A program made the position numbers and the translations under genes. From the NCBI GenBank assembly GCA_038867895.1, contig JAWBXL010000004.1, positions 3,117-67,116 on the forward strand: 64,000 nt of DNA. The letters run 5' to 3'. How positions within the stretch are numbered: the stretch's first letter is position 1; the number at the start of each line of letters is the position of its first letter. The notes beneath the pieces were generated by a model. That model made no database searches and was not told the origin of the DNA. It worked only from the letters and a program-made list of their open reading frames with translations. Source of the DNA: Candidatus Bathyarchaeia archaeon. GTDB lineage: Archaea > Thermoproteota > Bathyarchaeia > Bathyarchaeales > DTEX01. Below, in pieces: positions 1-64,000 of the stretch.

Positions 1-344
1 GCCTCTGCTCTTTGATAATCCAAGATTTTGCTCTTAGAGCCCGCCAAACATTTCACCAGCAACAGACACAATATCTTATAAAGAAAATAAATGCAAATCT
101 TTTGCATTAAAACTTTCTGTTATTAATTCATTCGTCTAAAAAAGGCCGAGGATTAGATTAAACATATCCTGAAAGAGCTTAAAGGTCCGCGTTAACGCTT
201 AGAAAGAAAAATTAGACCCATTTGGGTTTTTGATCCTACAGAAGAGCCACATTTAAGTTTAAGGCCCTATCAGATCGGCTATTATGGATGGCACTGAAAA
301 TAGCTATTCTTCCTGACCCCCTGGCGATATTATCTTTCGTAATG

Positions 345-638
345 TTACGCTGCTCTTCTGCGAATAGCACATTTTGGATCTTTGAGCAGTAATATTATTT
401 CCCAGATGATTAATGCTGCCGTTAGCATGGTGAAGCCTAAGGCGGCGGCCTCTGGCGTTAGCTCAAGGAAAGCCCCGCCCTCCATGAAGTAACCCATCAT
501 GCGATCTACGAGAGTCATTATTGTTGCACCCCAGAGAATTAGGCAGAGAATTCTAAGCATATATTTATCATCCTCAGCCCTTGAATACCATATTGGTGTA
601 ACCACTGTGGCTGCAAACGCTAAAATTAGGAGCCACAT
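345..638 (-). CDS. small integral membrane protein (97 aa), unknown function
   Basis: ORF track. Hydrophobic helices. Shares an LWG(A/G)-x-I ... FL pattern with the divergent neighbour at 712-1080. Confidence 0.45.
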   Translation of the reverse strand: MWLLILAFAATVVTPIWYSRAEDDKYMLRILCLILWGATIMTLVDRMMGYFMEGGAFLELTPEAAALGFTMLTAALIIWEIILLLKDPKCAIRRRAA

Positions 639-711
639 GCGCTTTCCACCAATAGGCTTATATTAGTGTTACGAAATATAAAATTTGTGTTACTAAAAGG
701 AGTTGAAGGGT

Positions 712-1080
712 ATGGGGTGTTTTCTAGTTCCTATGGCGTTAGCAATAATAACATCCACCATACAGAAGACTGCGCAGAGCCTATCTGAAAGACTGAAGAT
801 CTGGATCCTTAATGCCCTGCTCTGGGGAGGAGTAATACTGCTGGCGCTGGAGCATATATGGCACGGCGAGATTGTCCCATGGCCACCATTCCTAACTGCT
901 ATGACTAACCCAGCAGACATACCAATAATACTACACGAAATGGCGACGATTGGAACAATGATGACTATTACAACCATCACGACTTGGGGAATAATACTCG
1001 CGGTAAGCTGTTTTATGCAGAAGATTGCGACGGCGAAAATAACGGGGCTTCTTAAGAAAACACTCATTACCACTAAATAA
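712..1080 (+). CDS. small integral membrane protein, apparent paralog of 345-638
   Basis: The track ORF starts at TTG 703. ATG 712 sits about 10 nt after AAGGAG (696-701), so it is preferred. The protein is hydrophobic. The antisense ORF 693-1142 is judged a shadow ORF. Confidence 0.45.
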   Translation: MGCFLVPMALAIITSTIQKTAQSLSERLKIWILNALLWGGVILLALEHIWHGEIVPWPPFLTAMTNPADIPIILHEMATIGTMMTITTITTWGIILAVSCFMQKIATAKITGLLKKTLITTK

Positions 1081-1138
1081 ATCTTAAATCTCTTCTTTTT
1101 TGGTTCTATTTTTTTAAGGTGGCTTCTATTATATTTTC

Positions 1139-1627
1139 TCATCTTGTAGAGTGGGCGTATACGCGTCTTATAATCTCTTCAAGAGCGAATCCCATCACAT
1201 TTATAGCGATTATTGAGCCTACAAGAATCCCTAGTAAACTTAACTCCAACGGTATATTGAATAGGTATGCTAGGTATCCGCCGACTATAACTGTTATAAT
1301 TATTGTTTCGGTGAGGGAACCGAGAAACCTCGCGATGAAACCATTTTTCCTTCCTATCTGATATGCAATGAAGCATGCTATGAAATTCGCAATTGACCCG
1401 CCAATAATGTCTATTGGTCCTAGGCTACCATATATGTTCCCTATAATGCAGCCTAGACTCAAGCCCACGGCGCAGGGCATGCCGAAGACCATTGATAGCG
1501 GTAAAAGTGCATCTGCCACCCGAACCTGCCATACACCGAAGCTTATCGGCGCCAATAAGATAACTGCCACCGCGTAAAGAGCTGCGAAAACTATAGTTAA
1601 CGATACTTCTCTCAGCCTAAATTTCAT
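1139..1627 (-). CDS. queT: queuosine/archaeosine-precursor transporter QueT family (ECF S-component-like)
   Basis: From MKFRLREVSLTIVFAALYAVAVILLAPISFG..VRVADALLPL the protein matches my recollection of QueT N-termini and length (~160 aa). ATG 1627 is preceded by GGGGGTGA 10 nt upstream. The track's TTG 1744 overlaps the TATA-like box. Confidence 0.7.
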   Translation of the reverse strand: MKFRLREVSLTIVFAALYAVAVILLAPISFGVWQVRVADALLPLSMVFGMPCAVGLSLGCIIGNIYGSLGPIDIIGGSIANFIACFIAYQIGRKNGFIARFLGSLTETIIITVIVGGYLAYLFNIPLELSLLGILVGSIIAINVMGFALEEIIRRVYAHSTR

Positions 1628-1742
1628 ATATCCTTTTTCACCCCCACTTTCTGCGGAGGCCGGTTGATTTCCCCTTTCGGCTGCCCTATCATCCAAGGGC
1701 TCGTCACATATGGGGTAGAGGCGGAACTCAACCCCGCCTAAC
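1628..1742 (-). promoter_or_regulatory. GC-rich structured 5' leader of queT (candidate cis-regulatory RNA), downstream of a TATA-like box at 1743-1754
   Basis: Minus-sense ATTTTTATATTT lies at 1754-1743. Three hairpins follow: GGCGG/CCGCC (1738-1720), GCCCT/AGGGC (1700-1683), and CCTCC/GGGGG (1659-1641). The last one pairs with the 5' part of the SD. Confidence 0.4.
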
Positions 1743-1834
1743 AAATATAAAAATCTATTAGTATAAATGTATGCTTAACACTACAAAAGGAGATTAAAGT
1801 AACGAAGCTCTTGTTTTAATAAGTTTATGATCGT

Positions 1835-2278
1835 TTACTTCTTGGTTTCTTCTGGCTCGTTTAGGGTTGCTATAACAGCTATTTCTATTTCCATGCCCTT
1901 TCTGCCGAGCGCTGTAACGCCTATGAGATCTGAGGGGATATCGGCTGGATCCAAGCCATTCTCTCTAAAGAATTCATCTCTAACTTTTGCCATCTTCTGG
2001 TACTTTTCTGAGGCTACTATCCCCTCAGGGAAATCCCCAGCTATATAATATGTTATCTTAACAATGTTATGCAGCGATGAACCCATCTCCTCTAACCTAG
2101 CCTTAACCTTTTCCAGCGCCAACCTTGTCTGAGCCTCTATCCCCTCAACTGGCTTCAAGGTCTCAGGATCAATCCCCTCGGTTCCCGCTAGGAAGACAAA
2201 GCCGTTTGCAACAGCACCTTTAGCCCAATGCATCCGCCTTCCACCATAAAAGAGCGGATATGTTTTTGGCTTTACCAT
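1835..2278 (-). CDS. ridA: RidA/YjgF family reactive-intermediate deaminase
   Basis: FVFLAGTEGIDPET...IEAQTRLALEKVKARLEEMGSSLHNIVKITYYI fits the YjgF pattern. ATG 2278 is preceded by GGGTGGA, whereas the track start 2302 has no SD. Confidence 0.7.
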   Translation of the reverse strand: MVKPKTYPLFYGGRRMHWAKGAVANGFVFLAGTEGIDPETLKPVEGIEAQTRLALEKVKARLEEMGSSLHNIVKITYYIAGDFPEGIVASEKYQKMAKVRDEFFRENGLDPADIPSDLIGVTALGRKGMEIEIAVIATLNEPEETKK

Positions 2279-2456
2279 ACTTCCACCCAAATAAATAGAC
2301 ACGCTCTCTTTTAATCTTGATGTTTATCTCTTAAAAACCTTATGAAAATTATCCCCACCTTCCTCCGATAATAAAACGGGTGAGAAAATTATGACGGAAA
2401 AATTAGGGTTTGACTATAGAGTTTGAAGTCATAATAGTTTTTGAAGTTCCACTGGA

Positions 2457-3893
2457 CTAGGAAATCCCTCTAATCTTTCTTACCTCATGGAGTACTTTGT
2501 GGAGTATTTCCATATCTGGGAGAATACCCTCAGGCGGCTCAACAACCTTCTTTAGTGGGAGTGGAACGTGATCCATACGATATGTCGTTCCCTCCGCTTC
2601 TATTCCAACGAATGCTGATGGAATAACTACGTCAGCCATCAGTGCTGTTGGTGTCATACATGGGTCAATAACCACAAGCGGTGTTTTAACGAGATTTTCA
2701 ACAGCCTTTCTTGGAAAGCTTGAGACCGGATCTGAGGCCACGACAAGCGTTGCATCAACGTCCCCCCTAGATAAAATGTCTATAGCTGATGTCTCTCCGG
2801 GATTATATCTTGGGTATCCATGGGAGAAATCGATGGCATAGGGATATCCCGTCTGCCAAGTAAAGACGATGTTTGCTCCGGTTACATTAAAGTGGCCCCT
2901 CATGGGCATGATAAGGAACTTAGTATACATGTTTAAATCTCTAGTCAACTTTATCGCAACTTCAATATTTCGGGACTTGCCGACACTCATCGTTAAGCCG
3001 AGCCCGAAGAAGAGTATGCCAAACCTAGAATTAACCATAAGGTCTGCAAGCTCCTCAAGCTCTTCAATTGGAACCCCCGCAACACTATCCGCATCGAGCT
3101 CCCCGTCTCTAATTAGAGCCCTGAGGGCCTGCAGGACATCGTAGTCTCCGCCCGGCTCAACCTTAATAAACACGTCAGCCAAGTCGGCAGACCTAGTCCT
3201 CTGAACATCCACAACAACCAGCTTCCTCTCTTCCGGCGGAGGCAGCATCCACTTTTCCTCTTCAGCAGCCTGTAATGCTGCGGCGCCCCCCTTAAGGACC
3301 CTACCTGCAGCCCTATATCGCCTCTTCCTCGCGGACTCAAGAATTAAGCGTGAGAGATAGCGCTTCCACACAGCCCTTTGGAACCTTCCCTCGGCCAAGG
3401 CTGTGTAGCGCTCTAAGTGACGTGGGTGCGCGCTCCATGGGTTGCATCCCCAATAAATTATTAGGTCCGCCCTATGCCTTATCTGCCCAAGAGTGCATCC
3501 CGGTATTCCAACTTCCTGTATTGCTAGGATTGATGGACCATGACAAACTGTGGTAGTGTTGTCTATAACTCCACCCACCTCCTCGGCGAGCTCTAAGCCA
3601 ACCTTTATCGCCTCACAGCTAGTGTTGCTCCAGCCGTAGAGGAGCGGGTAGGATGCCCCTGCGAGAATCTCAGCGCACCTCTTTATTGCCTCATCAAGAG
3701 TTGTTTCGACAAGCTCACCATTCTTTCTTATGAGCGGTTTAGTATTTCTATGCGTAGCATATTCCATGAACTTTGAGGCGCCTAGGGCACACGCATTTCT
3801 AACATCAATAATAGCGTTATTTTCAACAAGCACCTCGATATCATCACAACAGCACCCGCAGAATGGACATAAAACTCCAGAGACAACCTGCAT
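2457..3893 (-). CDS. fwdB: formylmethanofuran dehydrogenase subunit B-like molybdopterin oxidoreductase
   Basis: The N-terminal CPFCGCCCDDIEV motif and overall MopB-like sequence fit FwdB. It is followed by fwdD and sits divergent to ftr. Confidence 0.8.
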   Translation of the reverse strand: MQVVSGVLCPFCGCCCDDIEVLVENNAIIDVRNACALGASKFMEYATHRNTKPLIRKNGELVETTLDEAIKRCAEILAGASYPLLYGWSNTSCEAIKVGLELAEEVGGVIDNTTTVCHGPSILAIQEVGIPGCTLGQIRHRADLIIYWGCNPWSAHPRHLERYTALAEGRFQRAVWKRYLSRLILESARKRRYRAAGRVLKGGAAALQAAEEEKWMLPPPEERKLVVVDVQRTRSADLADVFIKVEPGGDYDVLQALRALIRDGELDADSVAGVPIEELEELADLMVNSRFGILFFGLGLTMSVGKSRNIEVAIKLTRDLNMYTKFLIMPMRGHFNVTGANIVFTWQTGYPYAIDFSHGYPRYNPGETSAIDILSRGDVDATLVVASDPVSSFPRKAVENLVKTPLVVIDPCMTPTALMADVVIPSAFVGIEAEGTTYRMDHVPLPLKKVVEPPEGILPDMEILHKVLHEVRKIRGIS

Positions 3894-3896
3894 TTA

Positions 3897-4295
3897 TTAT
3901 CCCTCGACCCTCTTATTTCCATAGGTTTTTAAAAGTAATTCTTTTATGCCTGGTACCGGTTCGCTTGTGGGCTCAATCTTAACTTTAAATCCCTTGAAGT
4001 TCGGCATTCCAGTTCCCTCCGTCTCGGATGGTAATATGGAGTTGACCCATGGACCGAATGGTATAAAGACTAGTCCCGGCGTCTTAATTCTCTTTGATCT
4101 CTTGGCCTTAACGACAACCGACCCGACAACAGTTGTGACCTTAACATTATCTCCATCCCTCACACCAATCTTAACCATATCCTCGGCATGCATTTCACAA
4201 ACAGCTACGCTCGCCATGTATTTCTCAGTGATTTTAGCGTGCTCCTTAAATTTACCTTGGTTAATGGTTCTACCGGTAATAAGAATAAACTCCAT
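3897..4295 (-). CDS. fwdD: formylmethanofuran dehydrogenase subunit D (molybdopterin dinucleotide-binding beta-barrel)
   Basis: At 132 aa, ILITGRTINQG...VCEMHAEDMVKIGVRDGDNVKVTT is typical of FwdD. A 3-nt gap separates it from fwdB. Confidence 0.75.
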   Translation of the reverse strand: MEFILITGRTINQGKFKEHAKITEKYMASVAVCEMHAEDMVKIGVRDGDNVKVTTVVGSVVVKAKRSKRIKTPGLVFIPFGPWVNSILPSETEGTGMPNFKGFKVKIEPTSEPVPGIKELLLKTYGNKRVEG

Positions 4296-4415
4296 ACTTC
4301 AAGACCATCCAGCCATTTATTCCATCTAAACTCTACTAAGATATTTATTTTTTCTCTAAAAACCTTATTAAGAAAAACATGTTTAAGTTAAGTAAATTAG
4401 CGGAGGCGATATTGG

Positions 4416-5318
4416 TTGTCAGCTCTTAAATATGGAGATGTCGAAATTGAAGATACTTTTGCGGAAATGTTTGAGATGTGGACTAGTAGGGTTTTGATAA
4501 CTGCTGAGAATGAAAAGTGGGCTTTTAGGGCCGCTGAGAGCGCCGTTGGCTTCGCATCTTCAATAATAGGCTCGCCAGCTGAGGCCGGGATAGAGCGGCT
4601 TGTCCCGCCTGAAGAGACGCCTGATGGGAGGGTTGGCATACTAATACATTTTTATCATCGAACAAGAGGCGATTTAAAGAGGCAGATGATTACTAGAATA
4701 GGACAGTGTGTTATGACATGCCCGACAACGGCCGTGTTTGATGCCCTCAAGGAAACCGCCAGGAAACTTAAGGTTGGGAGGAGCCTGCGATATTTCGGCG
4801 ACGGCTTCCAGAAATTCGATGAGTTATATGGCCGAAAGGTGTGGCGCATACCAGTCATGGAGGGCGAGTTTCTAGTTGAGAATAGCTTTGGTGTAAAGAA
4901 GGGTATTGCTGGAGGAAACTTCTTCATAATGGCAAGGGACTTGAAGTCCGGCTTAACCGCCGCCGAAGCTGCCGTTGAGGCCATAAAAAGAAATGTTAAG
5001 GATGTAATAATGCCATTTCCCGGGGGGATATGTCGCTCAGGCTCTAAGGTCGGCTCACTTAAATATAAAATCCCAGCATCAACAAATCACCTCTACTGTC
5101 CAAGACTAAGGGGCATCGTGACGGATACCCGTGTTCCTGAAGGCGTAAATGCGATATATGAGATAGTGATAAATGGGCTGAATTTAGAGGGAGTTAAGGC
5201 TGCTATGGCGGAAGGCCTTAGGGCCGCGGCTAAGGTTCCTGGAGTCATCAGAATATCTGCTGGAAATTATGGGGGGAAACTCGGTCCATTTAAAGTTTAC
5301 CTACGCGATCTGCTCTAG
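4416..5318 (+). CDS. ftr: formylmethanofuran--tetrahydromethanopterin N-formyltransferase
   Basis: VEIEDTFAEMFEMWTSRVLITA...GFASSIIGSPAEAGIE fits Ftr. The protein is 300 aa with a TTG start. Confidence 0.9.
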   Translation: MSALKYGDVEIEDTFAEMFEMWTSRVLITAENEKWAFRAAESAVGFASSIIGSPAEAGIERLVPPEETPDGRVGILIHFYHRTRGDLKRQMITRIGQCVMTCPTTAVFDALKETARKLKVGRSLRYFGDGFQKFDELYGRKVWRIPVMEGEFLVENSFGVKKGIAGGNFFIMARDLKSGLTAAEAAVEAIKRNVKDVIMPFPGGICRSGSKVGSLKYKIPASTNHLYCPRLRGIVTDTRVPEGVNAIYEIVINGLNLEGVKAAMAEGLRAAAKVPGVIRISAGNYGGKLGPFKVYLRDLL

Positions 5319-5328
5319 GAGGAAGCCC

Positions 5329-6036
5329 TCAATCCTCTCTTAATCTTCTTCTTAAGGCTGGGTTTTTATCGGCTAACCTCTTTAACACAACCTCAAATGT
5401 CTCATCCTGGGAAATCTCTCTTTCAATAAATAGGCCCGTCCTTCCAACAGTATCCCGGCGTAGGAGAACGTGAACTCTGTTGAACACTGTTTCAACAGAT
5501 ATCCCAAGCATTTTAGCTACTCTCTCCTCCTGCCCAATAATGCTGCTCTCAACGTGACCGTTCTCCGTCGGCTCAATAAGCATTAACCTCTTATCCACGC
5601 CGGGCACCCTAATATTTCTTTTTAGCATTTCCAGAGTTGCTTCGCCACCAAACTTATAGAACTCCCTCTCAACAGTCCTCATCTTCGAGAGGGGAAAAGA
5701 CACGAATGTCCGCTCATCGACCTCGATATAGCCTTTAACTGCATAGAATGGTGTCGCTTGAATCAATATTCGCCTAGAGATTGGGAATCCAGATAACCTT
5801 AAAGCGTTTTCAATCGCGAATGATGAGTAGATCTCCGAGATAAATACGTCAACATCGCTTTTAGGCGATACATCTCCACGGGCAATACTACCATGAACGA
5901 TGCAGGGAATATTAAATTTTTTAAGCGCCTCCATGAGACATATGGCTTTCTTTCTCAGATCCGCTAACAGTCTCCAGTGCTCGGCGCCATAATTAACCTC
6001 AATCCTCTCAGCGTGGATTAAAGGCTTCTTAGCCAA
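5329..6036 (-). CDS. Pol-beta-type nucleotidyltransferase domain protein with C-terminal HTH-like region
   Basis: The NTase motif HGSIARGDVSPKSDVDVFI (G-S...DxD) is present. The C-terminal ERVAKMLGISVETVFNRV looks HTH-like. Confidence 0.55.
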   Translation of the reverse strand: MAKKPLIHAERIEVNYGAEHWRLLADLRKKAICLMEALKKFNIPCIVHGSIARGDVSPKSDVDVFISEIYSSFAIENALRLSGFPISRRILIQATPFYAVKGYIEVDERTFVSFPLSKMRTVEREFYKFGGEATLEMLKRNIRVPGVDKRLMLIEPTENGHVESSIIGQEERVAKMLGISVETVFNRVHVLLRRDTVGRTGLFIEREISQDETFEVVLKRLADKNPALRRRLRED

Positions 6037-6150
6037 ACCAGCAACCCTTAAACACTTCTTTAATAGAGGTTACCCATAATATTTTATGAGAAACAGATTG
6101 TTGAAAAAAGAAAATGAGAAAGTGAAAACAGTTGTTAAATAAATTTTCTT

Positions 6151-7467
6151 TTAAGGCTTCTCTAATAGCATCGCCATCCCCTGCCCTCCGCCTATGCAGA
6201 GGGCTGCTAGGCCAATTTTGAGATTTCTTCTCCTCATCTCATGTATCATTGTAACCACAAGTCTCGCCCCGGTGCAGCCTATCGGATGCCCAAGCGATAT
6301 GCCACTTCCATGAAGGTTAGTTTTGTTTAAGTCTAGGTTAAGTTCTCTTTGACACGCTATAAACTGGGCCGCAAAGGCTTCGTTGAGTTCTACAACATCT
6401 ATATCATTGATCGTTAACCCAGCTTTATCCAGAACTTTCCTCACCGCTGGAATGGGGCCAAGCCCCATATACGCCGGATCTACACCAGCAGAAGCATAAC
6501 ATTTAATGTATGCTAACGGCTTTAAGCCGAGCTTCTCAGCCTTCCTTTCGCTCATTAGGACCACCGCGGCTGCAGCATCGTTGATGCCGCTGGCATTTCC
6601 GGCGGTTACAGTTCCATCCTTCTTGAATACTGGTGGTAGCTGGGCCATTAGTTCCATGTTTGTTTCCCTTGGGCGCTCGTCAGTATCAAATATTTTGGGC
6701 GGCTCGCCTCTCTTCGCCGGCGGGATCGTGACTGGAACTATCTCCTCCTTAAATATTCCCTCCCTTATCGCCTTCAAGGCCCTTTGATGACTTAAGACTC
6801 CTATTTCATCCTGCTCCCTTCTAGAGATGCCATATTTTTCGGCTATGTTCTCCGCGGTGAAGCCCATATGATAGCCATAGAATATTTCCCAGAGTCCGTC
6901 TAGAACCATTAGGTCCACTAAATCGGCTTTAACATTGACGTCCATTCTATATCCCCAGCGGGCCTTCGGCAACCCATATGGAACTTGACTCATATTCTCC
7001 ATCCCGCCAGCGATAACAACCTCAGCTTCACCAAGGGCTATCTCTTGGGCCCCGAGGGCTATCGCCTTCAGTCCAGAGGCACAAACTTTATTAACGGTGA
7101 AGGCAGGTGTCTCTTTTGGTATTCCAGCATATATTGAGGCCTGGCGCGCCGGGTTCTGCCCCAAACCAGCCTGGAGAACATTTCCCATGATAACCTCGTC
7201 TACGTGCACACCAATCAGCGAATTGTCATAATCATAATATTGTTTTTCAAGGTCTATCATTCCAGCATCCTTGAAGGGTGTTGGAGCATATTTTTTTACC
7301 TTCTCATTAACTATCGGTCTGAGACCAGCCTTCTTAAGCGACTCTTTGATGACTATGCTGCCGAGCTTAACTACAGGTATATCCCTCAGCGCCCCGCCAA
7401 AATTCCCTATAGCTGTTCTAACCCCGCTCACAATGACAACTCTATTGCTCATAGTGACTCGCACCAT
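6151..7467 (-). CDS. acetyl-CoA C-acetyltransferase (thiolase II)
   Basis: VNKVCASGLKA carries the active-site Cys. GNASGINDAAAAVVLMS and the C-terminal CIGGGQGMAMLLE are classical thiolase signatures. Confidence 0.9.
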   Translation of the reverse strand: MVRVTMSNRVVIVSGVRTAIGNFGGALRDIPVVKLGSIVIKESLKKAGLRPIVNEKVKKYAPTPFKDAGMIDLEKQYYDYDNSLIGVHVDEVIMGNVLQAGLGQNPARQASIYAGIPKETPAFTVNKVCASGLKAIALGAQEIALGEAEVVIAGGMENMSQVPYGLPKARWGYRMDVNVKADLVDLMVLDGLWEIFYGYHMGFTAENIAEKYGISRREQDEIGVLSHQRALKAIREGIFKEEIVPVTIPPAKRGEPPKIFDTDERPRETNMELMAQLPPVFKKDGTVTAGNASGINDAAAAVVLMSERKAEKLGLKPLAYIKCYASAGVDPAYMGLGPIPAVRKVLDKAGLTINDIDVVELNEAFAAQFIACQRELNLDLNKTNLHGSGISLGHPIGCTGARLVVTMIHEMRRRNLKIGLAALCIGGGQGMAMLLEKP

Positions 7468-7553
7468 AAACCTAGTTAATTTTAGAATTTATTCTTGGCA
7501 GGCAACATATATATCTTATGCTTCACAGGAAGCCCTTAAGTTACATATGGAGT

Positions 7554-7700
7554 CTACTGGCTCTTCGGCACCTCGTAGAGAACATTATCCTCTGATAAAA
7601 TCAGAATATTACCGCATTTTAGGCACTTAAAATATTTATTAACGGACTTTTCACCCCTCTGCTCTCCTAAAAGCATAACTTCGCCATGCTCGCACTTCAT
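7554..7700 (-). CDS. small (48 aa) putative zinc-ribbon protein, below the ORF-track cutoff
   Basis: My own translation gives MKCEHGEVMLLGEQRGEKSVNKYFKCLKCGNILILSEDNVLYEVPKSQ, with C-x-H ... C-x2-C. An AT-rich TATA-like stretch lies upstream. Confidence 0.3.
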   Translation of the reverse strand: MKCEHGEVMLLGEQRGEKSVNKYFKCLKCGNILILSEDNVLYEVPKSQ

Positions 7701-7791
7701 TTCTTTTACCCGAAAGTAACATTAATCACTCCCCTTATATATTTATTTTTATTCTACTCATCTCAAGAAGAGAACATACTGGTGTGCACCC

Positions 7792-8904
7792 TTGAGTGAG
7801 ATATATCTCTTTTTAATTTCCTTCCTGATATTCTGGCTACTGATGTATATTCTCGGCAGGAGAATTCTTCCAAAAAAATATGGCTTAAGCATCCAGCCAT
7901 TTTTCATTAAATGGGAGTCAAGAAGATTCAGGGATTTCCTATATAAATGTTCAAATAAATGGAGATTGTTCTGGAGAATCTTCTCTTGGATAAGCGTATT
8001 TATCGGTTTCGGATTAACATGCTTTTCACTGGTCTTCTTCTCATGGAATATTATCAGAGCTACCTTCTTTTATGAGCGGGTTTCCTCAGCGACCCTGGTT
8101 ATACCAGGAGTAACCCTAAAGTTATATTGGCTACCATATTTTTTGATCGCGGTTGTCATAACAGTTCTTCTCCACGAATCTGCGCATGGAATAGTCGCCT
8201 CAAATGAAGGTTTAAGTATAAAGTCTGCTGGGGCGCTGCTACTAGCGATCTTCTTTGGGGGCTTCGTTGAGCTGGACGAGAATGAGTTAAACAAGGCTTC
8301 ACGCGCCACCAGAATGAAGATTTTTTCAGCTGGTTCAGCGTCAAACATGCTTGGCGGACTAATAGTTCTCCTTCTTCTCTCAGGACTCTTTATCCAAAGT
8401 CCCTCAGGCCTAATAATCCTCGAAACACTTGAGGGGGGGCCACTCCAGAGGGCGGGCATCGGGCCCTGGGACATAATATATACATTAAATAACCAGAAAA
8501 TCCGCACTCTACAAGATTTGGCGGATTTTATGTCTAATATTAGGCCTGGGGAGAAAATTATTGTTGGGACGGGAAGGGGAGACTTTATCATAACCGCCGC
8601 GCCAAGCCCTGATGGAAGCCAGAGAGCCATTATTGGGCTTGTCTCGTCGCTCCCATATTATCCAAGTATGCTTAGGTTTGGCTATCTACTCGACGCACAA
8701 ATATACCTCACATTAAATTGGCTGTTCATAATGCTTATTAGCGTCGCAATATTTAATATGCTTCCAATCCCGCAGCTCGATGGAGACAAGTTACTCCAAT
8801 GCCTACTTGAGAAGACCCCTAAAGCAGGAGCAGTATTAAAGAGAACCTTTAATGCGCTATCAATTTTTCTGCTTATTGCAAATATAATAATATCAAGCGT
8901 CTAA
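7792..8904 (+). CDS. site-2 protease (peptidase M50) with PDZ domain
   Basis: HESAHG (HExxH) sits in a TM helix. The protein has FNMLPIPQLDGDKLL, a central PDZ-like segment, several TM helices, and a TTG start. Confidence 0.8.
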   Translation: MSEIYLFLISFLIFWLLMYILGRRILPKKYGLSIQPFFIKWESRRFRDFLYKCSNKWRLFWRIFSWISVFIGFGLTCFSLVFFSWNIIRATFFYERVSSATLVIPGVTLKLYWLPYFLIAVVITVLLHESAHGIVASNEGLSIKSAGALLLAIFFGGFVELDENELNKASRATRMKIFSAGSASNMLGGLIVLLLLSGLFIQSPSGLIILETLEGGPLQRAGIGPWDIIYTLNNQKIRTLQDLADFMSNIRPGEKIIVGTGRGDFIITAAPSPDGSQRAIIGLVSSLPYYPSMLRFGYLLDAQIYLTLNWLFIMLISVAIFNMLPIPQLDGDKLLQCLLEKTPKAGAVLKRTFNALSIFLLIANIIISSV

Positions 8905-8920
8905 TGGATTACTAATTGGA

Positions 8921-9877
8921 ATGAAAACGAGAATGATTCCAGTTAAATGTACTTCATGCAGCATCAGAGAAGCCTTCTACTTCAGGGCGTACTCCGGCGA
9001 GAAACTCTGCCCTAAATGCTTCATCGAATCTGTTGAAAATAAGGTTAGGGCGACGATCGCCAAATATATGATGTTAAAGTTTGATGATAGGATCGCCGTG
9101 GCAGTCTCTGGTGGGAAGGATAGCGTGAGTCTACTACATATTCTGGCGAGGATTGAGAGGGATTTCCCGAAAACATCATTATGCGCAATCACAATCGATG
9201 AGGGGATAGAGGGTTATAGAGAAGAGGCTGTTAAAATAGCCTCAGAAAACTGTAGAATTCTGGGCGTCGAGCATTATACAATCTCATTCAAGGACCTTTA
9301 TGGCTACACATTAGATGAAATTGTTAAGAAGATTAGAGATTCTGGAAGCAATTTAACGCCCTGCTCCTATTGTGGGGTTCTAAGGAGAAAGGCGCTTAAT
9401 ATATTAGCCAGAAAGATCGGTGCAACAAAGATCGCGGTGGCTCATAATCTTGATGATGAGATACAAACTTTCATACTCAACATAATGCATGGAGACCCCA
9501 TAAGGATAACTAGAGCCGGACCAGTCTTCGAGGAGGAAAGAGAGGGCCTTATACCTAGAGTAAAACCGCTCTGCGAGATTCTAGAAAAAGAGGTAACCCT
9601 ATACGCATACTTAAAGGGAATAAAATTTCAGGAGAATCCATGCCCATACGCCGGAGAAGCCCTAAGAAACGACGTAAGGAATATGCTTAACAGGCTTGAG
9701 GAGAAACATCCCGGAACAAAATATACAATCTTTAGATCGGCCGAGAAGATAAGGGAGAAAATGAGAGAATCAAAACCAGAAATAAATCTGAGAACATGCA
9801 AAATATGTGGAGAGGTAACTGTTGGTGAGATATGCCGAGCATGCAAGCTGCTTCAAAACCTTTCCATCCAAAAATAA
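8921..9877 (+). CDS. PP-loop tRNA 2-thiolation ATPase (TtuA/Ncs6 family)
   Basis: SGGKDS is the PP-loop. N- and C-terminal CxxC...CxxC zinc fingers are present, with a central CSYCGVLRR. Confidence 0.8.
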   Translation: MKTRMIPVKCTSCSIREAFYFRAYSGEKLCPKCFIESVENKVRATIAKYMMLKFDDRIAVAVSGGKDSVSLLHILARIERDFPKTSLCAITIDEGIEGYREEAVKIASENCRILGVEHYTISFKDLYGYTLDEIVKKIRDSGSNLTPCSYCGVLRRKALNILARKIGATKIAVAHNLDDEIQTFILNIMHGDPIRITRAGPVFEEEREGLIPRVKPLCEILEKEVTLYAYLKGIKFQENPCPYAGEALRNDVRNMLNRLEEKHPGTKYTIFRSAEKIREKMRESKPEINLRTCKICGEVTVGEICRACKLLQNLSIQK

Positions 9878-9886
9878 ATTCATTTT

Positions 9887-10220
9887 GGACGGCGGGTCAC
9901 TGAGGCTCGACGCACAGAATCCGCAGACCCAAGCCAACCCGCCACTCATACCCGCACCCCTCTGAGCGCTGAGCGCCCGGACTTAGGTTGCTCCCTCCCG
10001 GGCCTGGCCAGGTTCGCCCGGCAAACGCGGTTACACCCCTCCTACGGGGGGTGCCCCGCGACCGTCAGCCCCAGAGGACAGATATTCATTGTTTAGGGTT
10101 GACTGGGACTACGGCCTTACGCGCCTTACCTCAGCTTTCGGCCCGCCGTATAGGGGGTTTGCGGTCGAGGCCCTTTGCCTCTCAGGGGACCCCTAGCCCC
10201 CCGCCTAAGACCCGCCGTCC
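9887..10220 (-). ncRNA. signal recognition particle (7S/SRP) RNA
   Basis: This is a GC-rich island with complementary termini (GGACGGCGGGT ... ACCCGCCGTCC). Minus-sense GGCCAGGCCCGGGAGGGAGCAACC (10009-9986) matches the conserved helix-8 core (compare E. coli CCAGGUCCGGAAGGAAGCAGCC). A downstream GGGGTGCGGG resembles the M. jannaschii S domain as I recall it. Confidence 0.8.
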
Positions 10221-10264
10221 AAAATAGATTATTGAATTGGGCGCTAATAAATTCTGTGCTTTAG

Positions 10265-11560
10265 TCAAATGCTTTTGCCTCTGAGGGCCTCCATTAGCAG
10301 TGGCATTAGCATCGTTCCCCTTTCCAGTATTCCTAGGCTTCCACGTCGGCACTCTTTCTCCGAGAACTTTTCTATTCCATCACTCTTGATTTTTCCGCCT
10401 GAGATTAGTAATGGAACCGGGTCATCCGTATGCGCCCTTGCTCTGCATGGTGTTGAGTGGTCGGCCGTCACGCATATGATTGTATCTTTTAAGTCGATTT
10501 TAGGTAGAATATTTCCAAAGAAAAAGTTGTCTATTGAGGCGATCATCTTAGCTTTAAGCAGGCTGTTTCCATCATGCCCAGGCTCATCTGGCCCCTTGAT
10601 ATGTATGTAGAAGCAGTCGAACCTTTCCAAACTATCTAATAGTTTCTTAGCTCTAAGTAAGCAGTCGCCTTCTAAGTCTCTTGAGGGAGGAGGAACCTCA
10701 ATTAAATGCATGCCAGCAAGCCTAGCAACCCCCTTCTCAACTGGCATGTCAGCTAGGCATGCAAAACTAACCCCATATTTCTCACATATATTGAAGAATC
10801 TTGGTAGGGCGTTGCCAGCGCCACGCACAATTATCGCATTTGCCTTAAGCTTGCCCTCAGCTTCACGCTTCTTATTAACCTCATGCTCCTCTAAAATCCT
10901 ATGACTTTTAAAAACAAACTCGTTTACAAGGTCTGCTGAAACCTTGGCAGACTCGCTATCCTCTAATGGAATACATTCTCTCAGAATCATATTAGTGTTT
11001 GACTTCGCAACCTCTAGCTCGGCAACTCTACTATATACAGGGTCCATAACTGAAATCATATCTGAGAGCAGGAGATTCTTACCCCTTATTACTAGGACCC
11101 CGCGGTAGCCTACGGTACTTTTGAATTTGAATTCTGCCGGATGAGACTCCAGCTTAACCATTTCATTAATGGCCTGAGCGAGCTCAAAGGCCTCCTCGGT
11201 CGTCAGGTTTCTTCCAGCTCTCCTATCAACTATAACTCCATTTGGGCCTAGCGTTGCGAAATTGCATCTTAACGCCAGGTCTCCGTCTATTACGTCTAAA
11301 CCAGCTCCATAGGCCTCTATTGGCCCCCTCCTAATGTAATGTGCGTGAGGATCGTATCCTAAAATTGATATCGCGGCTACATGACTCTCAGGCGCAATGC
11401 CACGCCCAACAGTATACATGAGACCAAGTTTACCTTTACCGGCTAGGGAATCCATGTTCGGCGTCTCGGCAAATTCAAGCGGCGTCTTGTTTCCAAGATT
11501 CTCTGCTGGTAGATCTCCCATTCCATCAATGATCACATATAAAAGCTTCAATCTGGACAC
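10265..11560 (-). CDS. apgM: 2,3-bisphosphoglycerate-independent phosphoglycerate mutase, archaeal type
   Basis: LLYVIIDGMGD at the N-terminus and TADHSTPC near the C-terminus. The length is 431 aa. Confidence 0.85.
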   Translation of the reverse strand: MSRLKLLYVIIDGMGDLPAENLGNKTPLEFAETPNMDSLAGKGKLGLMYTVGRGIAPESHVAAISILGYDPHAHYIRRGPIEAYGAGLDVIDGDLALRCNFATLGPNGVIVDRRAGRNLTTEEAFELAQAINEMVKLESHPAEFKFKSTVGYRGVLVIRGKNLLLSDMISVMDPVYSRVAELEVAKSNTNMILRECIPLEDSESAKVSADLVNEFVFKSHRILEEHEVNKKREAEGKLKANAIIVRGAGNALPRFFNICEKYGVSFACLADMPVEKGVARLAGMHLIEVPPPSRDLEGDCLLRAKKLLDSLERFDCFYIHIKGPDEPGHDGNSLLKAKMIASIDNFFFGNILPKIDLKDTIICVTADHSTPCRARAHTDDPVPLLISGGKIKSDGIEKFSEKECRRGSLGILERGTMLMPLLMEALRGKSI

Positions 11561-11685
11561 CAGGGACGCCTTTTCACATACACATAAAAATTAACTGAAC
11601 ATAAAACTTACTTAAACAGAGGGTAATCACTGAAACTTTATATTGATAACTTTATATCCCTAAGTTATTGAAGAGTTGGGATTCT

Positions 11686-13242
11686 ATGATAAAGCTTAGG
11701 GCTAGGTTGCTTGATTTGGAGGCGGGTGGAAAGTTCATTGTTATTTTGAATCGTGATGATGCTGAGGAGATCGGTGCGCTTGGTCCTAGCAGAGTTAGGG
11801 TGTCAAAGGGCTCTAGGGATCTCATTGCAATAGTCAATTTGGCGGTTGAGAGTATTCCAAGGGGTTATATTGGCATATATAATGAAGTTAAAGGTTATCT
11901 GGGTCTGAAGGATGGAGAGGAGGTTTATGTTGAGTCTATTGGTATACCGGCATCGGTCTATCATATAAGGAATAAGCTGGGCGGTAGGAGACTAACCTAC
12001 GAGGAGATATATGAGATAGTTAGGGATATTGTTAATGGGAAGCTTAGTGAGATAGAGACAGCAGCCTTTATAGTAGCCCTCCACACGTTTGGATTAGATT
12101 TAGATGAGGCTACAAGCCTATCGCTCGCCATGGTTGAGACTGGGAGCAGGCTGGATCTAAAGAAGCCGCTTATAGTGGACAAGCATTCAATAGGTGGGGT
12201 TCCCGGAGATAAGACAACCCTTTTAGTAGTTCCGATTATTGCAGCTTCGGGTTTAACGATACCCAAGTCCTCTTCTAGAGCAATAACATCCGCGGCTGGC
12301 ACAGCTGATAGGGCTGAAGCTATAATGCCGGTTAATCTCCGGCTGGATGAGGTGCGTGAGGTTGTTGAGAAGGCGAATGGATGTATTGTTTGGGGTGGGA
12401 CTCTCGATTTGGCGCCAGCAGATGATATATTTATAAGAGTTGAGCATCCATTATCAATAGATCCTATTCTTCTCCCATCAATAATGAGTAAGAAGAAGGC
12501 TGTTGGAGCCAATTTCCTAGCGATAGACATACCGACCGGAAGAGGAACAAAAGTGAAGACCATTGGGGAGGCAGATTTGCTGGCCAAGGACTTTATTGAG
12601 TTGGGTAGGAGACTTGGAATTAGGGTTAAGTGCGCGGTAACCTATGGGGAGCAACCAATAGGCTACGCCATTGGGCCAGCTCTCGAGGCGTGGGAAGCTC
12701 TTAACACGTTGATGGGAAGAAGCAGACCCTATGATTTAATCGATAAGGCCACCCATATAGCTGGCATACTATTAGAAATGAGCGGGAAAATAAGGAGCGG
12801 TGGCGGAAGAGACCTTGCCCTCAAAATCTTAGAAAGCGGGAAAGCTGAGGAGAAACTTAGGGAGATCATAAGCGCTCAGGGTGGAAACCCAAAGATAACC
12901 CCGGAGGATATAGCTTTGGGCTCTGAAAAATATACTGTTTATTCAAGGAAGAATGGATTGGTTCTATGGATAGATAATTCATTAATAGTTGAGGCAGCTA
13001 GGATGGCTGGTGCGCCCAGAGATAAGGGCGCTGGCATCCTACTACATAAAAAGATAGGAGATAAGGTTTCTAAGGGTGAACCGCTGGTAACAATATACGC
13101 TGAAAGATCTAGTAAGCTCGAGAAGCCTATAAAGGTTTTTGAGGAGACGCCAGCTATAGGCGTAGGAGACCGGATGGAGATGCTTATTCATGAGATTGAG
13201 GAGAGACCTATAACGAAAAAGACATTTATTCTAGAGCGCTAG
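11686..13242 (+). CDS. AMP phosphorylase (thymidine phosphorylase family with N-terminal extension)
   Basis: DKHSIGGVPGDKTT and SSRAITSAAGTADRAE are present. The ~85-aa N-terminal extension is typical of archaeal AMPpase. ATG 11686 is preferred over the track's TTG 11668. Confidence 0.8.
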   Translation: MIKLRARLLDLEAGGKFIVILNRDDAEEIGALGPSRVRVSKGSRDLIAIVNLAVESIPRGYIGIYNEVKGYLGLKDGEEVYVESIGIPASVYHIRNKLGGRRLTYEEIYEIVRDIVNGKLSEIETAAFIVALHTFGLDLDEATSLSLAMVETGSRLDLKKPLIVDKHSIGGVPGDKTTLLVVPIIAASGLTIPKSSSRAITSAAGTADRAEAIMPVNLRLDEVREVVEKANGCIVWGGTLDLAPADDIFIRVEHPLSIDPILLPSIMSKKKAVGANFLAIDIPTGRGTKVKTIGEADLLAKDFIELGRRLGIRVKCAVTYGEQPIGYAIGPALEAWEALNTLMGRSRPYDLIDKATHIAGILLEMSGKIRSGGGRDLALKILESGKAEEKLREIISAQGGNPKITPEDIALGSEKYTVYSRKNGLVLWIDNSLIVEAARMAGAPRDKGAGILLHKKIGDKVSKGEPLVTIYAERSSKLEKPIKVFEETPAIGVGDRMEMLIHEIEERPITKKTFILER

Positions 13243-13328
13243 CCACGGTATAATTGTCGCCGCTTGAGGCATAAACAATAAATACTTGAAGAATATTTTT
13301 TAAAGATCTTGTTTGAAAGGGTGGTCTA

Positions 13329-14678
13329 ATGGAAGAGTTCTTTAAGATGGCGCTTGATCTTATTGAGGCAAGCGAGAAGCATGAAAGGTATAGGGGCGAA
13401 GAGTGTATAAACCTTATAGCTAGTGAGGGCTTAAAGTCCCCGGCTGTTAGGGAGATGCTACAATTAGTGATGGATCTTGAGTGCAGGTATGCTGAAGGAG
13501 AAAATGATCTTACAGGGCATGTTAAAAAAAGGTACTATCAGGGGCAAAAATACATTACAGCTATAGAGAACTGTGTAACAGACCTAATGAAGATGCTATT
13601 CAAGTGTAATTGGGCTGACGTGCGCCTGGTCTCAGGGACACACGCTAACCTAGCAGCCTTTAAGGGGATATCCCTAGCCACGAGGAACAGGAAGATGGTT
13701 GTCGCCCCATTGAGTGCCGGGGCGCATATTTCGCATGATTATACGGGTCTCGCCGGGATGGTTTTGGGTCTAGAGAACATAGAATTAGCATATGACATTA
13801 ATGAAATGAATATAGACCCGGAAAAGTCGGCTGAAATTATTAGAGCGGCTAAGCCTGGGATAGTAACTCTTGGTGGAAGCCTATTCTTATTTCCACATCC
13901 AGTTAAAGAGGTTAGCGAGGTTGCCCATGAGGTGGGAGCATACCTGGTTTACGACGCAGCCCATGTGCTTGGATTAATAGCTGGCAGTGAATTCCAAGAT
14001 CCCCTTAGGGAGGGCGCAGACTTCATGACAGCCTCAACGCACAAGACTTTCCCAGGCCCTCAAGGAGGCGTGATCCTCGCTGAGAATAGGGATGAGCGCA
14101 TGGAGAAGGCTATAAAAAGTGTCCAATACGCAATATTCCCATTAAGCACGTCGAACACGCATTTAGGGAGGCTTCCAGCGACGGGCATAGCCGCGCTTGA
14201 ACTAAAGCTTTTCGGTGAGGCTCTGGCCAGGCAGACTGTTAGGAACGCGCAGACTGCTGGGCAATACCTCTATGAGGGAGGTCTAAAAGTTCTTGGGGAG
14301 AAAAAAGGTTTCACGAGGTCGCATCAGCTTGCCGTGGATGTGCGGGAGTATGGTGGAGGGGGAAAAATTGCTGAGAACCTTGAAAGGGCGAACATAATTC
14401 TAAATAGAAATATACTGCCATACGACGACCAGAATAACCGGGAGAACCCATCTGGATTAAGAATAGGCTTCCAGGAGATAACGAGAAGGGGCTTCACAGA
14501 GAGCGACGTAAAATATTTATGCGACCTAATGCTGGGCATAATTAAGGGAAAGCGCAAACCAGAGGAAGTAAGAGAGGAGGTTATAGCCCTAAGAAAACAA
14601 CACAATGAAATCAAATATGGATTTAAGAGCCTAAGAGAAGTTATAGAATACCTACAAAAGAGCCTAAAAGGAATATAG
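13329..14678 (+). CDS. glyA: serine hydroxymethyltransferase
   Basis: INLIASEGLKSPAV and TASTHKTFPGPQGG (PLP lysine). The length is 449 aa. Confidence 0.85.
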   Translation: MEEFFKMALDLIEASEKHERYRGEECINLIASEGLKSPAVREMLQLVMDLECRYAEGENDLTGHVKKRYYQGQKYITAIENCVTDLMKMLFKCNWADVRLVSGTHANLAAFKGISLATRNRKMVVAPLSAGAHISHDYTGLAGMVLGLENIELAYDINEMNIDPEKSAEIIRAAKPGIVTLGGSLFLFPHPVKEVSEVAHEVGAYLVYDAAHVLGLIAGSEFQDPLREGADFMTASTHKTFPGPQGGVILAENRDERMEKAIKSVQYAIFPLSTSNTHLGRLPATGIAALELKLFGEALARQTVRNAQTAGQYLYEGGLKVLGEKKGFTRSHQLAVDVREYGGGGKIAENLERANIILNRNILPYDDQNNRENPSGLRIGFQEITRRGFTESDVKYLCDLMLGIIKGKRKPEEVREEVIALRKQHNEIKYGFKSLREVIEYLQKSLKGI

Positions 14679-14738
14679 AGGGAGAGAGGCTAGGCCAGTA
14701 AAAAGGCAAAATACCAAAGATAACATTAAAACACGCAG

Positions 14739-15851
14739 TTAACTTTCCCTGAAACTTTTGATTATTCTTGGTATTTTCTCGGCTCTTAGCGCGTGGTCTG
14801 CTAATACAAATGCTAGGCATGCTTCGACGACGGGGACCGCTCTTGGGACTATACATGGGTCGTGCCTACCAGCAATTTGAATTTCTTCCTCCTCCATCGT
14901 TTTCAAGTTTACTGTCCTCTGCCTCTTTGATATTGATGGGGTTGGCTTGAATGCAACCCTAACCTTAATTGGCATGCCATTTGATAATCCGCCGATTATT
15001 CCACCAGAATTATTTGTTAATGTAACGATTTTTCCATCCCTTATTGCATATTGATCGTTGGCTTCTGAACCCTTCATTGAAGCTATTCTGAAGCCGGCCC
15101 CGAATTCTACGCCCTTAACAGCCGGTATATTGAATAGCATCTTTGCTATATCTGCATCTAGAGAATCGAATATTGGCTCACCCAGCCCGGCTGGGACATT
15201 TAATGCGATACCCTCAACAACCCCGCCCACGCTATCTCCCTTCCCAGCGGCCCTAAGCACCTCTCCAACCATTTTATCGGCTATTTTCGGAACCGCGCAT
15301 CTAGCAGGATTTGAGTAAACGTTCCTTCTTATATCGTCATATGACACTTCACAGTCAACACTAACGCCGCCAATTTGCACAGCATGAGCTAGAACCTCCA
15401 CCCCAATTAAGCCTAAAAGCTTCTTCGCGACTGCGCCGGCCATAACATAGGCTACCGTCACTCTTCCGGAGAACCTTCCTCCCCCGCGCGGATCATTGAA
15501 GCCGCCATACTTCACCCTAGCCGTGTAATCCGCGTGGCCAGGCCTGGGCTTAATCATAAAGTGTTCATATGGTCTGGAATCTACATCCCTATTCCTAACA
15601 ACCATACATATTGGCGCGCCAGTGGTATAGCCCCTGTAGATGCCCGATATTATTTTAACCTTATCCTCCTCCTTCCTAGACGAAGTTATCTCCGAGAGAC
15701 CAGGCCTCCTCTTGTCGAGCTCAGCCTGTATATCCGCCTCGCTCAGAGGCAGCCCAGCTGGGCAGCCGTCGATAACGGCTCCTATATATGCTCCGTGGCT
15801 CTCGCCAAAGCATGTAAGAGCCAGAGCTTTACCTATCGAGTTACCGTTCAA
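14739..15851 (-). CDS. aroC: chorismate synthase
   Basis: FGESHG, RPGHADY and GGGRFSGR motifs. Confidence 0.9.
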   Translation of the reverse strand: MNGNSIGKALALTCFGESHGAYIGAVIDGCPAGLPLSEADIQAELDKRRPGLSEITSSRKEEDKVKIISGIYRGYTTGAPICMVVRNRDVDSRPYEHFMIKPRPGHADYTARVKYGGFNDPRGGGRFSGRVTVAYVMAGAVAKKLLGLIGVEVLAHAVQIGGVSVDCEVSYDDIRRNVYSNPARCAVPKIADKMVGEVLRAAGKGDSVGGVVEGIALNVPAGLGEPIFDSLDADIAKMLFNIPAVKGVEFGAGFRIASMKGSEANDQYAIRDGKIVTLTNNSGGIIGGLSNGMPIKVRVAFKPTPSISKRQRTVNLKTMEEEEIQIAGRHDPCIVPRAVPVVEACLAFVLADHALRAEKIPRIIKSFRES

Positions 15852-17136
15852 TAATCTCAGCCCCGAGTAGACGCATATCCCTAATAAAATTTGGGTAGGA
15901 TTTACTTATACATTCAGCATCACGTATAATTGTCTCGCCATCAGCTCCCAGGGCGGCGACGGCGCAGGCCATGGCTATCCTATGATCCCCATGCGGATCT
16001 ATTATAGCCCCATGAAGACGCCCCCCGCCACGAATAATCAATGAGTCTTCTAGAACTCTTATCGACGCGCCCATCTTCCCAAGCTCGCTCAACAGCACCT
16101 CAACCCTATCAGACTCCTTAAACCTAAGCCTTCTAACACCGCTAATCACCGATTCTCCATCGGCAAAACATGCGAGGACAGCGCAGACCGGGACTAGGTC
16201 CGGGTTATCCCTCATATTAATGTTAACTGGCCTTAAACTTCCATCAATGTCCCTAACCTCAACACAATTTAGGCCGACATCGATCACCGCGCCCATATCG
16301 CCGAGGATACTAATTATCCTACGGTCCCCCTGGAGACTATCCCTTAAAAGGTTCTCAACCCTAACATTCGACCTTGTTATTGCCGCGGCCGCCAACAGGA
16401 ATGATGCCGAGGAGTAATCGCCCTCAATAGCATGATTATATGGCTTATACTCCTGTCCACAAGGCACATGAAACAGATTTTCAGAGGAGGCCACTTTAAC
16501 ATTATGTTTCGTGAGGATATCTAGTGTTATGTCCACGTATGGCTTAGACTCAAGGGATGTCAAAAGACATATATATGTATCGTTCTGGGCCATTGGAGCC
16601 GCAAAAAGTAAGCCTGAAATAAACTGCGAGCTTACATCACCCCTAATCCTGGCTCTTCCACCCCTAATCCCGCCGCCAAACACTATTATGGGCGGTCGGC
16701 CGTCACCCCGGGCCGAATAACATTTAACCCCAATCTGGCCTAGAGCATCCAGTAATGGGCCCATCGGCCTTCTCCTTAAACTTTCGCCCCCGGTGAGAAT
16801 GGAGATCCCGTCGGCGAGGGCGCATACAGGAGTAATAAACCGCATGGTGGATCCGGACTCGCCGCAATCTATGACGTCTTCTGGGGTCTTAGGCTTCGGG
16901 GAGCCCCCCACTCTTACCTCGCCACATTCTGAGACTGTTATCTCGGCCCCAAGCATTCGGCAGGCATTAATCGTCGCTATTGTATCATCGCAGAATAATA
17001 TGTTATGAATCTTTGATTCTCCTCGTGAAAGGGATGAGGCTATTATAGCTCGGTGTGTATGGGCTTTTGATGGAGGAGCCACTATAGAGCCATATAATGC
17101 GGCCCCACCCCTAACAATTAATTCAACCATTAACAT
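15841..17136 (-). CDS. aroA: 3-phosphoshikimate 1-carboxyvinyltransferase (EPSP synthase)
   Basis: PPSKAHTHRA, GESGSTMRF and DHRIAMA motifs. It overlaps aroC by 11 nt. Confidence 0.9.
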   Translation of the reverse strand: MLMVELIVRGGAALYGSIVAPPSKAHTHRAIIASSLSRGESKIHNILFCDDTIATINACRMLGAEITVSECGEVRVGGSPKPKTPEDVIDCGESGSTMRFITPVCALADGISILTGGESLRRRPMGPLLDALGQIGVKCYSARGDGRPPIIVFGGGIRGGRARIRGDVSSQFISGLLFAAPMAQNDTYICLLTSLESKPYVDITLDILTKHNVKVASSENLFHVPCGQEYKPYNHAIEGDYSSASFLLAAAAITRSNVRVENLLRDSLQGDRRIISILGDMGAVIDVGLNCVEVRDIDGSLRPVNINMRDNPDLVPVCAVLACFADGESVISGVRRLRFKESDRVEVLLSELGKMGASIRVLEDSLIIRGGGRLHGAIIDPHGDHRIAMACAVAALGADGETIIRDAECISKSYPNFIRDMRLLGAEIIER

Positions 17137-17148
17137 TTCCGCCTCATG

Positions 17149-18027
17149 CTATAATGGATGAGCCTTCTCACGGTTAATTACAGCCTCTATAACTTCACCA
17201 TCATATTTGCTCCAAGCGCGGCGGGCACTCTCAACTTTATCCCTTGGTACCACCGCGGCTACCGCCGGGCCCTTGCCGGAAAGCCCCGCTGCAATAGCCC
17301 CTGAAGATAGGGCATCTATAGCTACGTTTGGATCATATCCAAGGACCGCCGAGTAGGCTAGACCGTTAAGTGTCATTGCACGCCAATAGTCTCCGGAGAG
17401 GGCCATCCCATGTAGAGCCTTAATCTCCCTGGATATAATTTTCATTCTATTTACATCCGATTTAGCCGTATATGCTTTTCTTGGCGGAACATAAATTAAG
17501 ACTGCATAGTCTTCTTCTGGCTGAAAGATCCGTAAGATCTTTCTCTCAATATTGTCCGTTACGACTATGTTTCCGAAGTATGAGGCGCATGCATCATCAA
17601 ATGCTCCTGTCACTGTTACACCAGCCTCGATGGACGCTTCAACCCCAATATTAATTATCGTTAAATCATCTACTTCTTCGCCCAGCGCCGAGACTGTTGC
17701 AAGGGCTATTGCATTAGCCGCAGCGCTGCTACTCTTCAATCCACGTGCAATGGGAATGTTAGAATCCGTCTCAACATATGCTCCATACTGATCCTCAACA
17801 CCAAAATATTTTAGAAAGCGGCGGACAACCTTCTCGATCAAAATTATGCTCTCAGATGGATCTGAGAGGATTCTCCCCATGATCCTCCCAGGCTCATTTG
17901 TGAGCTTGACTCTAGCCTCAGTCTTAAGGTTTATCCCAAGGGCTGCGCCCAGACCGCAGGATATAGCATTAATGATGGTCACGGCCCCATACGCAATCGC
18001 CCGCCCAACCAAAGCCAAGAGCCGCAC
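17149..18027 (-). CDS. aroK: archaeal GHMP-type shikimate kinase
   Basis: GAVTIINAISCGLGAALGI and GLKSSSAAANA (GHMP motif). It lies between aroE and aroA. Confidence 0.8.
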   Translation of the reverse strand: MRLLALVGRAIAYGAVTIINAISCGLGAALGINLKTEARVKLTNEPGRIMGRILSDPSESIILIEKVVRRFLKYFGVEDQYGAYVETDSNIPIARGLKSSSAAANAIALATVSALGEEVDDLTIINIGVEASIEAGVTVTGAFDDACASYFGNIVVTDNIERKILRIFQPEEDYAVLIYVPPRKAYTAKSDVNRMKIISREIKALHGMALSGDYWRAMTLNGLAYSAVLGYDPNVAIDALSSGAIAAGLSGKGPAVAAVVPRDKVESARRAWSKYDGEVIEAVINREKAHPL

Positions 18028-18028
18028 C

Positions 18029-18895
18029 TCAACAACCTTTTTCCATAATTTTCTTTAGAGCTGCCTCCCTCATAACCTCTATTGGCGCCTTAACTCCAGT
18101 CCATATCTCGAAGGATAGTGCCCCCTGGTGGACGAGCATTGAGAGCCCATCAACAGTCTTTGCGCCAACGGACTTAGCTTCCCTGAGAAGTCTCGTCTCA
18201 AGCGGATCATAAACTATGTCGAAGACAGTTAAATTTCCATGAAGCATTTCTCTTTTAACGGGGGTTTCATCCTCATTTGGCTTCATGCCAACTGAGGTTG
18301 CGTTTATCAGTATGTCAGCATTTCTTAGCTCGTCCCCTAAAACCCCTTCTAAGAGGGGGCCAGCCCTAATCTCAACCGAGCTGGAAACTCTCCTTAATTC
18401 ATCCGCCAGCTCCTCAGCCTTCCTCAAAGTCCTATTTAATATTACTAGTTCTTGGGCGTGATTGACAAGCGTGAAAGATATTGATTTTGAGGCTCCCCCA
18501 GCCCCTAAAATAACAACTTTTTTTCCGAGGGGGTCGGAGCCAGCATACTTTAGGGCGCTAAGCGCGCCCAATCCGTCAGTCGTGTATCCTATAAGCCTGC
18601 CATCCCTATTAAGGATAGTGTTTACTGAACCAGCCATCTTAGCTCCCTCATCAAGTTCATCAAGATATTTTATCACGTTTATTTTATAGGGCATTGTTAC
18701 ATTTACTCCGCGGATACCGAGACCCCTTATGCCAGAAACGGCTTCCCCAAGATTCTCTGGTGGAACATTGAATGCCACATAAATGTAGTCTAGGCCAAGA
18801 TGCTGAAAGGCAGCGTTATGCATTATTGGGCTCAGCGAGTGCTCGATTGGATATCCTATTAGGGCGCAGACCCTCGTCCTACCAGTTATCTCCAT
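18029..18895 (-). CDS. aroE: shikimate 5-dehydrogenase
   Basis: SLSPIMHNAAF, NVTMPYK and GAGGASKS motifs. Confidence 0.9.
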   Translation of the reverse strand: MEITGRTRVCALIGYPIEHSLSPIMHNAAFQHLGLDYIYVAFNVPPENLGEAVSGIRGLGIRGVNVTMPYKINVIKYLDELDEGAKMAGSVNTILNRDGRLIGYTTDGLGALSALKYAGSDPLGKKVVILGAGGASKSISFTLVNHAQELVILNRTLRKAEELADELRRVSSSVEIRAGPLLEGVLGDELRNADILINATSVGMKPNEDETPVKREMLHGNLTVFDIVYDPLETRLLREAKSVGAKTVDGLSMLVHQGALSFEIWTGVKAPIEVMREAALKKIMEKGC

Positions 18896-19620
18896 TATTC
18901 TAACCTCATCCTCCTATAGATTTCCCTCATCTCATGAATAGATATTTGGCCCGGAGCAGTTTCAAGGCCCGCTCCAAGCGACGCATACGTAAATGACGCT
19001 CCAAAGACCGGGGATAAAATCCTCGAGAGCAAGCCCTTCTCGCCCATGGCGAAGCAGACTAGGCTGGTCCTCTTGCTCATTTCATACGTGAAAACCAGGC
19101 ATCTAACGCTATCTAACAGGCTATTCGCCATAGAAACAACCTTGCATATGTCAGCATTAGCCTCAACCTGCCTCCTGACGAGAGCCTCCAATTCTTCTGT
19201 TTGCGGCGTATGGGTGAAGATATGATAAGAAATTATTACTTTGGCTCCATGGGCTTTAATTTTGTCAACAACTTCATGAAGGTTCCGCGTGTCCAACTCT
19301 ATATCTATATAATCGAAGCCGGCTTCAGCAGCCATAATAAGCGACTCAATTCTCTCCCCCTCGCTTAACATGCATTCTCCGCCTTGCCCCTTATGCCTAT
19401 TAGTCGCTATTAACGGAACAGAACAGACGCTGACAACCTCTTTAAGGCGGTTAACGCTCTCCAATAATTTTTCACTCATATAGTCTAGTCTAATCTCAAT
19501 CAGATTAGCGCCGCTCTCTTCAGCCTCACGGACCCTATTAAAAAGACCTTGAAGATCTCTAGCGGGAATAGGAACGCAGACCCTTACACCCAAATTAACC
19601 CAGCCTTCCCTTTCACACAT
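18895..19620 (-). CDS. aroD: 3-dehydroquinate dehydratase, type I
   Basis: LIEIRLDY and a TIM-barrel type I DHQase pattern. It shares a 1-nt overlap with aroE. Confidence 0.8.
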   Translation of the reverse strand: MCEREGWVNLGVRVCVPIPARDLQGLFNRVREAEESGANLIEIRLDYMSEKLLESVNRLKEVVSVCSVPLIATNRHKGQGGECMLSEGERIESLIMAAEAGFDYIDIELDTRNLHEVVDKIKAHGAKVIISYHIFTHTPQTEELEALVRRQVEANADICKVVSMANSLLDSVRCLVFTYEMSKRTSLVCFAMGEKGLLSRILSPVFGASFTYASLGAGLETAPGQISIHEMREIYRRMRLE

Positions 19621-19756
19621 TAATCTTTTAATATAAAGGTTATTTGATTTTTCGGGATCATTGTGCTTTCGGATTAATATCTATTAATAAAGCAATTAAA
19701 TAAAAAAATGATTTAAGCTTCAGAGTTGAAAATCAAAAGAATAAAGCAATTGCCTG

Positions 19757-20767
19757 GTGACGGTGATGCTTGAAACTCTTATCTTGAGTGATGAGGAAGT
19801 TAGAGATCTCCTCTCGATGAGCGATGTTATGAGGGTTGTGGAGTTTGCCTTTAGAGAGAAGAGTCTTGGGCGCACCCAAATGCCCCCAAAGCTATACCTA
19901 ATTTTTGATAAGTATAATGGGGATCTAAGAGCCATGCCCTCATATATAGAAGCGATTGACGTGGTGGCAGTAAAAATAGTGAACTCGCATCCGGAGAATA
20001 GAGAGAAATATGGTTTGCCATCAGTTATTGCAACAATAATTCTAGTAGACCCAAAGAATGGCTTTCCATTAGCAGTTATGGGCGGGACAACTATAACGAA
20101 TATGCGGACTGGCGCCGCTGGCGGAATAGCCGCAAAATATCTCGCTAGAAATGAATCAAAGGTTATCAGTCTCATTGGGGCCGGTGCGCAGGCTAGAACC
20201 CAGCTCGCAGCCCTCATAGAAGTCTTCAAGTCATTAGATGAAGTTAGAGTCTGGGACATAAATGAGAAGAACATGAGAGCCTTTAAGGAGGAGATGGATG
20301 CGAAGTATGGGCACATATGCCAAATAAAGACTGTTAAAAATGCTGAGAACGCTGTTAGGGGGGCAGACATAGTTGTGACGGCAACGCCATCTAGGGCGCC
20401 AATAGTTATGGATGAGTGGGTCTCTCCAGGAATGCACTTTAATTGTATAGGCGCAGACGCGCCCGGCAAGGAGGAGCTGGATCCGCGTATTCTTAAGAGG
20501 TCTAAAATAGTTGTTGATGATTGGGAGCAGGCTGCCCATAGTGGTGAAATAAATGTGCCGTTAAGCATGGGGATTATCTCAAAGAGGGACGTGTGGGCGG
20601 AGCTTGGCGAGATAGTTGCCGGAAAGAAGCCTGGGAGAGCCGGAAAAGACGAGATAACAGTTTTTGTTTCAACTGGTCTTGCAATACAGGACGCTGCAAC
20701 TGCAGATCTCGCCTATAGGCGGGCACTGGAGAGAGGTGTCGGGAAAAGGGTTAGGATTGCTCTATAG
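19757..20767 (+). CDS. ornithine cyclodeaminase/mu-crystallin family protein (possibly archaeal alanine dehydrogenase)
   Basis: The Rossmann motif LIGAGAQARTQL and the overall OCD/mu-crystallin pattern. The antisense 282-aa ORF is judged a shadow. Confidence 0.7.
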   Translation: MTVMLETLILSDEEVRDLLSMSDVMRVVEFAFREKSLGRTQMPPKLYLIFDKYNGDLRAMPSYIEAIDVVAVKIVNSHPENREKYGLPSVIATIILVDPKNGFPLAVMGGTTITNMRTGAAGGIAAKYLARNESKVISLIGAGAQARTQLAALIEVFKSLDEVRVWDINEKNMRAFKEEMDAKYGHICQIKTVKNAENAVRGADIVVTATPSRAPIVMDEWVSPGMHFNCIGADAPGKEELDPRILKRSKIVVDDWEQAAHSGEINVPLSMGIISKRDVWAELGEIVAGKKPGRAGKDEITVFVSTGLAIQDAATADLAYRRALERGVGKRVRIAL

Positions 20768-20782
20768 GAAAAAAATAAAATC

Positions 20783-21050
20783 TCAGTAAACGTTACATGC
20801 TCTTCTTTTTCTTTCGCCTATCACAAGCAGTGTTTGCGCCCTGCTAAAGTGCTCTAGAACCTCACGACCTTTCTCCGTTAATTTATAGAGCCTTCGGCCA
20901 TTCTCCTCAATAACGCTAACAAGATTCTGCTTAAGGAGAGAATTTAAAATTTCCCTGGAGTTTTCCCAAGATAAATTGCACTTATACATAATATTTTATG
21001 GCCCTTAAAACATCTAAATATAATTCGAGCTTAGATCTCTTTTTAGCCAT
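20783..21050 (-). pseudogene. small winged-helix regulator (HTH_45-like) interrupted by one frameshift
   Basis: ATG 21050 has a strong GGTGAT SD and encodes MAKKRSKLELYLDVLRAIKYYV*. The rest of the wHTH (MYKCNLSWENSREILNSLLKQNLV...LTEKGREVL) continues in another frame from 20989. Confidence 0.5.
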
Positions 21051-21170
21051 CCTCATCACCAATTTATACGTTATTTAAATTTAACTTGAAGCTTGTGTAA
21101 CCAACATAAGCATACTGACGGTTACACCACAATCTTCTCTTTGAGGAGCACTCAGTATAGGTTCCCCTTT

Positions 21171-21934
21171 TCAATTCCTTAGATAGGTTTCCTCCCAAGT
21201 GCTCCAAAATATTCTGTTAAGGGCTTTTACTAAGACCGTGCAGTTCGTGTAGAGGGTGACTGGCTTCCCCATTCTTCCTTCATCACTAAATTTTGGTTCG
21301 AGAAATAGAAACAGCCTTTCATCGTCAGAAGTCATAAAAGATGGTATTTCATGAAGCCCGCACCCAATATATTTGACATGGCATCTCCTCAAATCTCTCG
21401 TAAAGAAGATGGCTCCAGGTGAATCTATAGCAATGAGCATCACTTTAACCCCTCTCCCGGCAGCTTCTTCTATAGAGTCTAATAGTCCAGCATAATAGAA
21501 CTTATATAAGTGATTCTCAAGGGCAAATATTCCGCATACCCTTCCTGTAGAAGCCTTAATGACGTCCTTCACTTTCAAGATGAGATTTTCATATCCCTCA
21601 AGAACCTGGAAAAATTCCTTTTTAGTTGGAGAGAGATCAATTTTAGGCAGAATCCTCAAGTGGCAGGGCGATGAACCTTAAAGGCTCTTCAAGTATGGCT
21701 GATACAAGCCCAATTTTCTGCAACTTCATCAGCACCTTATAGGTTTCAGCTATATTAAGCGAGAGAGCAGACGAGACCTCGCTGGCCTTTTTCTCCCTCC
21801 ACTCCTTGCAAGAAAAATATATACTCTAGCCTCATTCTTTGAGAGACCGAGATTAATTAGGGCTCTTTCGATCTCACCGATCCTCTTTTCGCCTGATTCA
21901 CCAGTCAGAATATTTTTTAATCTGTTTTTATCAT
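21171..21934 (-). pseudogene. TrmB-family transcriptional regulator disrupted by at least two frameshifts
   Basis: My translation finds the HTH split over two frames: ...ERALINLGLSKNEARVYIFLARSGG, then REKKASEVSSALSLNIAETYKVLMKLQKIGLVSAILEEPLRFIALP. The TrmB C-terminal domain is the track ORF 21171-21659 in a third frame. The breaks lie near 21786-21800 and 21655-21665. Confidence 0.6.
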
Positions 21935-22007
21935 GCCAACCCTTTATATATCCTTCCTTAGATAATTTTTAGAGAATCTGTGTACTAAAGAGCTTTGAGG
22001 GTTTTGA

Positions 22008-22976
22008 ATGGTGCCTAAGTGCAGGAGATGCCGTGTAAACGGGGCTGAAGTTTACTTAGCCCATTCAAACCTGAGCTTATGCCCAGACTGTTTTATGCTC
22101 CTAACGGAGAGAAGAGTGAGACATACAATTGAAGCATATAAGATGATCTCCAGAGATGATAAAATTGGGGTTGCGGTTTCCGGCGGGAAGGATAGCTCAA
22201 GCCTAGCATATATATTAAATAGCCTCTATAATAAACTGGATATGATTCTAATATACATTGATCTAGGTATGCCAGAATATTCCAAGCACTGTCTAGAAAA
22301 GGTTGAAGATCTTACTAAGATGCTTGGAAGGGAACTCGTTGTTTATAGTTTAGAAAAGGAAATGGGATTCACGATAATGAACCTTAAAAGCACAATTTAT
22401 GGCAGAAAACCGTGCTCCGCATGTGGAGCGATAAAGCGTTATCTATTTAATAAAATAGCATTTGATCTGGGATTAACGAAGATAGCTACTGGACATAACT
22501 TAGATGATACTGCTGAAGCCCTATTCAACTTTTACATTGAGGGGAACGTCAAGTCCCTCGTGAGACTTAAGCCATACCTGCCTAAAACACACCCAAAGAT
22601 AGTGCCAAAGATAAAACCCCTAATAGGCTTAACTGATATGGAGTGTCTCTTTTACGCCGAGTATAGAAGACTGCCAATAAGAACCCTAGAATGCCAGTTC
22701 TCCAGAGGCTCTAGATCAGTTAGGCGAAAAGAATTATTGAATATGATAGTGGAGAAAATACCAAATTTCAAGCATACCTTCATAAACTCTCACTATAAGA
22801 GGATTCTACCACTACTGGAGCAGGCTCTTAAGGATCAAGGGGAGACAGAAATATATGATTGCCCAGCCTGTGGGATGCCAACATCATTGAGGGGGGCTCC
22901 ATGCCACTTCTGTAAAATAGTTAGCCTAGCTAAGAGAGGAGAGATGAAACGGATAAAGTTGGAGGGCCCCCAATGA
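22008..22976 (+). CDS. second PP-loop tRNA thiolation ATPase (TtuA/Ncs6 family paralog)
   Basis: SGGKDS, N-terminal CRRC...CPDC, central CSACGAIKR, and C-terminal CPACG...CHFC. Confidence 0.75.
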   Translation: MVPKCRRCRVNGAEVYLAHSNLSLCPDCFMLLTERRVRHTIEAYKMISRDDKIGVAVSGGKDSSSLAYILNSLYNKLDMILIYIDLGMPEYSKHCLEKVEDLTKMLGRELVVYSLEKEMGFTIMNLKSTIYGRKPCSACGAIKRYLFNKIAFDLGLTKIATGHNLDDTAEALFNFYIEGNVKSLVRLKPYLPKTHPKIVPKIKPLIGLTDMECLFYAEYRRLPIRTLECQFSRGSRSVRRKELLNMIVEKIPNFKHTFINSHYKRILPLLEQALKDQGETEIYDCPACGMPTSLRGAPCHFCKIVSLAKRGEMKRIKLEGPQ

Positions 22977-22986
22977 ATTAAAGTGA

Positions 22987-23346
22987 TTATTTTTTGAGTC
23001 TCTCCGCCTCACTTAACCTATTGTGGAAGCAGGTTTCTTCGCCTAGATGGCATGCTGGCCCCCTTGGTCTAACAACATATAGTATTGCATCTGAATCACA
23101 GTCAACAAGTATATCCACAACTTCTTGAACGTTCCCGGAGGTCTCCCCTTTCATCATAACCCTTCCATGAGACCGCCTATAGTAATGCGCGTAACCGGTC
23201 TCAATAGTCTTTTGGATGGCTTCCTTATTCACGTAAGCCAGCGTTAAAACTCTCCCAGCGCTCTCATCCTGAACAACAACTGGAAGTATTCCTCCGCCCT
23301 TCTCAAAATCCAGCTCATCTATGCTTATGTTCTTCAGAACCCTCAT
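22987..23346 (-). CDS. hisI: phosphoribosyl-AMP cyclohydrolase (monofunctional HisI)
   Basis: [26 protein letters not shown] and [12 protein letters not shown] motifs. At 119 aa there is no HisE domain. Confidence 0.85.
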
Positions 23347-24161
23347 AACCTAACAGGCACACCCCTCTCGCGGAGATACCGTTTAATGACTGGTATTGGA
23401 TATTTGCTGTAATGGAAGACTGAGGCGGCTAGAGCTGCATCAGCCCTCCCAGCAGTAAATGCCTCTAGAAAATGCTCGGGTTTACCAGCCCCACCGCTCG
23501 CGATGACGGGTATGTTGACGCGCTCAGAAATGCTTCTAGTTAATTCAATGTCATAGCCGAACTCTGTTCCATCCCTATCCATTGATGTAAGCAGTATCTC
23601 TCCAGCGCCCAATCTTTCTCCTCTCATAGCCCAATCAATGGCGTCTATGCCAGTTGGCTTCCGCCCGCCATAGATATAAACCTCAAACCAGCATGGCCCC
23701 TCAGAAGTATCAACGACATTTCTATCTGACCTCCGCTCATATCTTCTCTTCGCATCTATTGCTAGGACCACGCATTGCGATCCAAATGTCTCCGCGAGCT
23801 CTTTAATGAACTCTGGTCTCTCAACGGCCGCCGTGTTAACTGAGATCTTGTCGGCGCCATTAGATAGGACTGTATAGGCATCTTCAAGGCTCCTTATTCC
23901 GCCGCCAACGGTAAATGGTATATTTATCTCTGAGGCAACGGCCCTTACAACATCCTTTAAAATTTTTCTCTTCTCAGCCGACGCGGTTATATCAAGGAAG
24001 ACCATCTCATCAGCCCCATCATCACGGTATCTCCTAGCCATCTCAACGGGGTCTCCGGCATCCCTCAAGCCAACAAAATTTATACCCTTAACAACCCTCC
24101 CATGATCAACGTCTAGACACGGTATTATACGCTTAACCAAAACCATTTCAGGGCACCACAA
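23343..24161 (-). CDS. hisF: imidazole glycerol phosphate synthase cyclase subunit
   Basis: [16 protein letters not shown] and ASGGAG. Confidence 0.95.
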
Positions 24162-24170
24162 GATAGTACT

Positions 24171-24890
24171 TCATTTAGAGGAAACTTTTAAAGCTTCCTT
24201 TAGGCTGAAGCAGCCCTCATAGAGCGCCCTACCCACGATGACCCCGTAAAGGCCGAGGTTCTTCAGTAACATTAAGTCTTCTAGGCTTCTAACTCCACCG
24301 GATGCTATTATATTGGCGCCAAGATCCAGAATTTTAGAGAGGTTCTCAACGTCCGTTCCAGTGAGCAAGCCATCACGCTGAATTGATGTTACCAAGAGAA
24401 ATTTTACGCCCATATCCACAAATTTTTTCGCAGCCCTCCTAAGATCAATACCCGTCTGTTCCCTCCAGCCATCTGTCATAACCCTTCCCTCCACGTGATC
24501 CAGGGCGACAACAATCCTACTATAGCCGAGCTCCTTCAGGAGGGTTTCAAAAGTTTCTGGGCTTTTGAAGGCTAATGATCCGATCACGACCCTACTGGCC
24601 CCAAGATCAATTAGTTGGCGCGCCCGATGAACATTTCTTACTCCACCGCCAACCTGAACAGGAATTTTCAGGGCCCGGATAATATCGCCTATAACACTGA
24701 TGTTATCACCCCTTCCAAGGGCAGAATCCAAGTCAACTATGTGGATTAGCTGCGCACCCTCCGACTCCCACATCTTGGCGATCGCTACCGGGTCGCCGAG
24801 GCGATCATAGAATAATATGTGTTTGGGATCCCCCCTCAACAGCCTAACGACTCTGCCACCCATTAAATCAACTGATGGTATAACGAGCAA
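24171..24890 (-). CDS. hisA: ProFAR isomerase
   Basis: IPSVDLMGGRVVRL and a (beta/alpha)8 HisA pattern. Confidence 0.9.
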   Translation of the reverse strand: MLVIPSVDLMGGRVVRLLRGDPKHILFYDRLGDPVAIAKMWESEGAQLIHIVDLDSALGRGDNISVIGDIIRALKIPVQVGGGVRNVHRARQLIDLGASRVVIGSLAFKSPETFETLLKELGYSRIVVALDHVEGRVMTDGWREQTGIDLRRAAKKFVDMGVKFLLVTSIQRDGLLTGTDVENLSKILDLGANIIASGGVRSLEDLMLLKNLGLYGVIVGRALYEGCFSLKEALKVSSK

Positions 24891-24905
24891 GAATAATCAC
24901 CTAAG

Positions 24906-25508
24906 CTAATGCTTGATTATCTTCACGAAATTTCTTATAATTTGCTCGCCCGGCTTCTCCGACTTCTCCGGGTGGAACTGAACTCCGAAAATGTTTCCGC
25001 TGAAGATGACTGATGGAAAATTTACACCATATTCTGTTTCCGCGGCAACTATATCTTTATTCTCTGGAGAAACATAATAGCTATGGGCGAAGTAAAAGTA
25101 GTCTTTCTCGTCTATTCCGTCCAGAATCGGGGTCTGCTTAATTATCTTAAGGTTGTTCCAACCCATGTGGGGAACCTTGACAAATCTAGGGAGCCTAACA
25201 ACCCGACCAGAAAATATGCCCAACCCCTCTCCAAAGCCTTCATCACTCCCCCAAAAAAGAACCTGCACGCCAAGACATATCCCAAGAACTGGAACCTGAT
25301 CATCGAAGATAAGATTTAAGAGAACATCTTTAATCTTTCTGATCTTCTCGGAGCCAGCCATAAAGTTTCCAACTCCGGGGAGAACTATCCCACTAGATTT
25401 TTTCAGATCATTAGCGTCAAAGCATATTTTTACCTCGCAGCCGATCCTTTCAAGGGAACGCTTCACGCTAAAGAGGTTTCCAATGCCATAATCTACTATT
25501 GTAATCAT
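24906..25508 (-). CDS. hisH: imidazole glycerol phosphate synthase glutaminase subunit
   Basis: The GATase class I pattern VLGICLGVQ (Cys nucleophile) and FHPEKS. Confidence 0.9.
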   Translation of the reverse strand: MITIVDYGIGNLFSVKRSLERIGCEVKICFDANDLKKSSGIVLPGVGNFMAGSEKIRKIKDVLLNLIFDDQVPVLGICLGVQVLFWGSDEGFGEGLGIFSGRVVRLPRFVKVPHMGWNNLKIIKQTPILDGIDEKDYFYFAHSYYVSPENKDIVAAETEYGVNFPSVIFSGNIFGVQFHPEKSEKPGEQIIRNFVKIIKH

Positions 25509-26083
25509 TACAGGGCACCCTTTGAGCTCGGTATGCCATCTCTCTCAACATCAATTGATACTGCCTGTCTAAGGGATAGGGCGAGGGCCTTGAAGGCCGC
25601 CTCAACCTTATGGTGGTCATTTAATCCATACTGAACCCAGACATGCATATTTGCTCTGAGGGAGTTCGCCAGGGTTTCTAGGAAGTGATATATATCCTCG
25701 CACCGCATATCCTCGACATTCCTCCCCTCAAGCTTAAGATCTATCTTTGGGTAGGGCCTATTGGAGAGATCGATTGCTGCGAAGGCTAATGAGCAGTCCA
25801 TTGGGACTATAGCGTATCCAAATCTCCTTATGCCGGCATGGTCTCCGAGAGCCCTCTTCAATGCCTCGCCTAAGCACATGGCTACATCCTCAATAATGTG
25901 GTGGCTTAGGTCGCCCCTAGCCTCAACGTATAAATCTATTAGACTATGGGTTGCCAGAGACCTGAGCATGTGATCTAAAAATGATATGCCAGTATTAACG
26001 CTCGCGGAGCCAGATCCATCCAGCCTAACGCTAACTTTAACCTCGGTCTCGGCGGTTCTCCTATAATAATCTGCCTCCCTCAA
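25508..26083 (-). CDS. hisB: imidazoleglycerol-phosphate dehydratase (dehydratase-only form)
   Basis: RTAETEVKVSV, HHIIEDVA and DHHKVEAAFKA. At 191 aa there is no fused phosphatase domain. Confidence 0.9.
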   Translation of the reverse strand: MREADYYRRTAETEVKVSVRLDGSGSASVNTGISFLDHMLRSLATHSLIDLYVEARGDLSHHIIEDVAMCLGEALKRALGDHAGIRRFGYAIVPMDCSLAFAAIDLSNRPYPKIDLKLEGRNVEDMRCEDIYHFLETLANSLRANMHVWVQYGLNDHHKVEAAFKALALSLRQAVSIDVERDGIPSSKGAL

Positions 26084-27270
26084 ACTCTCATTCTCCTGAC
26101 GGCCTCAATTATGAATGGTATTTCATTAGCGGATGGAGAAATAATATCACAGCCAAATTTAAGGAATTCCCCCAGAGCTTTATCCCGCGCGCCCGTGTAC
26201 ATATATACTCCGGCAAATATAAACCTTGGATCCAACTTATTAGCCCTATCAACTGTTAGGGCGTCCTCCATCGAGTCGCCTACATAAAGAGCCATTCTGA
26301 AGGGCTCTAGACCCCATGCTGACTTAAACAGCGGGTATGGATTGGGCTTTCTGAGACCAACCTTTAATAAACCCCTATTCAGGTATTCGCCCTCAATCTT
26401 CTCTATATCATCTAAGAAGACCAGCGCCTTTTGGTTAAAGAGGTCTAGAAGGAAACCAAGAACATATTTTGCGGGAGCAAATCTGCTTCCTGAAACTATC
26501 CCAAACCTAGCCCCGCTAATAAGCGTGGATAGCCTGCTGAAAGTCTCGGGATTAATTATGATCTTACTGTTATTTATTGTTCCAAGACCATAGAAGAACC
26601 TCGGCTCAATACCATACATTTTCCTAAAAAGTTCCGCCCCGCAAAAAATCTCCTCAAACACCGTCGTAATAACGCTCTCGCCAACCCGCTTTGAACCATA
26701 GAGGAAATCCTTTAAGAGAAAATAGATTTCCTTAGGAGTATTTTTTGAGGAGAAGATCGCCCTATCAACCGAGTTTACTCCAGTCTCATCAAGCATTAGA
26801 GTGAATTTTTTAAGATTCTCAGATAAAATTTTGACGTCAAAATTTATGTTTTCTCCATATGTTTTCTCTTTTATCGTCTTGATACGTTCAGCGACACCTT
26901 TTTCATGCCTGAGAAGCCCCACCATCTCAGTAAGCTCTCTTAGAAACTTTATTGGCATCTCACATAGCAGGAACATGAGTATGCCATAAGCTATGTCACA
27001 ATCATCGTTAAATCCCCCGCTTCTCCTAAAAAGAAATATTATTTCATCAGAGACCAATTCCTCTGGGATGAGGTGGCCCGTAAGCGCCTCAAATATCCAT
27101 TTAACAGTTTTTGATATCGCTTTATCGTAGGTTTCCCTCACATCTATTAGGACGCCGTCGCAATCGAATATTACCGCGTCTATTCTCTTAATATCCTTTA
27201 GCTTACTTTCCTTAACATAGGCATCGCCGAGATCGAATCCTATCCTAATATACTCTTTAGGCGCCTCCAT
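26080..27270 (-). CDS. HAD-superfamily hydrolase with oversized cap, embedded in the his operon (candidate histidinol-phosphate phosphatase)
   Basis: HAD motifs are FDCDGVLID (D36/D38), VSGS (~260), GLRKPNP and YVGDSMED. It overlaps hisC by 14 nt and hisB by 4 nt. Confidence 0.7.
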   Translation of the reverse strand: MEAPKEYIRIGFDLGDAYVKESKLKDIKRIDAVIFDCDGVLIDVRETYDKAISKTVKWIFEALTGHLIPEELVSDEIIFLFRRSGGFNDDCDIAYGILMFLLCEMPIKFLRELTEMVGLLRHEKGVAERIKTIKEKTYGENINFDVKILSENLKKFTLMLDETGVNSVDRAIFSSKNTPKEIYFLLKDFLYGSKRVGESVITTVFEEIFCGAELFRKMYGIEPRFFYGLGTINNSKIIINPETFSRLSTLISGARFGIVSGSRFAPAKYVLGFLLDLFNQKALVFLDDIEKIEGEYLNRGLLKVGLRKPNPYPLFKSAWGLEPFRMALYVGDSMEDALTVDRANKLDPRFIFAGVYMYTGARDKALGEFLKFGCDIISPSANEIPFIIEAVRRMRV

Positions 27271-28375
27271 GCATAACCTCCCTAAGCTCCTTGATGAAGC
27301 GCTCCATCATATGGCTTGGGGCAACAGTAACCCTTAAACAATTATTGAAGCTCAGCACCTGACCAATATTCCTTATAATGACACCCTTCTCCAAGAGATT
27401 CTTGTATACGGCTAAGGAATCTCTATCCACCTGAAATAGCACAAAATTTGTTTCGGAGGGGAATGCCCTCACGCCCACAATATTGTTGAGCGCGGTTATG
27501 AGATTAGCTCTCTCCCGCCTAATAGCGCTAATCGTTTCTACTATTTCATCCCATCGTTCAAGCATCTTAGCCGCCGCCTTAAGCGCTACCGTCGAGACGG
27601 AGTATGGCATCTGAAATCTCTCCTCAATAACCCTGGCGAGCCTCCTATTGGCCACGGCATAGCCAACCCTCAAGCCCGCTAAGCCAAATGTCTTAGAAAA
27701 TGTTCTGAAAACTATTAGATTGCTAAGATCCAGCGCGGCGTCGGCCAATGTTGCGCCGGCAAAGTCGGCGTAAGTTTCATCTACCGCCACAGGCCCATCA
27801 AATCTTCCGGCCAGATCCAGTATATCCTCTCGCCTAAGCTGGTTAGCCGTGGGATTATTTGGTGAGCATAAGAAAATGATTCTTAATCTTGAAGTAGCCG
27901 CGGACAACATCGAATTAACGTCTAGGGAGAAGTCGTCTTTTAGCGGTATTCTCCTATAGTCGGCTCCCTGAATCCTAACGCAGCGCTCATAAATAGAGAA
28001 GGTTGGCTCTATTGACAGCGCCTCATCTCCATCCCTAAGAAAGATCCTTGAAACAAGGTCTATCAGCTGATCGCTCCCAGCCCCAATCACTATACATTCC
28101 TCTGGAACACCGATGAAATTGCTTATAGCCTTCTTCAGGAAACCATATTCATCTCGGGGGTATATTCTCGGATCAGCCTCCTCGATAACCTGCCTTAAAA
28201 CATCCTTTAGAAGGTCGAGTGGCACAAAAAAGTTCTCATTTGAGTTAAGCTTAAGTATTTCATCGGGCTTTCTCCTAAGTTTTAAGGCTAAACCCTCAAT
28301 TGTTTCTCCAACATCATATATGCTTAGGCTCCGAGCCTCGCCAATAGTCTCCTCAATAATCTTTTTTCCAGTCAA
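27257..28375 (-). CDS. hisC: histidinol-phosphate aminotransferase
   Basis: CSPNNPT and FSKTFGLAGLRVGY (PLP lysine). Confidence 0.9.
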   Translation of the reverse strand: MTGKKIIEETIGEARSLSIYDVGETIEGLALKLRRKPDEILKLNSNENFFVPLDLLKDVLRQVIEEADPRIYPRDEYGFLKKAISNFIGVPEECIVIGAGSDQLIDLVSRIFLRDGDEALSIEPTFSIYERCVRIQGADYRRIPLKDDFSLDVNSMLSAATSRLRIIFLCSPNNPTANQLRREDILDLAGRFDGPVAVDETYADFAGATLADAALDLSNLIVFRTFSKTFGLAGLRVGYAVANRRLARVIEERFQMPYSVSTVALKAAAKMLERWDEIVETISAIRRERANLITALNNIVGVRAFPSETNFVLFQVDRDSLAVYKNLLEKGVIIRNIGQVLSFNNCLRVTVAPSHMMERFIKELREVMHGGA

Positions 28376-29646
28376 CCCTTAACCCTCTCGCCTATAGCTA
28401 ATGCATGATTTACTAGGCCCTCGCTCTCAGCCATGGTTATAGCGCTCTCCGATAATTTTCTCAAAGCCTCCTGGGGGCACTCGGCAATAACAGTAAATTT
28501 AATGAAGTTTAGGACTGAGAGGGGCTGATAAACGTGGCCGTATCCACCTGTTGGGATCACATGGTTTGTTCCTAAGCAGTAATCGCTTATGGGTGCTGGC
28601 GACGAGCCGCCGATCAATATTAGCCCAGCAGAATAAACTTCCATGGATAATCTATGAGCATCCTCAGCGATTATTTCCAGGTGCTCCGGAGCAAAATTGT
28701 TTATGAATTTTATGGCCTCGTTCATGTCATCTGCAGTCAGCAATAATATATCTCCGTTCAGCCGGGCATCTTTAACCAAGCATTTTATATTCTCATACAC
28801 ACACTCAGCCAATCTTGATGACGCGGTAACTAGAATGGCTATGCTTCCGGGACCATGCTCCATCTGGGATGCTAGGTCTAATGCAACATGATATGGATTG
28901 GCGGTCTCATCCGCTAAAACCATTATCTCGCTTGGACCAGCTGGATGATCAATTGGAACATCCCGGGAAACCAGCAGTTTGGCGGCCATAACATACTGAT
29001 TTCCTGGCCCAACAATCTTTTTAACTGGTTTGATGCTCTCTGTTCCATAAGCCATTGCGGCTATGGCTTGTGCCCCTCCAACTCTGTAGACTTCATTTAC
29101 ACCGCATATGTCGGCTGCCACAAGGGTTAAAGGGTGAACCCCACCGTTTTTTGATGGGGGGGTGCAAACAATAACCCTTGATACGCCTGCAACCTTTGCT
29201 GGGATAACTGCCATCATGAGTGTGCTTGGGTATGGAAATCTTCCTCCCGGCACATAGCAGCCTATGCTCTCAATAGGCTTTGGTCTCCAGCACACCTTAA
29301 CGCCTAGTTCATCAGTATACTCGAAATTCATTTTAGAGAGGAGATTCCTCTCAACATCATATATTCTCTTTTTAGCGGTCTCAAGCGCCGATATCTGCTT
29401 CTCGCTAACCATGCCATAAGCTTCCATGATCTCTTTTGGGTTAACCCTAAGCCTATCAGCATTCAATTTGACTCCATCAAATTTTTCGGTGAGCTCTATT
29501 AGGGCTTGGTCACCCCGCTCCCTAACGTTTTTGATTATCCCCTCAATATAGCTCAGTAATTCATTGTTTAGGATCCTCTTTCTTGGCCACCTATTCCTCA
29601 GGAGAATCTCCTGCATCTCGTTAAGCCTCATTATCTTCGCTGGCAA
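28372..29646 (-). CDS. hisD: histidinol dehydrogenase
   Basis: GPGNQYVMAAK, QMEHG and the overall HisD pattern. Confidence 0.95.
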   Translation of the reverse strand: MPAKIMRLNEMQEILLRNRWPRKRILNNELLSYIEGIIKNVRERGDQALIELTEKFDGVKLNADRLRVNPKEIMEAYGMVSEKQISALETAKKRIYDVERNLLSKMNFEYTDELGVKVCWRPKPIESIGCYVPGGRFPYPSTLMMAVIPAKVAGVSRVIVCTPPSKNGGVHPLTLVAADICGVNEVYRVGGAQAIAAMAYGTESIKPVKKIVGPGNQYVMAAKLLVSRDVPIDHPAGPSEIMVLADETANPYHVALDLASQMEHGPGSIAILVTASSRLAECVYENIKCLVKDARLNGDILLLTADDMNEAIKFINNFAPEHLEIIAEDAHRLSMEVYSAGLILIGGSSPAPISDYCLGTNHVIPTGGYGHVYQPLSVLNFIKFTVIAECPQEALRKLSESAITMAESEGLVNHALAIGERVKG

Positions 29647-29648
29647 CT

Positions 29649-30641
29649 TTAGATCTCTCCAGTCTTCTCTTCATTCATGGATATCTCCTCTAATGGGAGA
29701 ACCTGCCTAGGCTCATAGACAACCAATCCTTGGGCGAGTCTCCTTAATGTTGGGAGAATTTCTAGGAACTGGTTTTTATCTATCACTGTATTTACGGAGT
29801 ACCAGTTTTCGTCTGCTAGGGGCGCTATCGTCGGCTTTTTGAGGGCTGGAAGCTTCTCTAGAAGCTGTGGGAGATTATCCTTGTGTACGTTAACGAATAT
29901 GTGCAGTTTCTTTTTGCCGTCAATTGCACCCTTTAGGAGGGTTAGGACGTCATATATTTTCTCACGCTTCTCCGGATCCTTGAGGGAACCCCTATTCGCT
30001 ATCAGCATCGCTGAGGACTCCATTATAACTTCAACCGGCTTTAAATTGTTCCGCTCAAGAGACTCGCCGGTCTCCATCACGTCGATTATTGCGTCTGCCT
30101 CCTCCGGGGGCTTGGCCTCGGTTGCCCCGAAGGAGAGATACAATGCAACCCTGTAGTTCTCACCTTTCCTCCACCATGGTGTAACCATCAATGGCTCCTT
30201 ATCGCCATAAAGCCTTCTATAAGCTGGATCATTCATTAGATACTCGGCTGAAACATTAAGGTACTCCGTTGATATCCTTAGAATTCTGTCTTCCCGGCTG
30301 AACTTCTCAAGTAGGCTTGAGAGATCCTTCACGTCGGTCCAGACTTTTGGAACTGCCAGGACGAGCTTAACCCCACCGTACTCAAGGTTTAATAGGACCT
30401 CCACGTCTACGCGCGCCTCTCTTATCCAGTCTATCCCGGTTATGCCTATGTCATGAAGCCCATCTGCGACGAGCATTGGTATCTCCTGTGGCCTGAGGAT
30501 CTTCAGCTCTATCTTCGGGTCGTTTATTGAGGGTCTATATGAGCGGTCTGCGCCCGATATAACGTAGCCAGCCCTCTCCAGCAGCTTGAAGGCGCCGTCG
30601 GCAAGGTGTCCCTTTGGTATAGCAAAACTAATCTTGCTCAT
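29649..30641 (-). CDS. hisG: ATP phosphoribosyltransferase, long form with C-terminal regulatory domain
   Basis: FAIPKGHL at the N-terminus. At 330 aa it has a HisG_C-like tail. It is the first gene of the his operon. Confidence 0.85.
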   Translation of the reverse strand: MSKISFAIPKGHLADGAFKLLERAGYVISGADRSYRPSINDPKIELKILRPQEIPMLVADGLHDIGITGIDWIREARVDVEVLLNLEYGGVKLVLAVPKVWTDVKDLSSLLEKFSREDRILRISTEYLNVSAEYLMNDPAYRRLYGDKEPLMVTPWWRKGENYRVALYLSFGATEAKPPEEADAIIDVMETGESLERNNLKPVEVIMESSAMLIANRGSLKDPEKREKIYDVLTLLKGAIDGKKKLHIFVNVHKDNLPQLLEKLPALKKPTIAPLADENWYSVNTVIDKNQFLEILPTLRRLAQGLVVYEPRQVLPLEEISMNEEKTGEI

Positions 30642-30956
30642 AATAGGTCACCATCATTTCCATCATCTTATCTGTTAATATGTGCCAAAAATTATGCATA
30701 GACAATAATGTCTTTCTGAGGGAAGAGAATACGCTAATAAAAGTGAATACGTTCACCTGACAATCCTTGCACCACAAGTAAAGATGTAAACAATGGCTTT
30801 CTATATAAATTTTATCCCTTAAACCTTAAACTTTGAACTTTAGACTTTTGTTTCAGAAACTACCTCTCCCTCTAGGGAGAATTATTTTATATTACTCTGC
30901 CAGCCGGGGGTCTAGATTTTATGCTTATAAAATTTCAGCCGTTGAAGTTGATTTAG

Positions 30957-31241
30957 CTATAAGCCCTTAGGTTCGACTATGTCGCCCGTGGCCTTTAGAA
31001 CCCATATGCACTCTTTTTCGGCTCTCTCGGTTAGGTCTGGCATGGCTAGGCTTGTGTAAACGACCCTAAGTATTTTTGGTCTCAGCCTGTCTTGGTATAG
31101 GTTTCTAAGCGTATCTGGTTTGCTGTTTAGTTCGTCTATGATGTTTTGGTATGCTCTAACGGGTGCCTCACCTATAACGCATAATCCTTCTGTAGCCCCG
31201 TGGATGCTCAGATTTAGCTCTGGTAGGGTTTGGGTGTTATT
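30957..31241 (-). other. start-less stop-free frame (94 codons), possible 5'-truncated gene remnant
   Basis: My translation gives NNTQTLPELNLSIHGATEGLCVIGEAPVRAYQNIIDELNSKPDTLRNLYQDRLRPKILRVVYTSLAMPDLTERAEKECIWVLKATGDIVEPKGL*. The only ATG/GTG/TTG is 28 codons from the end. Confidence 0.25.
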
Positions 31242-31336
31242 TTAATATTATAGCATAATTTAATGATCCGAAAACTCTCTGAGAAAAATTTCAATAAAAT
31301 AAAAAATAGGGAGTGGTGTTATGTTGCTTTATGCCA

Positions 31337-33607
31337 TTATGGTAATGTATCCCAGAAGCTTCTGTCTGCTGTTTTCTGTGCGGTTTTCGGATCAGCTGGG
31401 CCCGGATATACGCCTTCGGGTAGCGGTAATGTGTCACCTGAACTATTGAATTCTTCAAGGGCCTTAGCAACGCTTAGAATCAAGGTTCTATTGTCACTAG
31501 CGAAGGCTTCTTTCCCTTTAGCGACGAGACTTGCTCCTGTGCCTAGGTCATCGTCTCCGAAGGCTTGGACATTGAGTATAGCCGCAACCAATTGCTGAAG
31601 CAGTTGCATCCTGGCCTGATCAAGCAAACTCCTCCTAGTCTTACCATCAGATTTATATGGAATGCTCGACCAGAAGGCGCCAAAGAGACTACCTGTATTA
31701 TTGATTTCTTTTGAACCTATAGTTTTATTTTCTATGCCCTGCCAAGTGCTCCACGTGAAATTATAATGGGTTGCCCAGAAACCTTGAGTTCTCGTGATAA
31801 TCTTAGTGTTGCCAAAGTTATTTCCTTCACTAATCTCTCCAGATCGCAGAGTGACAGTTAATTCTTTAGAAGTTGTACTTCTCCAATATTTTTCCAGAAC
31901 CTCCACAATAGTGTAGTTTCCAGCATCCAGCCCATCAAAGCAGTAGTATCCATTTTCATCTGTGGTTGTCTCAATACATGTGCCATTTTCATAGTAGAGC
32001 CGTATCTTAATGCCTTTAACACCGGGTTCGCCATCATCCCATACACCATTCACGTTGGCGTCATAGAATTTGTATCCGCATATCTTAGCAACCAAGTCTA
32101 CTGAGGCGGTCGCATTAGCCGAGACAACTAGGCCTAAGGCATCCTCACCCTCTACAGTAACCGTGTTCACTAGCGGATCTGGATCTCCAACTTTAACAGT
32201 ATATGTTAGCGTAAAGATTTCGCCTTCGCCTACACCTAGTTCCTCGATGGTCAGCGGTTCTTCCAATAATAATGTATCTGTGACGTTCACGTTGTATAGT
32301 GGGCAGTCGCCGATGTTAGTCACATTAATGGTGTATTCGATTACGTTCCCGGCGTAAGCCCTAGTAACATTAGCAACCTTAGTAACGTTTATGGCTGGAT
32401 GGAGAATGTCAACAGTCCATGAAGCGCTGTCAGAAACCTCCTTGCCTAGTGGGTCTACTCCTGTGGCGTTAGCCGTGTTCTCTGTTGGATCTTCAGTCGG
32501 CTGAATAGTGACTATCTCTTCATGTTTTTCGCCTGGCTTAAGCGTTCCAGTCCAGCTTATGCCGAGTAGTTCATCCTCAAGCGTGACGTCAAGATCGCAG
32601 TCGCCTGTGTTAACAACCGTAACATTATATTCAACCCAGTCTCCACCATGAATCATGGTCACATTAGCCGTCTTAATAACATCTATGCTCGGATGGAGAA
32701 CATCAACAGTCCATGTATCCCATGCTGATACGCCTTGATCGCAGTATACTGTTGCATTATTTATCAGCGGGTCCGGATCAGTACCCTTAACAGTATAGTC
32801 ATAGTGGACTAGAATCCAATGGTTCAGATCTAATGCGTCAGTAACATCGATTGTTCCAGTAACATTATCATCTATGCGTATGTTGGTTAACTGGACGTTC
32901 CCAGTATTAGTCACATTATAATAATATCTTATTGTGTCGCCGACATGAGCCATGGTTGTATTAGCGGTCTTCCAGATATTTATGGAAGGATACTCTTGTG
33001 GCGGCGCGGCTGGTTTAACTTTAACTGTAACTGGAACATCCCTATGTCCTTGACTTATACTTGTGGAAGGATCCGATGTTATACTATGTATGTGTACATG
33101 AACCTTTGATCCTGGATAGTTGTGCGCGCCTTCAGCGATATGCGCCTCGAAATAAAGTGTGCAATTGTCACCCTTATTAATCGTGAAATTCCAGCTGAAT
33201 TGGAGCTGCTGTATACCGCTCTCCCACTCATTGGGTGATGGACCAGCGATGGATGGAGCCACGTGATCACCATTTCTCCACATCATGAAATTTCTGGTGT
33301 CATTTAATGCGTAATAGGAACCATCATAGTAGTCAAGGTGAACCGTCACATTTAGGTTGTAAGATCCCTCTTCATCGCTTGTAATCTCTATTTTGAATGG
33401 AATCCAGTCACCCTCATAATATCCTTTAACATCACCATGAGTCCACTCCGGTGTAGGGGTAAGAGTATAACCCCACAGCTTTGGAGTTATTGCTCCAGCC
33501 CTAACGGGTACCGAGAATGCTGCCAGCATTGATGCTGCCAAGACCGATACTATCAATAGCCCAATAAACTTGCTCCTCATATTTTTAATTTTTCCTCCCT
33601 CTTTCAT
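31337..33607 (-). CDS. secreted or surface-associated repeat protein (DUF11-like repeats plus SdrD B-like/CnaB-like domain), probably N-glycosylated
   Basis: An N-terminal signal/TM segment (FIGLLIVSVLAASMLAAFSVPVRA). Three repeats of type HP(S/A)I(D/N)V.K.ANVT...Y.(V/I)NVTN(T/I)GDC. CGYKFYDANVNGVWDDGEPGVKGIKIRLY...TDENGYYCFDGLDAGNYTIVE. I count about 23 NxS/T sequons. The start may be M10 (33580). Confidence 0.8.
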   Translation of the reverse strand: MKEGGKIKNMRSKFIGLLIVSVLAASMLAAFSVPVRAGAITPKLWGYTLTPTPEWTHGDVKGYYEGDWIPFKIEITSDEEGSYNLNVTVHLDYYDGSYYALNDTRNFMMWRNGDHVAPSIAGPSPNEWESGIQQLQFSWNFTINKGDNCTLYFEAHIAEGAHNYPGSKVHVHIHSITSDPSTSISQGHRDVPVTVKVKPAAPPQEYPSINIWKTANTTMAHVGDTIRYYYNVTNTGNVQLTNIRIDDNVTGTIDVTDALDLNHWILVHYDYTVKGTDPDPLINNATVYCDQGVSAWDTWTVDVLHPSIDVIKTANVTMIHGGDWVEYNVTVVNTGDCDLDVTLEDELLGISWTGTLKPGEKHEEIVTIQPTEDPTENTANATGVDPLGKEVSDSASWTVDILHPAINVTKVANVTRAYAGNVIEYTINVTNIGDCPLYNVNVTDTLLLEEPLTIEELGVGEGEIFTLTYTVKVGDPDPLVNTVTVEGEDALGLVVSANATASVDLVAKICGYKFYDANVNGVWDDGEPGVKGIKIRLYYENGTCIETTTDENGYYCFDGLDAGNYTIVEVLEKYWRSTTSKELTVTLRSGEISEGNNFGNTKIITRTQGFWATHYNFTWSTWQGIENKTIGSKEINNTGSLFGAFWSSIPYKSDGKTRRSLLDQARMQLLQQLVAAILNVQAFGDDDLGTGASLVAKGKEAFASDNRTLILSVAKALEEFNSSGDTLPLPEGVYPGPADPKTAQKTADRSFWDTLP

Positions 33608-33637
33608 TTATTTTTCCAACTGGTTTGAGACCTCCTT

Positions 33638-33865
33638 TTAGCCCTCTTCTGTCTTTTTGAGCTTCTCTTTTTCATGCTTGATCTTCTCTAGGCAGGCTTC
33701 CCGGACGAAGGCTGAGCGGCTAGGCCAGTAGCCGAGCTCCTCGATTAGGCGGTCGATCTCCCCAAGTATATTGATGGGGATTGAGACAACGCCGAAGGTG
33801 ACGCGTGCCCTCCGCCCAGCCTCGCCATTATTCTTATCCTCATCCTCCGGATCTACGGCAATCAA
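33638..33865 (-). CDS. ribbon-helix-helix (CopG-like) DNA-binding protein
   Basis: VSIPINILGEIDRLIEELGYWPSRSAFVREA is an RHH pattern. It lies 30 nt upstream of the surface protein gene on the same strand. Confidence 0.6.
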   Translation of the reverse strand: MIAVDPEDEDKNNGEAGRRARVTFGVVSIPINILGEIDRLIEELGYWPSRSAFVREACLEKIKHEKEKLKKTEEG

Positions 33866-34097
33866 TGATTTTTTTACCTCATGGGCTAGAACCCCAGACC
33901 GCAGAGAACAGCCGGAGGTCTAACCATAGATAATAAATCTATATTTGTAGCATATATGCTTTTTCCATAATTATGTATAATCATATATAATATAGTGATC
34001 AATCTGGCGGGAAGAAAGAAAAATTAACAAGAACATTTAACATTGAGACTAAATTTCCATTTGAGTGGTGATTACCTGTCATCCTCGACATAGCCGA

Positions 34098-35052
34098 TTA
34101 TGAGCCTCCGCTTCTGAGCGGTTTCCATTCTTCTTCAATATTGGTTCTCTCAGAGACCACGATAAGCCTCCCTGAGCTCGCCACATATGTCATCTGCATC
34201 CCAGGCTGATCACCATAGCATAGTGATCTAATAGCCCCATCATCAGTAACCCTTAAAACCGCTTTAACCCAACCAGCGTATCCAGAGAACCTCCCGATGA
34301 TCATCTAATATCTCACACCAAGACTTAACAGGCTCAAACTCCACCTTTATCCTCCGCCTAGAAAGGCTGTCATAGAAGACCCCATAAATCATCTTCCGAC
34401 GCTGATGCCAAAGAAACTCTTTTGGGCTCATGTTCTTGAAGCGCCAGACCTTACCCTCAATAGCGCTTTCACCCGCAAACTCATTCTGAGGGGTGAACCC
34501 CGCTGGCCACATAAATCGCTTAGTCTATCGCGAAGCTTCCTCAAGCATTCTCCACCATAAACGATTATGTCAAGGTCAGAAAACTTTGGGTTATGGAAGC
34601 CATAGAGAAGCGAGCCGAAAACGCCGAAATCTTCTAGCGAGAACCCCTGGCCCTCAATGAGCAGCGCAAGGACCCTTTGAAGAGAACGAATCAAATCATC
34701 GGTCTGATCTAATCCAATAAGTCTTCGGAGACCCTCACAGGGCCTCCTAAACCTCTCTAATGGCCTCATATCTCACCCCAATAACCCTCCTACCTAGAGG
34801 CCTATAATCCAGCATGTACTTAGGATATCTTTCCGATAGTAATCTCCATCCCTCATCCCCATAAAACTTGTAGAAGACTGTCTTTCCATCGCTTCTGAAT
34901 GCCTTTGGATTACTTGATCGATAGATTTCTGAGGGGGCATACTCGACATCACATATATAACCATTTGAGGGATGAGAGTAGCCTAAAACCCTAAAGATGA
35001 GGCCCTCAGGGGTAATTATTGCGTCGCGGTCTCTAAGCCTTATATGGGCCAA
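34098..35052 (-). pseudogene. frameshifted paralog of the upstream nucleotidyltransferase gene (four fragments, three frame changes)
   Basis: Fragments 34747-35052, 34428-34769, 34264-34512 and 34098-34304 alternate between two frames. Together they align to the neighbour: IITPEGLIFRVLGYSHP ~ LLTSEDFIFSVFGYEHP; LEDFGVFGSLLYGFHNPKFSDLDIIVYGG ~ LEDFGLHGSIALNMHSGESDIDIVVYGG. Confidence 0.65.
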
Positions 35053-36068
35053 ATGTACTCTTCCCCGCCGCCAGCAGTTCCAACAACAACTTGATGGAAG
35101 AGCCCGCCGCTTAAAGTATCCTCAACGCGCTCAAGAACCCCGGAAACCATAATTCTATCTCCTCTCCTCGCAACATTCCTATAACATCCAATCATTGAAA
35201 CAACCCTTCTTGGAACCATCTCGCCCGGAAGCTCCGAGCTATACTCGAGCGGAGAATAATCTTCTATCTCATAGATTGCCGGGCGGAACATTGCTTCGCT
35301 ATCGTCTTTAATCCTACACTTAAACCTAACTGGCTTTATAGGCGTATAACGATACTGGCCATATCTAACATTCACCTCCTCAGGCTTTCGGACGGCAGTA
35401 TACATGAAGAGCCTATCCCCATATCTAAGCCTGTATTTCCTCGCAGCATCCAACCTATTCTTAAAGATATATTGGAGTAAGCCCTCCTCAGCCATTCTCT
35501 TCACGGCGGCTTCAACCTTCCTAAAGTTGCCCCCACCATACACGACGATGTCTATATCAGACTCCCCGCTATGCATGTTTAGGGCTATAGATCCATGCAA
35601 GCCGAAGTCCTCAAGAGGAACATTAGATGCACCTGAAATAAGCATTATAAGGTCTAAAGCCATCTCCTGGAGCCTATCCCTGCCCGTCTTCTTAAGAAGG
35701 GCCTGTAGACAGACTCTTGGTACAAAAACTTTTCTGACATGACTGAGTGGAACACTGATGATCTCCTTACCCCTAAATGGACAGAAGTAAACGTAGTTGG
35801 GGAAACTCGATTTTAAAGTTTTTATAAGCATTTTATAGTTGTCGGCGGTGTAGAGCTTCTCGGCGCGGAGAAACTCGATCCCGCAGCACTTCCACCTTCT
35901 TTCCAGTAAGCGAATATTAAATAGGTCTTTAAACCTTGAGGGAATATACTTGAGGAAAGAAAAGACACGACCTTCCGGATGCTCGTAACCAAACACGCTA
36001 AAGATAAAATCTTCACTAGTTAATAGTATATCTCCATCCATGGGAGGCAATTTCTTAGTGGATACCAT
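35040..36068 (-). CDS. archaeal Pol-beta-type nucleotidyltransferase with N-terminal and C-terminal (OB-like?) domains (COG1665-like by recollection)
   Basis: The NTase motif GLHGSIALNMHSGESDIDIVVYGG. The length is 342 aa. The next copy overlaps its stop by 13 nt. Confidence 0.6.
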   Translation of the reverse strand: MVSTKKLPPMDGDILLTSEDFIFSVFGYEHPEGRVFSFLKYIPSRFKDLFNIRLLERRWKCCGIEFLRAEKLYTADNYKMLIKTLKSSFPNYVYFCPFRGKEIISVPLSHVRKVFVPRVCLQALLKKTGRDRLQEMALDLIMLISGASNVPLEDFGLHGSIALNMHSGESDIDIVVYGGGNFRKVEAAVKRMAEEGLLQYIFKNRLDAARKYRLRYGDRLFMYTAVRKPEEVNVRYGQYRYTPIKPVRFKCRIKDDSEAMFRPAIYEIEDYSPLEYSSELPGEMVPRRVVSMIGCYRNVARRGDRIMVSGVLERVEDTLSGGLFHQVVVGTAGGGEEYIWPI

Positions 36069-36344
36069 AGGGCATCAGCAACAATACCATGTAACCCACA
36101 ACAAATATTTATTCCTCCACATATTATACTCAAATCCTTTCTTCAGCGAGAAATAAACCTTTCACAGTTTTCAAATAACAGCTAACCTTTAATAAATAGG
36201 TGCTCTTTATTTAAGATTGTTGAATCCATGGCATTACCAGTGTTTCCGCAGAGATATTGCGGCTATTGATGGATGCCCCCATGCAAAAGATCACTAAAGA
36301 AGAGCAAGGGGATAATTAAGCGTGATCCCAGTTAAGGTGATAGA

Positions 36345-36560
36345 TTGGAGGAGAGGAAATTGGTATTGCAGACTTTTATGCTTATTTTAGTGGCGCTTAT
36401 ATTGTTTATTACAGTAGCATTATTTCTGATATCAATTCTGATCACTGGAACCCTTCTAGGGCTTGTTTTACTCGCCCTCTCATCTAAAAAAGCCGCTGTA
36501 ATACTGATTATCCTAGGGTCAATATTAATTATCTCTGGGGTTCTAGCACTATTACGCTGA
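36345..36560 (+). CDS. small membrane protein (71 aa, about 3 TM)
   Basis: TTG start with AGGTGAT 3 nt upstream. The protein is strongly hydrophobic. Confidence 0.5.
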   Translation: MEERKLVLQTFMLILVALILFITVALFLISILITGTLLGLVLLALSSKKAAVILIILGSILIISGVLALLR

Positions 36561-36606
36561 GAACAAGAATAGAACTAAGATTTCCCCTTGTGGTAGGACT
36601 CAATCT

Positions 36607-37488
36607 TTATCTCCCAGAGCCTCTCTTAGCTAAGCCCTCAATATACTCTTTTCTCTCTAGTTCCCTCAACCATTCAACCGGTATAGCTTCCACGCCATGG
36701 TATGCGCCCCCTATGGCCCCGGCCATAGCCCCAATAGTATCCACGTCGCCGCCGAGGCTCACGGCATATTCTAAAGCGCTCCTAAAGCTAGGAAGATTGC
36801 GTAGAAAATAATATATTGCAGTTGGGACAGAATTAAATGTCTCGAGACCATTCCCAAGCTCCCTAATAATAATAGACTTATTCTGCTCATTAAGCAAAAC
36901 ACGAACCTTCTTGAGCTTAAGCTTATAAACATCGCTTTTTTGTAATGCCTAAAAGCTCCTCAATAAAATCGTTTGGATTAATCCCCCTGCGTCTGTCGGA
37001 TCTAACAGCTAGGGCGACTGCGCACGCCTGTATGACGGTGCCCTCAATTCCAAGCTTATGCGCATAAGTTGTTATACTCTGATTGCAAGCAATCTCCACC
37101 AGCGTCTCCAGATCGTCAAAGTAGAGGCCAACCGGAGCAACCCTCATGGCAGCCCCATTTCCAAAGGAGCCCGCTCCGCCAAAAAGCCTTTTAGCAGCCT
37201 CATTCCATGGAACACCCGACTTAATCAGCCTAAAAACTCTTGGCGGGCCAATCGCATAGCCTCTCCAGGGCTCCTCTTCATAGTTTCTTATGAAGATCCA
37301 CGCCATATGGTCTCCATTGAAGCACCTGTTAGCGATGAGCGATTCAGCAACACTATCATCATATGCGTATCGTCACTCCACCTTCTACTGTAAGAGCCAA
37401 GCCAGTATCCATAACCCAATGCGTCACTAACAGCACAACCAAGCATGCACCCAATAAACTTGGATAACACGTTATTATCCAGCATCAA
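36607..37488 (-). pseudogene. ADP-ribosylglycohydrolase (DraG/ARH family) disrupted by two frameshifts
   Basis: There are three fragments: LGCAVSDALGYGY...SDDTHMM; (AESLIANRCFNGDH)MAWIF...GSFGNGAAMRVAP; and GGDVDTIGAMAGAIGGAYHG. The breaks lie near 37343-37356 and in the A-run at 36933-36943. The outer fragments share one frame. Confidence 0.7.
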
Positions 37489-37564
37489 ATGGTAAATTAA
37501 TTATAAACTTTAATTAATGATACCCTTAAAAATATAATTATAATCGCATGGGAGATTTCTTGAG

Positions 37565-38785
37565 TTGCCAGAAAGTTGGAGACAACAGATAAGGTATGGT
37601 TGGATTATAGTTGGTTTAAGCTTCGCAATGTTTTTTATGGCTTCAGGGGCGCAAATGGCTTTTCCAGTCTCGCTCGTCTCTATATCGAAAGAGATGGGCT
37701 GGGAAATATCTTCACTAGGCCAGGCTATGAGCATCTGCATGCTGGCTACGGGTCTCTCAATGCCAACAATTGGAAAAGTAACTGATAAGTATGGCCCCAG
37801 AATTGTCAGCTTGCTTGGATATACTATATCTGGAATAAGCACACTCCTCTTACCTTTTGTCTCAGCGATATGGCAAGTTTATCTACTTTATGGAGTTCTA
37901 TTAGGCTTCACTTGGCATAGCACTGGCATGGTTGCTTCAACAACCTTAATATCAATGTGGTTCACTAAGAAGAAAAGCTTACCCCTAAGCGTTTTCCAGT
38001 CCGCTTATCCGATTGGCTGGTTTTGCACAGCGCCTTTAATTGGGAGTCTCATACAATATTATGGATGGAGGGGTACGTGGCTTTTACTTGGCATAGCATT
38101 CATGTTGGTAGTTGCCATCTCAAGCTACTTTATCAGAGAGCCGGAAAAATCTTATATTAAGATCTTAGGCAGAGATGGATTGAATGAGAAGATCCATGTG
38201 AGAATAGCTGTAAAAACACGCTTTTTCATGATTATTGGAGTTATTATTATGTTTATGTGCGGATTTACGGATATACCCTTCGCTCAACTTTGGCTTCCAA
38301 TAAGCATTGAATGGGGAATAGGGGAGGTTGTAGCATCTTACGGGCTTGGGTATATGGCAGCAACGGCGTTTATTGGAACCATAGCTATAGGGTCGCTGCC
38401 AAAAAAACTTGGCTACAAGATGCCATTTACAATCTTTTATATAATTAGGGCCGTCGCTTTGGCGTTACCTCTATTCTTAGTAAAGTCAGTAGCGGCATAT
38501 TACATGTTTATAGTTTTATTGGGTCTAAGCTTCTTTGGGATGGCTCCAGTCTCTTCTGCTTGGATTGGGGAAGTATTTGGGGAAAAGATTTTAGGTGGGC
38601 TGCTTGGGCTCTCAGGGTTTATACATTTCGTAGGCTCTGCGCTCGGCATATACGTATTTACTATAATGAATAGCATTTATGGAACATATTATACAGCGTT
38701 TCTCACGAGTTTTGTTCTAGCATTAATAATACTTGTTTTTTGCTGCCTAATTAAATCGCCAAACCCCAAAAATATAAAAAACTAA
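37565..38785 (+). CDS. MFS transporter
   Basis: 406 aa with about 12 TM helices in a 6+6 layout with a central loop. TTG start. Confidence 0.75.
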   Translation: MPESWRQQIRYGWIIVGLSFAMFFMASGAQMAFPVSLVSISKEMGWEISSLGQAMSICMLATGLSMPTIGKVTDKYGPRIVSLLGYTISGISTLLLPFVSAIWQVYLLYGVLLGFTWHSTGMVASTTLISMWFTKKKSLPLSVFQSAYPIGWFCTAPLIGSLIQYYGWRGTWLLLGIAFMLVVAISSYFIREPEKSYIKILGRDGLNEKIHVRIAVKTRFFMIIGVIIMFMCGFTDIPFAQLWLPISIEWGIGEVVASYGLGYMAATAFIGTIAIGSLPKKLGYKMPFTIFYIIRAVALALPLFLVKSVAAYYMFIVLLGLSFFGMAPVSSAWIGEVFGEKILGGLLGLSGFIHFVGSALGIYVFTIMNSIYGTYYTAFLTSFVLALIILVFCCLIKSPNPKNIKN

Positions 38786-38819
38786 ATAAAGGGAAACTCC
38801 TTTCCTCTGAAGGATTTTC

Positions 38820-39389
38820 CTAGTCCTTAGGTTGCCGCCCTATTATCTTTATTGCTGAGTGAATAATACATGATGTGACGGCTAATGCTGATATTGTCTC
38901 TGGAACGGCTATCCCCATCTTATACACACCCGCCCACCAGAGCGCCCAAGACAGAAAACCCACTGCGAATGCCAACGCCGCCAAAATCGACTTTTTCTCT
39001 AGAGAATAAATGATGCATGAGATCCCAGCCAAAATGAAAAATATTACTGACACAATAAAATGGATTTGCCCATATATTTCATCAAATGCCGCAACTGCCT
39101 GTAGCATTAAAGCTGATAACGTAAGCGAAACGCTAGTATACTTAGCGTAGCCTGCCAAGGATTTAGCTGAATATAGGGCTACCAAGAAGCCAGATACCAG
39201 CAGGCCGAAGTTAAAAATAGGCGCAACAATACTATTCTTGGCGTGTCCAAGATCACTCAATGCATTAACACGCCAGCTAAAGGATGGCGATAAATAAATT
39301 GAGAGACCAATACAAGTATATGCTATTAGCGGACCAATTATTCCCAAAATGACAAAAATTTTATCCTTTCGCAGATCGCTTTTCCCCAT
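38820..39389 (-). CDS. DUF998-like integral membrane protein
   Basis: IIGPLIAYTCIGLSIYLSPSFSWRVNALSDLGH resembles the DUF998 N-terminus. It has about 6 TM helices. Confidence 0.55.
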   Translation of the reverse strand: MGKSDLRKDKIFVILGIIGPLIAYTCIGLSIYLSPSFSWRVNALSDLGHAKNSIVAPIFNFGLLVSGFLVALYSAKSLAGYAKYTSVSLTLSALMLQAVAAFDEIYGQIHFIVSVIFFILAGISCIIYSLEKKSILAALAFAVGFLSWALWWAGVYKMGIAVPETISALAVTSCIIHSAIKIIGRQPKD

Positions 39390-39446
39390 TTGAGCCCTCC
39401 TATATCACCCAATAGAATTTATTAGAGCCTATAAACCTGAGTTAAT

Positions 39447-41576
39447 TTAACCCTGAGGAAGGGTTCTTCTCCTAGCAAAGTATATTGTTGTTACCGTTAA
39501 AAAGCAGCAGACAACAAGCAATATTATTGCCAAAGATCTAAAGAGATTTAGCTCACTTAGATAAGTCTCACATCTTGATGAGAGACTCACATAACTACTC
39601 ATCAATTCATTATACTTGGATGTTAATTCTTTATATCTAAGTGTTAATTCAGAGTAGCCCTGATTTAGACGCATTATTTCCATCTCCTTTTCCTTAAGAA
39701 TCACCATGATATTCTCTGGAATCGATGGGAGACCTTCCGCAACCTCACGTATTTCACGGGCCATTTTATAAGCATCTAGCGCCATTCTCCAAGCCTCCAC
39801 ATAATTCATTCTAGAATATTCATCATCTATCTCACCCAGTAATTTTCTAGCCCCGTTAATTCGATCTTTTATTTCCCTCATCTTTTCTGAATCAATCTTT
39901 TGGGGGAGAATACCCTCAATCTCCGAGATAATCCTATAGGTTTCTATAAGGAGTTTATCCGTGTGTATGCGGGCTAAAGCATCCTTATCAAAGGTGCTGA
40001 ATCCATACTCGTATGAGAAGTAGCTCATGGCGGAGCATACGAAATCCTCAAGATCACCGTAGACGTGCGGGTGGGCTAAGCCGAGCATATGCCCAACCTC
40101 ATGTATAATTGGCTGGGTGAAGCCAAAGCCCTTCCCCTCTTGTCTGGGCTCAACATGCTCGCCATAAAGAAGATCCTTTTGGCTTAACCCTATTAGGGCG
40201 AACTCCTCGAAGGCAGCACCCCATATCGTAGAGGGCTCTGGGCTACGCCTCAGTATCAGCCACTTATACTTGAACATGAAGTGATAGTCTTGGCTCAGGG
40301 CGAGGGCTATTACTGGTATAACATGCCCATCTTCTTCAATACTTTCTGGGATGAACATGTTTAGGTTTTTCTTAAGATATTCGTATATTGGCTGGGCATC
40401 TATATAGGATTCATTCATTGGAGAAGAAAAGAGATACCTATGCATCCAGGAATCAAGCCTTCCAGAATATTTATTGAGTAGATTGCCAAGTTCGGGCAGA
40501 TCCGTAATATTTAAGAATCTAACTTCAACGTTAACTTTGGATAAAGGCAACAAGCTATTTACAGCCTCTCTAATTAATATAGGATCCACAGATTCACTTA
40601 TTGGAGCAATCATCTTCTCGGATTCATTTCTACAATCGATTATTGATATTTTAACCGTAAATTTTTCGCTCCATGGAGGATTATAAACGAAGTCCGGCGC
40701 TGCCAAGTTATAAATAAATTCCCATATATGATCGGCTAAGAATTCCATTATCCATTGTGAACCACCACTCGTGTAGGGATCAATGGACTGATCCTCCATG
40801 ACAACCTGGATTGGAAGGTCATACCACATTGAGACGAAAGTCGGCCCAGCGCTTAAATCGAGGAACCAGAACCTTCCTGATCCACCCCACCCGACAGCGA
40901 ACTCCCTATATCGTAGTCTATAGCCCCTATCAAGATCAGTATAATTCACTTTATAGTAATGAGCTTCAACCTTTGGTGGAGTAAGCCCGAATGTCCTTGT
41001 CACCAAAAAGTTTCTTATGTCCTTATAGGCTGCTGAGGGTAAACCATCCCTTAGATCCGCTATTATAAACATGTATCCATTCTCAGGCAGCCCGCCAAGC
41101 TCATCTAGATGCTCCATCAGCCACCCTTCAACCCTTCTAGCATCGTAGAGGGAAGCCGAAACCATTGTAGGCTTCGTCACGAACCAGTCTCTTTCAAAAT
41201 CAAAAATGTAGAACCATGGATTCTCCCCCTCAAACCTCTCCTCAATACTCTTAAGGAACTTTATAAAGCGCGCCCTAAACGATGAAGAAGCAAACACAAA
41301 ATCATAGTTAAACTTATAGATAACGCCAGTAACATTATCATCCACAAGAATGCGGCAAACCTTCTCCTCCGGAAGCAATTTTTCAAGCGCATCTACATTA
41401 ATTATTTCCTGATCAAAGTATGGACCTATAAATGCCACCTTAATTGTTAATGGGACAATTCTAGATACATTTATCTTCCCAATAACTGTTTGATCAGCAA
41501 ACGCCACATCGAAAAGATAACATGAAAGCAGGAGTATTAATATGAAAAATACCATTGAATACGCGTGTCTTTTCAT
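39447..41576 (-). CDS. extracellular metzincin-like zinc metallopeptidase with C-terminal coiled coil and TM anchor
   Basis: A signal peptide is present. HEVGHMLGLAHPH (HExxHxxGxxH, nt 40065-40103) is followed by CSAMSYF (a serralysin-like SxMSY Met-turn). The C-terminus has a heptad-like region and LAIILLVVCCFLTVTTIYFARRR. Confidence 0.65.
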   Translation of the reverse strand: MKRHAYSMVFFILILLLSCYLFDVAFADQTVIGKINVSRIVPLTIKVAFIGPYFDQEIINVDALEKLLPEEKVCRILVDDNVTGVIYKFNYDFVFASSSFRARFIKFLKSIEERFEGENPWFYIFDFERDWFVTKPTMVSASLYDARRVEGWLMEHLDELGGLPENGYMFIIADLRDGLPSAAYKDIRNFLVTRTFGLTPPKVEAHYYKVNYTDLDRGYRLRYREFAVGWGGSGRFWFLDLSAGPTFVSMWYDLPIQVVMEDQSIDPYTSGGSQWIMEFLADHIWEFIYNLAAPDFVYNPPWSEKFTVKISIIDCRNESEKMIAPISESVDPILIREAVNSLLPLSKVNVEVRFLNITDLPELGNLLNKYSGRLDSWMHRYLFSSPMNESYIDAQPIYEYLKKNLNMFIPESIEEDGHVIPVIALALSQDYHFMFKYKWLILRRSPEPSTIWGAAFEEFALIGLSQKDLLYGEHVEPRQEGKGFGFTQPIIHEVGHMLGLAHPHVYGDLEDFVCSAMSYFSYEYGFSTFDKDALARIHTDKLLIETYRIISEIEGILPQKIDSEKMREIKDRINGARKLLGEIDDEYSRMNYVEAWRMALDAYKMAREIREVAEGLPSIPENIMVILKEKEMEIMRLNQGYSELTLRYKELTSKYNELMSSYVSLSSRCETYLSELNLFRSLAIILLVVCCFLTVTTIYFARRRTLPQG

Positions 41577-41815
41577 GGCTATATTATCCTTTCCGCTTTA
41601 TATAAATATTAAGGTATAAAACGCGGCAAGAGAAGCCCCCTTACATCATCAGGAAAATGCCTAACCAAACCAATAGAGACAGCCTCCACCTTACCACTCG
41701 GAGTATCAAAAATATCATGTATGGCTGCAAGGTTAACGTAACGCGTTCCACAACCTCAGGATAATGAGGACAAACCTAAAAGTTTTATAAAAAGAGGACA
41801 AAAAAAGAGGAAGAG

Positions 41816-42433
41816 TTATTCCTTACGGGTTGGAGGTTTATAGTCAGGGGGTAGCACTGGAACCGCATGTTCATCTAAAACTGGCTTTGTGTAACAAATT
41901 ATTTCTATAAATGGTCTACGGACGTTTCTGAAAACAATTGGTGCATGAACTAATCCTGCAGGTATATGAATACACGAGGGCTTTGTAATTATATATTTCT
42001 CTGCATCTTCTCCACAACCAAGCCAGAACTCGACCTCTCCTCCCAGGTCTGTAGGATTATCGGGGTCGGTTCCAACGAAAAGGAAAACTTCATCCGCTGT
42101 ATGATACATTGGCCAGCCGCGAAAAACTATTTCTCCCTCTTTAGTGCGAAACAGGGGAGGCCATACCTCACCTTCCGGTTCATTTGGTAATCCAGAACGC
42201 GCCCTTTTCATATGCTCCTTAACAAACTTACTGTTTGGGGGTATTACAGTAACGTCTGAAATACCATCCCGAACACCATCTCTCCTTATTATCATTATTT
42301 CAAAGTGGTGAGTAAGCGAAGGTATATCATTAGAATCTACCCAAAACATTTCACGGAAAGGCTTTTGACCTGCTGGCGCTGGATAAGACACATATAATAT
42401 TTCATTAATATACCGTTCATACTTTCGCTTCAT
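41816..42433 (-). CDS. cupin-like protein of unknown function
   Basis: HTADEVFLFVG...GEVEFWLG...CIHIPAGLVHAP resembles a cupin two-motif core. There is no closer assignment. Confidence 0.4.
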   Translation of the reverse strand: MKRKYERYINEILYVSYPAPAGQKPFREMFWVDSNDIPSLTHHFEIMIIRRDGVRDGISDVTVIPPNSKFVKEHMKRARSGLPNEPEGEVWPPLFRTKEGEIVFRGWPMYHTADEVFLFVGTDPDNPTDLGGEVEFWLGCGEDAEKYIITKPSCIHIPAGLVHAPIVFRNVRRPFIEIICYTKPVLDEHAVPVLPPDYKPPTRKE

Positions 42434-42682
42434 TTTTTATCACCATAAACCAATGGTTAGTAATTGATATTTAAGCCTTGTGACACGAGCACGGATGTTC
42501 TAGGATATGTTTCTGACCTTAAAAACTAAACCTCCTCTTAAAGGGTGAGATATTTTAGAGCACGCTCCTAAGAAACTTTTCACAACCTTTTCCTCTCCTA
42601 TATTTAAAGGTAAACAATAACAAGAAGCTTTTATATCCATTAAGAAAAACAAATTACAGGACGAGTTATAAGGTGAGATCAT

Positions 42683-43579
42683 TTGATATTTGGCATTGCA
42701 TCCACCCCATACTTTTGGGACGATATAAAAAAGTTTATAGAATGGTGTACTAGGGTTGAGGAGATGGAGTTTGATTCTATTTTCATCGCTGATCATTATC
42801 AATTTCCAGTGCCTCCATTTTATTCCAACAGCTTAATGGATGCTTGGACAACTATATCGTATATTTCAGCTAAAACTAGCAGAATCAAACTAGGTAGTCT
42901 TGTCAGCCCCATACCAAGATATATCCCAAGTCAGTTGGCAAAACTGATAGTTAATGTGGATATATTTTCTAATGGTAGAGTTATAGCTGGCTTCGGTATG
43001 GGATACTCTCCCGAGGAATTCATAAATTATTCACCCTTTTATTCCATTGATGAGCCAAAGGTATTGTTTGAGAAATTTAAGGAGGGGCTGGAGGTCATAC
43101 TTAAGCTCTGGACGATGGATACGGTGACATTTAGGGGAAAATATTATACTCTAACTGATGCTGTACTCTCACCTAAACCATTACAGAAACCGCATCCCCC
43201 AGTATGGATTGGAGGGGTTGGAACGAAGATATTAAAGCTCACGGCAAAATATTCTAATGGTTGGGTGCCTTCAGCCCTTCCAACCCGTATATTCACTTCA
43301 CGTACTGTTCAATCTATTGAGAATTATGAGAATTGCATGAAGATCATACAAGAACACCTTAAACACTATGGAAGAAAAACTAGCGAATTCACATTCAGCG
43401 TTTTAATTAGATTTGAATCTGATCCCATCAACCTAGAAAAAGAGGCCGCAAGCATAATAGAGAAGTATAAGGAAGTTGGGTGCCAATACATAGTTATAGA
43501 ATTCTCCCCAATATATCTTAAAAGATATATGGAATTGACAGAAAAGTTTGCCTGCGACGTAATGCCTTCATTTACCTAG
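42683..43579 (+). CDS. luciferase-like (LLM class) flavin/F420-dependent oxidoreductase
   Basis: FDSIFIADHY, GRVIAGFGMGY and PHPPVWIGG fit the LLM pattern. TTG start with AGGTGA 6 nt upstream. Confidence 0.7.
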   Translation: MIFGIASTPYFWDDIKKFIEWCTRVEEMEFDSIFIADHYQFPVPPFYSNSLMDAWTTISYISAKTSRIKLGSLVSPIPRYIPSQLAKLIVNVDIFSNGRVIAGFGMGYSPEEFINYSPFYSIDEPKVLFEKFKEGLEVILKLWTMDTVTFRGKYYTLTDAVLSPKPLQKPHPPVWIGGVGTKILKLTAKYSNGWVPSALPTRIFTSRTVQSIENYENCMKIIQEHLKHYGRKTSEFTFSVLIRFESDPINLEKEAASIIEKYKEVGCQYIVIEFSPIYLKRYMELTEKFACDVMPSFT

Positions 43580-43673
43580 ATTATCTCCATGAAACGCTTG
43601 CCAAATCTCTCTGAAAAAATGTGGAGAAAAGATTATTTTTTATGAGGGAAAGATAAGTAGATTGTGATATATT

Positions 43674-45470
43674 ATGGAGAGATTAGAGAAACTTCAAGAA
43701 GATCTTGAAAAAGCCAATTTGAGACTGAGACCCTACTGGGATCGCAGATATCTAAAGAATGTTGAAAAGTGGTCTAAGCCTGTTTATAAAGTAAAAGAGG
43801 AAAGAGACATATATATTACTATGTCTGATGGGACAAAAATATGCCTAGATGTCTTTCGCCCTGACGATGAGGGATGTTTTCCAGCGTTAGTAGCTTGGGG
43901 AGGATACGGAAAAGATCTTCAGTCTATAGATATACCTCCTCAGCCATGGGAATCCTACATGTTTAATCATGATGTAGAGGTCCCAGATATCAAGTTTTTT
44001 GTCAAGCGTGGCTACGCCGTTGTTATTCCAGATCCACGCGGCATAGGTAAGTCTGAAGGTGTATGGAAGATGCCTTTCAGCAGGGAGGAAGTGCAGGATT
44101 GCTATGAGATAATAGAGTGGGCTGCTAGACAGTCTTGGTGCGATGGGAATCTTGGCATGATCGGGCTCTCCTATTTTGGAACAATACAGTTACTGGTTGC
44201 GGCTCTACAACCACCCCACTTAAAAGCGATATGCCCGTGGGAGTGCCATTATAATTGGTATGACCGAAACTATCCAGGTGGTATCCTAACAACATTCCTC
44301 TGGGTTTGGGAGAGCGAGGTTCCCTTCCGAAAAGCTAAGCCATATTCTATTGAGTTGTATAGCGAGGAGGATCTTAAAAGAAAAGTTAGAGAGAGACTAG
44401 AGGATCCAGATATAAAAAATAACCCTTACTTCTATCAATTCCTAAAACCCTGGGAGAATGGCGGATGGCCACAATCACACCCATGCTTCTTTGATGTGAT
44501 TCTCCATCCTACTGATGGAACCTTCTGGCATGAAAGATGGGCAATCGCCTCAATAGTCAATAGAATAAAGATTCCAGTATATTTTGGCGGCCCATGGTAT
44601 CTAACAGCTTACACTGTGGGCCTCATCAAAAGCTTTCTTGAGTGCACAAGTCCCCATAAAAAGCTGATATTTTTCCCGTCAGAATTCAAGTTGCCTAAGC
44701 TGCCGGAATTAAAGGAGGAGATTTTACGCTGGTATGATTACTGGCTAAAGGGTGTAGATACTGGGATTATGGAGGAGCCGCCGATAAAAATCTTCGTTAT
44801 GGGCGTTAATAAATGGCGCTATGAACATGAATGGCCCCTTGCGAGAACAAGGTGGACCAAGTTATATCTAAAGTGCTTTAATAAGCTTGAGCCTGAACCT
44901 GAGGAGGAAGAAAATCTTCCGCCAGACGCATTTGTTCATAAGCCACCAACAGTTTCAACCGAAATACAATCGCTAACTTATATAACGAGGCCGCTTGCAA
45001 GCCCCTTGGAAATCACAGGGCAGATAGTAACCTATATTTATGCTTCAATTGACCAAGAGGATGCAGCATTCTATGCTACGCTATACGACGTTTCGCCTGA
45101 TGGTCATAAGACAGCTGTCTCAAATGGATGCTTAAAAGCATCGCATAGAATTATTGACGAGACAAAGTCTAAGCCTTGGCAGCCATGTTATTTACATTCG
45201 AGCCCACAGCCAATTAGACCTGGAGAAATCAACTTATACCCGATTGAAATGGAAGCAAAAAGCTACGTGTTCTTCCCAGAGCACAGGATCCAGCTAGAGA
45301 TCACATCGTGGAAACCGCTCCCCAGCGTTCACCATCATAAGATGCAGCTCATGCTCACATTACCAAACACGAGACCAACAACATACAAAATATATCGTGA
45401 TGCCAAACATCAATCCCACATATTACTGCCAATAATTTCAGAAACTCCGGAAGAACTCTGGATAAAATGA
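43674..45470 (+). CDS. CocE/NonD family alpha/beta hydrolase (S15 X-Pro dipeptidyl-peptidase-like)
   Basis: RGIGKSEG, GMIGLSYFG (nucleophile elbow) and a C-terminal jelly-roll region. The length is 598 aa. Confidence 0.75.
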   Translation: MERLEKLQEDLEKANLRLRPYWDRRYLKNVEKWSKPVYKVKEERDIYITMSDGTKICLDVFRPDDEGCFPALVAWGGYGKDLQSIDIPPQPWESYMFNHDVEVPDIKFFVKRGYAVVIPDPRGIGKSEGVWKMPFSREEVQDCYEIIEWAARQSWCDGNLGMIGLSYFGTIQLLVAALQPPHLKAICPWECHYNWYDRNYPGGILTTFLWVWESEVPFRKAKPYSIELYSEEDLKRKVRERLEDPDIKNNPYFYQFLKPWENGGWPQSHPCFFDVILHPTDGTFWHERWAIASIVNRIKIPVYFGGPWYLTAYTVGLIKSFLECTSPHKKLIFFPSEFKLPKLPELKEEILRWYDYWLKGVDTGIMEEPPIKIFVMGVNKWRYEHEWPLARTRWTKLYLKCFNKLEPEPEEEENLPPDAFVHKPPTVSTEIQSLTYITRPLASPLEITGQIVTYIYASIDQEDAAFYATLYDVSPDGHKTAVSNGCLKASHRIIDETKSKPWQPCYLHSSPQPIRPGEINLYPIEMEAKSYVFFPEHRIQLEITSWKPLPSVHHHKMQLMLTLPNTRPTTYKIYRDAKHQSHILLPIISETPEELWIK

Positions 45471-45716
45471 GAGAAAGGCGGAAGACTCTTCTCCTTTTCA
45501 TTTCCTTTTTAACGGAAAATTGCACATTTTAAAAAATTTAAGATCTTAATAAACTTAGTCTCTTCGAGAGCAGACGCATTTCTTTGCTTACGGTTTTATG
45601 ACAATGGATTATGTTAAAAACTTATAAATAATCTTATCATAAAATTATTCTCGGTTAAGAATAAAAAATGCTTGGATAATCCTTGGTTATATCATCAAAA
45701 ATTTGGGGGAAGCCTT

Positions 45717-47582
45717 TTGAAACCTGAGGCAAAAAATTGGTTTGGTTATGCTGGTAAAATTTTGAGGATAGACTTAACACACCATAAAAGCGTTACGGAG
45801 CCTTTAAATAAAGACTTGGTCGAAAATTTTATCGGTGGGCGGGGCTTCGGCATCAAAATTCTTTTCGATGAGATGACAAGAGGCGTGGATCCATTAGGTC
45901 CAGATAATAAATTAATTTTTGCTGTAGGCCCTTTAACAGGTACCAAAGCTCAAAGCGCCAGTAGATGGATTGCCCACTTTAAATCTCCCCTAACTGGAAC
46001 GTACTTCAGAAGTGTGGGGGGAGGCTTCTTTGGCGCCGAGCTAAAGTTTGCAGGTTACGATGCAATAATAGTGGAAGGCTCTTCTGAAAAACCCATTTAC
46101 GTGTGGATAAATGATGAAAACGTCGAGTTCAGGGATGCATCTAAAATTTGGGGAATGATAACTTCAGCCGCGAAAGAATTTATTCATGAAGAAACCGATG
46201 AGAAGGCTAGAATTGTTATGATAGGTCCTGCTGGAGAGCGACTGGTAAAAATCTCAGCTATAATGACTGATGACATGCGAACTGCTGCAAGGGGCGGCGG
46301 GGGCGCCGTTATGGGCTCAAAGAAGCTTAAGGCCATAGCTATTAGAGGCTCCAATAGACCAACAATTTATGATGAGGAAGCATTCGATGAAGCAATAAAG
46401 GAGCAGGTAGAGAGTTACCGTAAGAATCCCGCTTTCGAACGCTTCAGAAGCATTGGCACGAACGGTATAGTTTACTTCGCCTATACTACTGGCAATTTTC
46501 CCACATATAACTTTAAGCAGGTTCCATTTGATGGGATCCATAGATTTAAGCCAGAAGTTCTAAGCAGATATATAGTTAAGCATGGCGCATGCTATGGTTG
46601 CATACTGAGGTGCTGGAAAACTTTTAAGCTTACAGAGGGGCCATATGCTGGCATTGCATGGGAGTTTCCAGAATATGAAACCCACTGGTCATATGGAGGA
46701 AATCTGGGAAACTGTAATATAGAGTCTATAACGTATGCCAACATGCTATCTGATCTTTATGGTTTAGATACCATATCTGTAGGGGTTGTAATAGCCTTTG
46801 CCATGGAGCTTTATGAAAAAGGTATTATAAGCAAAAGTGAGACGGATGGACTTGAGTTAAGATGGGGTGATCCAGAAATACTCGTAGAACTTGTGAAGCG
46901 TATAGCTTTAAGGACGGGTATTGGGAATATACTGGCAGAGGGGGTTAAACGAGCGGCTGAAATAGTTGGGAGAGGGGCGGAGAAGTACGCGATGCACTGC
47001 AAAGGTCTTGAATTCCCAGCTTACGATCCACGTTCAGCTAAGGCGCACGGGCTTAACTACGTGACCTCTCCAATGGGAGCAAATCATAACATAGGCTGGG
47101 GCAGGTTTGAGATTAGAGGAATTCCCTGGAAAGTTGACCCATTAATTACTGAAGGAAAGGCTGAGATAACTAAATATGTGCAAGATGAGACGGCAGCTAT
47201 TGAAACTGCCGTCTTCTGTGTTTTCCCATTAAACAATGGGATGATAACCCTAGACCTCTATAGTAAGCTTCTGTACTCGGTTACTGGTGTTGAGAAGTTT
47301 AGAGAGCCAAAGTATCTATGGCTTGTTGGTGAGAGAATCTTTAATCTTGAGAGGGCTTTCACAGCCAGGGAAGGGTTTGATGTTAGCCAGGACACCATGC
47401 CCGAGAGAATACTAAAGGAGCCTGTTCCAAGAGAACCATCAAAAGGACACATATTCGAACTAGACACACTACTCAAAGAATACTATAAAATCAGAGGATG
47501 GAACGAAAAAGGAAAACCCACAAAAACTAAACTAGAAGAGCTAGGCCTATCTGAAGTTGCTAGAGAGTTAGAAGTGCCCTAA
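45717..47582 (+). CDS. aor: tungsten-containing aldehyde:ferredoxin oxidoreductase family protein
   Basis: WFGYAGKILRIDLT at the N-terminus. GGRGFG and the overall AOR pattern fit. TTG 45717 (GGGGGA 8 nt upstream) is preferred over the track start 45672. Confidence 0.9.
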   Translation: MKPEAKNWFGYAGKILRIDLTHHKSVTEPLNKDLVENFIGGRGFGIKILFDEMTRGVDPLGPDNKLIFAVGPLTGTKAQSASRWIAHFKSPLTGTYFRSVGGGFFGAELKFAGYDAIIVEGSSEKPIYVWINDENVEFRDASKIWGMITSAAKEFIHEETDEKARIVMIGPAGERLVKISAIMTDDMRTAARGGGGAVMGSKKLKAIAIRGSNRPTIYDEEAFDEAIKEQVESYRKNPAFERFRSIGTNGIVYFAYTTGNFPTYNFKQVPFDGIHRFKPEVLSRYIVKHGACYGCILRCWKTFKLTEGPYAGIAWEFPEYETHWSYGGNLGNCNIESITYANMLSDLYGLDTISVGVVIAFAMELYEKGIISKSETDGLELRWGDPEILVELVKRIALRTGIGNILAEGVKRAAEIVGRGAEKYAMHCKGLEFPAYDPRSAKAHGLNYVTSPMGANHNIGWGRFEIRGIPWKVDPLITEGKAEITKYVQDETAAIETAVFCVFPLNNGMITLDLYSKLLYSVTGVEKFREPKYLWLVGERIFNLERAFTAREGFDVSQDTMPERILKEPVPREPSKGHIFELDTLLKEYYKIRGWNEKGKPTKTKLEELGLSEVARELEVP

Positions 47583-47658
47583 AATATTCCTATTTTCTCA
47601 CTTTTTAGTGTGAAAGGCGCTTTAAAGGGGTCTGAAGAACAAAGAGATAAAAACATTT

Positions 47659-48798
47659 CTATTTTTCAGATGCTGATTTAAATCTATCCTTTAATCTATT
47701 TATTATCTGTGTTATTGCAGTATACTCCATGTATTCTGTGCCTAAGCGGGCTGGCTCAAATTCTCCCATCCGCCTTAACATCACAGCATATTCTAAGCAT
47801 TCTCTCCTTGCTAATTCAAAGGCGGGGTCATCGAAGAAATCTGCAATTAGAGGTTTATCTTCTTCATCGCCAGATATCTTTCCCTCGGTTATCTGAAGAC
47901 CCAGAGCAACTATTCTTGGCGGTCCATCAAAGATTGTGCATTTCGCATCCTTTAAACTGACGGGCATTACTGGTCCCCAGTGGCTTCCACGCATCCACCC
48001 GGCAGTAAGATAGCTATGCATGAATGGTGTTAAGATCTCACCAACCGCTGGTAAACCATGCTGAGCGCGTATTATTGCAACTGGATCATCTTTACCAACA
48101 TATTTTCCGGCAATTTGTGAGAGACTTGTTATGCTGGTTGAAGCACATATTAAATTATCTTCTGCACGCCAAACTCTTGAAATCACATAGCGTTCAACGC
48201 TGCCTATTAGCGCTATGAGCTCATACATTTCCTCCGGGCACTTCAGCACTATCTTTTTATCCTCAACAATATCCGTAACCTCAAATTTGAAGCCTCCTAT
48301 CATCGTTGGATCTATCACGAGGCCGGCAGTGTTCATTGGATCAGCAAATATTTTAAAGAGTGGTAGATTAAAGATTCCAATCGCAGCCTTATCAGCGGCA
48401 AGAATAACTATTGGGTCGGACTCTCTCTCCTCAATCTCCATTTCTGCCACTCCCGGACCAAGCCCGCTAACCGTGCCTGTAAACGAATCCTTCAATAAAT
48501 CCTGCCCAGCACCATAAAGCTTAAGTTTTCTAGCCTTATCAGCAGCCTCTTGAAAAGTCTCCCAAGCCAACTGATGGATTTTCTCATTCGATTCTCCCAT
48601 ACCATGTATCATAAGGAGCTCAACGTCATCACCGACATTAAAGACATAGTAACTATTTATTAGCCCCTCTTTCTTAGCCTTCTCCATTCTCTTCTTAGCA
48701 ATATCAAGTATAGGCTTAGGAACCACATGATGTCCAGCTAAGGAGCCAACATCGCATTTTATCAAAGAGATTGTTGTCTTCCTGCCCACCGTGGGCAC
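47659..48798 (-). CDS. fbp: fructose-1,6-bisphosphate aldolase/phosphatase (class V FBPase)
   Basis: TISLIKCDVGSLAGHHVVP and overall similarity to archaeal FBP A/P. The length is 379 aa. Confidence 0.9.
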   Translation of the reverse strand: MPTVGRKTTISLIKCDVGSLAGHHVVPKPILDIAKKRMEKAKKEGLINSYYVFNVGDDVELLMIHGMGESNEKIHQLAWETFQEAADKARKLKLYGAGQDLLKDSFTGTVSGLGPGVAEMEIEERESDPIVILAADKAAIGIFNLPLFKIFADPMNTAGLVIDPTMIGGFKFEVTDIVEDKKIVLKCPEEMYELIALIGSVERYVISRVWRAEDNLICASTSITSLSQIAGKYVGKDDPVAIIRAQHGLPAVGEILTPFMHSYLTAGWMRGSHWGPVMPVSLKDAKCTIFDGPPRIVALGLQITEGKISGDEEDKPLIADFFDDPAFELARRECLEYAVMLRRMGEFEPARLGTEYMEYTAITQIINRLKDRFKSASEK

Positions 48799-49079
48799 CT
48801 CAAACTAAATTTAATCTCTCAATAAAATAAAGTTTAGATATTTTAATCCTTTTATTTTTTCGAATAAAAATTGGAAACCTTAATAACCATTTTAGAAAAA
48901 TGATATGCTCTCTAAAGATTCGTCTTCTTGATCCCTAGTTACTTTTAGCATTCTAATCAAAAGAACATGTTTACCAAGCAAAATTAGAAGGGGATTATAT
49001 TAGAATTCAAAAAGAAATTGTTAAAAGTAAGATTATAGTTTTTGTTCTCTAATATGGAAAAGAGGTAAACTATTTGGGA

Positions 49080-50324
49080 ATGCTTGATCCACTTCTCTCA
49101 ATGCTGATATCTTTTTGTCTTTTGGGAGTTATGCTTTACAAAAGAGTGAAGCTTGGGATAGCGTTGATAGTAACACCTATAGTTTTAGCTTTATTAGCGC
49201 TTAATTGGTCTGATATTCCAGAATTGCTTTATGCCACAGTGGATCCATTTAAGCAGGATGGTCTTCTTGCTCTATTAGTTATCCTTGCAACCTTTAGTTC
49301 ATCTTGGTTTAGTTATCTCTACAAGGAGACGAGGGAAGTGGTGGTTTTTAGTGAGGGATTAAGCAATATTATTAGGAGGCCGAAACTCATATTATTTTTT
49401 CTTCCAGCCATAATAGGTCTCATTCCAGTTCCTGGAGGTGCTTTACTTTCAGCGCCAATAGTGGAATCTGAATCTAAAAATCTTGGTCTTAGCTCGGAGA
49501 AGATGGCTTACATTAACCTTTGGTTTAGACACACTATTTTCCCAATATACCCGCTGAGTCAGTCTCTTATAGTGGTGGCTGCTTTAACGGGTATTTCGCT
49601 ACTTACAATACTTTTGCTTCAGATACCAGTTATTGCGATGATGGTTGTGGTTGGATACTTAATAGGCTTAAAGGGCGCCTCTTCCCCAGAGAATAGGAAA
49701 TCAAGAGTTTCTGGAGTGTCTTCAAGGTCAGCGCCATTTATAGCCTTTCTACCCCTCCTGACAGCGATTCTCCTAGCGGTTATTTTAGGCGCCATAAACC
49801 ATAAATTGTTTCAGCAGGGTCTCAATGTTGTCATAGCGTCTTTTACTGGTTTAGTGCTCTTGGCCGCTATATCACATTCAGACTTTAAGATTTTTATAAA
49901 ACCTTTAACAAATTTATGGGTTTATGATGTAACATTCGCCACTTATGGCGCTTTTTTACTTCAAAATGTCATAAAAAGCATTAATATAATTGACTTATTT
50001 AAGTCTATGGTCTTAGAGAGGATGATAAGTGAAGCATGGTTATTGACGATTATTCCAGCATGCTTAGGTTTCTTCATGGGCTCTCCTATGGGAGCAGGAG
50101 CCATCGCTATATCAATTTTTTCCAGTCTCTCTATTTTTTCGCCAAAATCTGCAGCCCTCTTATATGCCAGCGCATACCTTGGATATATAGTTGCACCAAC
50201 CCACCTATGCCTTGTCTTCACAGTTGATTATTTTAAAAGCTCACTAGCTAAAGTCTATGAATATATAATTCCATCATTCATTACAGCCTATTTGACAGCT
50301 CTACTCCTATACTTCTTGCTTTAA
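49080..50324 (+). CDS. DUF401-like polytopic membrane protein
   Basis: More than 10 TM helices. The family assignment is recollection only. The track start is TTG 49074. Confidence 0.5.
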   Translation: MLDPLLSMLISFCLLGVMLYKRVKLGIALIVTPIVLALLALNWSDIPELLYATVDPFKQDGLLALLVILATFSSSWFSYLYKETREVVVFSEGLSNIIRRPKLILFFLPAIIGLIPVPGGALLSAPIVESESKNLGLSSEKMAYINLWFRHTIFPIYPLSQSLIVVAALTGISLLTILLLQIPVIAMMVVVGYLIGLKGASSPENRKSRVSGVSSRSAPFIAFLPLLTAILLAVILGAINHKLFQQGLNVVIASFTGLVLLAAISHSDFKIFIKPLTNLWVYDVTFATYGAFLLQNVIKSINIIDLFKSMVLERMISEAWLLTIIPACLGFFMGSPMGAGAIAISIFSSLSIFSPKSAALLYASAYLGYIVAPTHLCLVFTVDYFKSSLAKVYEYIIPSFITAYLTALLLYFLL

Positions 50325-50403
50325 GAATTTTAAGAAAAATCTCTAAATCATGTAATAAGTTAAAAAATTTAGTTGTTATAAACTTTGTTCTTCTCTCATC
50401 CAT

Positions 50404-51543
50404 TTATTTGTTTAGTCCTAGCTCGCGTAGGATCTCTTTGTTATGCTGCCCGATTTCTGGTGGCGGGGATCTAATTTCCAGTTTAAAGTCTGAGAACTTT
50501 AAAGGTATTCCAGGCATCTTTACCTTTTTACCTTTATATTCAACCTCAACTATCATGTTTCGGTGGAGTAGTTGCGGATGGTTTAGGAGATCAAGTGTCG
50601 TATTAACTGGGCCGCAAGCTATTCCAGCGTTGATGAGGGCGTTTTCAAGATCTTTTGTCTTCCACTCTTTAGTTAGCTTCTCAATTAATTGAGAAAGCTT
50701 TTCTCTATTTTTGGCTCTACTTTCTCTTGTAGAGAATAAAGGATCATTCACGAGATAATCCGCCTTTAAGATTTCACAGAATTTCTTCCAAGCGTCATCT
50801 TCATAGGCGGCTATAAATATATAACCATCCTTTGTCCTATAAACCTGATAAGGTGCCCCAATTGGCGCTGCTGAACCCATCCTCTCTCTAACCTTACCAG
50901 TTAGGGAGCTCCACGCTATCCAGTATCCAGCCCACATTGATGCAACATCTAACATGGATATATCTATGTATTGTCCTCTCCCAGTCTTTTCTCGGTAAAT
51001 AAGTGCCGCAAGTATCGCTAATGCCGCGTATGCTCCAGTTCCATAATCAACTATCGATGCTGGTATTCTTGATGGTAAACATGGCTCTGGGTCCCCAGTC
51101 ATCGACATGAGCCCAGATTCGGCTTCTATAACTGGATCCCAAGCAGGGCGTTGATAATATGGCCCGGTTTGTCCATAACCTGAAATTGAGCAGTAAATTA
51201 TTCTAGGATTAATTGCCTTAACACTTTCATAGTCTAATCCAAACTTCTTCATAGTTCCTGGAACAAAGTTTTCAACCAGAACATCAGCCCTCTTTACTAA
51301 CTCAAGAGCGACTTTCTTCCCCTCCTCAGTTCTGAGATCCAAGGATATTCCTCTTTTATTCCTATTGTTAACTATGTATGCTGTCTCCAGCATATCAACC
51401 CAGTACCTTGCCCGATCCCCCCTAGGCGGCTCAATTTTAATTACATCAGCGCCTAAGTCTGCTAGAAGAGCTGCGCAATGCGGTCCGGCGACCTCATGTG
51501 TAAAATCAAGAACTTTTATTCCTTCTAATGGCGCCCTAACCAC
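50404..51543 (-). CDS. family III CoA-transferase (CaiB/BaiF/BbsF-like)
   Basis: PLEGIKVLDFTHEVAGPHCAALLADLGADVIKIEPP is a typical N-terminus. The length is 379 aa. Confidence 0.85.
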   Translation of the reverse strand: MVRAPLEGIKVLDFTHEVAGPHCAALLADLGADVIKIEPPRGDRARYWVDMLETAYIVNNRNKRGISLDLRTEEGKKVALELVKRADVLVENFVPGTMKKFGLDYESVKAINPRIIYCSISGYGQTGPYYQRPAWDPVIEAESGLMSMTGDPEPCLPSRIPASIVDYGTGAYAALAILAALIYREKTGRGQYIDISMLDVASMWAGYWIAWSSLTGKVRERMGSAAPIGAPYQVYRTKDGYIFIAAYEDDAWKKFCEILKADYLVNDPLFSTRESRAKNREKLSQLIEKLTKEWKTKDLENALINAGIACGPVNTTLDLLNHPQLLHRNMIVEVEYKGKKVKMPGIPLKFSDFKLEIRSPPPEIGQHNKEILRELGLNK

Positions 51544-51794
51544 GATTTTTCCCTCCCTAATCTTTAATCTTTTTGAATGATCTCAGTAATAATGTTTTCG
51601 TTAGCATGATTTGAAAGCATTGTTATATCTATAAGATGAAAAGTCTAAAAAGTATAGTTCAATTTTCCTTGCTGAGAATTTTTCTTAAGCGTGTGCTCCC
51701 ATGAAACCTTTTATGCGAATCATATATAAGAGCATCGATCCTAAAAGATTATATCGAAGCTGCAACCATTATCTTGGTTAGAAAGGTGATCAAT

Positions 51795-52676
51795 ATGGTG
51801 GGCGAGAAAGAGAAAGAAAAGTTGATGGAAGCATATCTCCATGGCTTCTTAGACAAGGCTCTCTTAGGAACTCGCGAGGATGCTCTGAAGAAGCCCATGG
51901 TGAAAATATTCGGAAAGGAAGTTGAGATATATGATCTATCCCATCCAGTCAGCGAAAGGACGCCGACATGGCCGTATGGCGCTGCAGGCATCGAGACATC
52001 TAGGTTGCGTTCCCATGCGCATGATCGTGTCCTCGCCGTAAAACTCTCCCATACTATGCATATGGGAACACATATAGATGCGCCTTTACACGTGGAGGAG
52101 GGTTACCCATCCATTGACGAGATGCCCTTAGAGCGTTATATCGGGGATGGAGTAGTTGTATCGATTCCTAAGAAGGAATGGGAAATAATAACCCCCGAGG
52201 ACCTTGAGAAGGCTAAGCCGAAAATAGAAGAGAATGACATAGTTATCATTAACACCGGCTGGCACAATTATTACGGAGACTATACTAGATACTTCTGTTT
52301 CGGCCCAGGGCTCTATAAAGAGGCTGCCGAATGGTTCGTGAAGAAGAGAGTTAAGGGCGTTGGAGTTGACCTACAAGCCATGGATCACCCATTAGGTACC
52401 AGACTTGTCCAGACGGGTGGCGGAATGCCTCCTCTTGAGCCATGGCTAATAGATCTCTATAAGAAAGTGACTGGGAGAGATGTTTATCAAGACTTTCCAT
52501 ACTGGGAGCCATGCCACAGACTCTTATACACACATGGAATCTTTGGAATAGAAAACATCGGCGGTGACATAGACAAGGTTACTGGTAAGAGATGCGTCAT
52601 TGCAGCCTTCCCACTTAAGTGGGTTGGTGGAGACGGATCAATGGTTCGGGTAGTAGCAATAGTCGAGAAAAAATAA
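51795..52676 (+). CDS. cyclase-family metal-dependent hydrolase (kynurenine formamidase-like fold)
   Basis: HMGTHIDAPLH (HxGTHxDxPxH). ATG 51795 follows AAGGTGAT. The track start is TTG 51774. Confidence 0.75.
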   Translation: MVGEKEKEKLMEAYLHGFLDKALLGTREDALKKPMVKIFGKEVEIYDLSHPVSERTPTWPYGAAGIETSRLRSHAHDRVLAVKLSHTMHMGTHIDAPLHVEEGYPSIDEMPLERYIGDGVVVSIPKKEWEIITPEDLEKAKPKIEENDIVIINTGWHNYYGDYTRYFCFGPGLYKEAAEWFVKKRVKGVGVDLQAMDHPLGTRLVQTGGGMPPLEPWLIDLYKKVTGRDVYQDFPYWEPCHRLLYTHGIFGIENIGGDIDKVTGKRCVIAAFPLKWVGGDGSMVRVVAIVEKK

Positions 52677-52737
52677 GTGGAAAATATTCCTGATGCCCCT
52701 AACATTGATGGATAGAGGTTTTCTCTACAAGCTTTTT

Positions 52738-53532
52738 TTATTTTCCCTTCCAAACTGGTTTTCTTTTTTCTAAAAATGCCTTTGCCCCCTCTTTTTGATC
52801 TTCCGTGCTGAATAACTGTGCAAAGATTTGCGCCTCATACTTAAAACCCTCTGTTAAACTCACTTCTAGAGCTGCGTTTATTGCTTCTTTTGCCGCTGCC
52901 AAGGCTACGGGACTCTTCTCCTTAATTTTCGCGATGAATTCGTTAACAGCATCCATAAGCTTATCCGCTGGAACAACCTTGTTAACTAAGCCCATCTGCT
53001 CCATTTCTTTGGCAGGGATTCTTTCTCCAGTAAATATGAGCTCTTTAGCCTTCTTCTCGCCGATAAGCCTTGGCAATCTTTGGGTTCCACCACCCCCTGG
53101 GATTAAGCCGAGGTTTATTTCTGGTTGGCCGAAGACAGCATCTTCAGAAGCAATTATTATATCGCATGCCTGAGCTAGCTCGAAACCAGCGCCTAGGCAA
53201 TATCCATGGACTGCGGCTATCACTGGTTTCGGAGCGTTTTTAATTATCTCAGAGAGGACTAATGCTGTCCCAACTTCTCTCGCCATGTTTAGAATATCAA
53301 GTGGCTTCATTTCTGCCATGGCGCGTATGTCCCCTCCAGCGCTAAAGGCCTTTCCAGACCCCCTTATAACAATCGCTAAAACACCGCTATCTCTGCTTGC
53401 GTCTTCTAAAGCCTGCTTCAGCTCCCTGCGCGTCTTAGCGTCAAGAGCATTATAGCGCTCTGGATTATTAAGTGTAATCCAGGCAACTCCATCTTTCTTC
53501 TCATATATAATGCGGCTAAATGTTGCACTCAT
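52738..53532 (-). CDS. enoyl-CoA hydratase/isomerase (crotonase) family protein
   Basis: GKAFSAGGDI, GYCLGAGFELA and the GQPEINLGLIPGGGGTQRL oxyanion-hole motifs. Confidence 0.9.
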   Translation of the reverse strand: MSATFSRIIYEKKDGVAWITLNNPERYNALDAKTRRELKQALEDASRDSGVLAIVIRGSGKAFSAGGDIRAMAEMKPLDILNMAREVGTALVLSEIIKNAPKPVIAAVHGYCLGAGFELAQACDIIIASEDAVFGQPEINLGLIPGGGGTQRLPRLIGEKKAKELIFTGERIPAKEMEQMGLVNKVVPADKLMDAVNEFIAKIKEKSPVALAAAKEAINAALEVSLTEGFKYEAQIFAQLFSTEDQKEGAKAFLEKRKPVWKGK

Positions 53533-53673
53533 ATTCGCTCCCTCTCTTTAAATATTTTCAGAAGAAGATTTTTATTTATTATTTTAGTTTTGTTTTGACG
53601 TGATTTTTAAGTTAAGTAAAGTTTAAAAGTAATATGGTTCTTGTATAGAGAAAGGAGGAAGGGGAGATAGTAT

Positions 53674-54096
53674 ATGAAGAAAGAGGTCCCGATAATGGAA
53701 GGCATTTTCGAGTGGCCTTCGGAGAATCCGAGGTTAATAGCGACGAGATGCCCACTTTGTGGAAGTATACAGTTCCCTAAGTCGAGCGTTTGCAATAACC
53801 CCGACTGCGACCATAGTGCGCCTGTAGAACAATGCTACCTAAGTACTGAGGGAACATTATATACATATACTATTCACGCCTACAGTTTACGAGAACCATT
53901 CGAGTATCATAAAGGGCCATACATAGTCGGCGCAGTTGAGCTGCCAGAAGGGTTAATTGTGGTTGGGAGAATCAAGGCGGAGGACGAAAAAATGTTAAAG
54001 ATTGGGATGAAAATGAAGTTAAAAATAGATAAGCTCTATGAGGATAGTGAAAATATCTATTTAGGTTATTTTTTTGAGCCGGTGGTGGAAAAATGA
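53674..54096 (+). CDS. DUF35 zinc-ribbon/OB-fold protein (thiolase partner, BbsA-like)
   Basis: CPLCGSIQFP...CNNPDC zinc ribbon followed by an OB-like segment. Its stop overlaps the thiolase start by 4 nt. Confidence 0.8.
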   Translation: MKKEVPIMEGIFEWPSENPRLIATRCPLCGSIQFPKSSVCNNPDCDHSAPVEQCYLSTEGTLYTYTIHAYSLREPFEYHKGPYIVGAVELPEGLIVVGRIKAEDEKMLKIGMKMKLKIDKLYEDSENIYLGYFFEPVVEK

Positions 54097-55313
54097 CTGA
54101 GAGCGCGATAGTTAGTGCGGCTATAACGGAATGGGTTGAAGCTGGCCATCCGACTCCTCTGCTAATAGATAAGTTAGCCGAGGTTACTGTGAGATCTCTC
54201 AGAGAAGCAAATTTAAGACCGCGCGATCTAGATGCCATAATTACGAACACCACAGCGATACCATTTGATAGCCCATCCTATATAACGACAAGCGCGCAGC
54301 ATTTTGCCCATAGGCTTGCAGAGAGGATCGGTGCTAAGGGAGCCCAATGCATTAATGTTTGCGCTGCGTGTGCAAGCGCCTCAATAGCTTTCGCTCTTGC
54401 CGACTCGCTCATAAAGACTGGCGCGATAAAAACGGCGCTTGTGGCGGGCGTTGATAATTCTCCACGAGGCTTCTACCTGCCAGGCCAATCCGTTCTTGAT
54501 CCCGATCCATATGCGGCTGCTATAAAGGTTATTGGGGCGACTAATCCAGCTTATTGGGCTATGTGGGCTAGGAGACGGGCATATGAAATGGGCCGGCCAG
54601 TTGAAAGCATTAAAGAGCTTATGGCGTTGGTGAAAGAGATAAACAGCAAGTATGGCTCTCTGAATCCCTATGCAAGATACAAGAAAATTTTCACTGTTAA
54701 GGATGTTTTGGCATCGCCTGTCGTTTGTGATCCACTACACCTTTATATGATATGTGCAACAAGCTCTGGCGGAGGAGCTGTGGTAGTTACAGAGATGGAG
54801 AAGGCAAAAAAGATAACTGATAAACCAGTAAAGATAGCGGCTTCTACTGTGGGTGGACCGATTTATGGCGAGCCTATGCCAAGATTGAGGGTTTTTTCGA
54901 CGAAGAATATTGAGAAGCCCTTTACTGAGTGGCGTCTTCCCATCGAGAAAGCCTATAAAATGGCTGGTATAACTGCCGAGGACATAGACATTATAGAGTG
55001 CCATGATACAAGCTGTTTTCACACGATAAACTGGATAGATCAGATAATGGGCTGGGAGCGGGAGGAGACCGATAAGCTAATAAGAGATAGGCAGATCGAG
55101 CATACCGGTATGGTCCCAGTGAACCTAAGCGGTGGAACAGCTTCATTTGGAGAGGCTGTGATGAGTCAAGCCTTCATGATGATACATGAGCTATTCAGGC
55201 AATTGAGGGGAGAAGCTGGCGAGAGACAGGCGAAAAAGAACCTTAAAATCGCGATCTTTACAGCCTATGGAGCCTATGGAGCATACGGATGCGCAATACT
55301 TGAAAAAGTCTAG
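54093..55313 (+). CDS. thiolase-like protein, SCP-x/BbsB type
   Basis: INVCAACASAS (Cys nucleophile), ECHDTSCF and GGTASFGEAV. It is coupled to DUF35. Confidence 0.8.
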   Translation: MTESAIVSAAITEWVEAGHPTPLLIDKLAEVTVRSLREANLRPRDLDAIITNTTAIPFDSPSYITTSAQHFAHRLAERIGAKGAQCINVCAACASASIAFALADSLIKTGAIKTALVAGVDNSPRGFYLPGQSVLDPDPYAAAIKVIGATNPAYWAMWARRRAYEMGRPVESIKELMALVKEINSKYGSLNPYARYKKIFTVKDVLASPVVCDPLHLYMICATSSGGGAVVVTEMEKAKKITDKPVKIAASTVGGPIYGEPMPRLRVFSTKNIEKPFTEWRLPIEKAYKMAGITAEDIDIIECHDTSCFHTINWIDQIMGWEREETDKLIRDRQIEHTGMVPVNLSGGTASFGEAVMSQAFMMIHELFRQLRGEAGERQAKKNLKIAIFTAYGAYGAYGCAILEKV

Positions 55314-55370
55314 TCTACTTTTACGAATAATCTCTCCTCTGTTATTTTTAATTTAATTGTCTCTATATTT

Positions 55371-56459
55371 TTAGATCTGCTCCATTAATATTTTCGCGAT
55401 TAAGTTGTTTATTTCGCCGCTTTTTATATCCTCGGATGAATCTCGTGTTCCCAATAATAGGTCTAGAACATGTTTAGTCTGGATATTTGGTTGTGTGTTC
55501 CAGAAGATCTGCGCGCAGGTATAGCAATAGACCACCATTAAATCCGCGCCAGTTGATGAGAACTCCTCCGTTCTCGCTGATGAAAGTTTTAATGTGAGAT
55601 TTGGGTCAGCTATAGAGGCCATGCCGCCAGCACCGCAGCATAAAGACTTTTCCCTAGAATGTTTCATCTCTATGATTTTGCAGTCTTTAAGTAGGCTTCT
55701 AACCTGTGTGGCTAAGATGCCCTCAAATCTATCTGGGCAGCTATCATGAATAGTTACTTTCAGGCCTAAATAATTTGTTTCTTTAATAAGGGTTTCGCCT
55801 AAGGTCTCATATACAGTTAAAATTCTATATGATTTTGGAAGAGAGTTTTTAAGATGATAGTAGCACATGGGGCATGCAACTATTATATTTCTACACCCGT
55901 GTTTTATAAAGTGATTTTCTAGGTTCAGGAGCCATCTTGAAGCTCTTTCGGTTAAGCCTATATCTGCTAATGGTTTACCGCAACATGTGTCGGTAAACCC
56001 CATACTGCAAAATTTCTCTCTAAGTCTCTGGTATACTTCCTTAACAGCTTCTGGAGAGTAAGAGGACATGGAGCATCCTGGAAAGAAAATGTATTCAAAA
56101 GAATCATTTTCTGGGAAACTATATGTTATTCCCTTATAGGTCTTGTAGGCTCTGGGAAAGAAGAGGGGATCATCTGGTAGAGAAAATCTATAATATATTT
56201 CGTTGGCCACGTATTTTGAGAAGGATCGTCTAGCGTGGGCGATTATCGAAGGAAAATCCAGGGTTTTTGGGCAAACAATTTTACATAGACCGCATAAAAG
56301 GCACTCCATTACATACCTTTTATTTTGGTCAATGCCGTTAAGGAGGTCCTTAGCGATATTCTTTGGCATCCAATTATATTTTGATAGAAAGGGGCAGTCT
56401 TCAACGCATAACTGGCATTCTATACACTCATCAAGAATAAGTTTGAGAGACTCATTCAT
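55371..56459 (-). CDS. Fe-S oxidoreductase with two ferredoxin-type 4Fe-4S motifs and two CCG domains (HdrD/GlpC/LutA-like)
   Basis: CIECQLCVEDCP and CLLCGLCKIVCP, then DTCCGKP and SLCCGAGG (CCG motifs). Confidence 0.8.
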   Translation of the reverse strand: MNESLKLILDECIECQLCVEDCPFLSKYNWMPKNIAKDLLNGIDQNKRYVMECLLCGLCKIVCPKTLDFPSIIAHARRSFSKYVANEIYYRFSLPDDPLFFPRAYKTYKGITYSFPENDSFEYIFFPGCSMSSYSPEAVKEVYQRLREKFCSMGFTDTCCGKPLADIGLTERASRWLLNLENHFIKHGCRNIIVACPMCYYHLKNSLPKSYRILTVYETLGETLIKETNYLGLKVTIHDSCPDRFEGILATQVRSLLKDCKIIEMKHSREKSLCCGAGGMASIADPNLTLKLSSARTEEFSSTGADLMVVYCYTCAQIFWNTQPNIQTKHVLDLLLGTRDSSEDIKSGEINNLIAKILMEQI

Positions 56460-56489
56460 TGATTATTCCTCCAAATAGATGTTTTTATT

Positions 56490-57689
56490 TCAAACATAAG
56501 TTATCATTCTTCCTCTTTCTGTTTGTCTTATAGCTATAGGCGGTTTAATCGATGTGATCTTATCTATCATCCGTCTTATCCTTTCAATATATTTTTTCTC
56601 AAGATCTAGATCAGTTTTAACAACTTTTTTTGCAACCTCCCCGCAATAGTTGCAATCGCCACAGCCGATTATGCATGGCGGGTTATTTTTCACGAAGAAT
56701 TCATACCATCCGTCGAGCGATCGATTATCAATTGAAATTTTCAGTAGAGGTAAAGGTTCAGCGTCTAGGTCAAACATGTCCCAGCAAAAATGCATGTAAG
56801 AATTATCAATGAGGGCATATATATCGCCATCATATCTCCCGGCAAGATAGGCTTCAATAAGTCTTAATAGATCATCTGCCGGCAGCCCTCGCCCGGCTAT
56901 CTTAATATAATCTATCCCTAATTGAGCATAATATTTAATATCCTCTGGCCTAATCCAAGGCGCCTTCATGATCTCCTTATGATCACTCAATCTCTTAAGA
57001 GTGCATCTCATGAATGGATATGGCTTATATGTAAATCCTATTGGATCATCTATTGGGCATTGAGAGACATGAGCCGTTATAGTGTTATGGTAAGTTCTAA
57101 ATGGACATTTTAGCAGGCAGCCATTATTGGCTATAACTTCCAGTTTAGCTCTACACTTCTCTCTTATTATTCTTAGCACTCTAAAGGACTTGTTGAGATC
57201 TTCGCTCAGCGTGAGTCTCGTAGCTCCTAAACTCTCATATGTCAACGCCCGATTCAAAGAATCTATATAGCATAGGGATGAAGCATTAACTTCGAACTGC
57301 GGGAAATTCTTCACCACATACTCAATAAGGTATGGTATGGCAATAATAAGTGTATCAACCTTAAACTCCAAAAGTTTCCTTAAAAGATCATTTAAGGCCA
57401 CCCTCCCCTCCTCCGTATACTCGGCGAGGCCCATGCATACTGGATTTAACGTGTAGGCGAACCTAATCCCGTAAGCATGAGCCTTCCCTATATGCCGGGC
57501 AAGCCTATCTTCACTTATATCTGGGAGAATAGTTGCTGGCCAACCAGTACCAAAAATAGAGAACTTAAATGAGCCATAAACCTCGTAAACGTAAGATCCT
57601 AAATCACGATATTTCTCATTCAAATTACCTATCCTTTCTAAAAAGGAGTCCTCAAAAGTTGTGGGAACGCAGAGCCTAATAATGGTCAT
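56490..57689 (-). CDS. divergent U32-family (UbiU/UbiV/collagenase-like) TIM-barrel protein with C-terminal Cys cluster
   Basis: VDTLIIAIPYLIEYV..FEVNASSLCYIDSLNRALTYESLGATRLTLSEDLN...LEVIANNGCLLKCPF follows the U32 core pattern loosely. C-terminal CIIGCGDCNYCG. A 30-nt gap separates it from the CCG protein gene. Confidence 0.5.
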   Translation of the reverse strand: MTIIRLCVPTTFEDSFLERIGNLNEKYRDLGSYVYEVYGSFKFSIFGTGWPATILPDISEDRLARHIGKAHAYGIRFAYTLNPVCMGLAEYTEEGRVALNDLLRKLLEFKVDTLIIAIPYLIEYVVKNFPQFEVNASSLCYIDSLNRALTYESLGATRLTLSEDLNKSFRVLRIIREKCRAKLEVIANNGCLLKCPFRTYHNTITAHVSQCPIDDPIGFTYKPYPFMRCTLKRLSDHKEIMKAPWIRPEDIKYYAQLGIDYIKIAGRGLPADDLLRLIEAYLAGRYDGDIYALIDNSYMHFCWDMFDLDAEPLPLLKISIDNRSLDGWYEFFVKNNPPCIIGCGDCNYCGEVAKKVVKTDLDLEKKYIERIRRMIDKITSIKPPIAIRQTERGRMITYV

Positions 57690-57864
57690 CTTTAAACACC
57701 AATATGAATATGAGCGCTCTTAGATTTTAGCGTTCTGAAGCATATTTGAGAGTCTTAAAGAATTGGGTGAAATCCTTTCCTCGTAACTAGGAATTTGGCT
57801 TATTCTCAGAAAGGTTTAAATTTATTAATTGCTATTTTAGGTAAGTTTAGGTTTAGGAGGATTC

Positions 57865-58140
57865 ATGATGATATTTCTGCCGCGGGCCTCTTTACCCCCG
57901 AAGCTTCAGATAATTGTTAGAAAGGTTGGGGAAAAAGACTATGAAATAACAACTGAACCTAAGCTGGAGCCAATGGTTTTCGCCACATTTGTTGTAACAT
58001 TTAAGCAGTGTGCGAAAAATTGCGTAGTTAAGCTCTCTGGCGGCAAACTTAATCTTTCTGGTGAAGCCCCTGACTTTAAAACAATACTTGATTGTATAAG
58101 TAGCCAGTCCCCAATACCAGTTGAACTTCAAATGGTTTAG
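57865..58140 (+). CDS. small protein of unknown function (91 aa)
   Basis: TAGGAGGA lies 4-5 nt upstream of the ATG. It is convergent with the radical SAM gene and overlaps its stop by 4 nt. The antisense ORF 57892-58131 is considered a shadow. Confidence 0.4.
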   Translation: MMIFLPRASLPPKLQIIVRKVGEKDYEITTEPKLEPMVFATFVVTFKQCAKNCVVKLSGGKLNLSGEAPDFKTILDCISSQSPIPVELQMV

Positions 58141-59504
58141 AGGAGAGATCTATACAATTTTTTCTTATCAGTTGCGGTCACATTATATAGGCAGAACGGT
58201 ATGAGCCTACCGTTACCTCTAACTTCATGGACACAGCATTTATTTAGTCTCTCAATATCTATCGTCCAAGCGTCCTGAGCGAAGTGACAGCCCACCGAGA
58301 AAAATCCCTCCGGCCTTAAATATTCAAGTAGAATCCTAAGGAAGGAACCAGCTGCTTGTGGTCTAAGATTCCTTGCGAACTCCCTTGAGATATTAAGCTC
58401 ATCCGCAATCGCCTTCAAAATGTCATCGAAATCCACAAATCTATTGGTTAATGAGTACTTATCTATTAGCTCCTCTACATCAACCAGTCTAGTTAAAACA
58501 TAAGGATTTCCATCTTCTCTAAGATAAGTGTAGAGAAGCGATGAGCACCTTGGATCTGGGCATGGAACAGGAATAAAATCAGTAGCTTTTATTTTCCCCT
58601 CACTTCCCCTCTCAATCTCTTTTTGAACATCACTTATAGTAACCCGATCTACTGGATCAAAGACTTTTGGGGGGTATCTTCCAAGGGCTGCAAATGGTTG
58701 AAAATTCACTCCTATCGCTCTCCTTTTAATAGCATATTTGATGATATTCCATGCCTGGTCATCATTGACGCCCTTTATGAGAGTTGCCGCTAGAGTTACG
58801 CTTAGACCTGCCTTAATGCAGTTTTCAATCGCTCTCTCCTTAACTTTTGTCAGGTCCCGTCCCCTTATTACCTGATAGACCTCAGGTGCTAAACCATCGA
58901 ACTGTAAATATACACCACTAATTCCATCGTCTGCTAGATCTTTGGCTAGGGCTGGATTTTTTGAAAGCTCTATTCCATTTGTATCCACCTCAATTAGCCT
59001 GAAGCCTAAGTCTCTAGCCAATCCAATAATTTCAATTAGATCATTTCTTATAGTGGGTTCTCCACCTGAGAACTGAATCGCTGTGGGTTTTCCCTCACAT
59101 CTTAAGAGGGCTTTGAGAATCTCCTCTATCTCTCCTATTGAAGGATTCCAGCTTGGCTCCTCTTGCGAGTCTGCGAGACATACTGGGCATAATAGGTTGC
59201 AGGTATCTGTAATTTCAAGTATCGCTAAGCAAGTATGCTGTCTATGAGATGGACAGAGACCGCAATCAAATGGGCATCCCCTCTCAGTCTCTTTGACATA
59301 AAATTCATTCGGCTTTTTGCCAACTCTAGAGAATTTTAAGGCTCTTTTGTACAAGTTCAGATCACTCCAAAGCAATGCCCGAGTAGATCCGTGTTCTTTA
59401 CAGTACTTCTCCATGTAAACCTGCTTTCCATCAGTGAAAATTCTAGCCGGAATAAGGTTTAGGCACAAGGGACATAAACTTTTGGTCTCGCTTAGAGTCT
59501 CCAT
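58137..59504 (-). CDS. radical SAM enzyme of the MJ0619/Tes (GDGT-MAS)-like family
   Basis: TKSLCPLCLNLIPARIF...YMEKYCKEHG, GCPFDCGLCPSHRQHTC, CNLLCPVC (CX3CX2C), QFSGGEPT, and the C-terminal HFAQDAW..ERLNKCCVHEV...RLIPFCLYN. This architecture matches my recollection of MJ0619. Confidence 0.65.
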   Translation of the reverse strand: METLSETKSLCPLCLNLIPARIFTDGKQVYMEKYCKEHGSTRALLWSDLNLYKRALKFSRVGKKPNEFYVKETERGCPFDCGLCPSHRQHTCLAILEITDTCNLLCPVCLADSQEEPSWNPSIGEIEEILKALLRCEGKPTAIQFSGGEPTIRNDLIEIIGLARDLGFRLIEVDTNGIELSKNPALAKDLADDGISGVYLQFDGLAPEVYQVIRGRDLTKVKERAIENCIKAGLSVTLAATLIKGVNDDQAWNIIKYAIKRRAIGVNFQPFAALGRYPPKVFDPVDRVTISDVQKEIERGSEGKIKATDFIPVPCPDPRCSSLLYTYLREDGNPYVLTRLVDVEELIDKYSLTNRFVDFDDILKAIADELNISREFARNLRPQAAGSFLRILLEYLRPEGFFSVGCHFAQDAWTIDIERLNKCCVHEVRGNGRLIPFCLYNVTATDKKKLYRSLL

Positions 59505-59597
59505 AAAAATAATAAAACAATGTTACTAATTAAAGGATTATCCTGAAGAGCTAGGAATAAAAAATTGAATGATGTTGTAAAGGATTTTTTCTTCTTT

Positions 59598-59861
59598 TTA
59601 GCTAATTAGTTTTAAGCCCATTTCAGTTGTTTTCCATTTTCCTTCCCAGCGAAGGCCACCTGTCTTCTCTAGTTCCCAGATAAAGTACGCTGGCCAAACT
59701 TTTGTCTTCTCATAGGTGGCTTTGAGATCCTCAAGCACAAACCGCTCTATCTCATTTTTTGTTTTTGGCTCGCGGCAGAACTTGAGAATCTCAGTATAAA
59801 TATTTCCAAATTCAGGATCGCGTAAAAGATCACCCAAAGTTTTCGTGACAACCCCATTCAT
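59598..59861 (-). CDS. small possible winged-helix protein (87 aa)
   Basis: ORF track. It lies on the same strand 93 nt upstream of the radical SAM gene. The wHTH call rests on a weak pattern only. Confidence 0.4.
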   Translation of the reverse strand: MNGVVTKTLGDLLRDPEFGNIYTEILKFCREPKTKNEIERFVLEDLKATYEKTKVWPAYFIWELEKTGGLRWEGKWKTTEMGLKLIS

Positions 59862-60206
59862 ATCCTCTCACCTTAGATTATCTATTTTAGCTTTGCAATT
59901 AATAAAATTTTATCTATTTTTGGCATTATACTTTGGAAATAAAGTTATTTTTCCAACCTCCAGGTTATACTTCGGTCTCTACTGGCCAGATTGCTGATAG
60001 GTTCTTTAGAAGTTTCCAGTATTTTTATAGGTGATGAAAGCAAAGCGGAAAGAAGAGCTTGAGTTTTGTCATAAAACTTCGCGAAGGAATGGTGAAAATA
60101 AAATCTTTTAGAGTCCTCATTTAAATATCTTTATGTTTATAAGTTAGAGAATGAAGACGTTAATCCAAGTGAAATTTGATGCAAAATATGTGGGGGTAAT
60201 ACGCTT

Positions 60207-60932
60207 ATGTCGAGCTTTGAAAGTTCTATCAAAGAAAGGCTAATTGTATGTTTTGGAGGACGGGAAAAATTGTATAAATTTTTAGGGAGAATATATGAGA
60301 AGGAAGTTGATGAGCAACTAATTAAAGAGTGCATTATACGCAAGGAATTATTTCTAAAATGTAATTTGATTAGAGAAGTGGATGCTGATATAATGGAAGG
60401 CTTCATGGAACTATACAAATACCTTAATGGGTTAAAAGTGGGGAACTTAAATGAGATTATACTGGAACTTGCAGTTGATTATGCAAACCTATTCTTAGGA
60501 GTTAAATATTTTCGTGAGAAGAAAGGGATACCTCATCCCTCAGAATCGGTTTACTTAACTGGTAATATGCTTAGCGAAGAAGAAACTATATCAGAAATTT
60601 ACTTGGAAGCAGGTCTCATTAAGTCTCCGGAATTTAAGGAGCCTTATGATCATATTGCACTTCAACTATATTTTATGGCCCACCTGTGTAAAAAGGCAAT
60701 TGACTTTGTAAAAAGTGGAAACCTGCAGGATCTGTTGAGAAATCTTCAAATGCAAAAGAGTTTTCTAAGCGAGCATTTGTTAAAATGGGTTCCGAAATTT
60801 GCTGGTGATGTGATAGAGAATTCAGAGACTAGTTTTTATAAAGCTATTGGAAAAATAACAAGAGGATTAATATGCATGGAAAAAGATGTGATAGAGGAAA
60901 TTATTGAGCAGGCTAAAAAATTATTACTTTAA
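60207..60932 (+). CDS. TorD/DmsD-family molybdoenzyme maturation chaperone
   Basis: LAVDYANLFLG...PHPSESVYL...EPYDHIALQLYFMAHL fits the TorD family pattern. Confidence 0.7.
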   Translation: MSSFESSIKERLIVCFGGREKLYKFLGRIYEKEVDEQLIKECIIRKELFLKCNLIREVDADIMEGFMELYKYLNGLKVGNLNEIILELAVDYANLFLGVKYFREKKGIPHPSESVYLTGNMLSEEETISEIYLEAGLIKSPEFKEPYDHIALQLYFMAHLCKKAIDFVKSGNLQDLLRNLQMQKSFLSEHLLKWVPKFAGDVIENSETSFYKAIGKITRGLICMEKDVIEEIIEQAKKLLL

Positions 60933-61792
60933 CCTTTTTCTAAGCCTATTGTTCCCAGATTTATGTCTTTACTCGTTAGGTATACGCCGAGAGTCTTACC
61001 TTTATAACCACTTTTCTCAATTTTAATTAAGTATTTGTGGTTCCATTCAAGATCTTTAAGCCAGAAGTCTCCTAATTCATCCGTGTTTGTCTCATGTTTT
61101 TCGCCAGTATATAAGTCTAGAGCGGTAACTTTAGCGTCGATCACGACCTCTTTCTCATCAAAATCTACCACGCAACCTGCAATAAAGGGTTTAGGCAAGT
61201 TTAGATAGCACACTCTTGGCCTCGTATTATATTCTCGCCCTATAACATCCGCGTTCCTTATTAATTCCTTGATTTTACTATCGCTTTCATCTCCGTAGAT
61301 TATTGCCCCCGTGGGGCACGCATCATGGCATCTAGGCCCGTATTTCCAATCTGGGTCATCAAGCAAATGAGAACATCCAGTACACTTTTGTGCGATTCCC
61401 AGCTCACTATTGAAATATATTATGTTATATGGGCATGCCTCAATACATAAAGGCTTGTTAACCCCTAATGGCTTACATCCATTACATTTGTTTGGATCTA
61501 TTAATACTATACCATCAGGCCTCTTAACTATGGCGCCTATTAAGCAGGCTCTCATGCATGGTGGGTTGTTACAGTGCATGCATAAAATCGGTATATATGT
61601 TACTTTAACTTTTGGTATTGATCCTCGTTCTTGCATATCAACTTTTATCCAGAATTGTCCATATTCGGGTTGTGGTTTAGAGTATGGGCTCCAGTCATTG
61701 CCGACAAACTCGTCTTTACAAGATATGACACAGCTCATACAACCTATACATTTATTCACGTCAATAATGAAAATTTTCCCCATCTTTCTCAC
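60929..61792 (-). CDS. 4Fe-4S electron-transfer (beta) subunit of a Mo/W-bisPGD oxidoreductase, with a C-terminal Ig-like/carboxypeptidase-regulatory-like domain
   Basis: Several CxxCxxCxxxC(P) groups (CIGCMSCVISC, CMHCNNPPC, CNGC...CIEACP, CTGC...CHDACP). The C-terminal ~90 aa beta-rich tail is AGCVVDFDEKEVVIDAKVTALDLYTGEKHETNTDELGDFWLKDL. Confidence 0.85.
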   Translation of the reverse strand: MRKMGKIFIIDVNKCIGCMSCVISCKDEFVGNDWSPYSKPQPEYGQFWIKVDMQERGSIPKVKVTYIPILCMHCNNPPCMRACLIGAIVKRPDGIVLIDPNKCNGCKPLGVNKPLCIEACPYNIIYFNSELGIAQKCTGCSHLLDDPDWKYGPRCHDACPTGAIIYGDESDSKIKELIRNADVIGREYNTRPRVCYLNLPKPFIAGCVVDFDEKEVVIDAKVTALDLYTGEKHETNTDELGDFWLKDLEWNHKYLIKIEKSGYKGKTLGVYLTSKDINLGTIGLEKG

Positions 61793-61794
61793 CT

Positions 61795-64000
61795 CTAGGT
61801 GACAAGATAAATTTCTGTTGTTGGGCCGATTATTGGATGCATTTTTCTCTTAAAGGCTTCAGGATACTTGCTCATCAACTCATTTATATCAACCTTTTTA
61901 ATATTTACAAGAATGCCGGAGCAAACCTGTTCTGGCACTCTTATCTCTTCTCCTGGCATATACTTGAAGGTTGGCGTCGGCATCAAAAGGTCAATTGCTC
62001 CTCCTCTATCGATCTTATCATCAACGCTAATCATATCAACTCTCGCTCCGTGGTCGATCGATATTGCCCCGGGGATAATCCTCTCAGTAATTATTGCTCC
62101 AGCGAGGGTTGATCCATAATCGTTATAGATCATTATTATATCTCCATCTTTAATGCCTAGTTTTTCTGCATCAGATGGGTGAATCCAGACTCCCTCATAT
62201 AAATATCCATCTGGTCCTCTGACCTTATAGATCTCTCTTAACCATATTATCTCATCCCCTTGCGAATGAAATCTATATCTTGGATGATTGGAGCAGACAA
62301 TGAATGGATACTTTCTCCTTTTAGTTGAAATAGGTAGCTCGTCATGCTCAATCCACCTGGCGACTGGAGGTCTCTCATTATCGGTAGGAGCATATTTTAG
62401 AGCTAGCTGTGACTGATACTCTATTTTGCCGCTGGGAGTCTCCAGATTACTTTTCGCTTTATAGAATTTGCTCATAAATGAATCATAAGTATCATATCCA
62501 AATTTTTTCTTAATTTCGACCCACTCTTCCCATGTGGGATGACTGTAGATCATTATTTTCTTTTTCGTCTTAAATTCTTCCCAGCTTATCCCATTCTTCT
62601 TAAATGCAAGGGTTTTTTCATAGAATTCTTTTAGAATCACCTCTGGATCTGGGAACTTTTCTATTAGTTCAGGCTTGTTAAATTCTTTTGCTAATCTTTC
62701 CGCAATCATTCGGTGAATCTCATAGTCGCTCTTAGATTCGCCGATAGGTTCGATACATTTATCATGATATGCTATTCCCACTATCTCTGAGCGGGCGCTT
62801 ACTACAAGGTCTGCAACCTCATGGTCCGTCAGCGCGGGTAAAACGAGGTCTGCAAATAATGCATCATTTTCAAACCAAGGATGTATTACTAGGTGAAATT
62901 CTATCTTTGGATTTCTGAGAGCCTCAATGAACTTATATCCATGCCAGCATGTCGTGTAGCATGCGTTTTCATTCCAGATCATTCTAATACCAGGGTGGTC
63001 ATCGGTTGGCGGATATCTATATTTCACGAAAAGATCCTCTACAACGTTAAATTGAGCGCCAGAACACCACCATTTAACTGGGGGATTTAATATTGCGTCT
63101 GGAACCAACGTCTTTATGAGAGGAATCGCTGGTGGAGGCTGCACCTTAAATGCATATTTTGTTCTTTCAATATAGGAGCGCGCTTCCTCAACCACTTCTG
63201 GGTAAGAAGGCAGCAATGACACATCTTTCATATTAAGTCTTGATGAAACCCAGAATCTCAAGAATTGTCTTCCGGGCTTCCCAAGCCCTTGCATCGCTAA
63301 AACATATGCCTCCATTCTACCCGCGATGTGAGAATAAGGTCCCCTGATCTTGCTGCCCCCATAAACGACGGCGAGAGAGGTTCTCTTTTTGGCCCATAGT
63401 CTAGCCAGCGCCTTTATTGTCCATTGCGGTACTCCAGTTATTTTCTCAGCCCACTCTGGAGTCTTCGGAATCCCATCATCTTCCCCTAAAACATGCTTTT
63501 TAAATTCCTCAAAACCCACGGTGCGCGTATTAACATAATCCTTATCGTAAAGTCCCTCTTTAATCCAAACATATGCTATAGCCAGATAGAGAGCGGCATC
63601 CGTGCATGGATTAACTGGAATCCATTTATCAGCCCAAACAGCCTCACTATAGTTTAGATCCGGAGATATTGCGATTATCTCAATTCCAGCCTTTTTAAGG
63701 GCCTCGCACAAGTGTGACACGTGCGAACTGAAACCCGCAGCCGTTGTTTCGGGGTCGCATCCAGAGAATATTACTACTTCTCCATACTGTAGAACATTAT
63801 CCCAAGCTCCATCTTGATATGGCTCCCCAAGCGTTGAATCAAAGCCCCATACTAGCTTAGCCCCCCAATAATAACCCTCCCAGCTATCTGGATTTCTAAT
63901 TTGTTGAGTCCAGCCGAATCCCAGGTGATCAAAAAGCATGTGGCCATAAAAGTGCATTGTATGTAAGAAGCCTGATTGACCGTGTCCGTCGCCCTGCACT
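61795..64000 (-). CDS. Mo/W-bis(pyranopterin guanine dinucleotide) oxidoreductase catalytic (alpha) subunit, DMSO reductase superfamily, 5' end outside the window
   Basis: The 734-aa partial ORF is open to the window edge. It has MopB-type domains and a C-terminal dinucleotide-binding barrel (DGDIIMIYNDYGSTLAGAIITERIIPG). A 2-nt gap separates it from the beta subunit. Confidence 0.85.
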   Translation of the reverse strand, partial: VQGDGHGQSGFLHTMHFYGHMLFDHLGFGWTQQIRNPDSWEGYYWGAKLVWGFDSTLGEPYQDGAWDNVLQYGEVVIFSGCDPETTAAGFSSHVSHLCEALKKAGIEIIAISPDLNYSEAVWADKWIPVNPCTDAALYLAIAYVWIKEGLYDKDYVNTRTVGFEEFKKHVLGEDDGIPKTPEWAEKITGVPQWTIKALARLWAKKRTSLAVVYGGSKIRGPYSHIAGRMEAYVLAMQGLGKPGRQFLRFWVSSRLNMKDVSLLPSYPEVVEEARSYIERTKYAFKVQPPPAIPLIKTLVPDAILNPPVKWWCSGAQFNVVEDLFVKYRYPPTDDHPGIRMIWNENACYTTCWHGYKFIEALRNPKIEFHLVIHPWFENDALFADLVLPALTDHEVADLVVSARSEIVGIAYHDKCIEPIGESKSDYEIHRMIAERLAKEFNKPELIEKFPDPEVILKEFYEKTLAFKKNGISWEEFKTKKKIMIYSHPTWEEWVEIKKKFGYDTYDSFMSKFYKAKSNLETPSGKIEYQSQLALKYAPTDNERPPVARWIEHDELPISTKRRKYPFIVCSNHPRYRFHSQGDEIIWLREIYKVRGPDGYLYEGVWIHPSDAEKLGIKDGDIIMIYNDYGSTLAGAIITERIIPGAISIDHGARVDMISVDDKIDRGGAIDLLMPTPTFKYMPGEEIRVPEQVCSGILVNIKKVDINELMSKYPEAFKRKMHPIIGPTTEIYLVT

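Follow-up and report, generated by a model that had tools for sequence, protein, structure and literature searches.

A conserved, covarying leader RNA upstream of queT in Bathyarchaeia, a candidate archaeal riboswitch predicted to respond to preQ0

The DNA analysed here, a 64,000-nt stretch of the genome of a Candidatus Bathyarchaeia archaeon (the window), carries a queT gene preceded by DNA visibly richer in G and C than its surroundings. This raises the question of whether synthesis of the transporter is controlled by a structured RNA and, if so, what that RNA would sense. A sequence-only reading had described a GC-rich leader amid AT-rich intergenic DNA and a queT gene starting at ATG 1627. 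Both descriptions hold. GC content is 0.55 at 1651-1750 compared to 0.27 at 1751-1850 and 0.27-0.36 in the flanks overall, and the gene product matches PF06177, the profile beginning ∼10 residues downstream of ATG 1627. QueT homologs are numerous (n = 682 at E ≤ 1e-30), and those of Bathyarchaeia are named QueT transporter family protein. The leader spans window positions 1740-1638 on the minus strand (103 nt), and its 3' end is the SD of queT. It is present in a single copy in the 1.7-Mb genome of the organism, which rules out a repeat or mobile-element origin. The gene and its predicted signals are as follows.

1139..1627, minus strand: queT, 162 aa, start codon ATG 1627, the putatively regulated gene; PF06177 QueT, 98.4 bits
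1638..1645, minus strand: SD GGGGGUGA, 10 nt upstream of the start codon, as read from the sequence
1762..1767, minus strand: TTTATA, a candidate archaeal TATA box lying ∼26 nt 5' of the first base of helix P1, as read from the sequence

An SD-like sequence occupies the same position in every relative aligned. The TATA box had previously been placed at 1743-1754, which would put the transcription start inside P1; we prefer TTTATA at 1767-1762, which would imply a start at ∼1739. TATA-like boxes are found 21-27 nt before P1 in loci L008-L010, L278, L280 and L296. Because of the spacing of TTTATA, which is matched in these related loci, the structured RNA probably starts the queT mRNA. Directly upstream of the queT promoter region lies a RidA/L-PSP family gene (PF01042, 65.7 bits; 1835-2278, minus strand), and a T-run past its stop may be a RidA terminator. 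The queT ortholog at L009:1501 (also in L286) has CTG in place of the ATG or GTG start codon of the others, with no in-frame alternative close by. Farther away, the window contains a full-length archaeal SRP RNA (RF01857, 168.6 bits; 9890-10217, minus strand) and, by eye at 2457-5318, a back-to-back arrangement of the minus-strand genes fwdB (478 aa) and fwdD (132 aa) with plus-strand ftr (300 aa); neither fwdA nor fwdC lies near this module.

Comparison with relatives supports the leader as a cis-acting structured RNA with four helices, referred to as P1, P2, P2b/P3 and P4. We gathered queT homologs from 60 related genomes and compared their upstream DNA. In this comparison, which the sequence-only reading had recommended for related archaea, the leader is conserved above coding level and its helices covary. 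The long leader, hereafter form A, is also present in five species of the window's genus (alignments A2 and A4), and across the six genus members identity is 86% in the leader, 76.5% in queT DNA (first 480 nt) and 60% in the 80 nt upstream. Further relatives of form A were added by a metagenome pattern scan and by the covariance models R2 and R3, defined here, against which the window, itself a seed sequence, scores 100-109 bits. In a set of 15 distinct sequences, standard pairs make up 96.9% of pair cells, compared to 40-54% when partners are slid; across the two alignment sets, 97-98% of cells are paired compared to 38-57% in slid controls. Two-sided changes are present in 15 of the 27 pairs among the 15 sequences, and in 12 of 27 in the first set. 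Because form A alignments were fitted to a covariance model, they lean toward the model structure; the compensatory changes are visible by eye. P2b/P3 and P4 are the best-supported helices. The RNA is encoded on the queT strand because on the opposite strand the invariant G-U pairs would read A-C. Folded alone, the window sequence is unremarkable (z = −1.7), and the case therefore rests on the comparison with relatives. The predicted elements of form A in the window are, in 5' to 3' order:

1719..1739, minus strand: P1 hairpin AGGCGGGG/UUCCGCCU, AGGCGGG(G)/UCCGCCU, with loop UUGAGU at 1731-1726 (family consensus NNGAGY)
1712..1715, minus strand: 5' strand of P2, CCCC, in an invariant UUACCC block; pairs with GGGG at 1674-1671
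1707..1711, minus strand: internal-loop bases AUAUG (consensus A-R/K-AUG), unpaired, invariant or near-invariant columns in alignments A4, A5 and A7
within 1678..1706, minus strand: P2b, UGAC:GCCG, 1706-1703 with 1681-1678, with covariation
1700-1683, minus strand: P3 hairpin GCCCU/AGGGC, with conserved loop UGGAUGAU at 1695-1688 (consensus RRAUGAY)
1671..1674, minus strand: 3' strand of P2, GGGG, SD-like; pairs with 1715-1712
1661..1670, minus strand: single-stranded tail AAAUCAACCG (consensus GGGAAAUCAACC-N), near-invariant
1640..1660, minus strand: P4 hairpin, composed of anti-SD GCCUCCGC at 1660-1653, loop AGAAA and SD strand GUGGGGGU at 1647-1640

Three of the four helices drawn from the letters alone, GGCGG/CCGCC (P1), GCCCT/AGGGC (P3) and CCTCC...GGGGG (P4), are borne out by covariation, while the fourth, GGGGT/ACCCC, gives way to a different pairing in which ACCC pairs with the downstream GGG(G) at 1674-1671 to form P2. 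In form A, the seven pairs of P1 are 100% paired, its G-U pair is invariant, and its closing pair alternates between A-U, C-G, U-G and G-C. The CCC/GGG core of P2 hardly varies; its single clean compensatory change is CUC/GAG in L296 (ACUC/GAG including the preceding A), and the fourth position is A-U in L012 and L287 and C-G in the others. P2b/P3 has compensatory changes in seven of nine pairs, with 96% of cells paired; examples include GCCUU/AAGGC, GGCUUAGGCU/AGCUUAAGCC and UGGU/ACCG. Of the 15 rows in alignment A7, 13 have the same tail (L293 differs and L297 is unaligned there); in L300 the tail reads AAAACAACC. P4, which pairs the SD with the adjacent anti-SD and forms in the MFE fold computed for the window sequence, is compensatory in six of eight pairs, with the variants CCUCCGC/GUGGGGG, CCCCCGC/GCGGGGG, CCACUCC/GGAG(G)UGG and CUCCAGC/GCU(U)GGAG. 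Thus, the earlier suggestion that the last hairpin occludes the 5' half of the SD gains support from covariation; the A-rich tail noted after the SD, by contrast, is a variable spacer that is not conserved. In copies of form A that precede yhhQ, an extra 5' hairpin abuts P1 (approximately L281:2312-2330, L282:3607-3625 and L287:660-681); this hairpin covaries (GGGGUUUAACCCC vs. GAGGUUUAACCUC) and its 5' strand is SD-like.

Although rare, form A is not local: it occurs in two classes of the phylum, with only about six independent lineages found. We define it by P1, ACCC:GGG, P2b/P3 with the RRAUGAY loop, GGGAAAUCAACC and the anti-SD:SD hairpin in front of queT or yhhQ, all of which are present in the window; L278-L282, L287, L291-L296 and L300 are independent members. 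The lineages are L280; the group L278/L279/L285; L281/L282/L287, which correspond to two genomes from another Bathyarchaeia family, G187 and G207, each having two copies; L293 (genome G166), which matches only weakly (30.7 bits); L296 and L297 (G356 and G384), from another class of the phylum, with L297 matching at only 26.4 bits and lacking a canonical P1; and L300. The gene that follows varies. It encodes the window-type QueT in the window's genus, a QueT subfamily ∼28% identical to the window type in L278, L280 and L296, QueT in L293, and YhhQ/Vut_1 (∼158 bits) in L281 and L287, while in L282 form A precedes an operon of yhhQ followed by QueC (112 bits). The yhhQ of L282 (L282:2834-3506) seems to begin ∼40 nt past the SD and is predicted as a fragment of 152 aa, which may reflect a frameshift or an assembly error. 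One metagenome stretch, L277 (1861-1955, minus strand), was rejected as a member: it fits the DNA pattern but none of the models, has CACCCCAGAUGUG and UGGGAAAUCAACCU at form A spacing without P1, P4 or QueT (14.8 bits) and is chance or a fragment.

A shorter leader, form B, takes the same place in most relatives and is informative about form A. Form B is ∼60 nt with the layout GGCGGGUGAG-(hairpin with CCUCC)-CCCGUUCCGCC-AUAUAAACCCCGG-...-GGAGGUG. R1, a covariance model of form B built here, matches 114 of 151 genomes of the order, mostly once per genome, and a DNA-pattern scan of GTDB genomes returned >120 form B stretches, nearly all in Bathyarchaeia, with some on Methanomethylicota and Asgard contigs; the Asgard contigs were confirmed by score (57-69 bits). 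Two stretches binned as Actinomycetota, L166:3101-3165 and L227:7241-7298, show the form B pattern, but only their GGCGGGUGAG...CCCGUUCCGCC hairpin scores, at 10-18 bits, and as tested they are not members. Form B is located directly before QueT in 92 of 99 copies and before QueC (212 bits) in one. Its P1 covaries (UGCGG/CCGCA, GACGG/CCGUC and GGCGC/GCGCC), and its loop anti-SD pairs better with its own SD than with the SDs of other copies (−12.25 vs. −10.73 kcal/mol, with none of 2000 permutations as good). The evidence for the CCG:CGG pairing of form B is its invariance, because the sole variant, L144, is not cleanly compensatory when aligned.

The two forms have the same P1 (GGCGGG...UCCGCC with a closing G-U), GAG after the 5' strand of P1 and ACCC after P1; both probably sit at the mRNA 5' end, and they mask the SD with a CCUCC-type anti-SD and precede queT and queC. 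Beyond these elements they diverge. In form B, the P1 loop contains UGAG-hairpin-CCUCC-(C)CCGUU, including the anti-SD, and is followed by an A-rich linker and by AAACCCCGG, which can close an H-type pseudoknot. By contrast, form A in the window has the 6-nt P1 loop UUGAGU and lacks the loop anti-SD, CCG-UU and the CCG:CGG pseudoknot; it has ACCCC then AUAUG where form B has GG, and ∼60 extra nt separate ACCCC from the SD. In the alignments, form A adds the P2/P2b/P3 arm, the invariant tail GGGAAAUCAACC and an anti-SD:SD hairpin that is local and nested. Its CCG pairs with (U)GG beside ACCC as the nested P2b closed by P3, while form B uses CCG in a pseudoknot, and the A-rich...ACC tail comes after P2 in form A and after P1 in form B. 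We suggest that form A resembles an “unknotted” and rebuilt form B. A shared binding pocket is conjecture, because form A cannot make the CCG:CGG pseudoknot of form B.

Within genomes, the two forms look mutually exclusive. R1 finds no form B in the window's genome (G000), genomes with a strong form A match have no R1 match, and G166, with its weak form A, has R1 matches of only 19-20 bits. Moreover, the forms replace each other. In a quick QueT tree, form A-linked QueTs are spread over three distinct positions amid the form B-linked ones, and the starred branches require three or more form changes; a QueT 70% identical to that of the window has form B (L301), while another that is 72% identical has form A (L300). 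In sister species (L307-L309 and L312, in genomes G001, G004, G005 and G021), whose QueT is only 35-39% identical to the window's, a degenerate form B remnant has lost GUGAG, CCCGUU and AAACCCCGG while the promoter context is kept, which appears to be riboswitch decay. The queT genes of L305 and L306 (Methanomethylicaceae) have an SD and no structured leader upstream; the DNA upstream of them contains repeated GAATCTCATAAAGAGAATTGAAAG units resembling a CRISPR array.

Known RNA families do not account for form A. At gathering score, Rfam 15 finds no riboswitch family in the whole window or in 20 loci, and searches at E ≤ 10 with 401-, 141- and 121-nt pieces find no riboswitch, including preQ1-I, -II and -III, a check proposed from the sequence alone; noise matches to alpha_tmRNA, U1, DUF2815 (wrong strand) and C4 were discarded. 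The preQ1-I class (RF00522) is a 34-nt H-type pseudoknot in which AC/UC precedes the 3' strand of P1 and the C pairs with the ligand (PMC11625349). Like the window leader, it is found before queT, yhhQ or queC-type genes, combines a small GC-rich P1 with an A-rich strand after it, and turns translation off by occluding the SD, the mode of action that we propose for the window leader. However, form A has YU rather than AC/UC before CCGCC (UU in the window; relatives have CU or UU), is ∼100 nt long as opposed to 34 nt, and is archaeal, while preQ1-I is so far bacterial only. A loop-to-tail P2 of the preQ1-I kind is possible in the window clade as GGUUGA:UCAACC, with variable loop bases that change without compensation. 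Thus, the earlier view that the leader is not preQ1-I stands, with the ligand-pairing AC/UC absent and no match to RF00522 at E ≤ 10. The preQ1-II class (RF01054, the COG4708/queT motif of Streptococcaceae and Lactobacillales), which is confined to Bacillota (PMC11625349), resembles the window leader in length (∼80-100 nt), in having an embedded hairpin and in fully burying the SD with an anti-SD; however, its fold is an HLout pseudoknot whose SD helix, P3, serves as the floor of the ligand pocket, while the SD helix of form A is separate, nested and downstream of the core. In preQ1-III (RF02680, Faecalibacterium), aptamer and SD-masking helix are separate modules in ∼100 nt, as in the window, but the anti-SD sits in the P4 loop and docks on the 3' tail (P5) beside an HLout pseudoknot, where the window has a nested SD hairpin, and there is no sequence or covariance-model similarity between the two. 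In the literature on archaeal, Bathyarchaeia or preQ0/preQ1 archaeal riboswitches we found no description of such a leader. A 2024 review of preQ1 riboswitches describes three bacterial classes and never mentions archaea (PMC11625349), and the riboswitches commonly reported in archaea are only those for TPP and fluoride (PMC5473149). Judged by these comparisons, form A is a new, rarer and longer architecture of an undescribed archaeal leader family.

Altogether, conservation, covariation, sequestration of the SD and gene association support the earlier proposal of a riboswitch-like archaeal leader in front of queT, for which ligand binding is predicted. We suggest, with a probability of about 0.6, that the leader is a translational OFF riboswitch for a 7-deazaguanine, most likely preQ0. 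The compound presumably sensed is read from the association with QueT, YhhQ and QueC. YhhQ is the preQ0 transporter of Escherichia coli, its homologs have been proposed to function in archaeal preQ0 salvage, and preQ0 is the base put into archaeal tRNA by arcTGT (PMC5372724); queT, yhhQ and queCDEF are targets of bacterial preQ1 riboswitches (PMC11625349, PMC5372724). The window genome (94% complete) encodes arcTGT (285 bits), while a search for PTPS/QueD returned no match and a search for QueC only partial matches of 20-24 bits to the first 58-69 profile positions and no true QueC. Because arcTGT is present and QueC and QueD were not found, the organism probably depends on imported preQ0.

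In the proposed mechanism, ample preQ0 would turn transporter synthesis off. The preQ0 pocket would be built on P1, P2 and the invariant single strands NNGAGY, ARAUG, RRAUGAY and GGGAAAUCAACC, and the bound ligand would lock P1 and P2, so that the anti-SD would be available for P4, which would block the ribosome. In the unbound RNA, UCAACC-N-GCCU, i.e., the tail and the start of the anti-SD, would pair with the 5' half of P1, exposing the SD and allowing the transporter to be made. Alternatively, the SD-like GGGG or GGG(G/A) of P2 would capture the C/U-rich anti-SD to the same effect, a competitor role of the P2 3' strand that its sequence makes conceivable. Stabilization of P1/P2 by the ligand would remove both competitors and favor P4.

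The evidence on the first of these competitors is mixed. In the window clade, the tail is complementary to the P1 5' half and loop (GGUUGA:UCAACC and AGGC:GCCU), and the anti-P1 duplex has −14.8 kcal/mol in the window compared to −9.4 ± 2.3 for shuffles, better than ∼98% of them. This helix is strong in the lineages of the window, L278 and L280, with GUGGC:GCCAC in L278 as a compensatory variant, and is missing from L281 and L293. Cognate pairs have no scoring advantage over non-cognate ones, and the P1-loop bases facing UCAACC (UU, AU, UA, CC) change without compensation. We do not claim pseudoknots between the P1 loop and UCAACC or between UGAU of the P3 loop and AUCA, because the bases are invariant or change one-sidedly (L009 and L300). 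By constrained folding, the best SD-free fold of the window lies 10.4 kcal/mol above the MFE, and those of relatives 0.4 to 14.8 kcal/mol above it. Thus, a simple thermodynamic switch is not evident because P4 is very stable, and the spread in the energy needed to release the SD (0.4-14.8 kcal/mol) suggests that switching may be kinetic or may depend on other factors.

The same stability of P4 would fit a protein-binding translational operator, in which a protein reads the invariant loops and stabilizes or opens the SD hairpin while the RNA does not itself sense a small molecule: opening P4 may call for a helper, and long invariant single-stranded blocks such as GGGAAAUCAACC, RRAUGAY and NNGAGY are also typical of protein sites. 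We nevertheless regard such an operator as unlikely. No conserved neighboring regulator gene was seen and the flanks differ between loci (RidA in the window, a glycosyltransferase and a DNA polymerase at the form B locus L301); three unrelated families of transporters and enzymes follow the same RNA in two archaeal classes, as is the pattern for metabolite riboswitches; and forms A and B interchange although they have little in common beyond P1. If the RNA does bind a metabolite, another cargo of QueT or YhhQ could be sensed, such as preQ1, queuine, guanine or another purine, or a product of the archaeosine pathway, in keeping with the sensing of preQ1 by bacterial queT switches (PMC11625349). 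This we consider improbable, since archaeal tRNA receives preQ0 via arcTGT (PMC5372724), arcTGT is present here, and the preQ0-making QueC is in operons behind both forms.

A structure that masks the SD without a ligand, be it constitutive, an RNA thermometer or a stability element, would make good sense of P4 as the dominant predicted feature. However, a thermometer needs only P4, while some 80 nt upstream show conservation, covariation and invariant loops, and temperature sensing leaves the link to preQ0-related genes unexplained, making this explanation quite improbable. Highly improbable is that the DNA has no RNA function of its own, either as a decaying remnant of form B, with which it has P1 and ACCC in common, or as the N-terminal part of a longer QueT read in the open frame from TTG 1744. 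Actual decay, as in L307-L309 and L312, looks quite different; form A is conserved above coding level, covaries, recurs in distant lineages, and keeps its structure and invariant loops. The sequence-only reading had itself named translation from 1744 as evidence against its proposal; this start is excluded, as homologous proteins start at the position equivalent to the ATG, the Pfam QueT domain begins after ATG 1627, and 1-nt indels that distinguish close relatives disrupt the frame, two separate ones lying inside the leader between the window and its closest relative.

The preQ0 riboswitch thus remains our preferred reading of the window leader. A broader proposal goes further and is more tentative, with odds that we place slightly short of even: archaea would own preQ0 riboswitches in two interchangeable architectures on one P1, a 60-nt double pseudoknot (form B) and a 100-nt nested four-helix structure (form A). 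If this is true, these would be the first archaea-native riboswitch classes and the first tuned to preQ0 instead of preQ1, and form A would be an example of an aptamer that was “unknotted” and rebuilt with its function kept. The longer form replacing the short pseudoknot in some lineages would provide a natural pair for studying the remodeling of riboswitch folds. A covarying leader before queT, yhhQ and queC would extend metabolite-sensing RNA to archaeosine metabolism and would give a handle on preQ0 salvage in abundant, mostly uncultured archaea of sediments and hot springs.

What the first reader, a model, noticed from the sequence alone, without database searches (positions are those of the whole stretch)
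26080..27270. Oversized HAD hydrolase translationally coupled inside the his operon: candidate missing histidinol-phosphate phosphatase
The operon reads hisG-D-C-[HAD]-B-H-A-F-I. The HAD gene overlaps hisC by 14 nt and hisB by 4 nt. HisB is the dehydratase-only form, and no PHP-type (HisJ/K) or IMPase-type (HisN) phosphatase is present in the operon. The protein has all four HAD motifs (D36xD38, S~260, K in GLRKPNP, GDSMED). About 220 residues separate motifs I and II, roughly twice a normal subfamily I cap. It is therefore not the E. coli HisB-N type. The phosphatase step is patchily assigned in archaea.
Basis: partly seen in the sequence, partly recalled or inferred. Interest (0 to 1): 0.6.

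Follow-up and report, generated by a model that had tools for sequence, protein, structure and literature searches.

The report
Archaeal histidinol-phosphate phosphatase in his operon

Summary
A 396-aa ORF (26080-27270, minus strand) lies between hisC and hisB in a hisG-D-C-X-B-H-A-F-I operon. It overlaps hisC by 14 nt and hisB by 4 nt. It carries all four HAD motifs (D36/D38, S260, K308, D332/D336), with 224 residues between motifs I and II.

The interpretation (the missing histidinol-phosphate phosphatase) is well supported but not new. Kinateder et al. 2024 (PMC10804674) showed that the gene between hisC and hisB of Nitrosopumilus maritimus (Nmar_1556, nmHisN) is a specific HolPase. It is a HAD enzyme with one large helical cap. 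They also predicted the same function for Thaumarchaeota and Bathyarchaeota homologues carrying the fingerprint Y24-D25-K/R56-D/E64.

- The window protein aligns to thaumarchaeal orthologues (BLASTP 1e-31; profile-profile E 4e-71).
- It carries the fingerprint as Y48-D49-R82-D90, the variant of the Thermococcus enzyme toHisN.
- It keeps the same operon position in 30 of 34 related loci.
- It folds (pLDDT 92) as a Rossmann core plus an all-helical cap.

The only difference is a poorly conserved insertion of about 44 residues (two helices) in the cap, plus a 13-residue insertion between motifs II and III. Activity was not tested and the rest of the genome was not seen. Verdict: a new, still unannotated member of a known kind; low interest.

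The parts
26080..27270 (-). HAD-superfamily histidinol-phosphate phosphatase of the nmHisN/toHisN type, 396 aa. It is identical to the protein annotated 'MAG: hypothetical protein QXX56_02735 [Candidatus Bathyarchaeia archaeon]' (MEM1550650.1).
   Evidence: ORF. Pfam PF00702. 100% identity to P0001. Homology to thaumarchaeal orthologues. AF2 model with pLDDT 92.
27154..27165 (-). HAD motif I, DCDG: D36 is the nucleophile and D38 the general acid/base.
   Evidence: Invariant in 120/120 homologues.
27124..27129 (-). Fingerprint residues Y48-D49, equivalent to nmHisN Y24-D25. They are proposed to contact the imidazole ring.
   Evidence: Alignments A2 and hhalign. Paper PMC10804674. Among 120 homologues Y is present in 120 and D in 47, with N in 71.
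26995..27027 (-). R82 and the GGFNDDCD block containing D90. R82 is equivalent to nmHisN K56 (R in toHisN). D90 is equivalent to E64 (D in toHisN).
   Evidence: The Tt82/6IAH alignment shows the same RRxGxFxDD block.
26521..27141 (-). All-helical cap domain, residues about 44-250, inserted directly after motif I. The model has nine helices of 9 to 20 residues at residues 48-219, followed by a 4-residue and a 10-residue helix.
   Evidence: AF2 secondary structure.
26821..26952 (-). Cap insertion, residues about 107-150, forming two extra helices. It is absent from the ammonia-oxidising thaumarchaeal enzymes, poorly conserved, and has pLDDT about 80.
   Evidence: Alignments A2 and hhalign. Models compared. 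Conservation in A1.
26488..26502 (-). HAD motif II, GIVSG, with S260.
26338..26358 (-). HAD motif III, GLRKPNP, with K308.
26263..26280 (-). HAD motif IV, GDSMED, with D332 and D336 as Mg2+ ligands.
27257..28375 (-). hisC, histidinol-phosphate aminotransferase, which makes the phosphatase's substrate. Its last 14 nt overlap the phosphatase start.
   Evidence: TIGR01141 at 297.7 bits, above cutoff. Junction sequence.
25508..26083 (-). hisB, imidazoleglycerol-phosphate dehydratase only (191 aa). Its start overlaps the phosphatase stop by 4 nt (TTGA).
   Evidence: PF00475 and NF002111. Junction sequence.
28372..30641 (-). hisG (29649-30641) and hisD (28372-29646), the first two genes of the operon.
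   Evidence: Pfam HisG, HisG_C and Histidinol_dh.
22987..25508 (-). hisH (24906-25508), hisA (24171-24890), hisF (23343-24161) and hisI (22987-23346; PRA-CH only, with no hisE).
   Evidence: Pfam. NCBIfam.

Best explanation
The gene most likely encodes the histidinol-phosphate phosphatase (step 8 of histidine biosynthesis) of this Bathyarchaeia archaeon. It belongs to the archaeal nmHisN/toHisN family of HAD phosphatases.

**Mechanism.** This is inferred from HAD chemistry and from the alanine scan of nmHisN, not shown here.
- Mg2+ is held by D36, the backbone of D38, and D332/D336.
- D36 attacks the phosphate of L-histidinol phosphate, forming an aspartyl-phosphate intermediate.
- D38 protonates the leaving histidinol and then activates water.
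- S260 and K308 bind the phosphate.
- The helical cap closes over the site and confers specificity: Y48, D49 and D90 contact the imidazole ring, and R82 stabilises the transition state or leaving group.

**Expression.** The gene is translationally coupled to hisC upstream, which makes its substrate, and to hisB downstream. The phosphatase is therefore made together with the rest of the pathway.

**Extra segments.** The two extra cap helices (residues about 107-150) and the 13-residue loop between motifs II and III are lineage-specific, poorly conserved elaborations, probably peripheral.
For: **Shown here**
- The HAD motifs are intact and invariant.
- The structure model is confident: a Rossmann core plus one all-helical cap.
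- Homology to thaumarchaeal genes at the same operon position: BLASTP 1e-31 with 28% identity; hhalign probability 100%, E 4e-71 over 318 columns.
- The fingerprint columns align to Y48, D49, R82 and D90, and the accessory hydrophobic positions to I52 and I78.
- The order hisG-D-C-HAD-B-H-A-F-(I) is present in 30 of 34 loci across Bathyarchaeota, Nitrososphaerales, Nitrosopumilales, an Odinarchaeia contig and one bacterial contig.
- HisB lacks a phosphatase domain, and no PHP or IMPase protein is in the window.
- By sequence, the only clear PDB relative is Tt82 of Thermococcus thioreducens (6IAH). It shares the SYD and RRxGxFxDD blocks and is the second-best fold match.

**From the literature (PMC10804674)**
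- Nmar_1556 is a HolP-specific phosphatase: kcat/KM about 1e4 M-1 s-1, with no activity on nine other phosphoesters.
- Y24, D25, K56 and E64 are critical for its activity.
- toHisN carries the Y-D-R-D variant of the fingerprint.
- Cluster I of the paper's similarity network contains Bathyarchaeota sequences.
- 101 of 154 cluster members carry the fingerprint and were predicted to be HolPases.
Against: - Neither this protein nor any Bathyarchaeia member has been assayed.
- Identity to the thaumarchaeal (Nitrosopumilus) orthologue is only 28%. Nmar_1556 itself was not available for alignment.
- The fingerprint Asp is Asn in 71 of the 120 closest homologues. The paper left open whether D25N is compatible with HolPase activity, so the fingerprint is not an absolute rule in this lineage.
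- The cap carries a 44-residue insertion of unknown effect.
- From my own recollection, the paper describing the Thermococcus relative Tt82 reported diverse substrate specificity. That paper is not in the library, so I could not check this.
- Only 64 kb of the genome was seen, so another HolPase may exist.
- I could not align the Nmar_1556 sequence itself. A Nitrosopumilus sp. orthologue at the same operon position was used as proxy.
Confidence: 0.88

Rival explanations
1. It is a HAD phosphatase with a different or broad physiological substrate, such as sugar phosphates, phosphoglycolate or nucleotides. Its place in the his operon would then be a historical accident or a moonlighting arrangement.
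For: - JGI names many homologues 'phosphoglycolate phosphatase-like HAD superfamily hydrolase'.
- Weak NCBIfam hits go to phosphoglycolate phosphatase models in the relative P0070.
- Homologues in L009 and L012 are not next to his genes.
- Most close homologues have Asn instead of the fingerprint Asp.
Against: - The PGP-like names come from generic HAD-core similarity. All of those hits are far below their curated cutoffs.
- Synteny between hisC and hisB holds across two archaeal phyla.
- The protein has the full fingerprint of residues shown to be needed for HolP turnover.
- nmHisN rejected nine alternative substrates.
- The operon otherwise lacks the phosphatase step.
Confidence: 0.07
2. It is a HolPase, but a redundant one. 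The main enzyme would be a PHP-, IMPase- or HisB-N-type protein encoded elsewhere in the genome.
For: - Only 64 kb of the genome was available.
- Redundant HolPases are known in Pseudomonas aeruginosa (abstract of PMC12220765).
Against: - The gene is translationally coupled inside the operon.
- It is conserved there in 30 of 34 loci.
- No other candidate is present in the window.
- The KEGG analysis in PMC10804674 found no annotated HolPase in two thirds of histidine-producing archaea.
Confidence: 0.04
3. It is a chance ORF or a mis-called gene.
For: None.
Against: - 571 homologues of about 400 aa.
- Invariant catalytic residues.
- AF2 model with pLDDT 92.
- A conserved N-terminus that supports the ATG at 27270.
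Confidence: 0.005

Closest known systems
nmHisN (Nmar_1556), the HolPase of Nitrosopumilus maritimus (Kinateder et al. 2024, PMC10804674)
   Same: - HAD core.
- One large all-helical cap inserted after motif I.
- Gene located between hisC and hisB.
- Fingerprint positions conserved (Y, D, basic, acidic), plus the two accessory hydrophobic residues.
- Profile-profile E 4e-71 to thaumarchaeal orthologues.
   Different: - About 28% identity to the Nitrosopumilus orthologue.
- 396 aa against about 322 aa.
- Two additional cap helices (residues about 107-150) and a 13-residue insertion between motifs II and III.
- R82/D90 instead of K56/E64.
- Motif II is SGS instead of TGR.
toHisN (TON_0887) of Thermococcus onnurineus (Lee et al. 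2008, cited in PMC10804674) and its structural relative Tt82 (PDB 6IAH)
   Same: - Monofunctional HAD ('DDDD') HolPase with a single helical cap.
- Identical fingerprint variant, Y-D-R-D.
- The SYD and RRxGxFxDD blocks align.
- 6IAH is the second-best fold match.
   Different: - Tt82 is 240 aa and toHisN is described with a seven-helix cap; the toHisN length was not checked.
- It lacks the N-terminal beta-hairpin.
- Only about the first 80 residues align significantly by sequence (E 1e-9).
- That Tt82 is orthologous to toHisN is my inference.
E. coli HisB N-terminal domain (HAD subfamily IIIA; TIGR01656, NF003937)
   Same: Same reaction and the same superfamily chemistry.
   Different: It is capless, has a Zn-binding loop, and is fused to IGPD. 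Here HisB is IGPD only, and the phosphatase gives no TIGR01656 hit.
paHisN (PA0335) of Pseudomonas aeruginosa
   Same: A monofunctional HAD HolPase.
   Different: It has a phosphoserine-phosphatase-like four-helix cap plus a second insertion, and a different fingerprint (D16-D18-Y47). It is considered independently evolved.
PHP-type HisJ/HisK and IMPase-type HisN
   Same: Same reaction.
   Different: Unrelated folds. No such domain is found in the protein or in the window.
PDB 1QYI (S. aureus Q8NW41, structural-genomics target, function unknown)
   Same: Best fold match in the PDB: a 380-aa HAD protein, E 3e-11, TM about 0.58 over 410 columns.
   Different: 17% identity. It is not detected by sequence or profile search. 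It has no known function or his-operon context.
TIGR01548 (HAD-SF-IA-hyp1, hypothetical equivalog)
   Same: The best-scoring NCBIfam model for this protein and for its thaumarchaeal relatives.
   Different: Scores are 41-76 bits against a cutoff of 140.2, so these proteins are not members by the curated threshold.

Membership tests
nmHisN/toHisN-type archaeal HAD histidinol-phosphate phosphatase | HAD catalytic motifs I-IV are intact. | tested here: met
   D36/D38, S260, K308 and D332/D336 are present and invariant in 120/120 homologues.
nmHisN/toHisN-type archaeal HAD histidinol-phosphate phosphatase | A single large all-helical cap is inserted directly after motif I. | tested here: met
   In the AF2 model (pLDDT 92) the helices between motif I and motif II span residues 48-250. 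A Nitrosopumilus orthologue modelled the same way has nine cap helices, as the paper reports for nmHisN.
nmHisN/toHisN-type archaeal HAD histidinol-phosphate phosphatase | Fingerprint Y24, D25, K/R56, D/E64 (nmHisN numbering). | tested here: met
   Y48, D49, R82 and D90, by alignment to thaumarchaeal orthologues. The spacing pattern Y/D, I at -4 and +4, I-x3-K and K-x7-E matches the published numbering. The alignment used a Nitrosopumilus sp. orthologue, not Nmar_1556 itself.
nmHisN/toHisN-type archaeal HAD histidinol-phosphate phosphatase | Accessory hydrophobic residues I28 and I52. | tested here: met
   I52 and I78. These positions are I, V, L or M in nearly all of the 120 homologues.
nmHisN/toHisN-type archaeal HAD histidinol-phosphate phosphatase | Significant full-length sequence homology to the characterised clade. 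| tested here: met
   BLASTP 1e-31 to P0266 from Nitrosopumilus sp.. hhalign probability 100%, E 4e-71.
nmHisN/toHisN-type archaeal HAD histidinol-phosphate phosphatase | Gene located between hisC and hisB in a his cluster. | tested here: met
   True in the window and in 30 of 34 related loci.
nmHisN/toHisN-type archaeal HAD histidinol-phosphate phosphatase | Specific Mg2+-dependent hydrolysis of L-histidinol phosphate. | not testable with these tools
   Requires an enzyme assay or genetic complementation.
E. coli HisB-N type (HAD-IIIA, fused to IGPD) | Capless HAD-IIIA domain (TIGR01656) fused N-terminally to IGPD. | tested here: not met
   HisB is 191 aa and matches only positions 167-355 of the bifunctional model NF003937. 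The HAD protein gives no TIGR01656 hit.
PHP-type HolPase (HisJ/HisK) | PHP domain. | tested here: not met
   No PHP Pfam hit in the protein, the operon or the other window ORFs scanned.
IMPase-type HolPase (HisN) | Inositol monophosphatase fold or domain. | tested here: not met
   No IMPase Pfam hit in the protein, the operon or the other window ORFs scanned.
TIGR01548 HAD-SF-IA-hyp1 | Score at or above the curated cutoff of 140.2 bits. | tested here: not met
   40.8 bits. Thaumarchaeal relatives score 71-76 bits.

The most novel reading that the evidence does not exclude
The Bathyarchaeia and basal-Nitrososphaerota form of the enzyme could be a functionally distinct variant rather than a neutral elaboration. 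It differs from the characterised enzyme by two extra cap helices (residues about 107-150) and a 13-residue insertion between motifs II and III. These might change cap gating, provide a docking surface for HisC (substrate hand-over) or another partner, or confer regulation.
Probability: 0.1. Interest if true: 0.35.

Novelty: new member of a known kind. Interest (0 to 1): 0.15.

Why it matters
The practical value is annotation. This protein and hundreds of Bathyarchaeia homologues are still deposited as 'hypothetical protein' or as 'phosphoglycolate phosphatase-like' hydrolases. No NCBIfam model names the family. Automated metabolic reconstructions of Bathyarchaeia will therefore report a gap at step 8 of histidine biosynthesis that is probably not real. 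The finding opens no new question. The enzyme family, its operon position and its specificity fingerprint were published in 2024, and Bathyarchaeota homologues were explicitly included there.

Tried and rejected
**Obtaining Nmar_1556 for a direct alignment.** All three routes failed, so I used a Nitrosopumilus sp. orthologue in the same hisC-hisB position as a proxy.
- The paper's supplements are not held.
- A second homologue search seeded with a Nitrosopumilus orthologue listed only unnamed metagenomic proteins of at least 80% identity.
- A cluster look-up of NCBI-sourced hits returned no names.

**Literature dead ends.**
- Lee et al. 2008 (PMC2293174) is not held.
- A search for 'TON_0887' found nothing.
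- The Tt82 structure paper is not in the library.

**Other checks.**
- A regex scan of all six frames for a HisE-like motif found nothing. This is a weak test, so I conclude only that hisE is not in the operon.
- L034 (Desulfamplus), from the genome scan, is a generic 214-aa HAD-IA/PGP-like protein and not a family member. I excluded it.
- The chance-ORF and alternative-start ideas were rejected, because the N-terminus (Y7, Y18) is conserved across homologues.
I considered a duplicated or fused cap and rejected that reading. The cap is the family's normal helical cap plus a two-helix insertion.
Full report
**What is there**

The window carries a nine-gene histidine operon on the minus strand. 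All genes were confirmed by Pfam and NCBIfam.

| Gene | Coordinates | Note |
|---|---|---|
| hisG | 29649-30641 | |
| hisD | 28372-29646 | |
| hisC | 27257-28375 | |
| HAD gene | 26080-27270 | 396 aa |
| hisB | 25508-26083 | 191 aa, IGPD domain only |
| hisH | 24906-25508 | |
| hisA | 24171-24890 | |
| hisF | 23343-24161 | |
| hisI | 22987-23346 | PRA-CH only |

- The HAD ORF overlaps hisC by 14 nt, with a GGAGG 5 nt upstream of its ATG.
- It overlaps hisB by 4 nt (TTGA).
- Its HAD motifs are DCDG (36-39), GIVSG (S260), GLRKPNP (K308) and GDSMED (331-336).
- D36 to S260 is 224 residues.
- The window is archaeal: it holds an archaeal SRP RNA.
- The protein is identical to a 'hypothetical protein' of a Candidatus Bathyarchaeia MAG.

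**Is it a real, conserved gene?**

Yes.
- The homologue search found 571 relatives. The 120 closest have a median length of 401 aa, and the named ones are mostly Bathyarchaeia.
- A profile search of 1.84 billion cluster representatives found 1299 at E up to 0.001 and 238 at E up to 1e-30.
- In the 120 closest homologues every catalytic residue is invariant.
- AlphaFold2 with a 26-sequence alignment gives pLDDT 92 and pTM 0.90. The model has an N-terminal beta-hairpin (residues 7-20) and a Rossmann core. An all-helical cap is inserted right after motif I. Its helices are at 48-64, 75-83, 90-103, 107-120, 126-136, 146-157, 165-174, 180-191 and 200-219, plus two short ones.

**What it is**

The key evidence is in the literature. 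Kinateder, Mayer, Nazet and Sterner (Protein Sci 2024, PMC10804674) started from Fondi et al.'s 2009 note of an uncharacterised hydrolase gene between hisC and hisB in Thaumarchaeota.
- They purified Nmar_1556 of Nitrosopumilus maritimus and showed it to be a HolP-specific phosphatase. Its kcat is 0.79 s-1 and its KM 73 uM with Mg2+. It had no activity on nine other phosphoesters.
- They named it nmHisN. It is a HAD enzyme with one large nine-helix cap, distantly related to the Thermococcus onnurineus HolPase toHisN (Lee et al. 2008).
- An alanine scan defined the fingerprint Y24, D25, K/R56, D/E64, with accessory residues I28 and I52.
- Their similarity-network cluster I contains Thaumarchaeota and Candidatus Bathyarchaeota sequences. 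Of its 154 members, 101 carry the fingerprint and were predicted to be HolPases. The remainder mostly carry D25N.

**Membership tests run here**

1. *Homology.* The window protein matches a Nitrosopumilus sp. orthologue (P0266, from locus L023, in the hisC-hisB position) at BLASTP E 1e-31 and 28% identity. A Bathyarchaeia profile against a thaumarchaeal profile gives hhalign probability 100% and E 4e-71 over 318 columns.
2. *Fingerprint.* In the joint alignment the thaumarchaeal SYD...I-x3-K-x7-E pattern reproduces the published spacing. It aligns to Y48, D49, I52, I78, R82 and D90 of the window protein. That is Y-D-R-D, the toHisN variant. Among the 120 closest homologues the fingerprints are YNRD 62, YDRD 45, YNKD 9 and YDKD 2. 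This mirrors the paper's D25N observation.
3. *Synteny.* A scan of one genome per GTDB species returned 34 loci. tblastn with the window's His proteins shows the order hisG-D-C-HAD-B-H-A-F-(I) in 30 of them. These include Bathyarchaeota, Nitrososphaerales, Nitrosopumilus, Nitrosotalea, Nitrosarchaeum, Cenarchaeum, an Odinarchaeia contig and one bacterial contig.
4. *Solved structures.* By sequence, the only clear PDB relative is Tt82 of Thermococcus thioreducens (6IAH). It shares the SYD and RRxGxFxDD blocks and is the second-best fold match. The best fold match is 1QYI, a 380-aa S. aureus HAD protein of unknown function.
5. *Exclusions.* There is no TIGR01656/HisB-N hit. No PHP or IMPase domain occurs in the operon or in the window ORFs I scanned. 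TIGR01548 is the best NCBIfam model but scores far below its cutoff.

**The 'oversized' aspect**

The large cap is the family's hallmark, not a peculiarity of this gene.
- A Nitrosopumilus orthologue modelled the same way (pLDDT 91) has nine cap helices in 322 aa. This agrees with the paper's description of nmHisN.
- The window protein has two more helices. They come from an insertion at residues about 107-150.
- It also has a 13-residue insertion between motifs II and III.
- The cap insertion is shared by Bathyarchaeia and by basal Nitrososphaerota and Caldarchaeales homologues. It is poorly conserved in sequence and has the lowest confidence in the model, about 80. I read it as a peripheral elaboration. 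A functional role is not excluded.

**How it most likely works**

This is inferred, not shown here.
- *Catalysis:* standard HAD chemistry. D36 is the nucleophile and forms an aspartyl-phosphate. D38 is the general acid/base. S260 and K308 bind the phosphate. D332 and D336 bind Mg2+.
- *Substrate recognition:* the closing cap recognises the histidinol moiety. By analogy with the nmHisN alanine scan and docking, Y48, D49 and D90 contact the imidazole ring and R82 stabilises the transition state or leaving group.
- *Expression:* translational coupling to hisC and hisB ties expression to the pathway.

**Limits**

- There is no activity assay for this protein or for any Bathyarchaeia member.
- Nmar_1556 and TON_0887 themselves could not be retrieved for direct alignment.
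- Only 64 kb of the genome was seen.

**Verdict**

It is a new, currently unannotated member of a known enzyme family. Interest is low. Its value is in correcting annotation gaps in Bathyarchaeia metabolic reconstructions.

Noticed in passing
L006:2540-10251 (contig CALHAI010000004.1, 'uncultured Blastocatellia bacterium', 324,717 bp): A bacterial (Acidobacteriota) contig carries the complete archaeal-style hisG-D-C-HAD-B-H-A-F-I operon, including an nmHisN-type gene. Its proteins are 35-65% identical to the window's. The flanking genes are Omp85/BamA with POTRA domains and a SurA-like gene, so the contig looks genuinely bacterial. This suggests inter-domain transfer of the whole operon.
   Followed up: partly
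L004:3159-4289 and L004:7474-8592 (Bathyarchaeia MAG contig CAZCKR010000029.1): One his operon holds two paralogues of the phosphatase, one between hisC and hisB and a second after hisI. The fingerprint Asp is replaced by Gly in the first and Pro in the second. It is unclear which of them, if either, is the HolPase.
   Followed up: partly
L009:5953-7095 and L012:5986-7131 (Nitrososphaerota / Caldarchaeum MAGs): These full-length homologues carry the Y-D-R-D fingerprint but are not in a his cluster. Their neighbours are a GHMP kinase and an isocitrate/isopropylmalate dehydrogenase. No his genes lie within 6 kb.
   Followed up: partly
window 22987-23346: hisI is the cyclohydrolase (PRA-CH) only. 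No hisE (PRA-PH) is in the operon, and a crude motif scan of the window found none. The hisE step must be encoded elsewhere.
   Followed up: partly
window 30642-31336: The spacer upstream of hisG is unusually long at about 695 bp. It holds an open frame on the minus strand (about 31237 to 30957) with a protein-like translation (...VIGEAPVRAYQNIIDELNSKPDTLRNLYQDRLRPKILRVVYTSLAMPDLTERAEKECIWVLKATGDIVEPKGL*). There is no canonical start codon before the Met at 31043. It may be a gene remnant or a gene with a non-canonical start. A TTTATATA box lies at about 30805.
   Followed up: no
window 9890-10217 (-): Archaeal signal recognition particle RNA (RF01857, 168.6 bits, full length).
   Followed up: no
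window 14739-19620 (-): A compact shikimate-pathway operon: type I dehydroquinase, shikimate dehydrogenase, archaeal GHMP-type shikimate kinase, EPSP synthase and chorismate synthase. It lies about 3.4 kb from the his operon.
   Followed up: no
PDB 1QYI (fold search): The best structural neighbour of the model is a 380-aa S. aureus HAD protein solved by structural genomics, with no assigned function (E 3e-11, TM about 0.58). Its relation to the nmHisN family is undetectable by sequence and may be worth examining.
   Followed up: no
P0266 / L023:5953-6921 and other Nitrosopumilaceae loci (L013, L018, L021, L022): The published nmHisN numbering (Y24) is about 15 residues lower than in Nitrosopumilus orthologues read from their conserved upstream start (Y39 in P0266). 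Those extra residues form a predicted N-terminal beta-hairpin that is also present in the window protein. Nmar_1556 may therefore be annotated with too late a start. I could not check this without its sequence.
   Followed up: partly
window 36923-37306 (-): A 127-aa ORF matches only positions 80-179 of the 287-position ADP-ribosylglycohydrolase profile. It may be a truncated gene or a pseudogene.
   Followed up: no
window 2457-5318: A molybdopterin oxidoreductase is split into two adjacent ORFs (478 aa and 132 aa). Next to it lies formylmethanofuran:H4MPT formyltransferase (Ftr).
   Followed up: no

Follow-up and report, generated by a model that had tools for sequence, protein, structure and literature searches.

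The enzyme that opens the ring of dihydrophloroglucinol falls within the cyclase family (PMC10470551), in agreement with what the initial annotation of the DNA studied here had stated. In archaea, a phloroglucinol cluster has already been predicted in Archaeoglobus, whose protein O29068 is listed as a dihydrophloroglucinol cyclohydrolase, and the supplement of the same study includes Bathyarchaeota cyclases (PMC10470551). The idea of an archaeal phloroglucinol cluster is thus not wholly new, which qualifies the novelty that the initial annotation had assigned to such a pathway. In published work on Bathyarchaeia, an archaeal group abundant in sediments, known ring-cleavage genes were not found; concrete candidate ring-opening genes are now in hand for this group.

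The window, i.e., the whole stretch of 64,000 nt that was analysed, comes from a Bathyarchaeia archaeon, and half of a gene island occupies its end (50404-64000). Together with approximately 7 kb past the window end, this region is probably a Bathyarchaeia island for the anaerobic catabolism of hydroxylated benzenes via phloroglucinol, with pyrogallol-type trihydroxybenzenes and related phenols as the most likely substrates. The observations behind this reading are family membership, orthology and conserved clustering. A single archaeal trihydroxybenzene-type pathway had been proposed initially, and this proposal is supported by three checks that could have refuted it, on the alpha subunit family, on synteny and on the cyclase. 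All genes named at that stage were recovered by the ORF map and Pfam, and they are listed here together with their neighbors:

42683-43579, + strand, F420-type luciferase-like oxidoreductase (LLM; F420-dependent LLM classes rank highest in NCBIfam, all under cutoff)
50404-51543, - strand, family III CoA-transferase (Pfam CoA_transf_3, 5e-131)
51774/51795-52676, + strand, cyclase-family metal hydrolase (Pfam PF04199, 4e-39; motif HMGTHIDAPLH)
52738-53532, - strand, crotonase-family enoyl-CoA hydratase (ECH; Pfam ECH_1, 1e-78)
53674-54096, + strand, DUF35 protein (Zn-ribbon and OB fold), thiolase partner (Pfam zf-ChsH2 and OB_ChsH2_C)
54093-55313, + strand, SCP-x type thiolase-fold protein (Pfam Thiolase_C_1)
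55371-56459, - strand, HdrD-like CCG/Fe-S protein (Pfam, NCBIfam, PDB)
56490-57689, - strand, U32-family protein (Pfam, NCBIfam, PDB)
58137-59504, - strand, Tes/TrsS-like radical SAM protein (Pfam, NCBIfam, PDB)
60207-60932, + strand, TorD/NarJ-family maturation chaperone (Pfam Nitrate_red_del, 8e-24)
60929-61792 (ORF; 60929-61783 from the likely start), - strand, beta subunit, Fe-S ferredoxin with a C-terminal Ig-like domain (Pfam Fer4_11 and CarboxypepD_reg)
61795-63999 (to 64000), - strand, clade-B AthL-like Mo-bisPGD enzyme, alpha subunit (Pfam Molybdopterin and Molydop_binding)

The cyclase at 51795-52676 is probably a dihydrophloroglucinol cyclohydrolase responsible for the ring-opening step, as its sequence falls into the orthogroup of these enzymes. 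It shares 35% identity (E ~1e-50) with the DPGC of Emergencia, which falls in the characterised UniRef50 cluster, and 62% identity with a cyclase of A. fulgidus that agrees in organism and cluster with entry O29068 of PMC10470551. Its WPY signature retains the Trp/Tyr pair published as a substrate signature, which is Trp20/Tyr22 in the characterised enzyme. The cyclase would instead be a kynurenine-formamidase-like amidohydrolase if the genes of the island were coincidental neighbors, the Mo enzyme being an S-/N-oxide or other respiratory reductase and the CoA genes part of generic fatty-acid metabolism. This explanation is strongly disfavoured and highly improbable: the JGI labels of homologues (“TMAO reductase,” “kynurenine formamidase”) speak for it, but the cyclase matches KynB and isatin hydrolase at only ~1e-11 to 1e-10, far from the value obtained with DPGC.

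The window end truncates the alpha ORF of the Mo enzyme, of which the C-terminal 734 of 906 residues lie inside, and a 906-aa gene on contig L018 shows 100% identity to it. Among solved structures (PDB), its top match is the pyrogallol hydroxytransferase 4v4c_A (4.8e-84), followed by DMSO/TMAO reductases (~1e-54). Bit scores of 286 for AthL, 154-187 for DMSO/TMAO reductases and at most 85 for the remaining enzymes place the alpha subunit with AthL and outside the polysulfide, tetrathionate, arsenate, nitrate and ethylbenzene groups. For the beta subunit, the likely start is an ATG yielding 284 aa, and an identical 284-aa product is found on nine public contigs. The extra C-terminal Ig-like domain of the transhydroxylase architecture, described initially, is confirmed by a CarboxypepD_reg match (residues 204-275, 1.8e-9, Pfam) and by an alignment to 4v4c_B (2e-42) that spans residues 8-282, C-terminal domain included. 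The gene for the TorD-like chaperone is convergent with the beta gene and overlaps its end; orthologues adjoin clade-B beta genes in five loci (L001, L002, L005, L006, and L018).

The presence of a TorD-family chaperone in the island, a 69% identical alpha homologue that adjoins Rieske/cytochrome b and DsrMK-like genes, and NCBIfam matches that are exclusively sub-threshold (93 bits for TorD, under the model cutoff) would fit a respiratory reductase among coincidental neighbors. Enzymes of the Tor/Dor/BisC type are, however, single-subunit and have no counterpart of the BthL-type extra domain found in beta, the AthL score lies far above theirs, and neither a Tat motif nor an N-terminal Cys cluster was found in the full-length alpha subunit.

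The transhydroxylase identity proposed in the initial annotation stands at the level of the AthL family but not for the exact enzyme. The window alpha, which is divergent at ~32% identity to AthL, keeps the NPDSWEG motif with its Ser Mo ligand as well as Asp174, Tyr404 and the aligned His144; among the pocket residues checked against AthL, Arg153, Trp354 and the Tyr560 loop are missing from it. By sequence, the pair in the window is a divergent clade-B paralogue of transhydroxylase with an altered substrate pocket. Because the catalytic core is kept while the pocket differs, the probable role of the pair is to convert another phenol or to serve as a net hydroxylase. Against the phloroglucinol reading, clade-B homologues with 69-81% identity occur in an unrelated context in L004 and alongside respiratory-type modules in L006, and the neighbors of bacterial homologues (~55%) are aerobic aromatic-catabolism genes rather than phloroglucinol genes.

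The closer orthologue is located outside the window. Window positions 59834-64000 recur at 99.98% identity on contig L018, which extends 7.3 kb past the window end and carries there genes for an MFS transporter, a divergent alpha2/beta2 pair (1.8-5.5 kb outside the window end) and a polyferredoxin. Alpha2 shares 57% identity with AthL over its full length (E=0), and the near-identical alpha2 of L001 reaches 1108 bits against 4v4c_A with all checked pocket residues conserved. The predicted alpha2/beta2 products are the true AthL/BthL orthologue pair.

The clustering of these genes is not chance, as the same families are found together again in other archaea, and the synteny check showed the cluster to be kept in relatives and across phyla. 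In Conexivisphaera, a member of a different phylum, a compact one-strand cluster has the order AthL-BthL-ECH-cyclase-SDR-CoAT-DUF35-thiolase-AthL-BthL, its CoA-transferase being a 43% homologue. In L017, L020, and L021, two clade-B pairs immediately adjoin cyclase-SDR-thiolase-DUF35-ECH, and L001/L002 retain the same genes in inverted order. Altogether, the gene set was found in four different arrangements in two phyla, which argues further against coincidental neighbors. The CoA-transferase adjoins the cyclase in the window and in L001/L002 (91% identity), and orthologues of the crotonase (67-80% identity), the DUF35 protein (62-80%) and the thiolase (60-80%) lie within the clusters that contain the cyclase in L016, L017, and L020-L023.

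The composition of the CoA-dependent genes raises a second alternative, namely that the cluster serves another cyclic or aromatic substrate (resorcinol/cyclohexanedione-type, hydroxyhydroquinone or a substituted phenolic acid). Here, the cyclase would open another cyclic beta-diketone and the CoA-transferase, crotonase, SDR and DUF35-thiolase would carry out a Bbs-like beta-oxidation of the resulting acid. Family III CoA-transferase, ECH, SDR and DUF35/SCP-x thiolase are indeed the family composition of the benzylsuccinate Bbs module, and the NCBIfam matches are, weakly, BbsA-like for the DUF35 protein (7.6e-11) and lipid-transfer protein/BbsB-like for the thiolase. The textbook phloroglucinol route needs no crotonase, and both the altered clade-B pocket and the modest identity of the cyclase to the characterised type would also fit. 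Yet cyclase orthologues with 51-64% identity are found overwhelmingly alongside PGR-like SDR, TfD-like and TAL-like genes, as well as in the Archaeoglobus phloroglucinol-type cluster, and the Trp/Tyr signature is conserved. Moreover, among 80 metagenome loci that have a cyclase orthologue (38 of them at least 10 kb long), 11 also contain a close orthologue of AthL, whose product is phloroglucinol, and the two are found together in the genome of the window as well. Another substrate is therefore considered unlikely. In the same 80 loci, an SDR (reductase-like) was present in 56 and an AthL-like alpha in 13 (12 of the 38 loci of at least 10 kb). Bacterial TfD/TAL downstream genes occurred in 39 and the crotonase/DUF35/thiolase set in four, and none of the 80 contained both.

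The SDR that follows the cyclase in relatives (present in L001, L016, L017, and L020-L023) is cleanly missing from the window, where only 61 bp of unrelated sequence separate cyclase and ECH. Since BKACE and 3HCDH homologues are also missing from the window, at least one redox step is without a candidate there. The SDR of relatives shows 32% identity to the PGR of Emergencia and “gluconate 5-dehydrogenase” as best PDB match, and is not clearly a phloroglucinol reductase. The LLM gene, outside the island proper, had been named as one speculative candidate for the ring reductase; its F420-dependent class agrees with the best matches, all under cutoff, and it is only a weak candidate for the missing step. 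LLM genes also occur near related clusters (48% identity in L003; 27-35% in A. fulgidus, L047, L040, and L032).

The loss of the SDR, together with unrelated insertions, might have left a non-functional pathway remnant, a scenario compatible with phloroglucinol catabolism as the origin of the island and itself rather improbable. It is in line with the inversion of the block relative to L001 and with the three co-directional genes (55371-59504, - strand) that break up the island between thiolase and TorD. Their membership is uncertain: radical SAM orthologues lie next to TorD in L005 and within the island of L017/L020, and a U32 orthologue adjoins an AthL-like pair in L003. Against decay, all remaining genes are intact ORFs with no frameshifts. 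They share 71-94% identity with their L001 counterparts (71% for TorD, 85-94% for the others), and the identity of alpha to P0001 is 93%. A reductase could also sit elsewhere in the genome, as the data cover 64 kb plus 7 kb.

The favored phloroglucinol route, in which substrates, step order and the functions of the CoA-module enzymes are our inference, would run as follows. Phenols would be taken up by the MFS transporter encoded on the continuation contig. Ring hydroxyls would be rearranged or added by two cytoplasmic transhydroxylase-family Mo-bisPGD enzymes to yield phloroglucinol; these are the close AthL/BthL orthologue just past the window end and the clade-B pair, with the TorD-like chaperone as its maturation factor. 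Reduction, for which the cyclase-adjacent SDR is the candidate in relatives, would give dihydrophloroglucinol, and the cyclase, as a Mn hydrolase, would open its ring to 3-hydroxy-5-oxohexanoate. A Bbs-like module of CoA-transferase, crotonase and DUF35/SCP-x thiolase would then split this acid into acetyl-CoA and acetoacetyl-CoA units, the CoA-transferase presumably providing CoA activation of the ring-opened acid and the thiolase breaking a C-C bond in the C6 CoA ester.

The closest structural counterpart of the Mo enzyme in the window is the pyrogallol-phloroglucinol transhydroxylase of PDB entry 4V4C, whose subunits are both the best matches of the alpha/beta pair, down to the extra C-terminal domain of beta. 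In the bacterial phloroglucinol route, TfD and TAL enzymes act downstream, whereas the island in the window is without TfD/TAL, and the Bbs-like CoA-dependent module would take their place.

An ORF map of the window combined with Pfam scans recovered, in place, every gene that the initial annotation had named for the island.

Genes of the island as obtained from the ORF map and Pfam (positions in the window, strand, product)
50404-51543, minus strand: family III CoA-transferase
51774/51795-52676, plus strand: cyclase-family hydrolase with the motif HMGTHIDAPLH
52738-53532, minus strand: crotonase
53674-54096, plus strand: DUF35 protein
54093-55313, plus strand: SCP-x type thiolase
60207-60932, plus strand: TorD-like chaperone
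60929-61792, minus strand: Fe-S beta subunit with a C-terminal CarboxypepD_reg domain
61795-63999, minus strand: molybdopterin alpha subunit, truncated by the window end, about 170 N-terminal residues outside

Three more co-directional genes, absent from that annotation, lie between the thiolase and the chaperone (55371-59504, minus strand). This trio, which breaks up the island, encodes an HdrD-like CCG/di-cluster Fe-S protein, a member of the U32 family and a radical SAM protein that carries an HMPTM zinc ribbon. The CCG protein shows a sub-cutoff match to the NCBIfam model “diclust_near_Sec.” For the radical SAM protein, the top NCBIfam match is “TrsS” (426 bits, under the cutoff of 490) and the tetraether lipid synthase 7tol of the PDB is matched at 4e-88; its orthologues adjoin TorD in one related locus (L005, 62% identity) and lie within the islands of two others (L017 and L020, 45%). 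An orthologue of the U32 protein (81%) is located beside an AthL-like pair in the locus L003. U32 proteins include O2-independent hydroxylases, and a part of the window protein in anaerobic aromatic hydroxylation is conceivable from its family.

Outside of the island, the window exhibits housekeeping genes, i.e., shikimate and histidine operons, FTR, FBPase and an AOR-type tungsten enzyme. The blocks at 2457-5318, 8921-9877, 14739-19620, 22008-22976 and 23343-30641 comprise a molybdopterin-domain protein adjoining formylmethanofuran:H4MPT formyltransferase, two TtuA-like PP-loop genes, the shikimate-pathway operon and the histidine-biosynthesis operon. A 756-aa protein with DUF7507, DUF11 and SdrD_B repeats (31337-33607) is probably a surface protein, and a 709-aa ORF at 39447-41576 has no match in Pfam. 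A classical thiolase is encoded at 6151-7467, at a distance of 43 kb from the island; it shares 61% identity with the thiolase in the phloroglucinol-type cluster of A. fulgidus and could split acetoacetyl-CoA.

A check of cluster conservation across archaea found the island genes in several independent arrangements, which indicates that they belong together. In the closest relative (L001 and L002), the gene order is AthL(A)/BthL, ABC transporter, MFS transporter, AthL(B)/BthL, TorD, FBPase, DUF401, CoA-transferase, cyclase, SDR, crotonase, DUF35 and thiolase, which corresponds to the gene content of the window with one block inverted. Here, AthL and BthL denote genes similar to those of the large and small subunits of the pyrogallol-phloroglucinol transhydroxylase from Pelobacter acidigallici, and A and B denote alpha subunits close to AthL and divergent ones of the window type, respectively. 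A bathyarchaeal metagenome contig (L017) carries two clade-B pairs directly before the cyclase and SDR genes, followed by thiolase and DUF35, crotonase, methyltransferase and a radical SAM gene of the same type as in the window. In Conexivisphaera, a member of a different phylum, ten genes are arranged on one strand in the order AthL-BthL-crotonase-cyclase-SDR-CoA-transferase-DUF35-thiolase-AthL-BthL; their products are 43-67% identical to the window proteins, and both alpha subunits belong to clade A.

An FBP aldolase/phosphatase (FBPase_3) and a DUF401 membrane protein, which might be a transporter, adjoin the CoA-transferase gene in the window (47659-50324). Both genes are placed between TorD and the CoA-transferase in L001 and L002, and neither was found in the Conexivisphaera or L017 clusters.

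Among solved structures, the alpha subunit of the window is best matched by AthL (4v4c_A; 4.8e-84, 286 bits), compared with 154-187 bits for DMSO/TMAO reductases and at most 85 bits for PsrA, ArrA, EbdA, NarG and acetylene hydratase (PDB). A full-length homologue (P0001, 93% identity) matched the same chain at 7e-108, and the Pfam domain AhtL-like_1st is present on the full-length alpha gene. As judged from these scores, the closest characterised relative of this MopB-fold protein is AthL and not a Tor/Dor/BisC, Psr, Arr, Nar or Ebd enzyme; the clustering with another known clade that the initial annotation had named as a possible refutation did not occur. Its nearest homologues stem from Bathyarchaeia genomes (at most 93% identity), and a search of plasmid proteins with a clade-B alpha subunit returned only relatives of at most 34% identity over nearly the full length, with no close annotated homologue among them. 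The beta subunit aligns with 4v4c_B over residues 8-282 (2e-42), including the extra C-terminal domain, and carries the Pfam domains Fer4_11 and CarboxypepD_reg, the latter at residues 204-275. The Ig-like domain that the initial annotation had compared with the architecture of the transhydroxylase is thereby borne out. The exact beta product was matched in public contigs with an ATG start (284 aa) and gave no match in its GTG-start version.

An alignment of 15 alpha subunits revealed a split into two clades. Clade A unites AthL of Pelobacter with archaeal proteins that share 48-59% identity with it. The window alpha and its bathyarchaeal relatives make up clade B together with many bacterial proteins of approximately 55% identity to the window alpha; this clade shares only about 32% identity with AthL. 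The NPDSWEG motif, which provides the Ser ligand of the Mo (AthL Ser175) and Asp174, is identical in AthL and the window alpha, and none of the 15 sequences deviates at its D, S or W. His144, Arg153, Tyr404, Trp354 and Tyr560 of AthL are taken here as the residues of the substrate/co-substrate pocket; the roles of the AthL active-site residues were reportedly described by Messerschmidt and colleagues in 2004. The window alpha retains the aligned His144 and Tyr404, as does clade B in general, with Tyr404 missing in a single member. In the window alpha, Arg153 is replaced by Met, Trp354 is replaced by Gly and the Tyr560 loop is deleted, which also applies to most other clade-B sequences (Met, Leu, Cys or Pro at Arg153, Gly at Trp354 and loss of the Tyr560-carrying loop across the clade). 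Clade B further exhibits an N-terminal extension of about 44 residues. According to this alignment, the catalytic core is common to clade B and AthL while the surrounding pocket is not. Neither orthologue-level likeness to the crystallised AthL nor the full set of pocket residues is found in the window alpha (32% identity, three pocket positions lost). By its sequence, the window pair falls into the transhydroxylase family without being the actual pyrogallol transhydroxylase, and we consider it improbable that it acts specifically as that enzyme. Some clade-B homologues elsewhere have no phloroglucinol genes nearby, and some are located beside respiratory-type modules.

The TorD-like protein matches Pfam Nitrate_red_del at 8e-24 and the NCBIfam TorD model with 93 bits, under the cutoff of 132. 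Both features of TorD/DmsD/NarJ chaperones, the Nitrate_red_del fold and a gene adjacent to that of the Mo-enzyme partner, are found here. TorD orthologues occur beside clade-B beta genes or pairs in five other loci, and no clade-A pair observed has one.

Searching for the identical beta protein led to the contig JAWBSJ010000022.1 (L018), which is 99.98% identical to window positions 59834-64000 and extends 7,268 bp further. On this contig, the alpha gene is complete (906 aa), and the contig further carries an MFS transporter, a second alpha/beta pair in divergent orientation and a polyferredoxin. In the full-length alpha (L018 and P0001), a twin-arginine motif and an N-terminal Cys cluster are absent and a single Cys is found in the first 120 residues; the enzyme is therefore cytoplasmic, like AthL. 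Along its full length, the second alpha subunit (L018_a2) shares 57% identity with AthL of Pelobacter (E=0). Its counterpart in the closest relative (L001_a2; 95% identical to L018_a2, 59% to AthL and 1108 bits against 4v4c_A) keeps His144, Arg153, Asp174, Ser175, Tyr404 and Tyr560. The identity of L018_a2 to AthL and the conserved pocket of L001_a2 indicate that the genome encodes a genuine transhydroxylase orthologue beside the divergent paralogue.

In three Bathyarchaeia genomes, AthL-type pairs are flanked by genes for an HdrA-like FAD/Fe-S/FlpD protein (794 aa) and a 297-aa polyferredoxin with 71-87% identity (L018 1-1404; L003 502-3865; L001 1-706). This neighborhood suggests low-potential electron transfer tied to these Mo enzymes.

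In Clostridium scatologenes, the dihydrophloroglucinol ring is opened by a Mn-dependent protein of the cyclase family, the dihydrophloroglucinol cyclohydrolase (DPGC), and its Trp20 and Tyr22 replace the substrate residues (Ile/Leu) of isatin hydrolase (Zhou et al., 2023; PMC10470551). The earlier placement of the ring-opening enzyme in the cyclase family was therefore right. A reference DPGC was obtained by scanning genome contigs with the published cloning primer of the C. scatologenes enzyme (CsDPGC), which led to Emergencia timonensis and relatives; the 336-aa protein of E. timonensis has published CsDPGC peptides in common and falls into the same UniRef50 cluster. The window cyclase matches the whole PF04199 profile (4e-39). 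Its HMGTHIDAPLH sequence contains the metal motif HxGTHxDxPxH, in which H, T, H, D, P and H are invariant in the alignment of cyclase orthologues, and its TWPY is aligned with RWPY of CsDPGC (Trp20/Tyr22). Trp and Pro of this signature are invariant in all 13 orthologues and Tyr is found in 11 of them.

Compared with a characterised-type cyclohydrolase, the window protein falls with DPGC: it shares 35% identity with the Emergencia enzyme (E about 1e-50) and 62% with the A. fulgidus cyclase, whereas isatin hydrolase, kynurenine formamidase (KynB) and 1r61 are matched only at 1e-13 to 1e-10. Organism and gene cluster of the A. fulgidus cyclase match O29068, which has been listed as a DPGC, and six “Candidatus Bathyarchaeota” proteins are placed in the same DPGC UniRef50 cluster (PMC10470551, supplementary table for the latter). 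In its cluster, the A. fulgidus gene is accompanied by an SDR, a dehydrogenase of the 3HCDH family and a lyase of the BKACE family. Taken by its similarities, the window cyclase is a probable DPGC.

In contrast to related loci, the window lacks an SDR gene after the cyclase. The gene follows the cyclase in L001 (19489-20262), in another cyclase-SDR cluster (L016), in L017 and in four further clusters (L020-L023), whereas it is absent at window positions 52677-52737, where the stop codons of cyclase and crotonase are separated by 61 bp of unrelated spacer with no pseudogene remnant. No SDR, BKACE or 3HCDH homologue was found in the whole 64 kb, and likewise no gallate decarboxylase in the window outside the island. 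A tblastn search of the window with the SDR, 3HCDH and BKACE proteins of A. fulgidus and the phloroglucinol reductase (PGR) of Emergencia gave no match. Consequently, of the four families in the C. scatologenes-type cluster (PGR, DPGC, TfD and TAL, the last two belonging to the 3HCDH and BKACE families), the window has the DPGC type only.

The SDR of the relatives is 45% identical to the SDR of the A. fulgidus cluster and up to 53% to SDRs of TfD/TAL-type loci, and these identities favor a phloroglucinol reductase. With only 32% identity to Emergencia PGR and “gluconate 5-dehydrogenase” as the top PDB match, it could instead be a hydroxyacyl-CoA dehydrogenase. Whichever of the two applies, one redox step is left without a candidate. 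The initial annotation had pointed to the LLM gene at 42683-43579 as a possible reductase. F420-type luciferase-like oxidoreductases with 27-48% identity to this protein do recur near AthL-like pairs and cyclase clusters (L003 8968-9834, L015 14025-15071, L047, L040 and L032), but the association is weak, and the gene is a weak candidate for the missing redox step.

A tungsten-type aldehyde:ferredoxin oxidoreductase (45672-47582) is located 3 kb upstream of the island. Its combination with the HdrD-like and HdrA/polyferredoxin proteins as a ring reductase resembling class II benzoyl-CoA reductase was considered and rejected for the oxidoreductase, which matches classical AOR (9mqx/1aor) with 484 bits compared with 208 bits for BamB.

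Metagenome contigs were scanned with an alignment of cyclase orthologues, and each of the 80 loci returned (51-80% identity) was searched for partner genes. A PGR-like SDR of the kind that adjoins the cyclase in relatives, absent in the window, is present in 56 of the 80 loci, as it is in L001, L016 and L017. Genes for 3HCDH and/or BKACE proteins of the bacterial TfD/TAL type were found in 39 loci and the crotonase/DUF35/SCP-x thiolase set in four, while no locus (0/80) contained both downstream sets. This mutual exclusion is the main evidence for a replacement of TfD/TAL by the CoA module. An AthL-like alpha gene was present in 13 loci (11 of clade A and two of clade B), and in 12 of the 38 loci of at least 10 kb. 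That AthL orthologues frequently share a locus with the cyclase orthogroup lends support to both assignments together. A role of the DUF35/thiolase pair as the archaeal mevalonate-pathway complex was rejected, as an adjacent HMG-CoA synthase is lacking, the score is far under the model cutoff and conservation of the pair goes along with the cyclase cluster.

The A. fulgidus cluster contains another Mo enzyme that is not AthL-like (L015, genome sequence AE000782, 6518-9233), consisting of a 741-aa alpha subunit with an Fe4S4 domain and a 165-aa Fer4_11 subunit. A 77% orthologue of this enzyme is found beside a cyclase orthologue in one further locus (L024). It may represent another polyphenol-active molybdoenzyme.

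We regard it as fairly likely that the island serves a phloroglucinol-type pathway. The one-pathway reading of the initial annotation is supported by family membership, orthology and conserved clustering, all of which are directly observed, with corrections, among them that the window alpha/beta pair is a divergent paralogue and that the SDR is missing. Substrates and the roles of individual steps are our proposal. Phenols would be taken up by the MFS transporter (ABC transporters in relatives) and a clade-A enzyme would convert pyrogallol to phloroglucinol. The TorD-matured clade-B enzyme might carry out related hydroxyl chemistry on another phenol in one of two modes. In the first, it would be a transhydroxylase with another specificity; for comparison, sequential transhydroxylations are needed by Pelobacter massiliensis for hydroxyhydroquinone. 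Alternatively, it may act as a net hydroxylase that passes electrons via the Fe-S beta subunit to nearby carriers. Candidates for these are the HdrD-like protein in the window as well as the polyferredoxin and the HdrA-like flavoprotein that adjoin AthL-type pairs in three genomes. Phloroglucinol would be reduced to dihydrophloroglucinol, which the cyclase-family hydrolase is predicted to open to 3-hydroxy-5-oxohexanoate. The family III CoA-transferase would form the CoA ester of this ring-opened acid, and oxidation to 3,5-dioxohexanoyl-CoA would allow the DUF35/SCP-x thiolase to yield acetyl-CoA and acetoacetyl-CoA.

A broader and rather doubtful proposal is that Bathyarchaeia and Conexivisphaerales own a complete anaerobic route from demethylated lignin- and tannin-derived phenols to acetyl-CoA. 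It would combine an acquired pyrogallol transhydroxylase feeding phloroglucinol, TorD-dependent clade-B enzymes hydroxylating or transhydroxylating other phenols with nearby Fe-S/HdrA-like carriers, and, downstream of ring opening, a Bbs-like CoA module instead of TfD/TAL. If true, Bathyarchaeia would gain their first assigned pathway of aromatic ring cleavage, and genes would become available for the CoA-dependent branch, so far represented only by biochemistry in Pelobacter from 1992.

Both the transhydroxylase and the phloroglucinol pathway have been described in bacteria. Bathyarchaeia rank with the most abundant archaea of anoxic sediments, and their growth with lignin has been reported. 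According to the cultivation study of a lignin-using member, its genome yielded no known aromatic ring-cleavage genes (PMC10989822). The island offers named candidates for ring cleavage in at least some Bathyarchaeia, namely the transhydroxylase orthologue, the second Mo clade and the DPGC-type hydrolase, together with a CoA-dependent branch that appears to stand in for TfD/TAL. As to novelty, the initial annotation knew of no characterised archaeal pathway of this kind. A phloroglucinol cluster had already been predicted for Archaeoglobus in 2023 and Bathyarchaeota cyclases appear in the supplement of the same study (PMC10470551). Among the papers covered by our literature search, none names both Bathyarchaeia and phloroglucinol. 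To our knowledge, four aspects have not been described before: the occurrence of a close AthL orthologue, in a cluster with DPGC, among Bathyarchaeia and Conexivisphaerales, a second AthL-like clade that is associated with TorD and has an altered pocket, a CoA-transferase/crotonase/DUF35-thiolase module in place of TfD/TAL, and such an island in the very group of that cultivation study. The phloroglucinol pathway, in archaea predicted so far only for Archaeoglobus, is thereby extended to two further archaeal phyla, with a bearing on polyphenol and tannin carbon turnover in sediments and hot springs. The clade-B enzyme moreover has many bacterial relatives with no assigned function.

Compared with Pelobacter AthL/BthL (PgtL; PDB 4V4C/1TI2), the window enzyme is likewise a two-subunit, cytoplasmic Mo-bisPGD enzyme that keeps the Ser ligand in NPDSWEG, Asp174, His144 and Tyr404. 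Its alpha subunit is without N-terminal Fe-S cluster or Tat signal, its beta subunit has Fe-S clusters and the C-terminal Ig-like domain, and a 57% identical orthologue pair adjoins it in the same genome. It differs by the approximately 32% identity of its alpha subunit, the N-terminal extension, the absence of Arg153, Trp354 and the Tyr560 loop, and the TorD-like chaperone alongside. External electrons are not needed by the Pelobacter transhydroxylase, whereas electron-carrier genes flank the Bathyarchaeia pairs. Within the DMSO-reductase superfamily, the RhL/PgtL family has as its other characterised member the resorcinol hydroxylase RhLS of Azoarcus anaerobius (PMC10100899). Compared by description, RhLS falls into the same phenol-active family of cytoplasmic enzymes with two subunits and a Ser ligand. 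Net hydroxylation coupled to electron export would be compatible with clade B, which lacks the apparent co-substrate pocket and has Fe-S carriers encoded nearby. The RhLS product hydroxyhydroquinone is broken down oxidatively by another route, for which no genes are present here.

The PGR-DPGC-TfD-TAL pathway of C. scatologenes (PMC10470551) and the Archaeoglobus cluster share with the window the ring-opening orthogroup (62% identity for A. fulgidus, 35% for the clostridial type), the metal motif and the Trp/Tyr signature, and orthologues of the cyclase usually lie beside a PGR-like SDR. In contrast to C. scatologenes, the window has a family III CoA-transferase, crotonase and DUF35/SCP-x thiolase in place of TfD (3HCDH) and TAL (BKACE), and it lacks the SDR. 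The Pelobacter genome was stated as not available (PMC10470551). The island CoA-transferase and thiolase would supply the two activities with which the phloroglucinol pathway ends in Pelobacter, CoA activation and thiolytic cleavage to acetyl-CoA units. A crotonase has no place in that route. Brune and Schink reportedly measured this CoA-dependent triacetate route in extracts of P. acidigallici in 1992. The Bbs module for beta-oxidation of benzylsuccinate (BbsEF, BbsH, BbsCD and BbsAB) comprises the same families, i.e., CoA-transferase III, crotonase, SDR (in relatives) and DUF35 with SCP-x thiolase, and the matches of the DUF35 protein and thiolase to the BbsA and BbsB models are weak, far under the cutoffs. 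Unlike Bbs, the island has no acyl-CoA dehydrogenase, and its module goes with a hydrolase of the cyclase family and with AthL-like enzymes instead of glycyl-radical enzymes.

Follow-up and report, generated by a model that had tools for sequence, protein, structure and literature searches.

The question raised by this locus is which reaction a U32-family protein performs when its gene is followed by one for an HdrD-type protein. U32 proteins are the only enzymes known to hydroxylate without O2 from an organic oxygen donor, with phenolic and pyrimidine rings as the targets of the hydroxylases; neither in vitro activity, nor the role of the cluster in catalysis, nor the electron acceptor has been established (PMC10990095, PMC11574389). 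The pair of genes analyzed here is located on contig JAWBXL010000004.1 of a Candidatus Bathyarchaeia archaeon (GCA_038867895.1), within a stretch of 64,000 nt that we refer to as the window.

Organization of the two-gene unit

The gene for the U32-family TIM-barrel Fe-S protein (399 aa; 56490..57689, minus strand; supported by ORF, Pfam, profile, AF2 and hhalign analyses) is followed by that for the HdrD-type protein (362 aa; 55371..56459, minus strand; supported by ORF, Pfam, NCBIfam and Cys conservation in 25 homologs). Both ORFs are found where the initial annotation had placed them, on the same strand and 30 nt apart. Close orthologs in Bathyarchaeia MAGs reach 87% identity for the U32 protein and 88% for HdrD, and the two are therefore real genes rather than chance ORFs. 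The spacer (56460..56489, minus strand) contains a GGAGG sequence 8 nt upstream of the ATG of the HdrD-like gene. A bacterial-type scan identified no terminator-like site on the minus strand of the spacer, but such promoter and terminator scans are uninformative here, because the host is an archaeon. A divergent intergenic region of 175 nt (57690..57864) separates the U32 gene from a 91-aa ORF and is, judging from the gene geometry, the putative promoter site of a U32-HdrD operon. Such a bicistronic operon is part of an explanation of the locus that we favor as a whole with slightly less than even confidence.

The pair was correctly placed between an acyl-CoA module and a Mo/W enzyme cluster. 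Four further genes separate the U32 gene from the Mo enzyme, namely the 91-aa ORF, which is oppositely oriented, a gene for a radical SAM protein, a second short ORF (87 aa) and a gene for a TorD-like chaperone. The conserved 91-aa ORF (57865..58140, plus strand), for which comparison of homologs reveals invariant C49 and C77, is convergent with the radical SAM gene (58137..59504, minus strand; Tes/TrsS/HMPTM family according to Pfam and NCBIfam) and overlaps it by 4 nt. The 91-aa protein was considered as an analog of SCP2/UbiT and rejected (hhalign 0.2%; no Pfam or PDB match), and its AF2 model (pLDDT 75) gave no significant fold match. The radical SAM gene was likewise rejected as part of a U32/HdrD system: together with the 91-aa ORF it tracks Mo enzymes and Mo-cofactor genes, whether U32 is present or absent. 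Radical SAM genes occur within 5 kb of the U32-like family in 22 of 64 loci, but with 18 of 333 genes as the local background, a general enrichment is not compelling. In the literature, TrsS was found as a catalog entry only.

Folds and cysteine motifs of the two proteins

Assignment to the U32 superfamily was upheld by several methods. The Pfam family Peptidase_U32 (PF01136) scores 44.4 bits against a gathering cut-off of 22.4, with the match restricted to residues 99-186 (profile positions 4-89 of 233). A profile of the family matches the PDB entry 5d88 at E=1e-18, and for the AF2 model (pLDDT 90.6) 5d88 is also the top Foldseek match (E=4e-11; TM 0.77 for the target and 0.50 for the query), consistent with a predicted (beta/alpha)8 barrel like that of 5d88. 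This entry, Mk0906, is the only solved U32 structure; it covers the barrel only, lacks the conserved Cys of the present family in the aligned segment, and does not include the C-terminal cluster region. Alignment with UbiU by hhalign has a probability of 92%, whereas no profile match to UbiV was obtained, and the NCBIfam TrhP match is weak (20.8 bits against a cut-off of 534). In contrast to the RNA hydroxylases TrhP and RlhA of the same superfamily, the Bathyarchaeia protein has no Peptidase_U32_C domain, no canonical motif and no RNA-related gene context. It is predicted to be soluble and cytoplasmic.

Eight Cys are near-invariant in the subfamily, each being kept in 65 to 77 of 77 homologs. 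The initial annotation had pointed out a Cys pair and an additional C-terminal cluster motif, and both are present and conserved family-wide in this set. The pair consists of C191 and C195 in NNGCLLKCPF (residues 188-197; 57099..57128, minus strand; hhalign and conservation). Within the barrel, conservation amounts to 65/77 for C85, 75/77 for C191, and 77/77 for both C195 and C229. The C-terminal motif, CIIGCGDCNYCG (residues 339-350; 56640..56675, minus strand), contains C339-x3-C343-x2-C346-x2-C349 (CX3CX2CX2C); all four Cys are present in 77/77 homologs and this conservation points to a putative second [4Fe-4S] site. The U32 oxidases UbiU, UbiV, TrhP and RlhA share a conserved four-Cys motif CX6CX15CX3/4C (PMC6747719). 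This pattern is not found here, where the arrangement is C85...C191-x3-C195-x33-C229, and the third canonical position (C210/C211) is not conserved among the 77 homologs. Conversely, neither UbiU nor UbiV nor the canonical U32 motif includes the C-terminal set of four Cys (compared with PMC6747719).

Among the closest known systems is UbiU/UbiV, the O2-independent ubiquinone hydroxylases of E. coli, soluble Fe-S enzymes with a U32 TIM barrel and a partner protein, an arrangement that the Bathyarchaeia protein may share. C191 and C195 align with C169 and C176, which are ligands of the UbiU cluster, and are separated by three residues instead of six (CX3C versus CX6C); C85 resembles C39 of UbiV and C229 resembles C232 of UbiU. 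The overall pattern, CXnCX3CX33C, nevertheless differs from the CX6CX16CX38C of UbiU/UbiV, the C-terminal four-Cys site is additional, the partner is of HdrD type, and the gene context is catabolic rather than one of quinone biosynthesis. The UbiUVT system comprises two U32 paralogs forming a heterodimer and an SCP2 protein, whereas the window contains one U32-type gene only, as does each Bathyarchaeia locus, and no UbiT/SCP2 gene nearby.

The U32 subfamily is widespread and unnamed, with members in at least 362 species genomes. That it is a previously undescribed two-cluster subfamily belongs to the same explanation that we put at slightly less than even. No U32 protein fused to a CCG or ferredoxin domain was found. 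The only fusions found in the family involve SCP2 (L034) and DUF2621; a further apparent one, to an ABC ATPase, probably results from faulty ORF calling.

The partner, initially described as having two ferredoxin motifs and two CCG domains, proved to be a complete HdrD-type protein. CCG (PF02754) is matched with 65.8 bits in two stretches, and the ferredoxin families Fer4_17 and Fer4_8 with 46 and 43 bits. Two CX2CX2CX3C ferredoxin motifs (C12/15/18/22 and C53/56/59/63) precede two full CXnCCGXmCXXC motifs (C129/C159-C160/C196/C199 and C241/C274-C275/C312/C315), and all 18 cluster-type Cys are invariant among the 25 homologs. The ferredoxin dicluster and two full CCG domains are shared with HdrD/HdrBC, TfrB, DsrK, HmcF and the 'dicluster-binding protein near Sec' NF045663, but all NCBIfam scores lie below their cut-offs (196 vs 530; 84 vs 385). 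The first of these values, in bits, refers to NF045663 (pyridine nucleotide-disulfide oxidoreductase/dicluster-binding protein), of which only profile positions 307-639 of 759 are covered and whose N-terminal flavoprotein domain is missing; HdrB and HdrC score 20-25 bits, far below their cut-offs. In contrast to HdrDE, the protein is soluble and stands alone beside the U32 gene, and no membrane or cytochrome gene of the HdrE type lies next to it in the window.

Conservation of the pair and its phenol-related surroundings

The initial reading of a tightly linked redox pair is supported only in part, the linkage seen in the window being phylogenetically confined. Of the 13 dereplicated Bathyarchaeia lineages, 7, representing one subclade, have the HdrD gene immediately downstream of U32 in the same orientation, with 27-94 nt between the two; the adjacency is missing in the other 6, and was found in none (0/~140) of the distant homologs. 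A simple ORF caller assigned an antisense shadow ORF in place of U32 in about 16 high-GC loci, which does not affect these tblastn-based counts. The gene context of L019, the closest homolog outside the Bathyarchaeia, is uninformative. HdrD orthologs are also found without U32. Where HdrD is missing, U32 lies instead beside a polyferredoxin, or in the operon of an ortholog of pyrogallol-phloroglucinol transhydroxylase. The former is seen in L001/L012, where a polyferredoxin gene 128 nt upstream of U32 on the same strand indicates a partner swap, and the latter in L018, L104, L106 and L107, where U32 is co-oriented with the transhydroxylase ortholog (1107 bits) about 0.8 kb downstream (742 nt in L018-type loci). 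As the initial annotation had supposed, the literature searched yielded no description of a U32/CCG pairing, nor any characterized equivalent of the U32-HdrD pair.

A Mo enzyme of the DMSO-reductase family is encoded within 10 kb of U32 in all 13 dereplicated Bathyarchaeia lineages. A transhydroxylase-family Mo enzyme is a more constant neighbor of U32 than HdrD. In the window, the genes concerned are those for a TorD/DmsD-type chaperone (60207..60932, plus strand; Pfam/NCBIfam), a beta subunit with Fer4_11 and a transthyretin-like domain (60929..61792, minus strand), and an alpha subunit of the PgtL/RhL (transhydroxylase/resorcinol hydroxylase) family (61795..63999, minus strand), the N-terminus of which is cut off by the end of the window. 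Among solved structures, the closest relative of both subunits is the pyrogallol-phloroglucinol transhydroxylase of P. acidigallici (AthL/BthL; PgtL/RhL clade), with alpha matching 4v4c_A at E=5e-84 and beta matching the small subunit 4v4c_B over its full length at E=2e-42. By homology, the window enzyme is therefore classed in the transhydroxylase family. It differs from the L018 transhydroxylase ortholog in being a paralog with 36% identity in the alpha subunit, and it bears on genomic context and not on U32 itself. We know of no U32 partner of the characterized transhydroxylase, and none appeared in the literature that we consulted.

On the other side of the pair lies an acyl-CoA and ring-cleavage-like module (50404..55313; Pfam/NCBIfam matches), with genes for a family III CoA-transferase, a cyclase-family hydrolase, an enoyl-CoA hydratase, a DUF35/OB-fold protein and an Ltp-type thiolase. 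DPGC is an enzyme of the cyclase family (PMC10470551). In bacteria, 360-aa U32 homologs lie among genes for EBDH-like anaerobic hydroxylases. The polyphenol context of the Bathyarchaeia locus is suggested by the homology of such neighbors. The U32 oxidases hydroxylate in a prephenate-dependent manner and without O2; the window carries shikimate-pathway genes through chorismate synthase.

Candidate roles of the U32 protein

Our preferred explanation, tentative and held at slightly less than even confidence as stated above, is that the U32 protein is a redox enzyme of the Fe-S type that probably hydroxylates rings without O2 in the anaerobic catabolism of polyphenols, HdrD serving as an exchangeable electron module. 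The barrel would hold a putative [4Fe-4S] site at its catalytic face, homologous to the cluster site of UbiU, and the C-terminal CX3CX2CX2C motif a putative second cluster site acting as an internal relay. The HdrD-type protein, itself soluble and provided with two ferredoxin clusters as well as two CCG (noncubane-cluster) sites, may form a complex with it. Electrons would leave the barrel cluster for the C-terminal one and reach the CCG site by way of the ferredoxin clusters of HdrD, a direction that we propose tentatively; the CCG site would exchange them with a thiol/disulfide or similar acceptor. U32 would most likely perform an O2-independent two-electron change of a phenolic intermediate, by analogy with UbiU/V preferably a ring hydroxylation, as part of anaerobic polyphenol (trihydroxybenzene) catabolism alongside the neighboring Mo enzymes of the transhydroxylase/resorcinol-hydroxylase family. 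HdrD would be exchangeable rather than an obligate subunit, and its place in sister lineages would be filled by a polyferredoxin or by the operon of the Mo enzyme itself. Several points weigh against this explanation: the 6 of 13 lineages and the distant homologs that lack the adjacency, the HdrD orthologs that have no U32, the deviation from the canonical Cys motif, a Pfam match that extends over about a third of the model and, for the polyphenol context, the low identity (36%) of the window's alpha subunit to the transhydroxylase ortholog. In addition, the heterodisulfide couple is not obviously a strong enough oxidant for ring oxidation.

HdrD may instead serve the Mo enzyme, as the electron-outlet subunit of the neighboring PgtL/RhL-type protein, like the pairs of DmsB-like and HdrD-like proteins in Dsr/Hmc complexes; in that case its proximity to U32 would reflect the packing of the gene cluster, leaving U32 with a different partner or with none. 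We consider this rather unlikely. It is suggested by L003, where the HdrD gene is the last of a co-oriented string with TorD, Mo alpha and Mo beta while U32 is divergent, as well as by L094 (Nezhaarchaeales), in which HdrD adjoins transhydroxylase-family beta and alpha genes without U32, and by L013, L016 and L092, in which HdrD is flanked by U32 on one side and by a convergent Mo beta/alpha pair on the other. Matches of the Mo beta subunit to DsrO and HmcB, and of HdrD to DsrK and HmcF, point the same way with low scores. However, 4 of the 7 lineages with HdrD directly after U32 have no Mo gene adjacent to HdrD, six genes of mixed orientation part HdrD from the Mo genes in the window, and some HdrD orthologs stand alone beside ribosomal genes. 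An anabolic role for U32, in which it would modify a hydrophobic cofactor or lipid (quinone-like or isoprenoid) in the manner of UbiU/V and take no part in phenol catabolism, appears unlikely. The lipid-binding SCP2 fusion in L034, which also counts for a small-molecule rather than a peptidase role, is consistent with it, as are a FAR-like neighbor with a weak SCP2 match in Desulfobulbales, a UbiE/ArsM-like methyltransferase near U32 in L001 and L003, and three loci (L031, L037 and L046) that combine a canonical U32 gene, a UbiV-like ORF (so named from reading its sequence, and without a Pfam match), a member of this U32 family and a UbiE methyltransferase; this last combination, too, counts for a small-molecule role. 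These contexts come from homologs of 30-37% identity, though, and the Bathyarchaeia clade has catabolic-type Mo enzymes as constant neighbors and no SCP2 protein, prenyltransferase or second U32 gene nearby.

U32 recurs beside Mo enzymes both in Bathyarchaeia, where they belong to the transhydroxylase family, and in another domain of life, the bacteria, where they are EBDH-like. Together with the adjoining TorD-like chaperones and Mo-linked radical SAM gene, this could alternatively reflect an accessory or maturation factor of DMSO-reductase-family enzymes, engaged in cofactor or active-site processing instead of a pathway reaction. This is very unlikely: most family members (groups A-D) have no Mo enzyme nearby, the Mo enzymes involved span different subfamilies, and we know of no need for a U32-like factor in the characterized transhydroxylase or EBDH. 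An ordinary 'collagenase-like' peptidase is highly improbable; the names of homologs in databases ('U32 family peptidase', 'collagenase-like PrtC') are all that speaks for it, and we reject this reading because of the Cys conservation and the gene context, that is, eight near-invariant cluster-type Cys in a soluble cytoplasmic protein with redox-gene neighbors. Moreover, the U32 proteins characterized so far act as Fe-S hydroxylases (PMC6747719, PMC11574389).

Within the preferred explanation of a redox enzyme, a more specific proposal seems quite unlikely: a first catabolic U32 hydroxylase, acting without O2 on a di- or trihydroxybenzene and using as electron outlet either HdrD, a polyferredoxin or the Fe-S subunit of the Mo enzyme. 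Candidate reactions would be the conversion of pyrogallol to 1,2,3,5-tetrahydroxybenzene, or of catechol-type to pyrogallol-type rings. 1,2,3,5-Tetrahydroxybenzene is the obligatory co-substrate of transhydroxylase, and we know of no cellular source of it. If true, the U32 enzymes would thereby gain their first member with an identifiable electron-acceptor module, and phenols derived from lignin or tannin would be routed into the phloroglucinol pathway in Bathyarchaeia.

With the present analysis, a subfamily from at least 362 species genomes, whose members currently carry a peptidase annotation, has been defined. A natural operon that combines a U32 protein with a putative built-in relay cluster and a defined electron module offers a tractable system for the questions of electron acceptor and cluster function, and the sister loci with U32 inside a transhydroxylase operon provide a second route to them. 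Bathyarchaeia are among the most abundant archaea of sediments and are implicated in lignin turnover. The U32 locus may encode a new anaerobic phenol-modifying enzyme, and an enzyme that activates phenols in this way would bear on polyphenol degradation under anoxia.

Gene order and the reach of the linkage

The U32-like gene (56490..57689, minus strand, 399 aa) and the HdrD-like gene (55371..56459, minus strand, 362 aa) lie where the initial annotation had placed them, on one strand and 30 nt apart, with a GGAGG shortly before the second start codon and no terminator-like site found between them on their strand. The closest orthologues of both proteins in Bathyarchaeia MAGs reach up to 87-88% identity, identifying both as real Bathyarchaeia genes, and as neither protein contains a hydrophobic segment, both look soluble. 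On the 5' side of the U32-like gene, a spacer of 175 nt is followed by a conserved 91-aa ORF in divergent orientation, which leaves the radical SAM gene further upstream outside the U32-like transcript.

Scanning a single genome from each species yielded 362 loci with U32-like relatives, and a metagenome scan added more. The Bathyarchaeia proteins form a tight clade (69-87% identity), with the next relatives, from many bacterial and archaeal phyla, at 30-43%. Dereplication at 97% U32 identity, with a minimum of 1.2 kb of sequence required downstream, gave 13 informative Bathyarchaeia lineages. In seven of these, all with a U32 at least 72% identical to the window copy, HdrD is found directly 3' of U32 on the same strand (gaps of 27-94 nt); a downstream HdrD is absent from the other six. 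At L001/L012, a same-strand polyferredoxin gene lies 128 nt 5' of U32, and downstream is a transhydroxylase-family beta/alpha pair in convergent orientation. At L003/L017, the HdrD orthologue closes a co-oriented TorD/alpha/beta/HdrD string, with U32 divergent from TorD. Four lineages (L018/L105, L104, L106, L107; L018:3552-11802) share a same-strand string of a Mo enzyme (840 aa), U32, a 175-aa ORF without a Pfam match, an orthologue of the transhydroxylase alpha subunit, and beta. None of approximately 140 distant U32-like homologues has an HdrD-like neighbor, and HdrD orthologues (39-45% identity) are present without U32 in Nezhaarchaeota and elsewhere. Thus, the adjacency is real and inherited inside one subclade, but does not define either family. 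The tightly linked redox pair proposed in the initial annotation therefore holds for 7/13 Bathyarchaeia lineages and not for the wider family; the link to phenol-transforming Mo enzymes is the better conserved one. Our literature search found no published description of a U32/CCG pairing or of this U32 subfamily, in line with the annotator knowing of no such pairing.

Affiliation and cysteine sites of the two proteins

The U32-like protein belongs to the U32 superfamily. Pfam Peptidase_U32 matches it with 44.4 bits (cut-off 22.4), limited to residues 99-186, and its sole NCBIfam match is TrhP (20.8 bits). A 46-member family profile matches 5d88 (E=1e-18), which we take to be the single solved U32 structure. 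The AlphaFold2 model, which is confident (pLDDT 90.6, pTM 0.91), also has 5d88 as its best PDB match (E=4e-11, TM 0.77 on target), after which only generic TIM barrels follow. In a profile alignment with E. coli UbiU (92% probability), C191 and C195 fall at the positions of two UbiU cluster ligands, C169 and C176, and the CX6C spacing is shortened to CX3C; a comparison of the family profile with UbiV gave no match. Eight cysteines are conserved among 77 non-identical homologues: C85 (65/77), C191 (75/77), C195 and C229 (both 77/77), and C339, C343, C346 and C349 (each 77/77), together with an RPED motif, H201, R267 and Y281. In the model secondary structure, C85 and C191 are located at the C-terminal ends of barrel strands, a placement that would fit a cluster at the catalytic face of the barrel. 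We read these residues as two putative [4Fe-4S] sites, one catalytic and within the barrel, the other an extra C-terminal relay. The canonical U32-oxidase motif CX6CX15CX3/4C (PMC6747719) does not occur as such in this family, since the position of the third cysteine varies. As a second U32 subunit and an SCP2 partner are absent nearby as well, the protein falls outside every characterized U32 family.

Distant homologues occur in varied clusters of a small-molecule or lipid type, such as one with a fatty-acyl-reductase-like gene, an aminotransferase and an MMPL-like transporter, another with AMP-ligases and an Ltp-type thiolase directly 5', and another with B12-radical SAM gene arrays that hold several paralogues of the family. 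At L031, L037, L046 and L055, a canonical U32 gene, a 256-aa UbiV-like ORF (called by reading its sequence, with no Pfam hit), a U32-like member and a UbiE-type methyltransferase stand in a row, an arrangement suggestive of the O2-independent tailoring of a quinone by three U32-type proteins. A 772-aa member (L034:14775-17093) is fused to SCP2 sterol-transfer (lipid-binding) domains (E=1e-11). SCP2 is the domain present in UbiT, and the fusion echoes the UbiT-UbiU-UbiV arrangement in a single polypeptide. No fusions of U32-like members to CCG or ferredoxin domains were found. The varied clusters and the SCP2 fusion speak against a peptidase and in favor of an Fe-S enzyme with a small-molecule substrate, and the differences in gene context show that substrates vary among the subgroups.

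The partner is a complete HdrD-type module. It had been described as carrying two ferredoxin motifs and two CCG domains, and both sets prove to be intact, with two CX2CX2CX3C motifs, two full CCG signatures, and 18/18 cysteines invariant among 25 homologues (31-87% identity). Its best NCBIfam matches are far below their cut-offs (NF045663, 196 vs. 530; TfrB, 84 vs. 385), making it an HdrD-type CCG protein without a match to any curated equivalog. No HdrE-like membrane partner is encoded near the gene.

Molybdenum enzymes in the gene neighborhood

A DMSO-reductase-family Mo enzyme is located within 10 kb of U32 in all 13 lineages, and an alpha subunit of the PgtL/RhL (transhydroxylase/resorcinol hydroxylase) family is present in eight. 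The window encodes a transhydroxylase paralogue (alpha/beta, 60929-63999, minus strand, alpha cut by the window end) with a TorD-like chaperone (60207-60932, plus strand). The best solved relative of both subunits is the pyrogallol-phloroglucinol transhydroxylase 4v4c (alpha, E=5e-84; beta, E=2e-42), and the alpha subunit of the paralogue shares 36% identity with its L018 counterpart, the transhydroxylase orthologue. The L018 alpha subunit, encoded 3' of U32, matches 4v4c_A over its full length (1107 bits), and L011, whose source is closely related to the window organism, holds an 86%-identical copy of it 8 kb from U32. Lignin-derived phenols are substrates of the PgtL/RhL clade (PMC10100899). 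On the 3' side of the pair (50404-55313) are genes for a family III CoA-transferase, a cyclase-family hydrolase, an enoyl-CoA hydratase, a DUF35/OB-fold protein and an Ltp-type thiolase. The cyclase family includes DPGC, which cleaves the ring in the phloroglucinol pathway (PMC10470551). These genes could be a module for the ring cleavage and beta-oxidation of acids derived from phenols. The remainder of the window consists of housekeeping genes.

Three bacterial loci from Deltaproteobacteria and Binatia MAGs (L057, L066, L073) independently connect the family to anaerobic Mo hydroxylases a second time: a 360-aa family member is found amid 3-5 tandem paralogues of ethylbenzene-dehydrogenase-like alpha subunits (595-657 bits to 2ivf), at L073 additionally with a TorD-like gene and a beta-subunit gene. 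Separately, L001:1-7872, L003:9382-17209 and L096:1-6366 share a recurring adjacent block of HdrA2-like, DVU_1556-family methyltransferase, polyferredoxin, split HdrC/HdrB-like and formate-dehydrogenase/PhsA-like Mo enzyme genes, which resembles an electron-bifurcation module.

The radical SAM gene (58137-59504, minus strand) encodes a Tes/TrsS/HMPTM-family protein (TrsS, 426/490; Tes, 358/450) with an HMPTM zinc ribbon. The 91-aa ORF (57865-58140, plus strand) occupies the apparent gap between this gene and U32, and is convergent with the former with a 4-nt overlap. It has invariant C49 and C77 and no family or fold match (top, SUI1-like fold, E=2e-3), and its orthologues (59-93% identity) accompany the radical SAM gene every time, including in Nezhaarchaeales, where HdrD and transhydroxylase-family alpha/beta genes accompany both and U32 is missing. 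All four further radical SAM-family loci (L096-L099) contain Mo enzymes or Mo-cofactor genes, with MobA-like, MoaA, ModABC-like transporter and MoeA genes at L098. We assigned both genes to the Mo-enzyme module rather than to the U32-HdrD pair. HMPTM relatives methylate a pterin, and the radical SAM protein may act in the maturation of a Mo/W enzyme or of the pterin cofactor. An 87-aa ORF 5' of the radical SAM gene (59598-59861, minus strand), without a family match, is conserved in the two closest relatives alone (86-90% identity).

A proposed role in phenol metabolism

Characterized U32 enzymes perform O2-independent hydroxylation of electron-rich aromatic rings, by a proposed mechanism that requires a two-electron oxidant, of which none has been identified (PMC10990095; PMC11574389). 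In the family described here, the barrel cluster site would be homologous to that of UbiU, the extra, fully conserved four-Cys site appears positioned for electron relay, and an electron-transfer gene is adjacent on the same strand (HdrD in seven lineages, polyferredoxin in one). On these grounds, we propose that the U32-like protein may carry out an O2-independent redox reaction on a phenolic intermediate, alongside transhydroxylase-family enzymes. We favor ring hydroxylation as the reaction, with reductive dehydroxylation as the alternative, and HdrD would link it to a pool of thiols and disulfides or the like. The observations proper are the gene structure, the homology, the conserved cysteines and the neighborhood statistics; from these we infer complex formation, substrate, reaction and the direction of electron flow.

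The window also holds a shikimate-pathway operon (14739-19620, minus strand; DHQase, shikimate dehydrogenase, GHMP-type kinase, EPSP synthase, chorismate synthase), so that the organism is able to make chorismate, from which prephenate, the oxygen donor of U32 hydroxylases, derives. To our knowledge, the cellular origin of 1,2,3,5-tetrahydroxybenzene is not settled. The transhydroxylase requires this compound as co-substrate (PMC13039779), and in a bolder and less likely version of the proposal, with ring hydroxylation as its reaction, the U32-like enzyme would make it.
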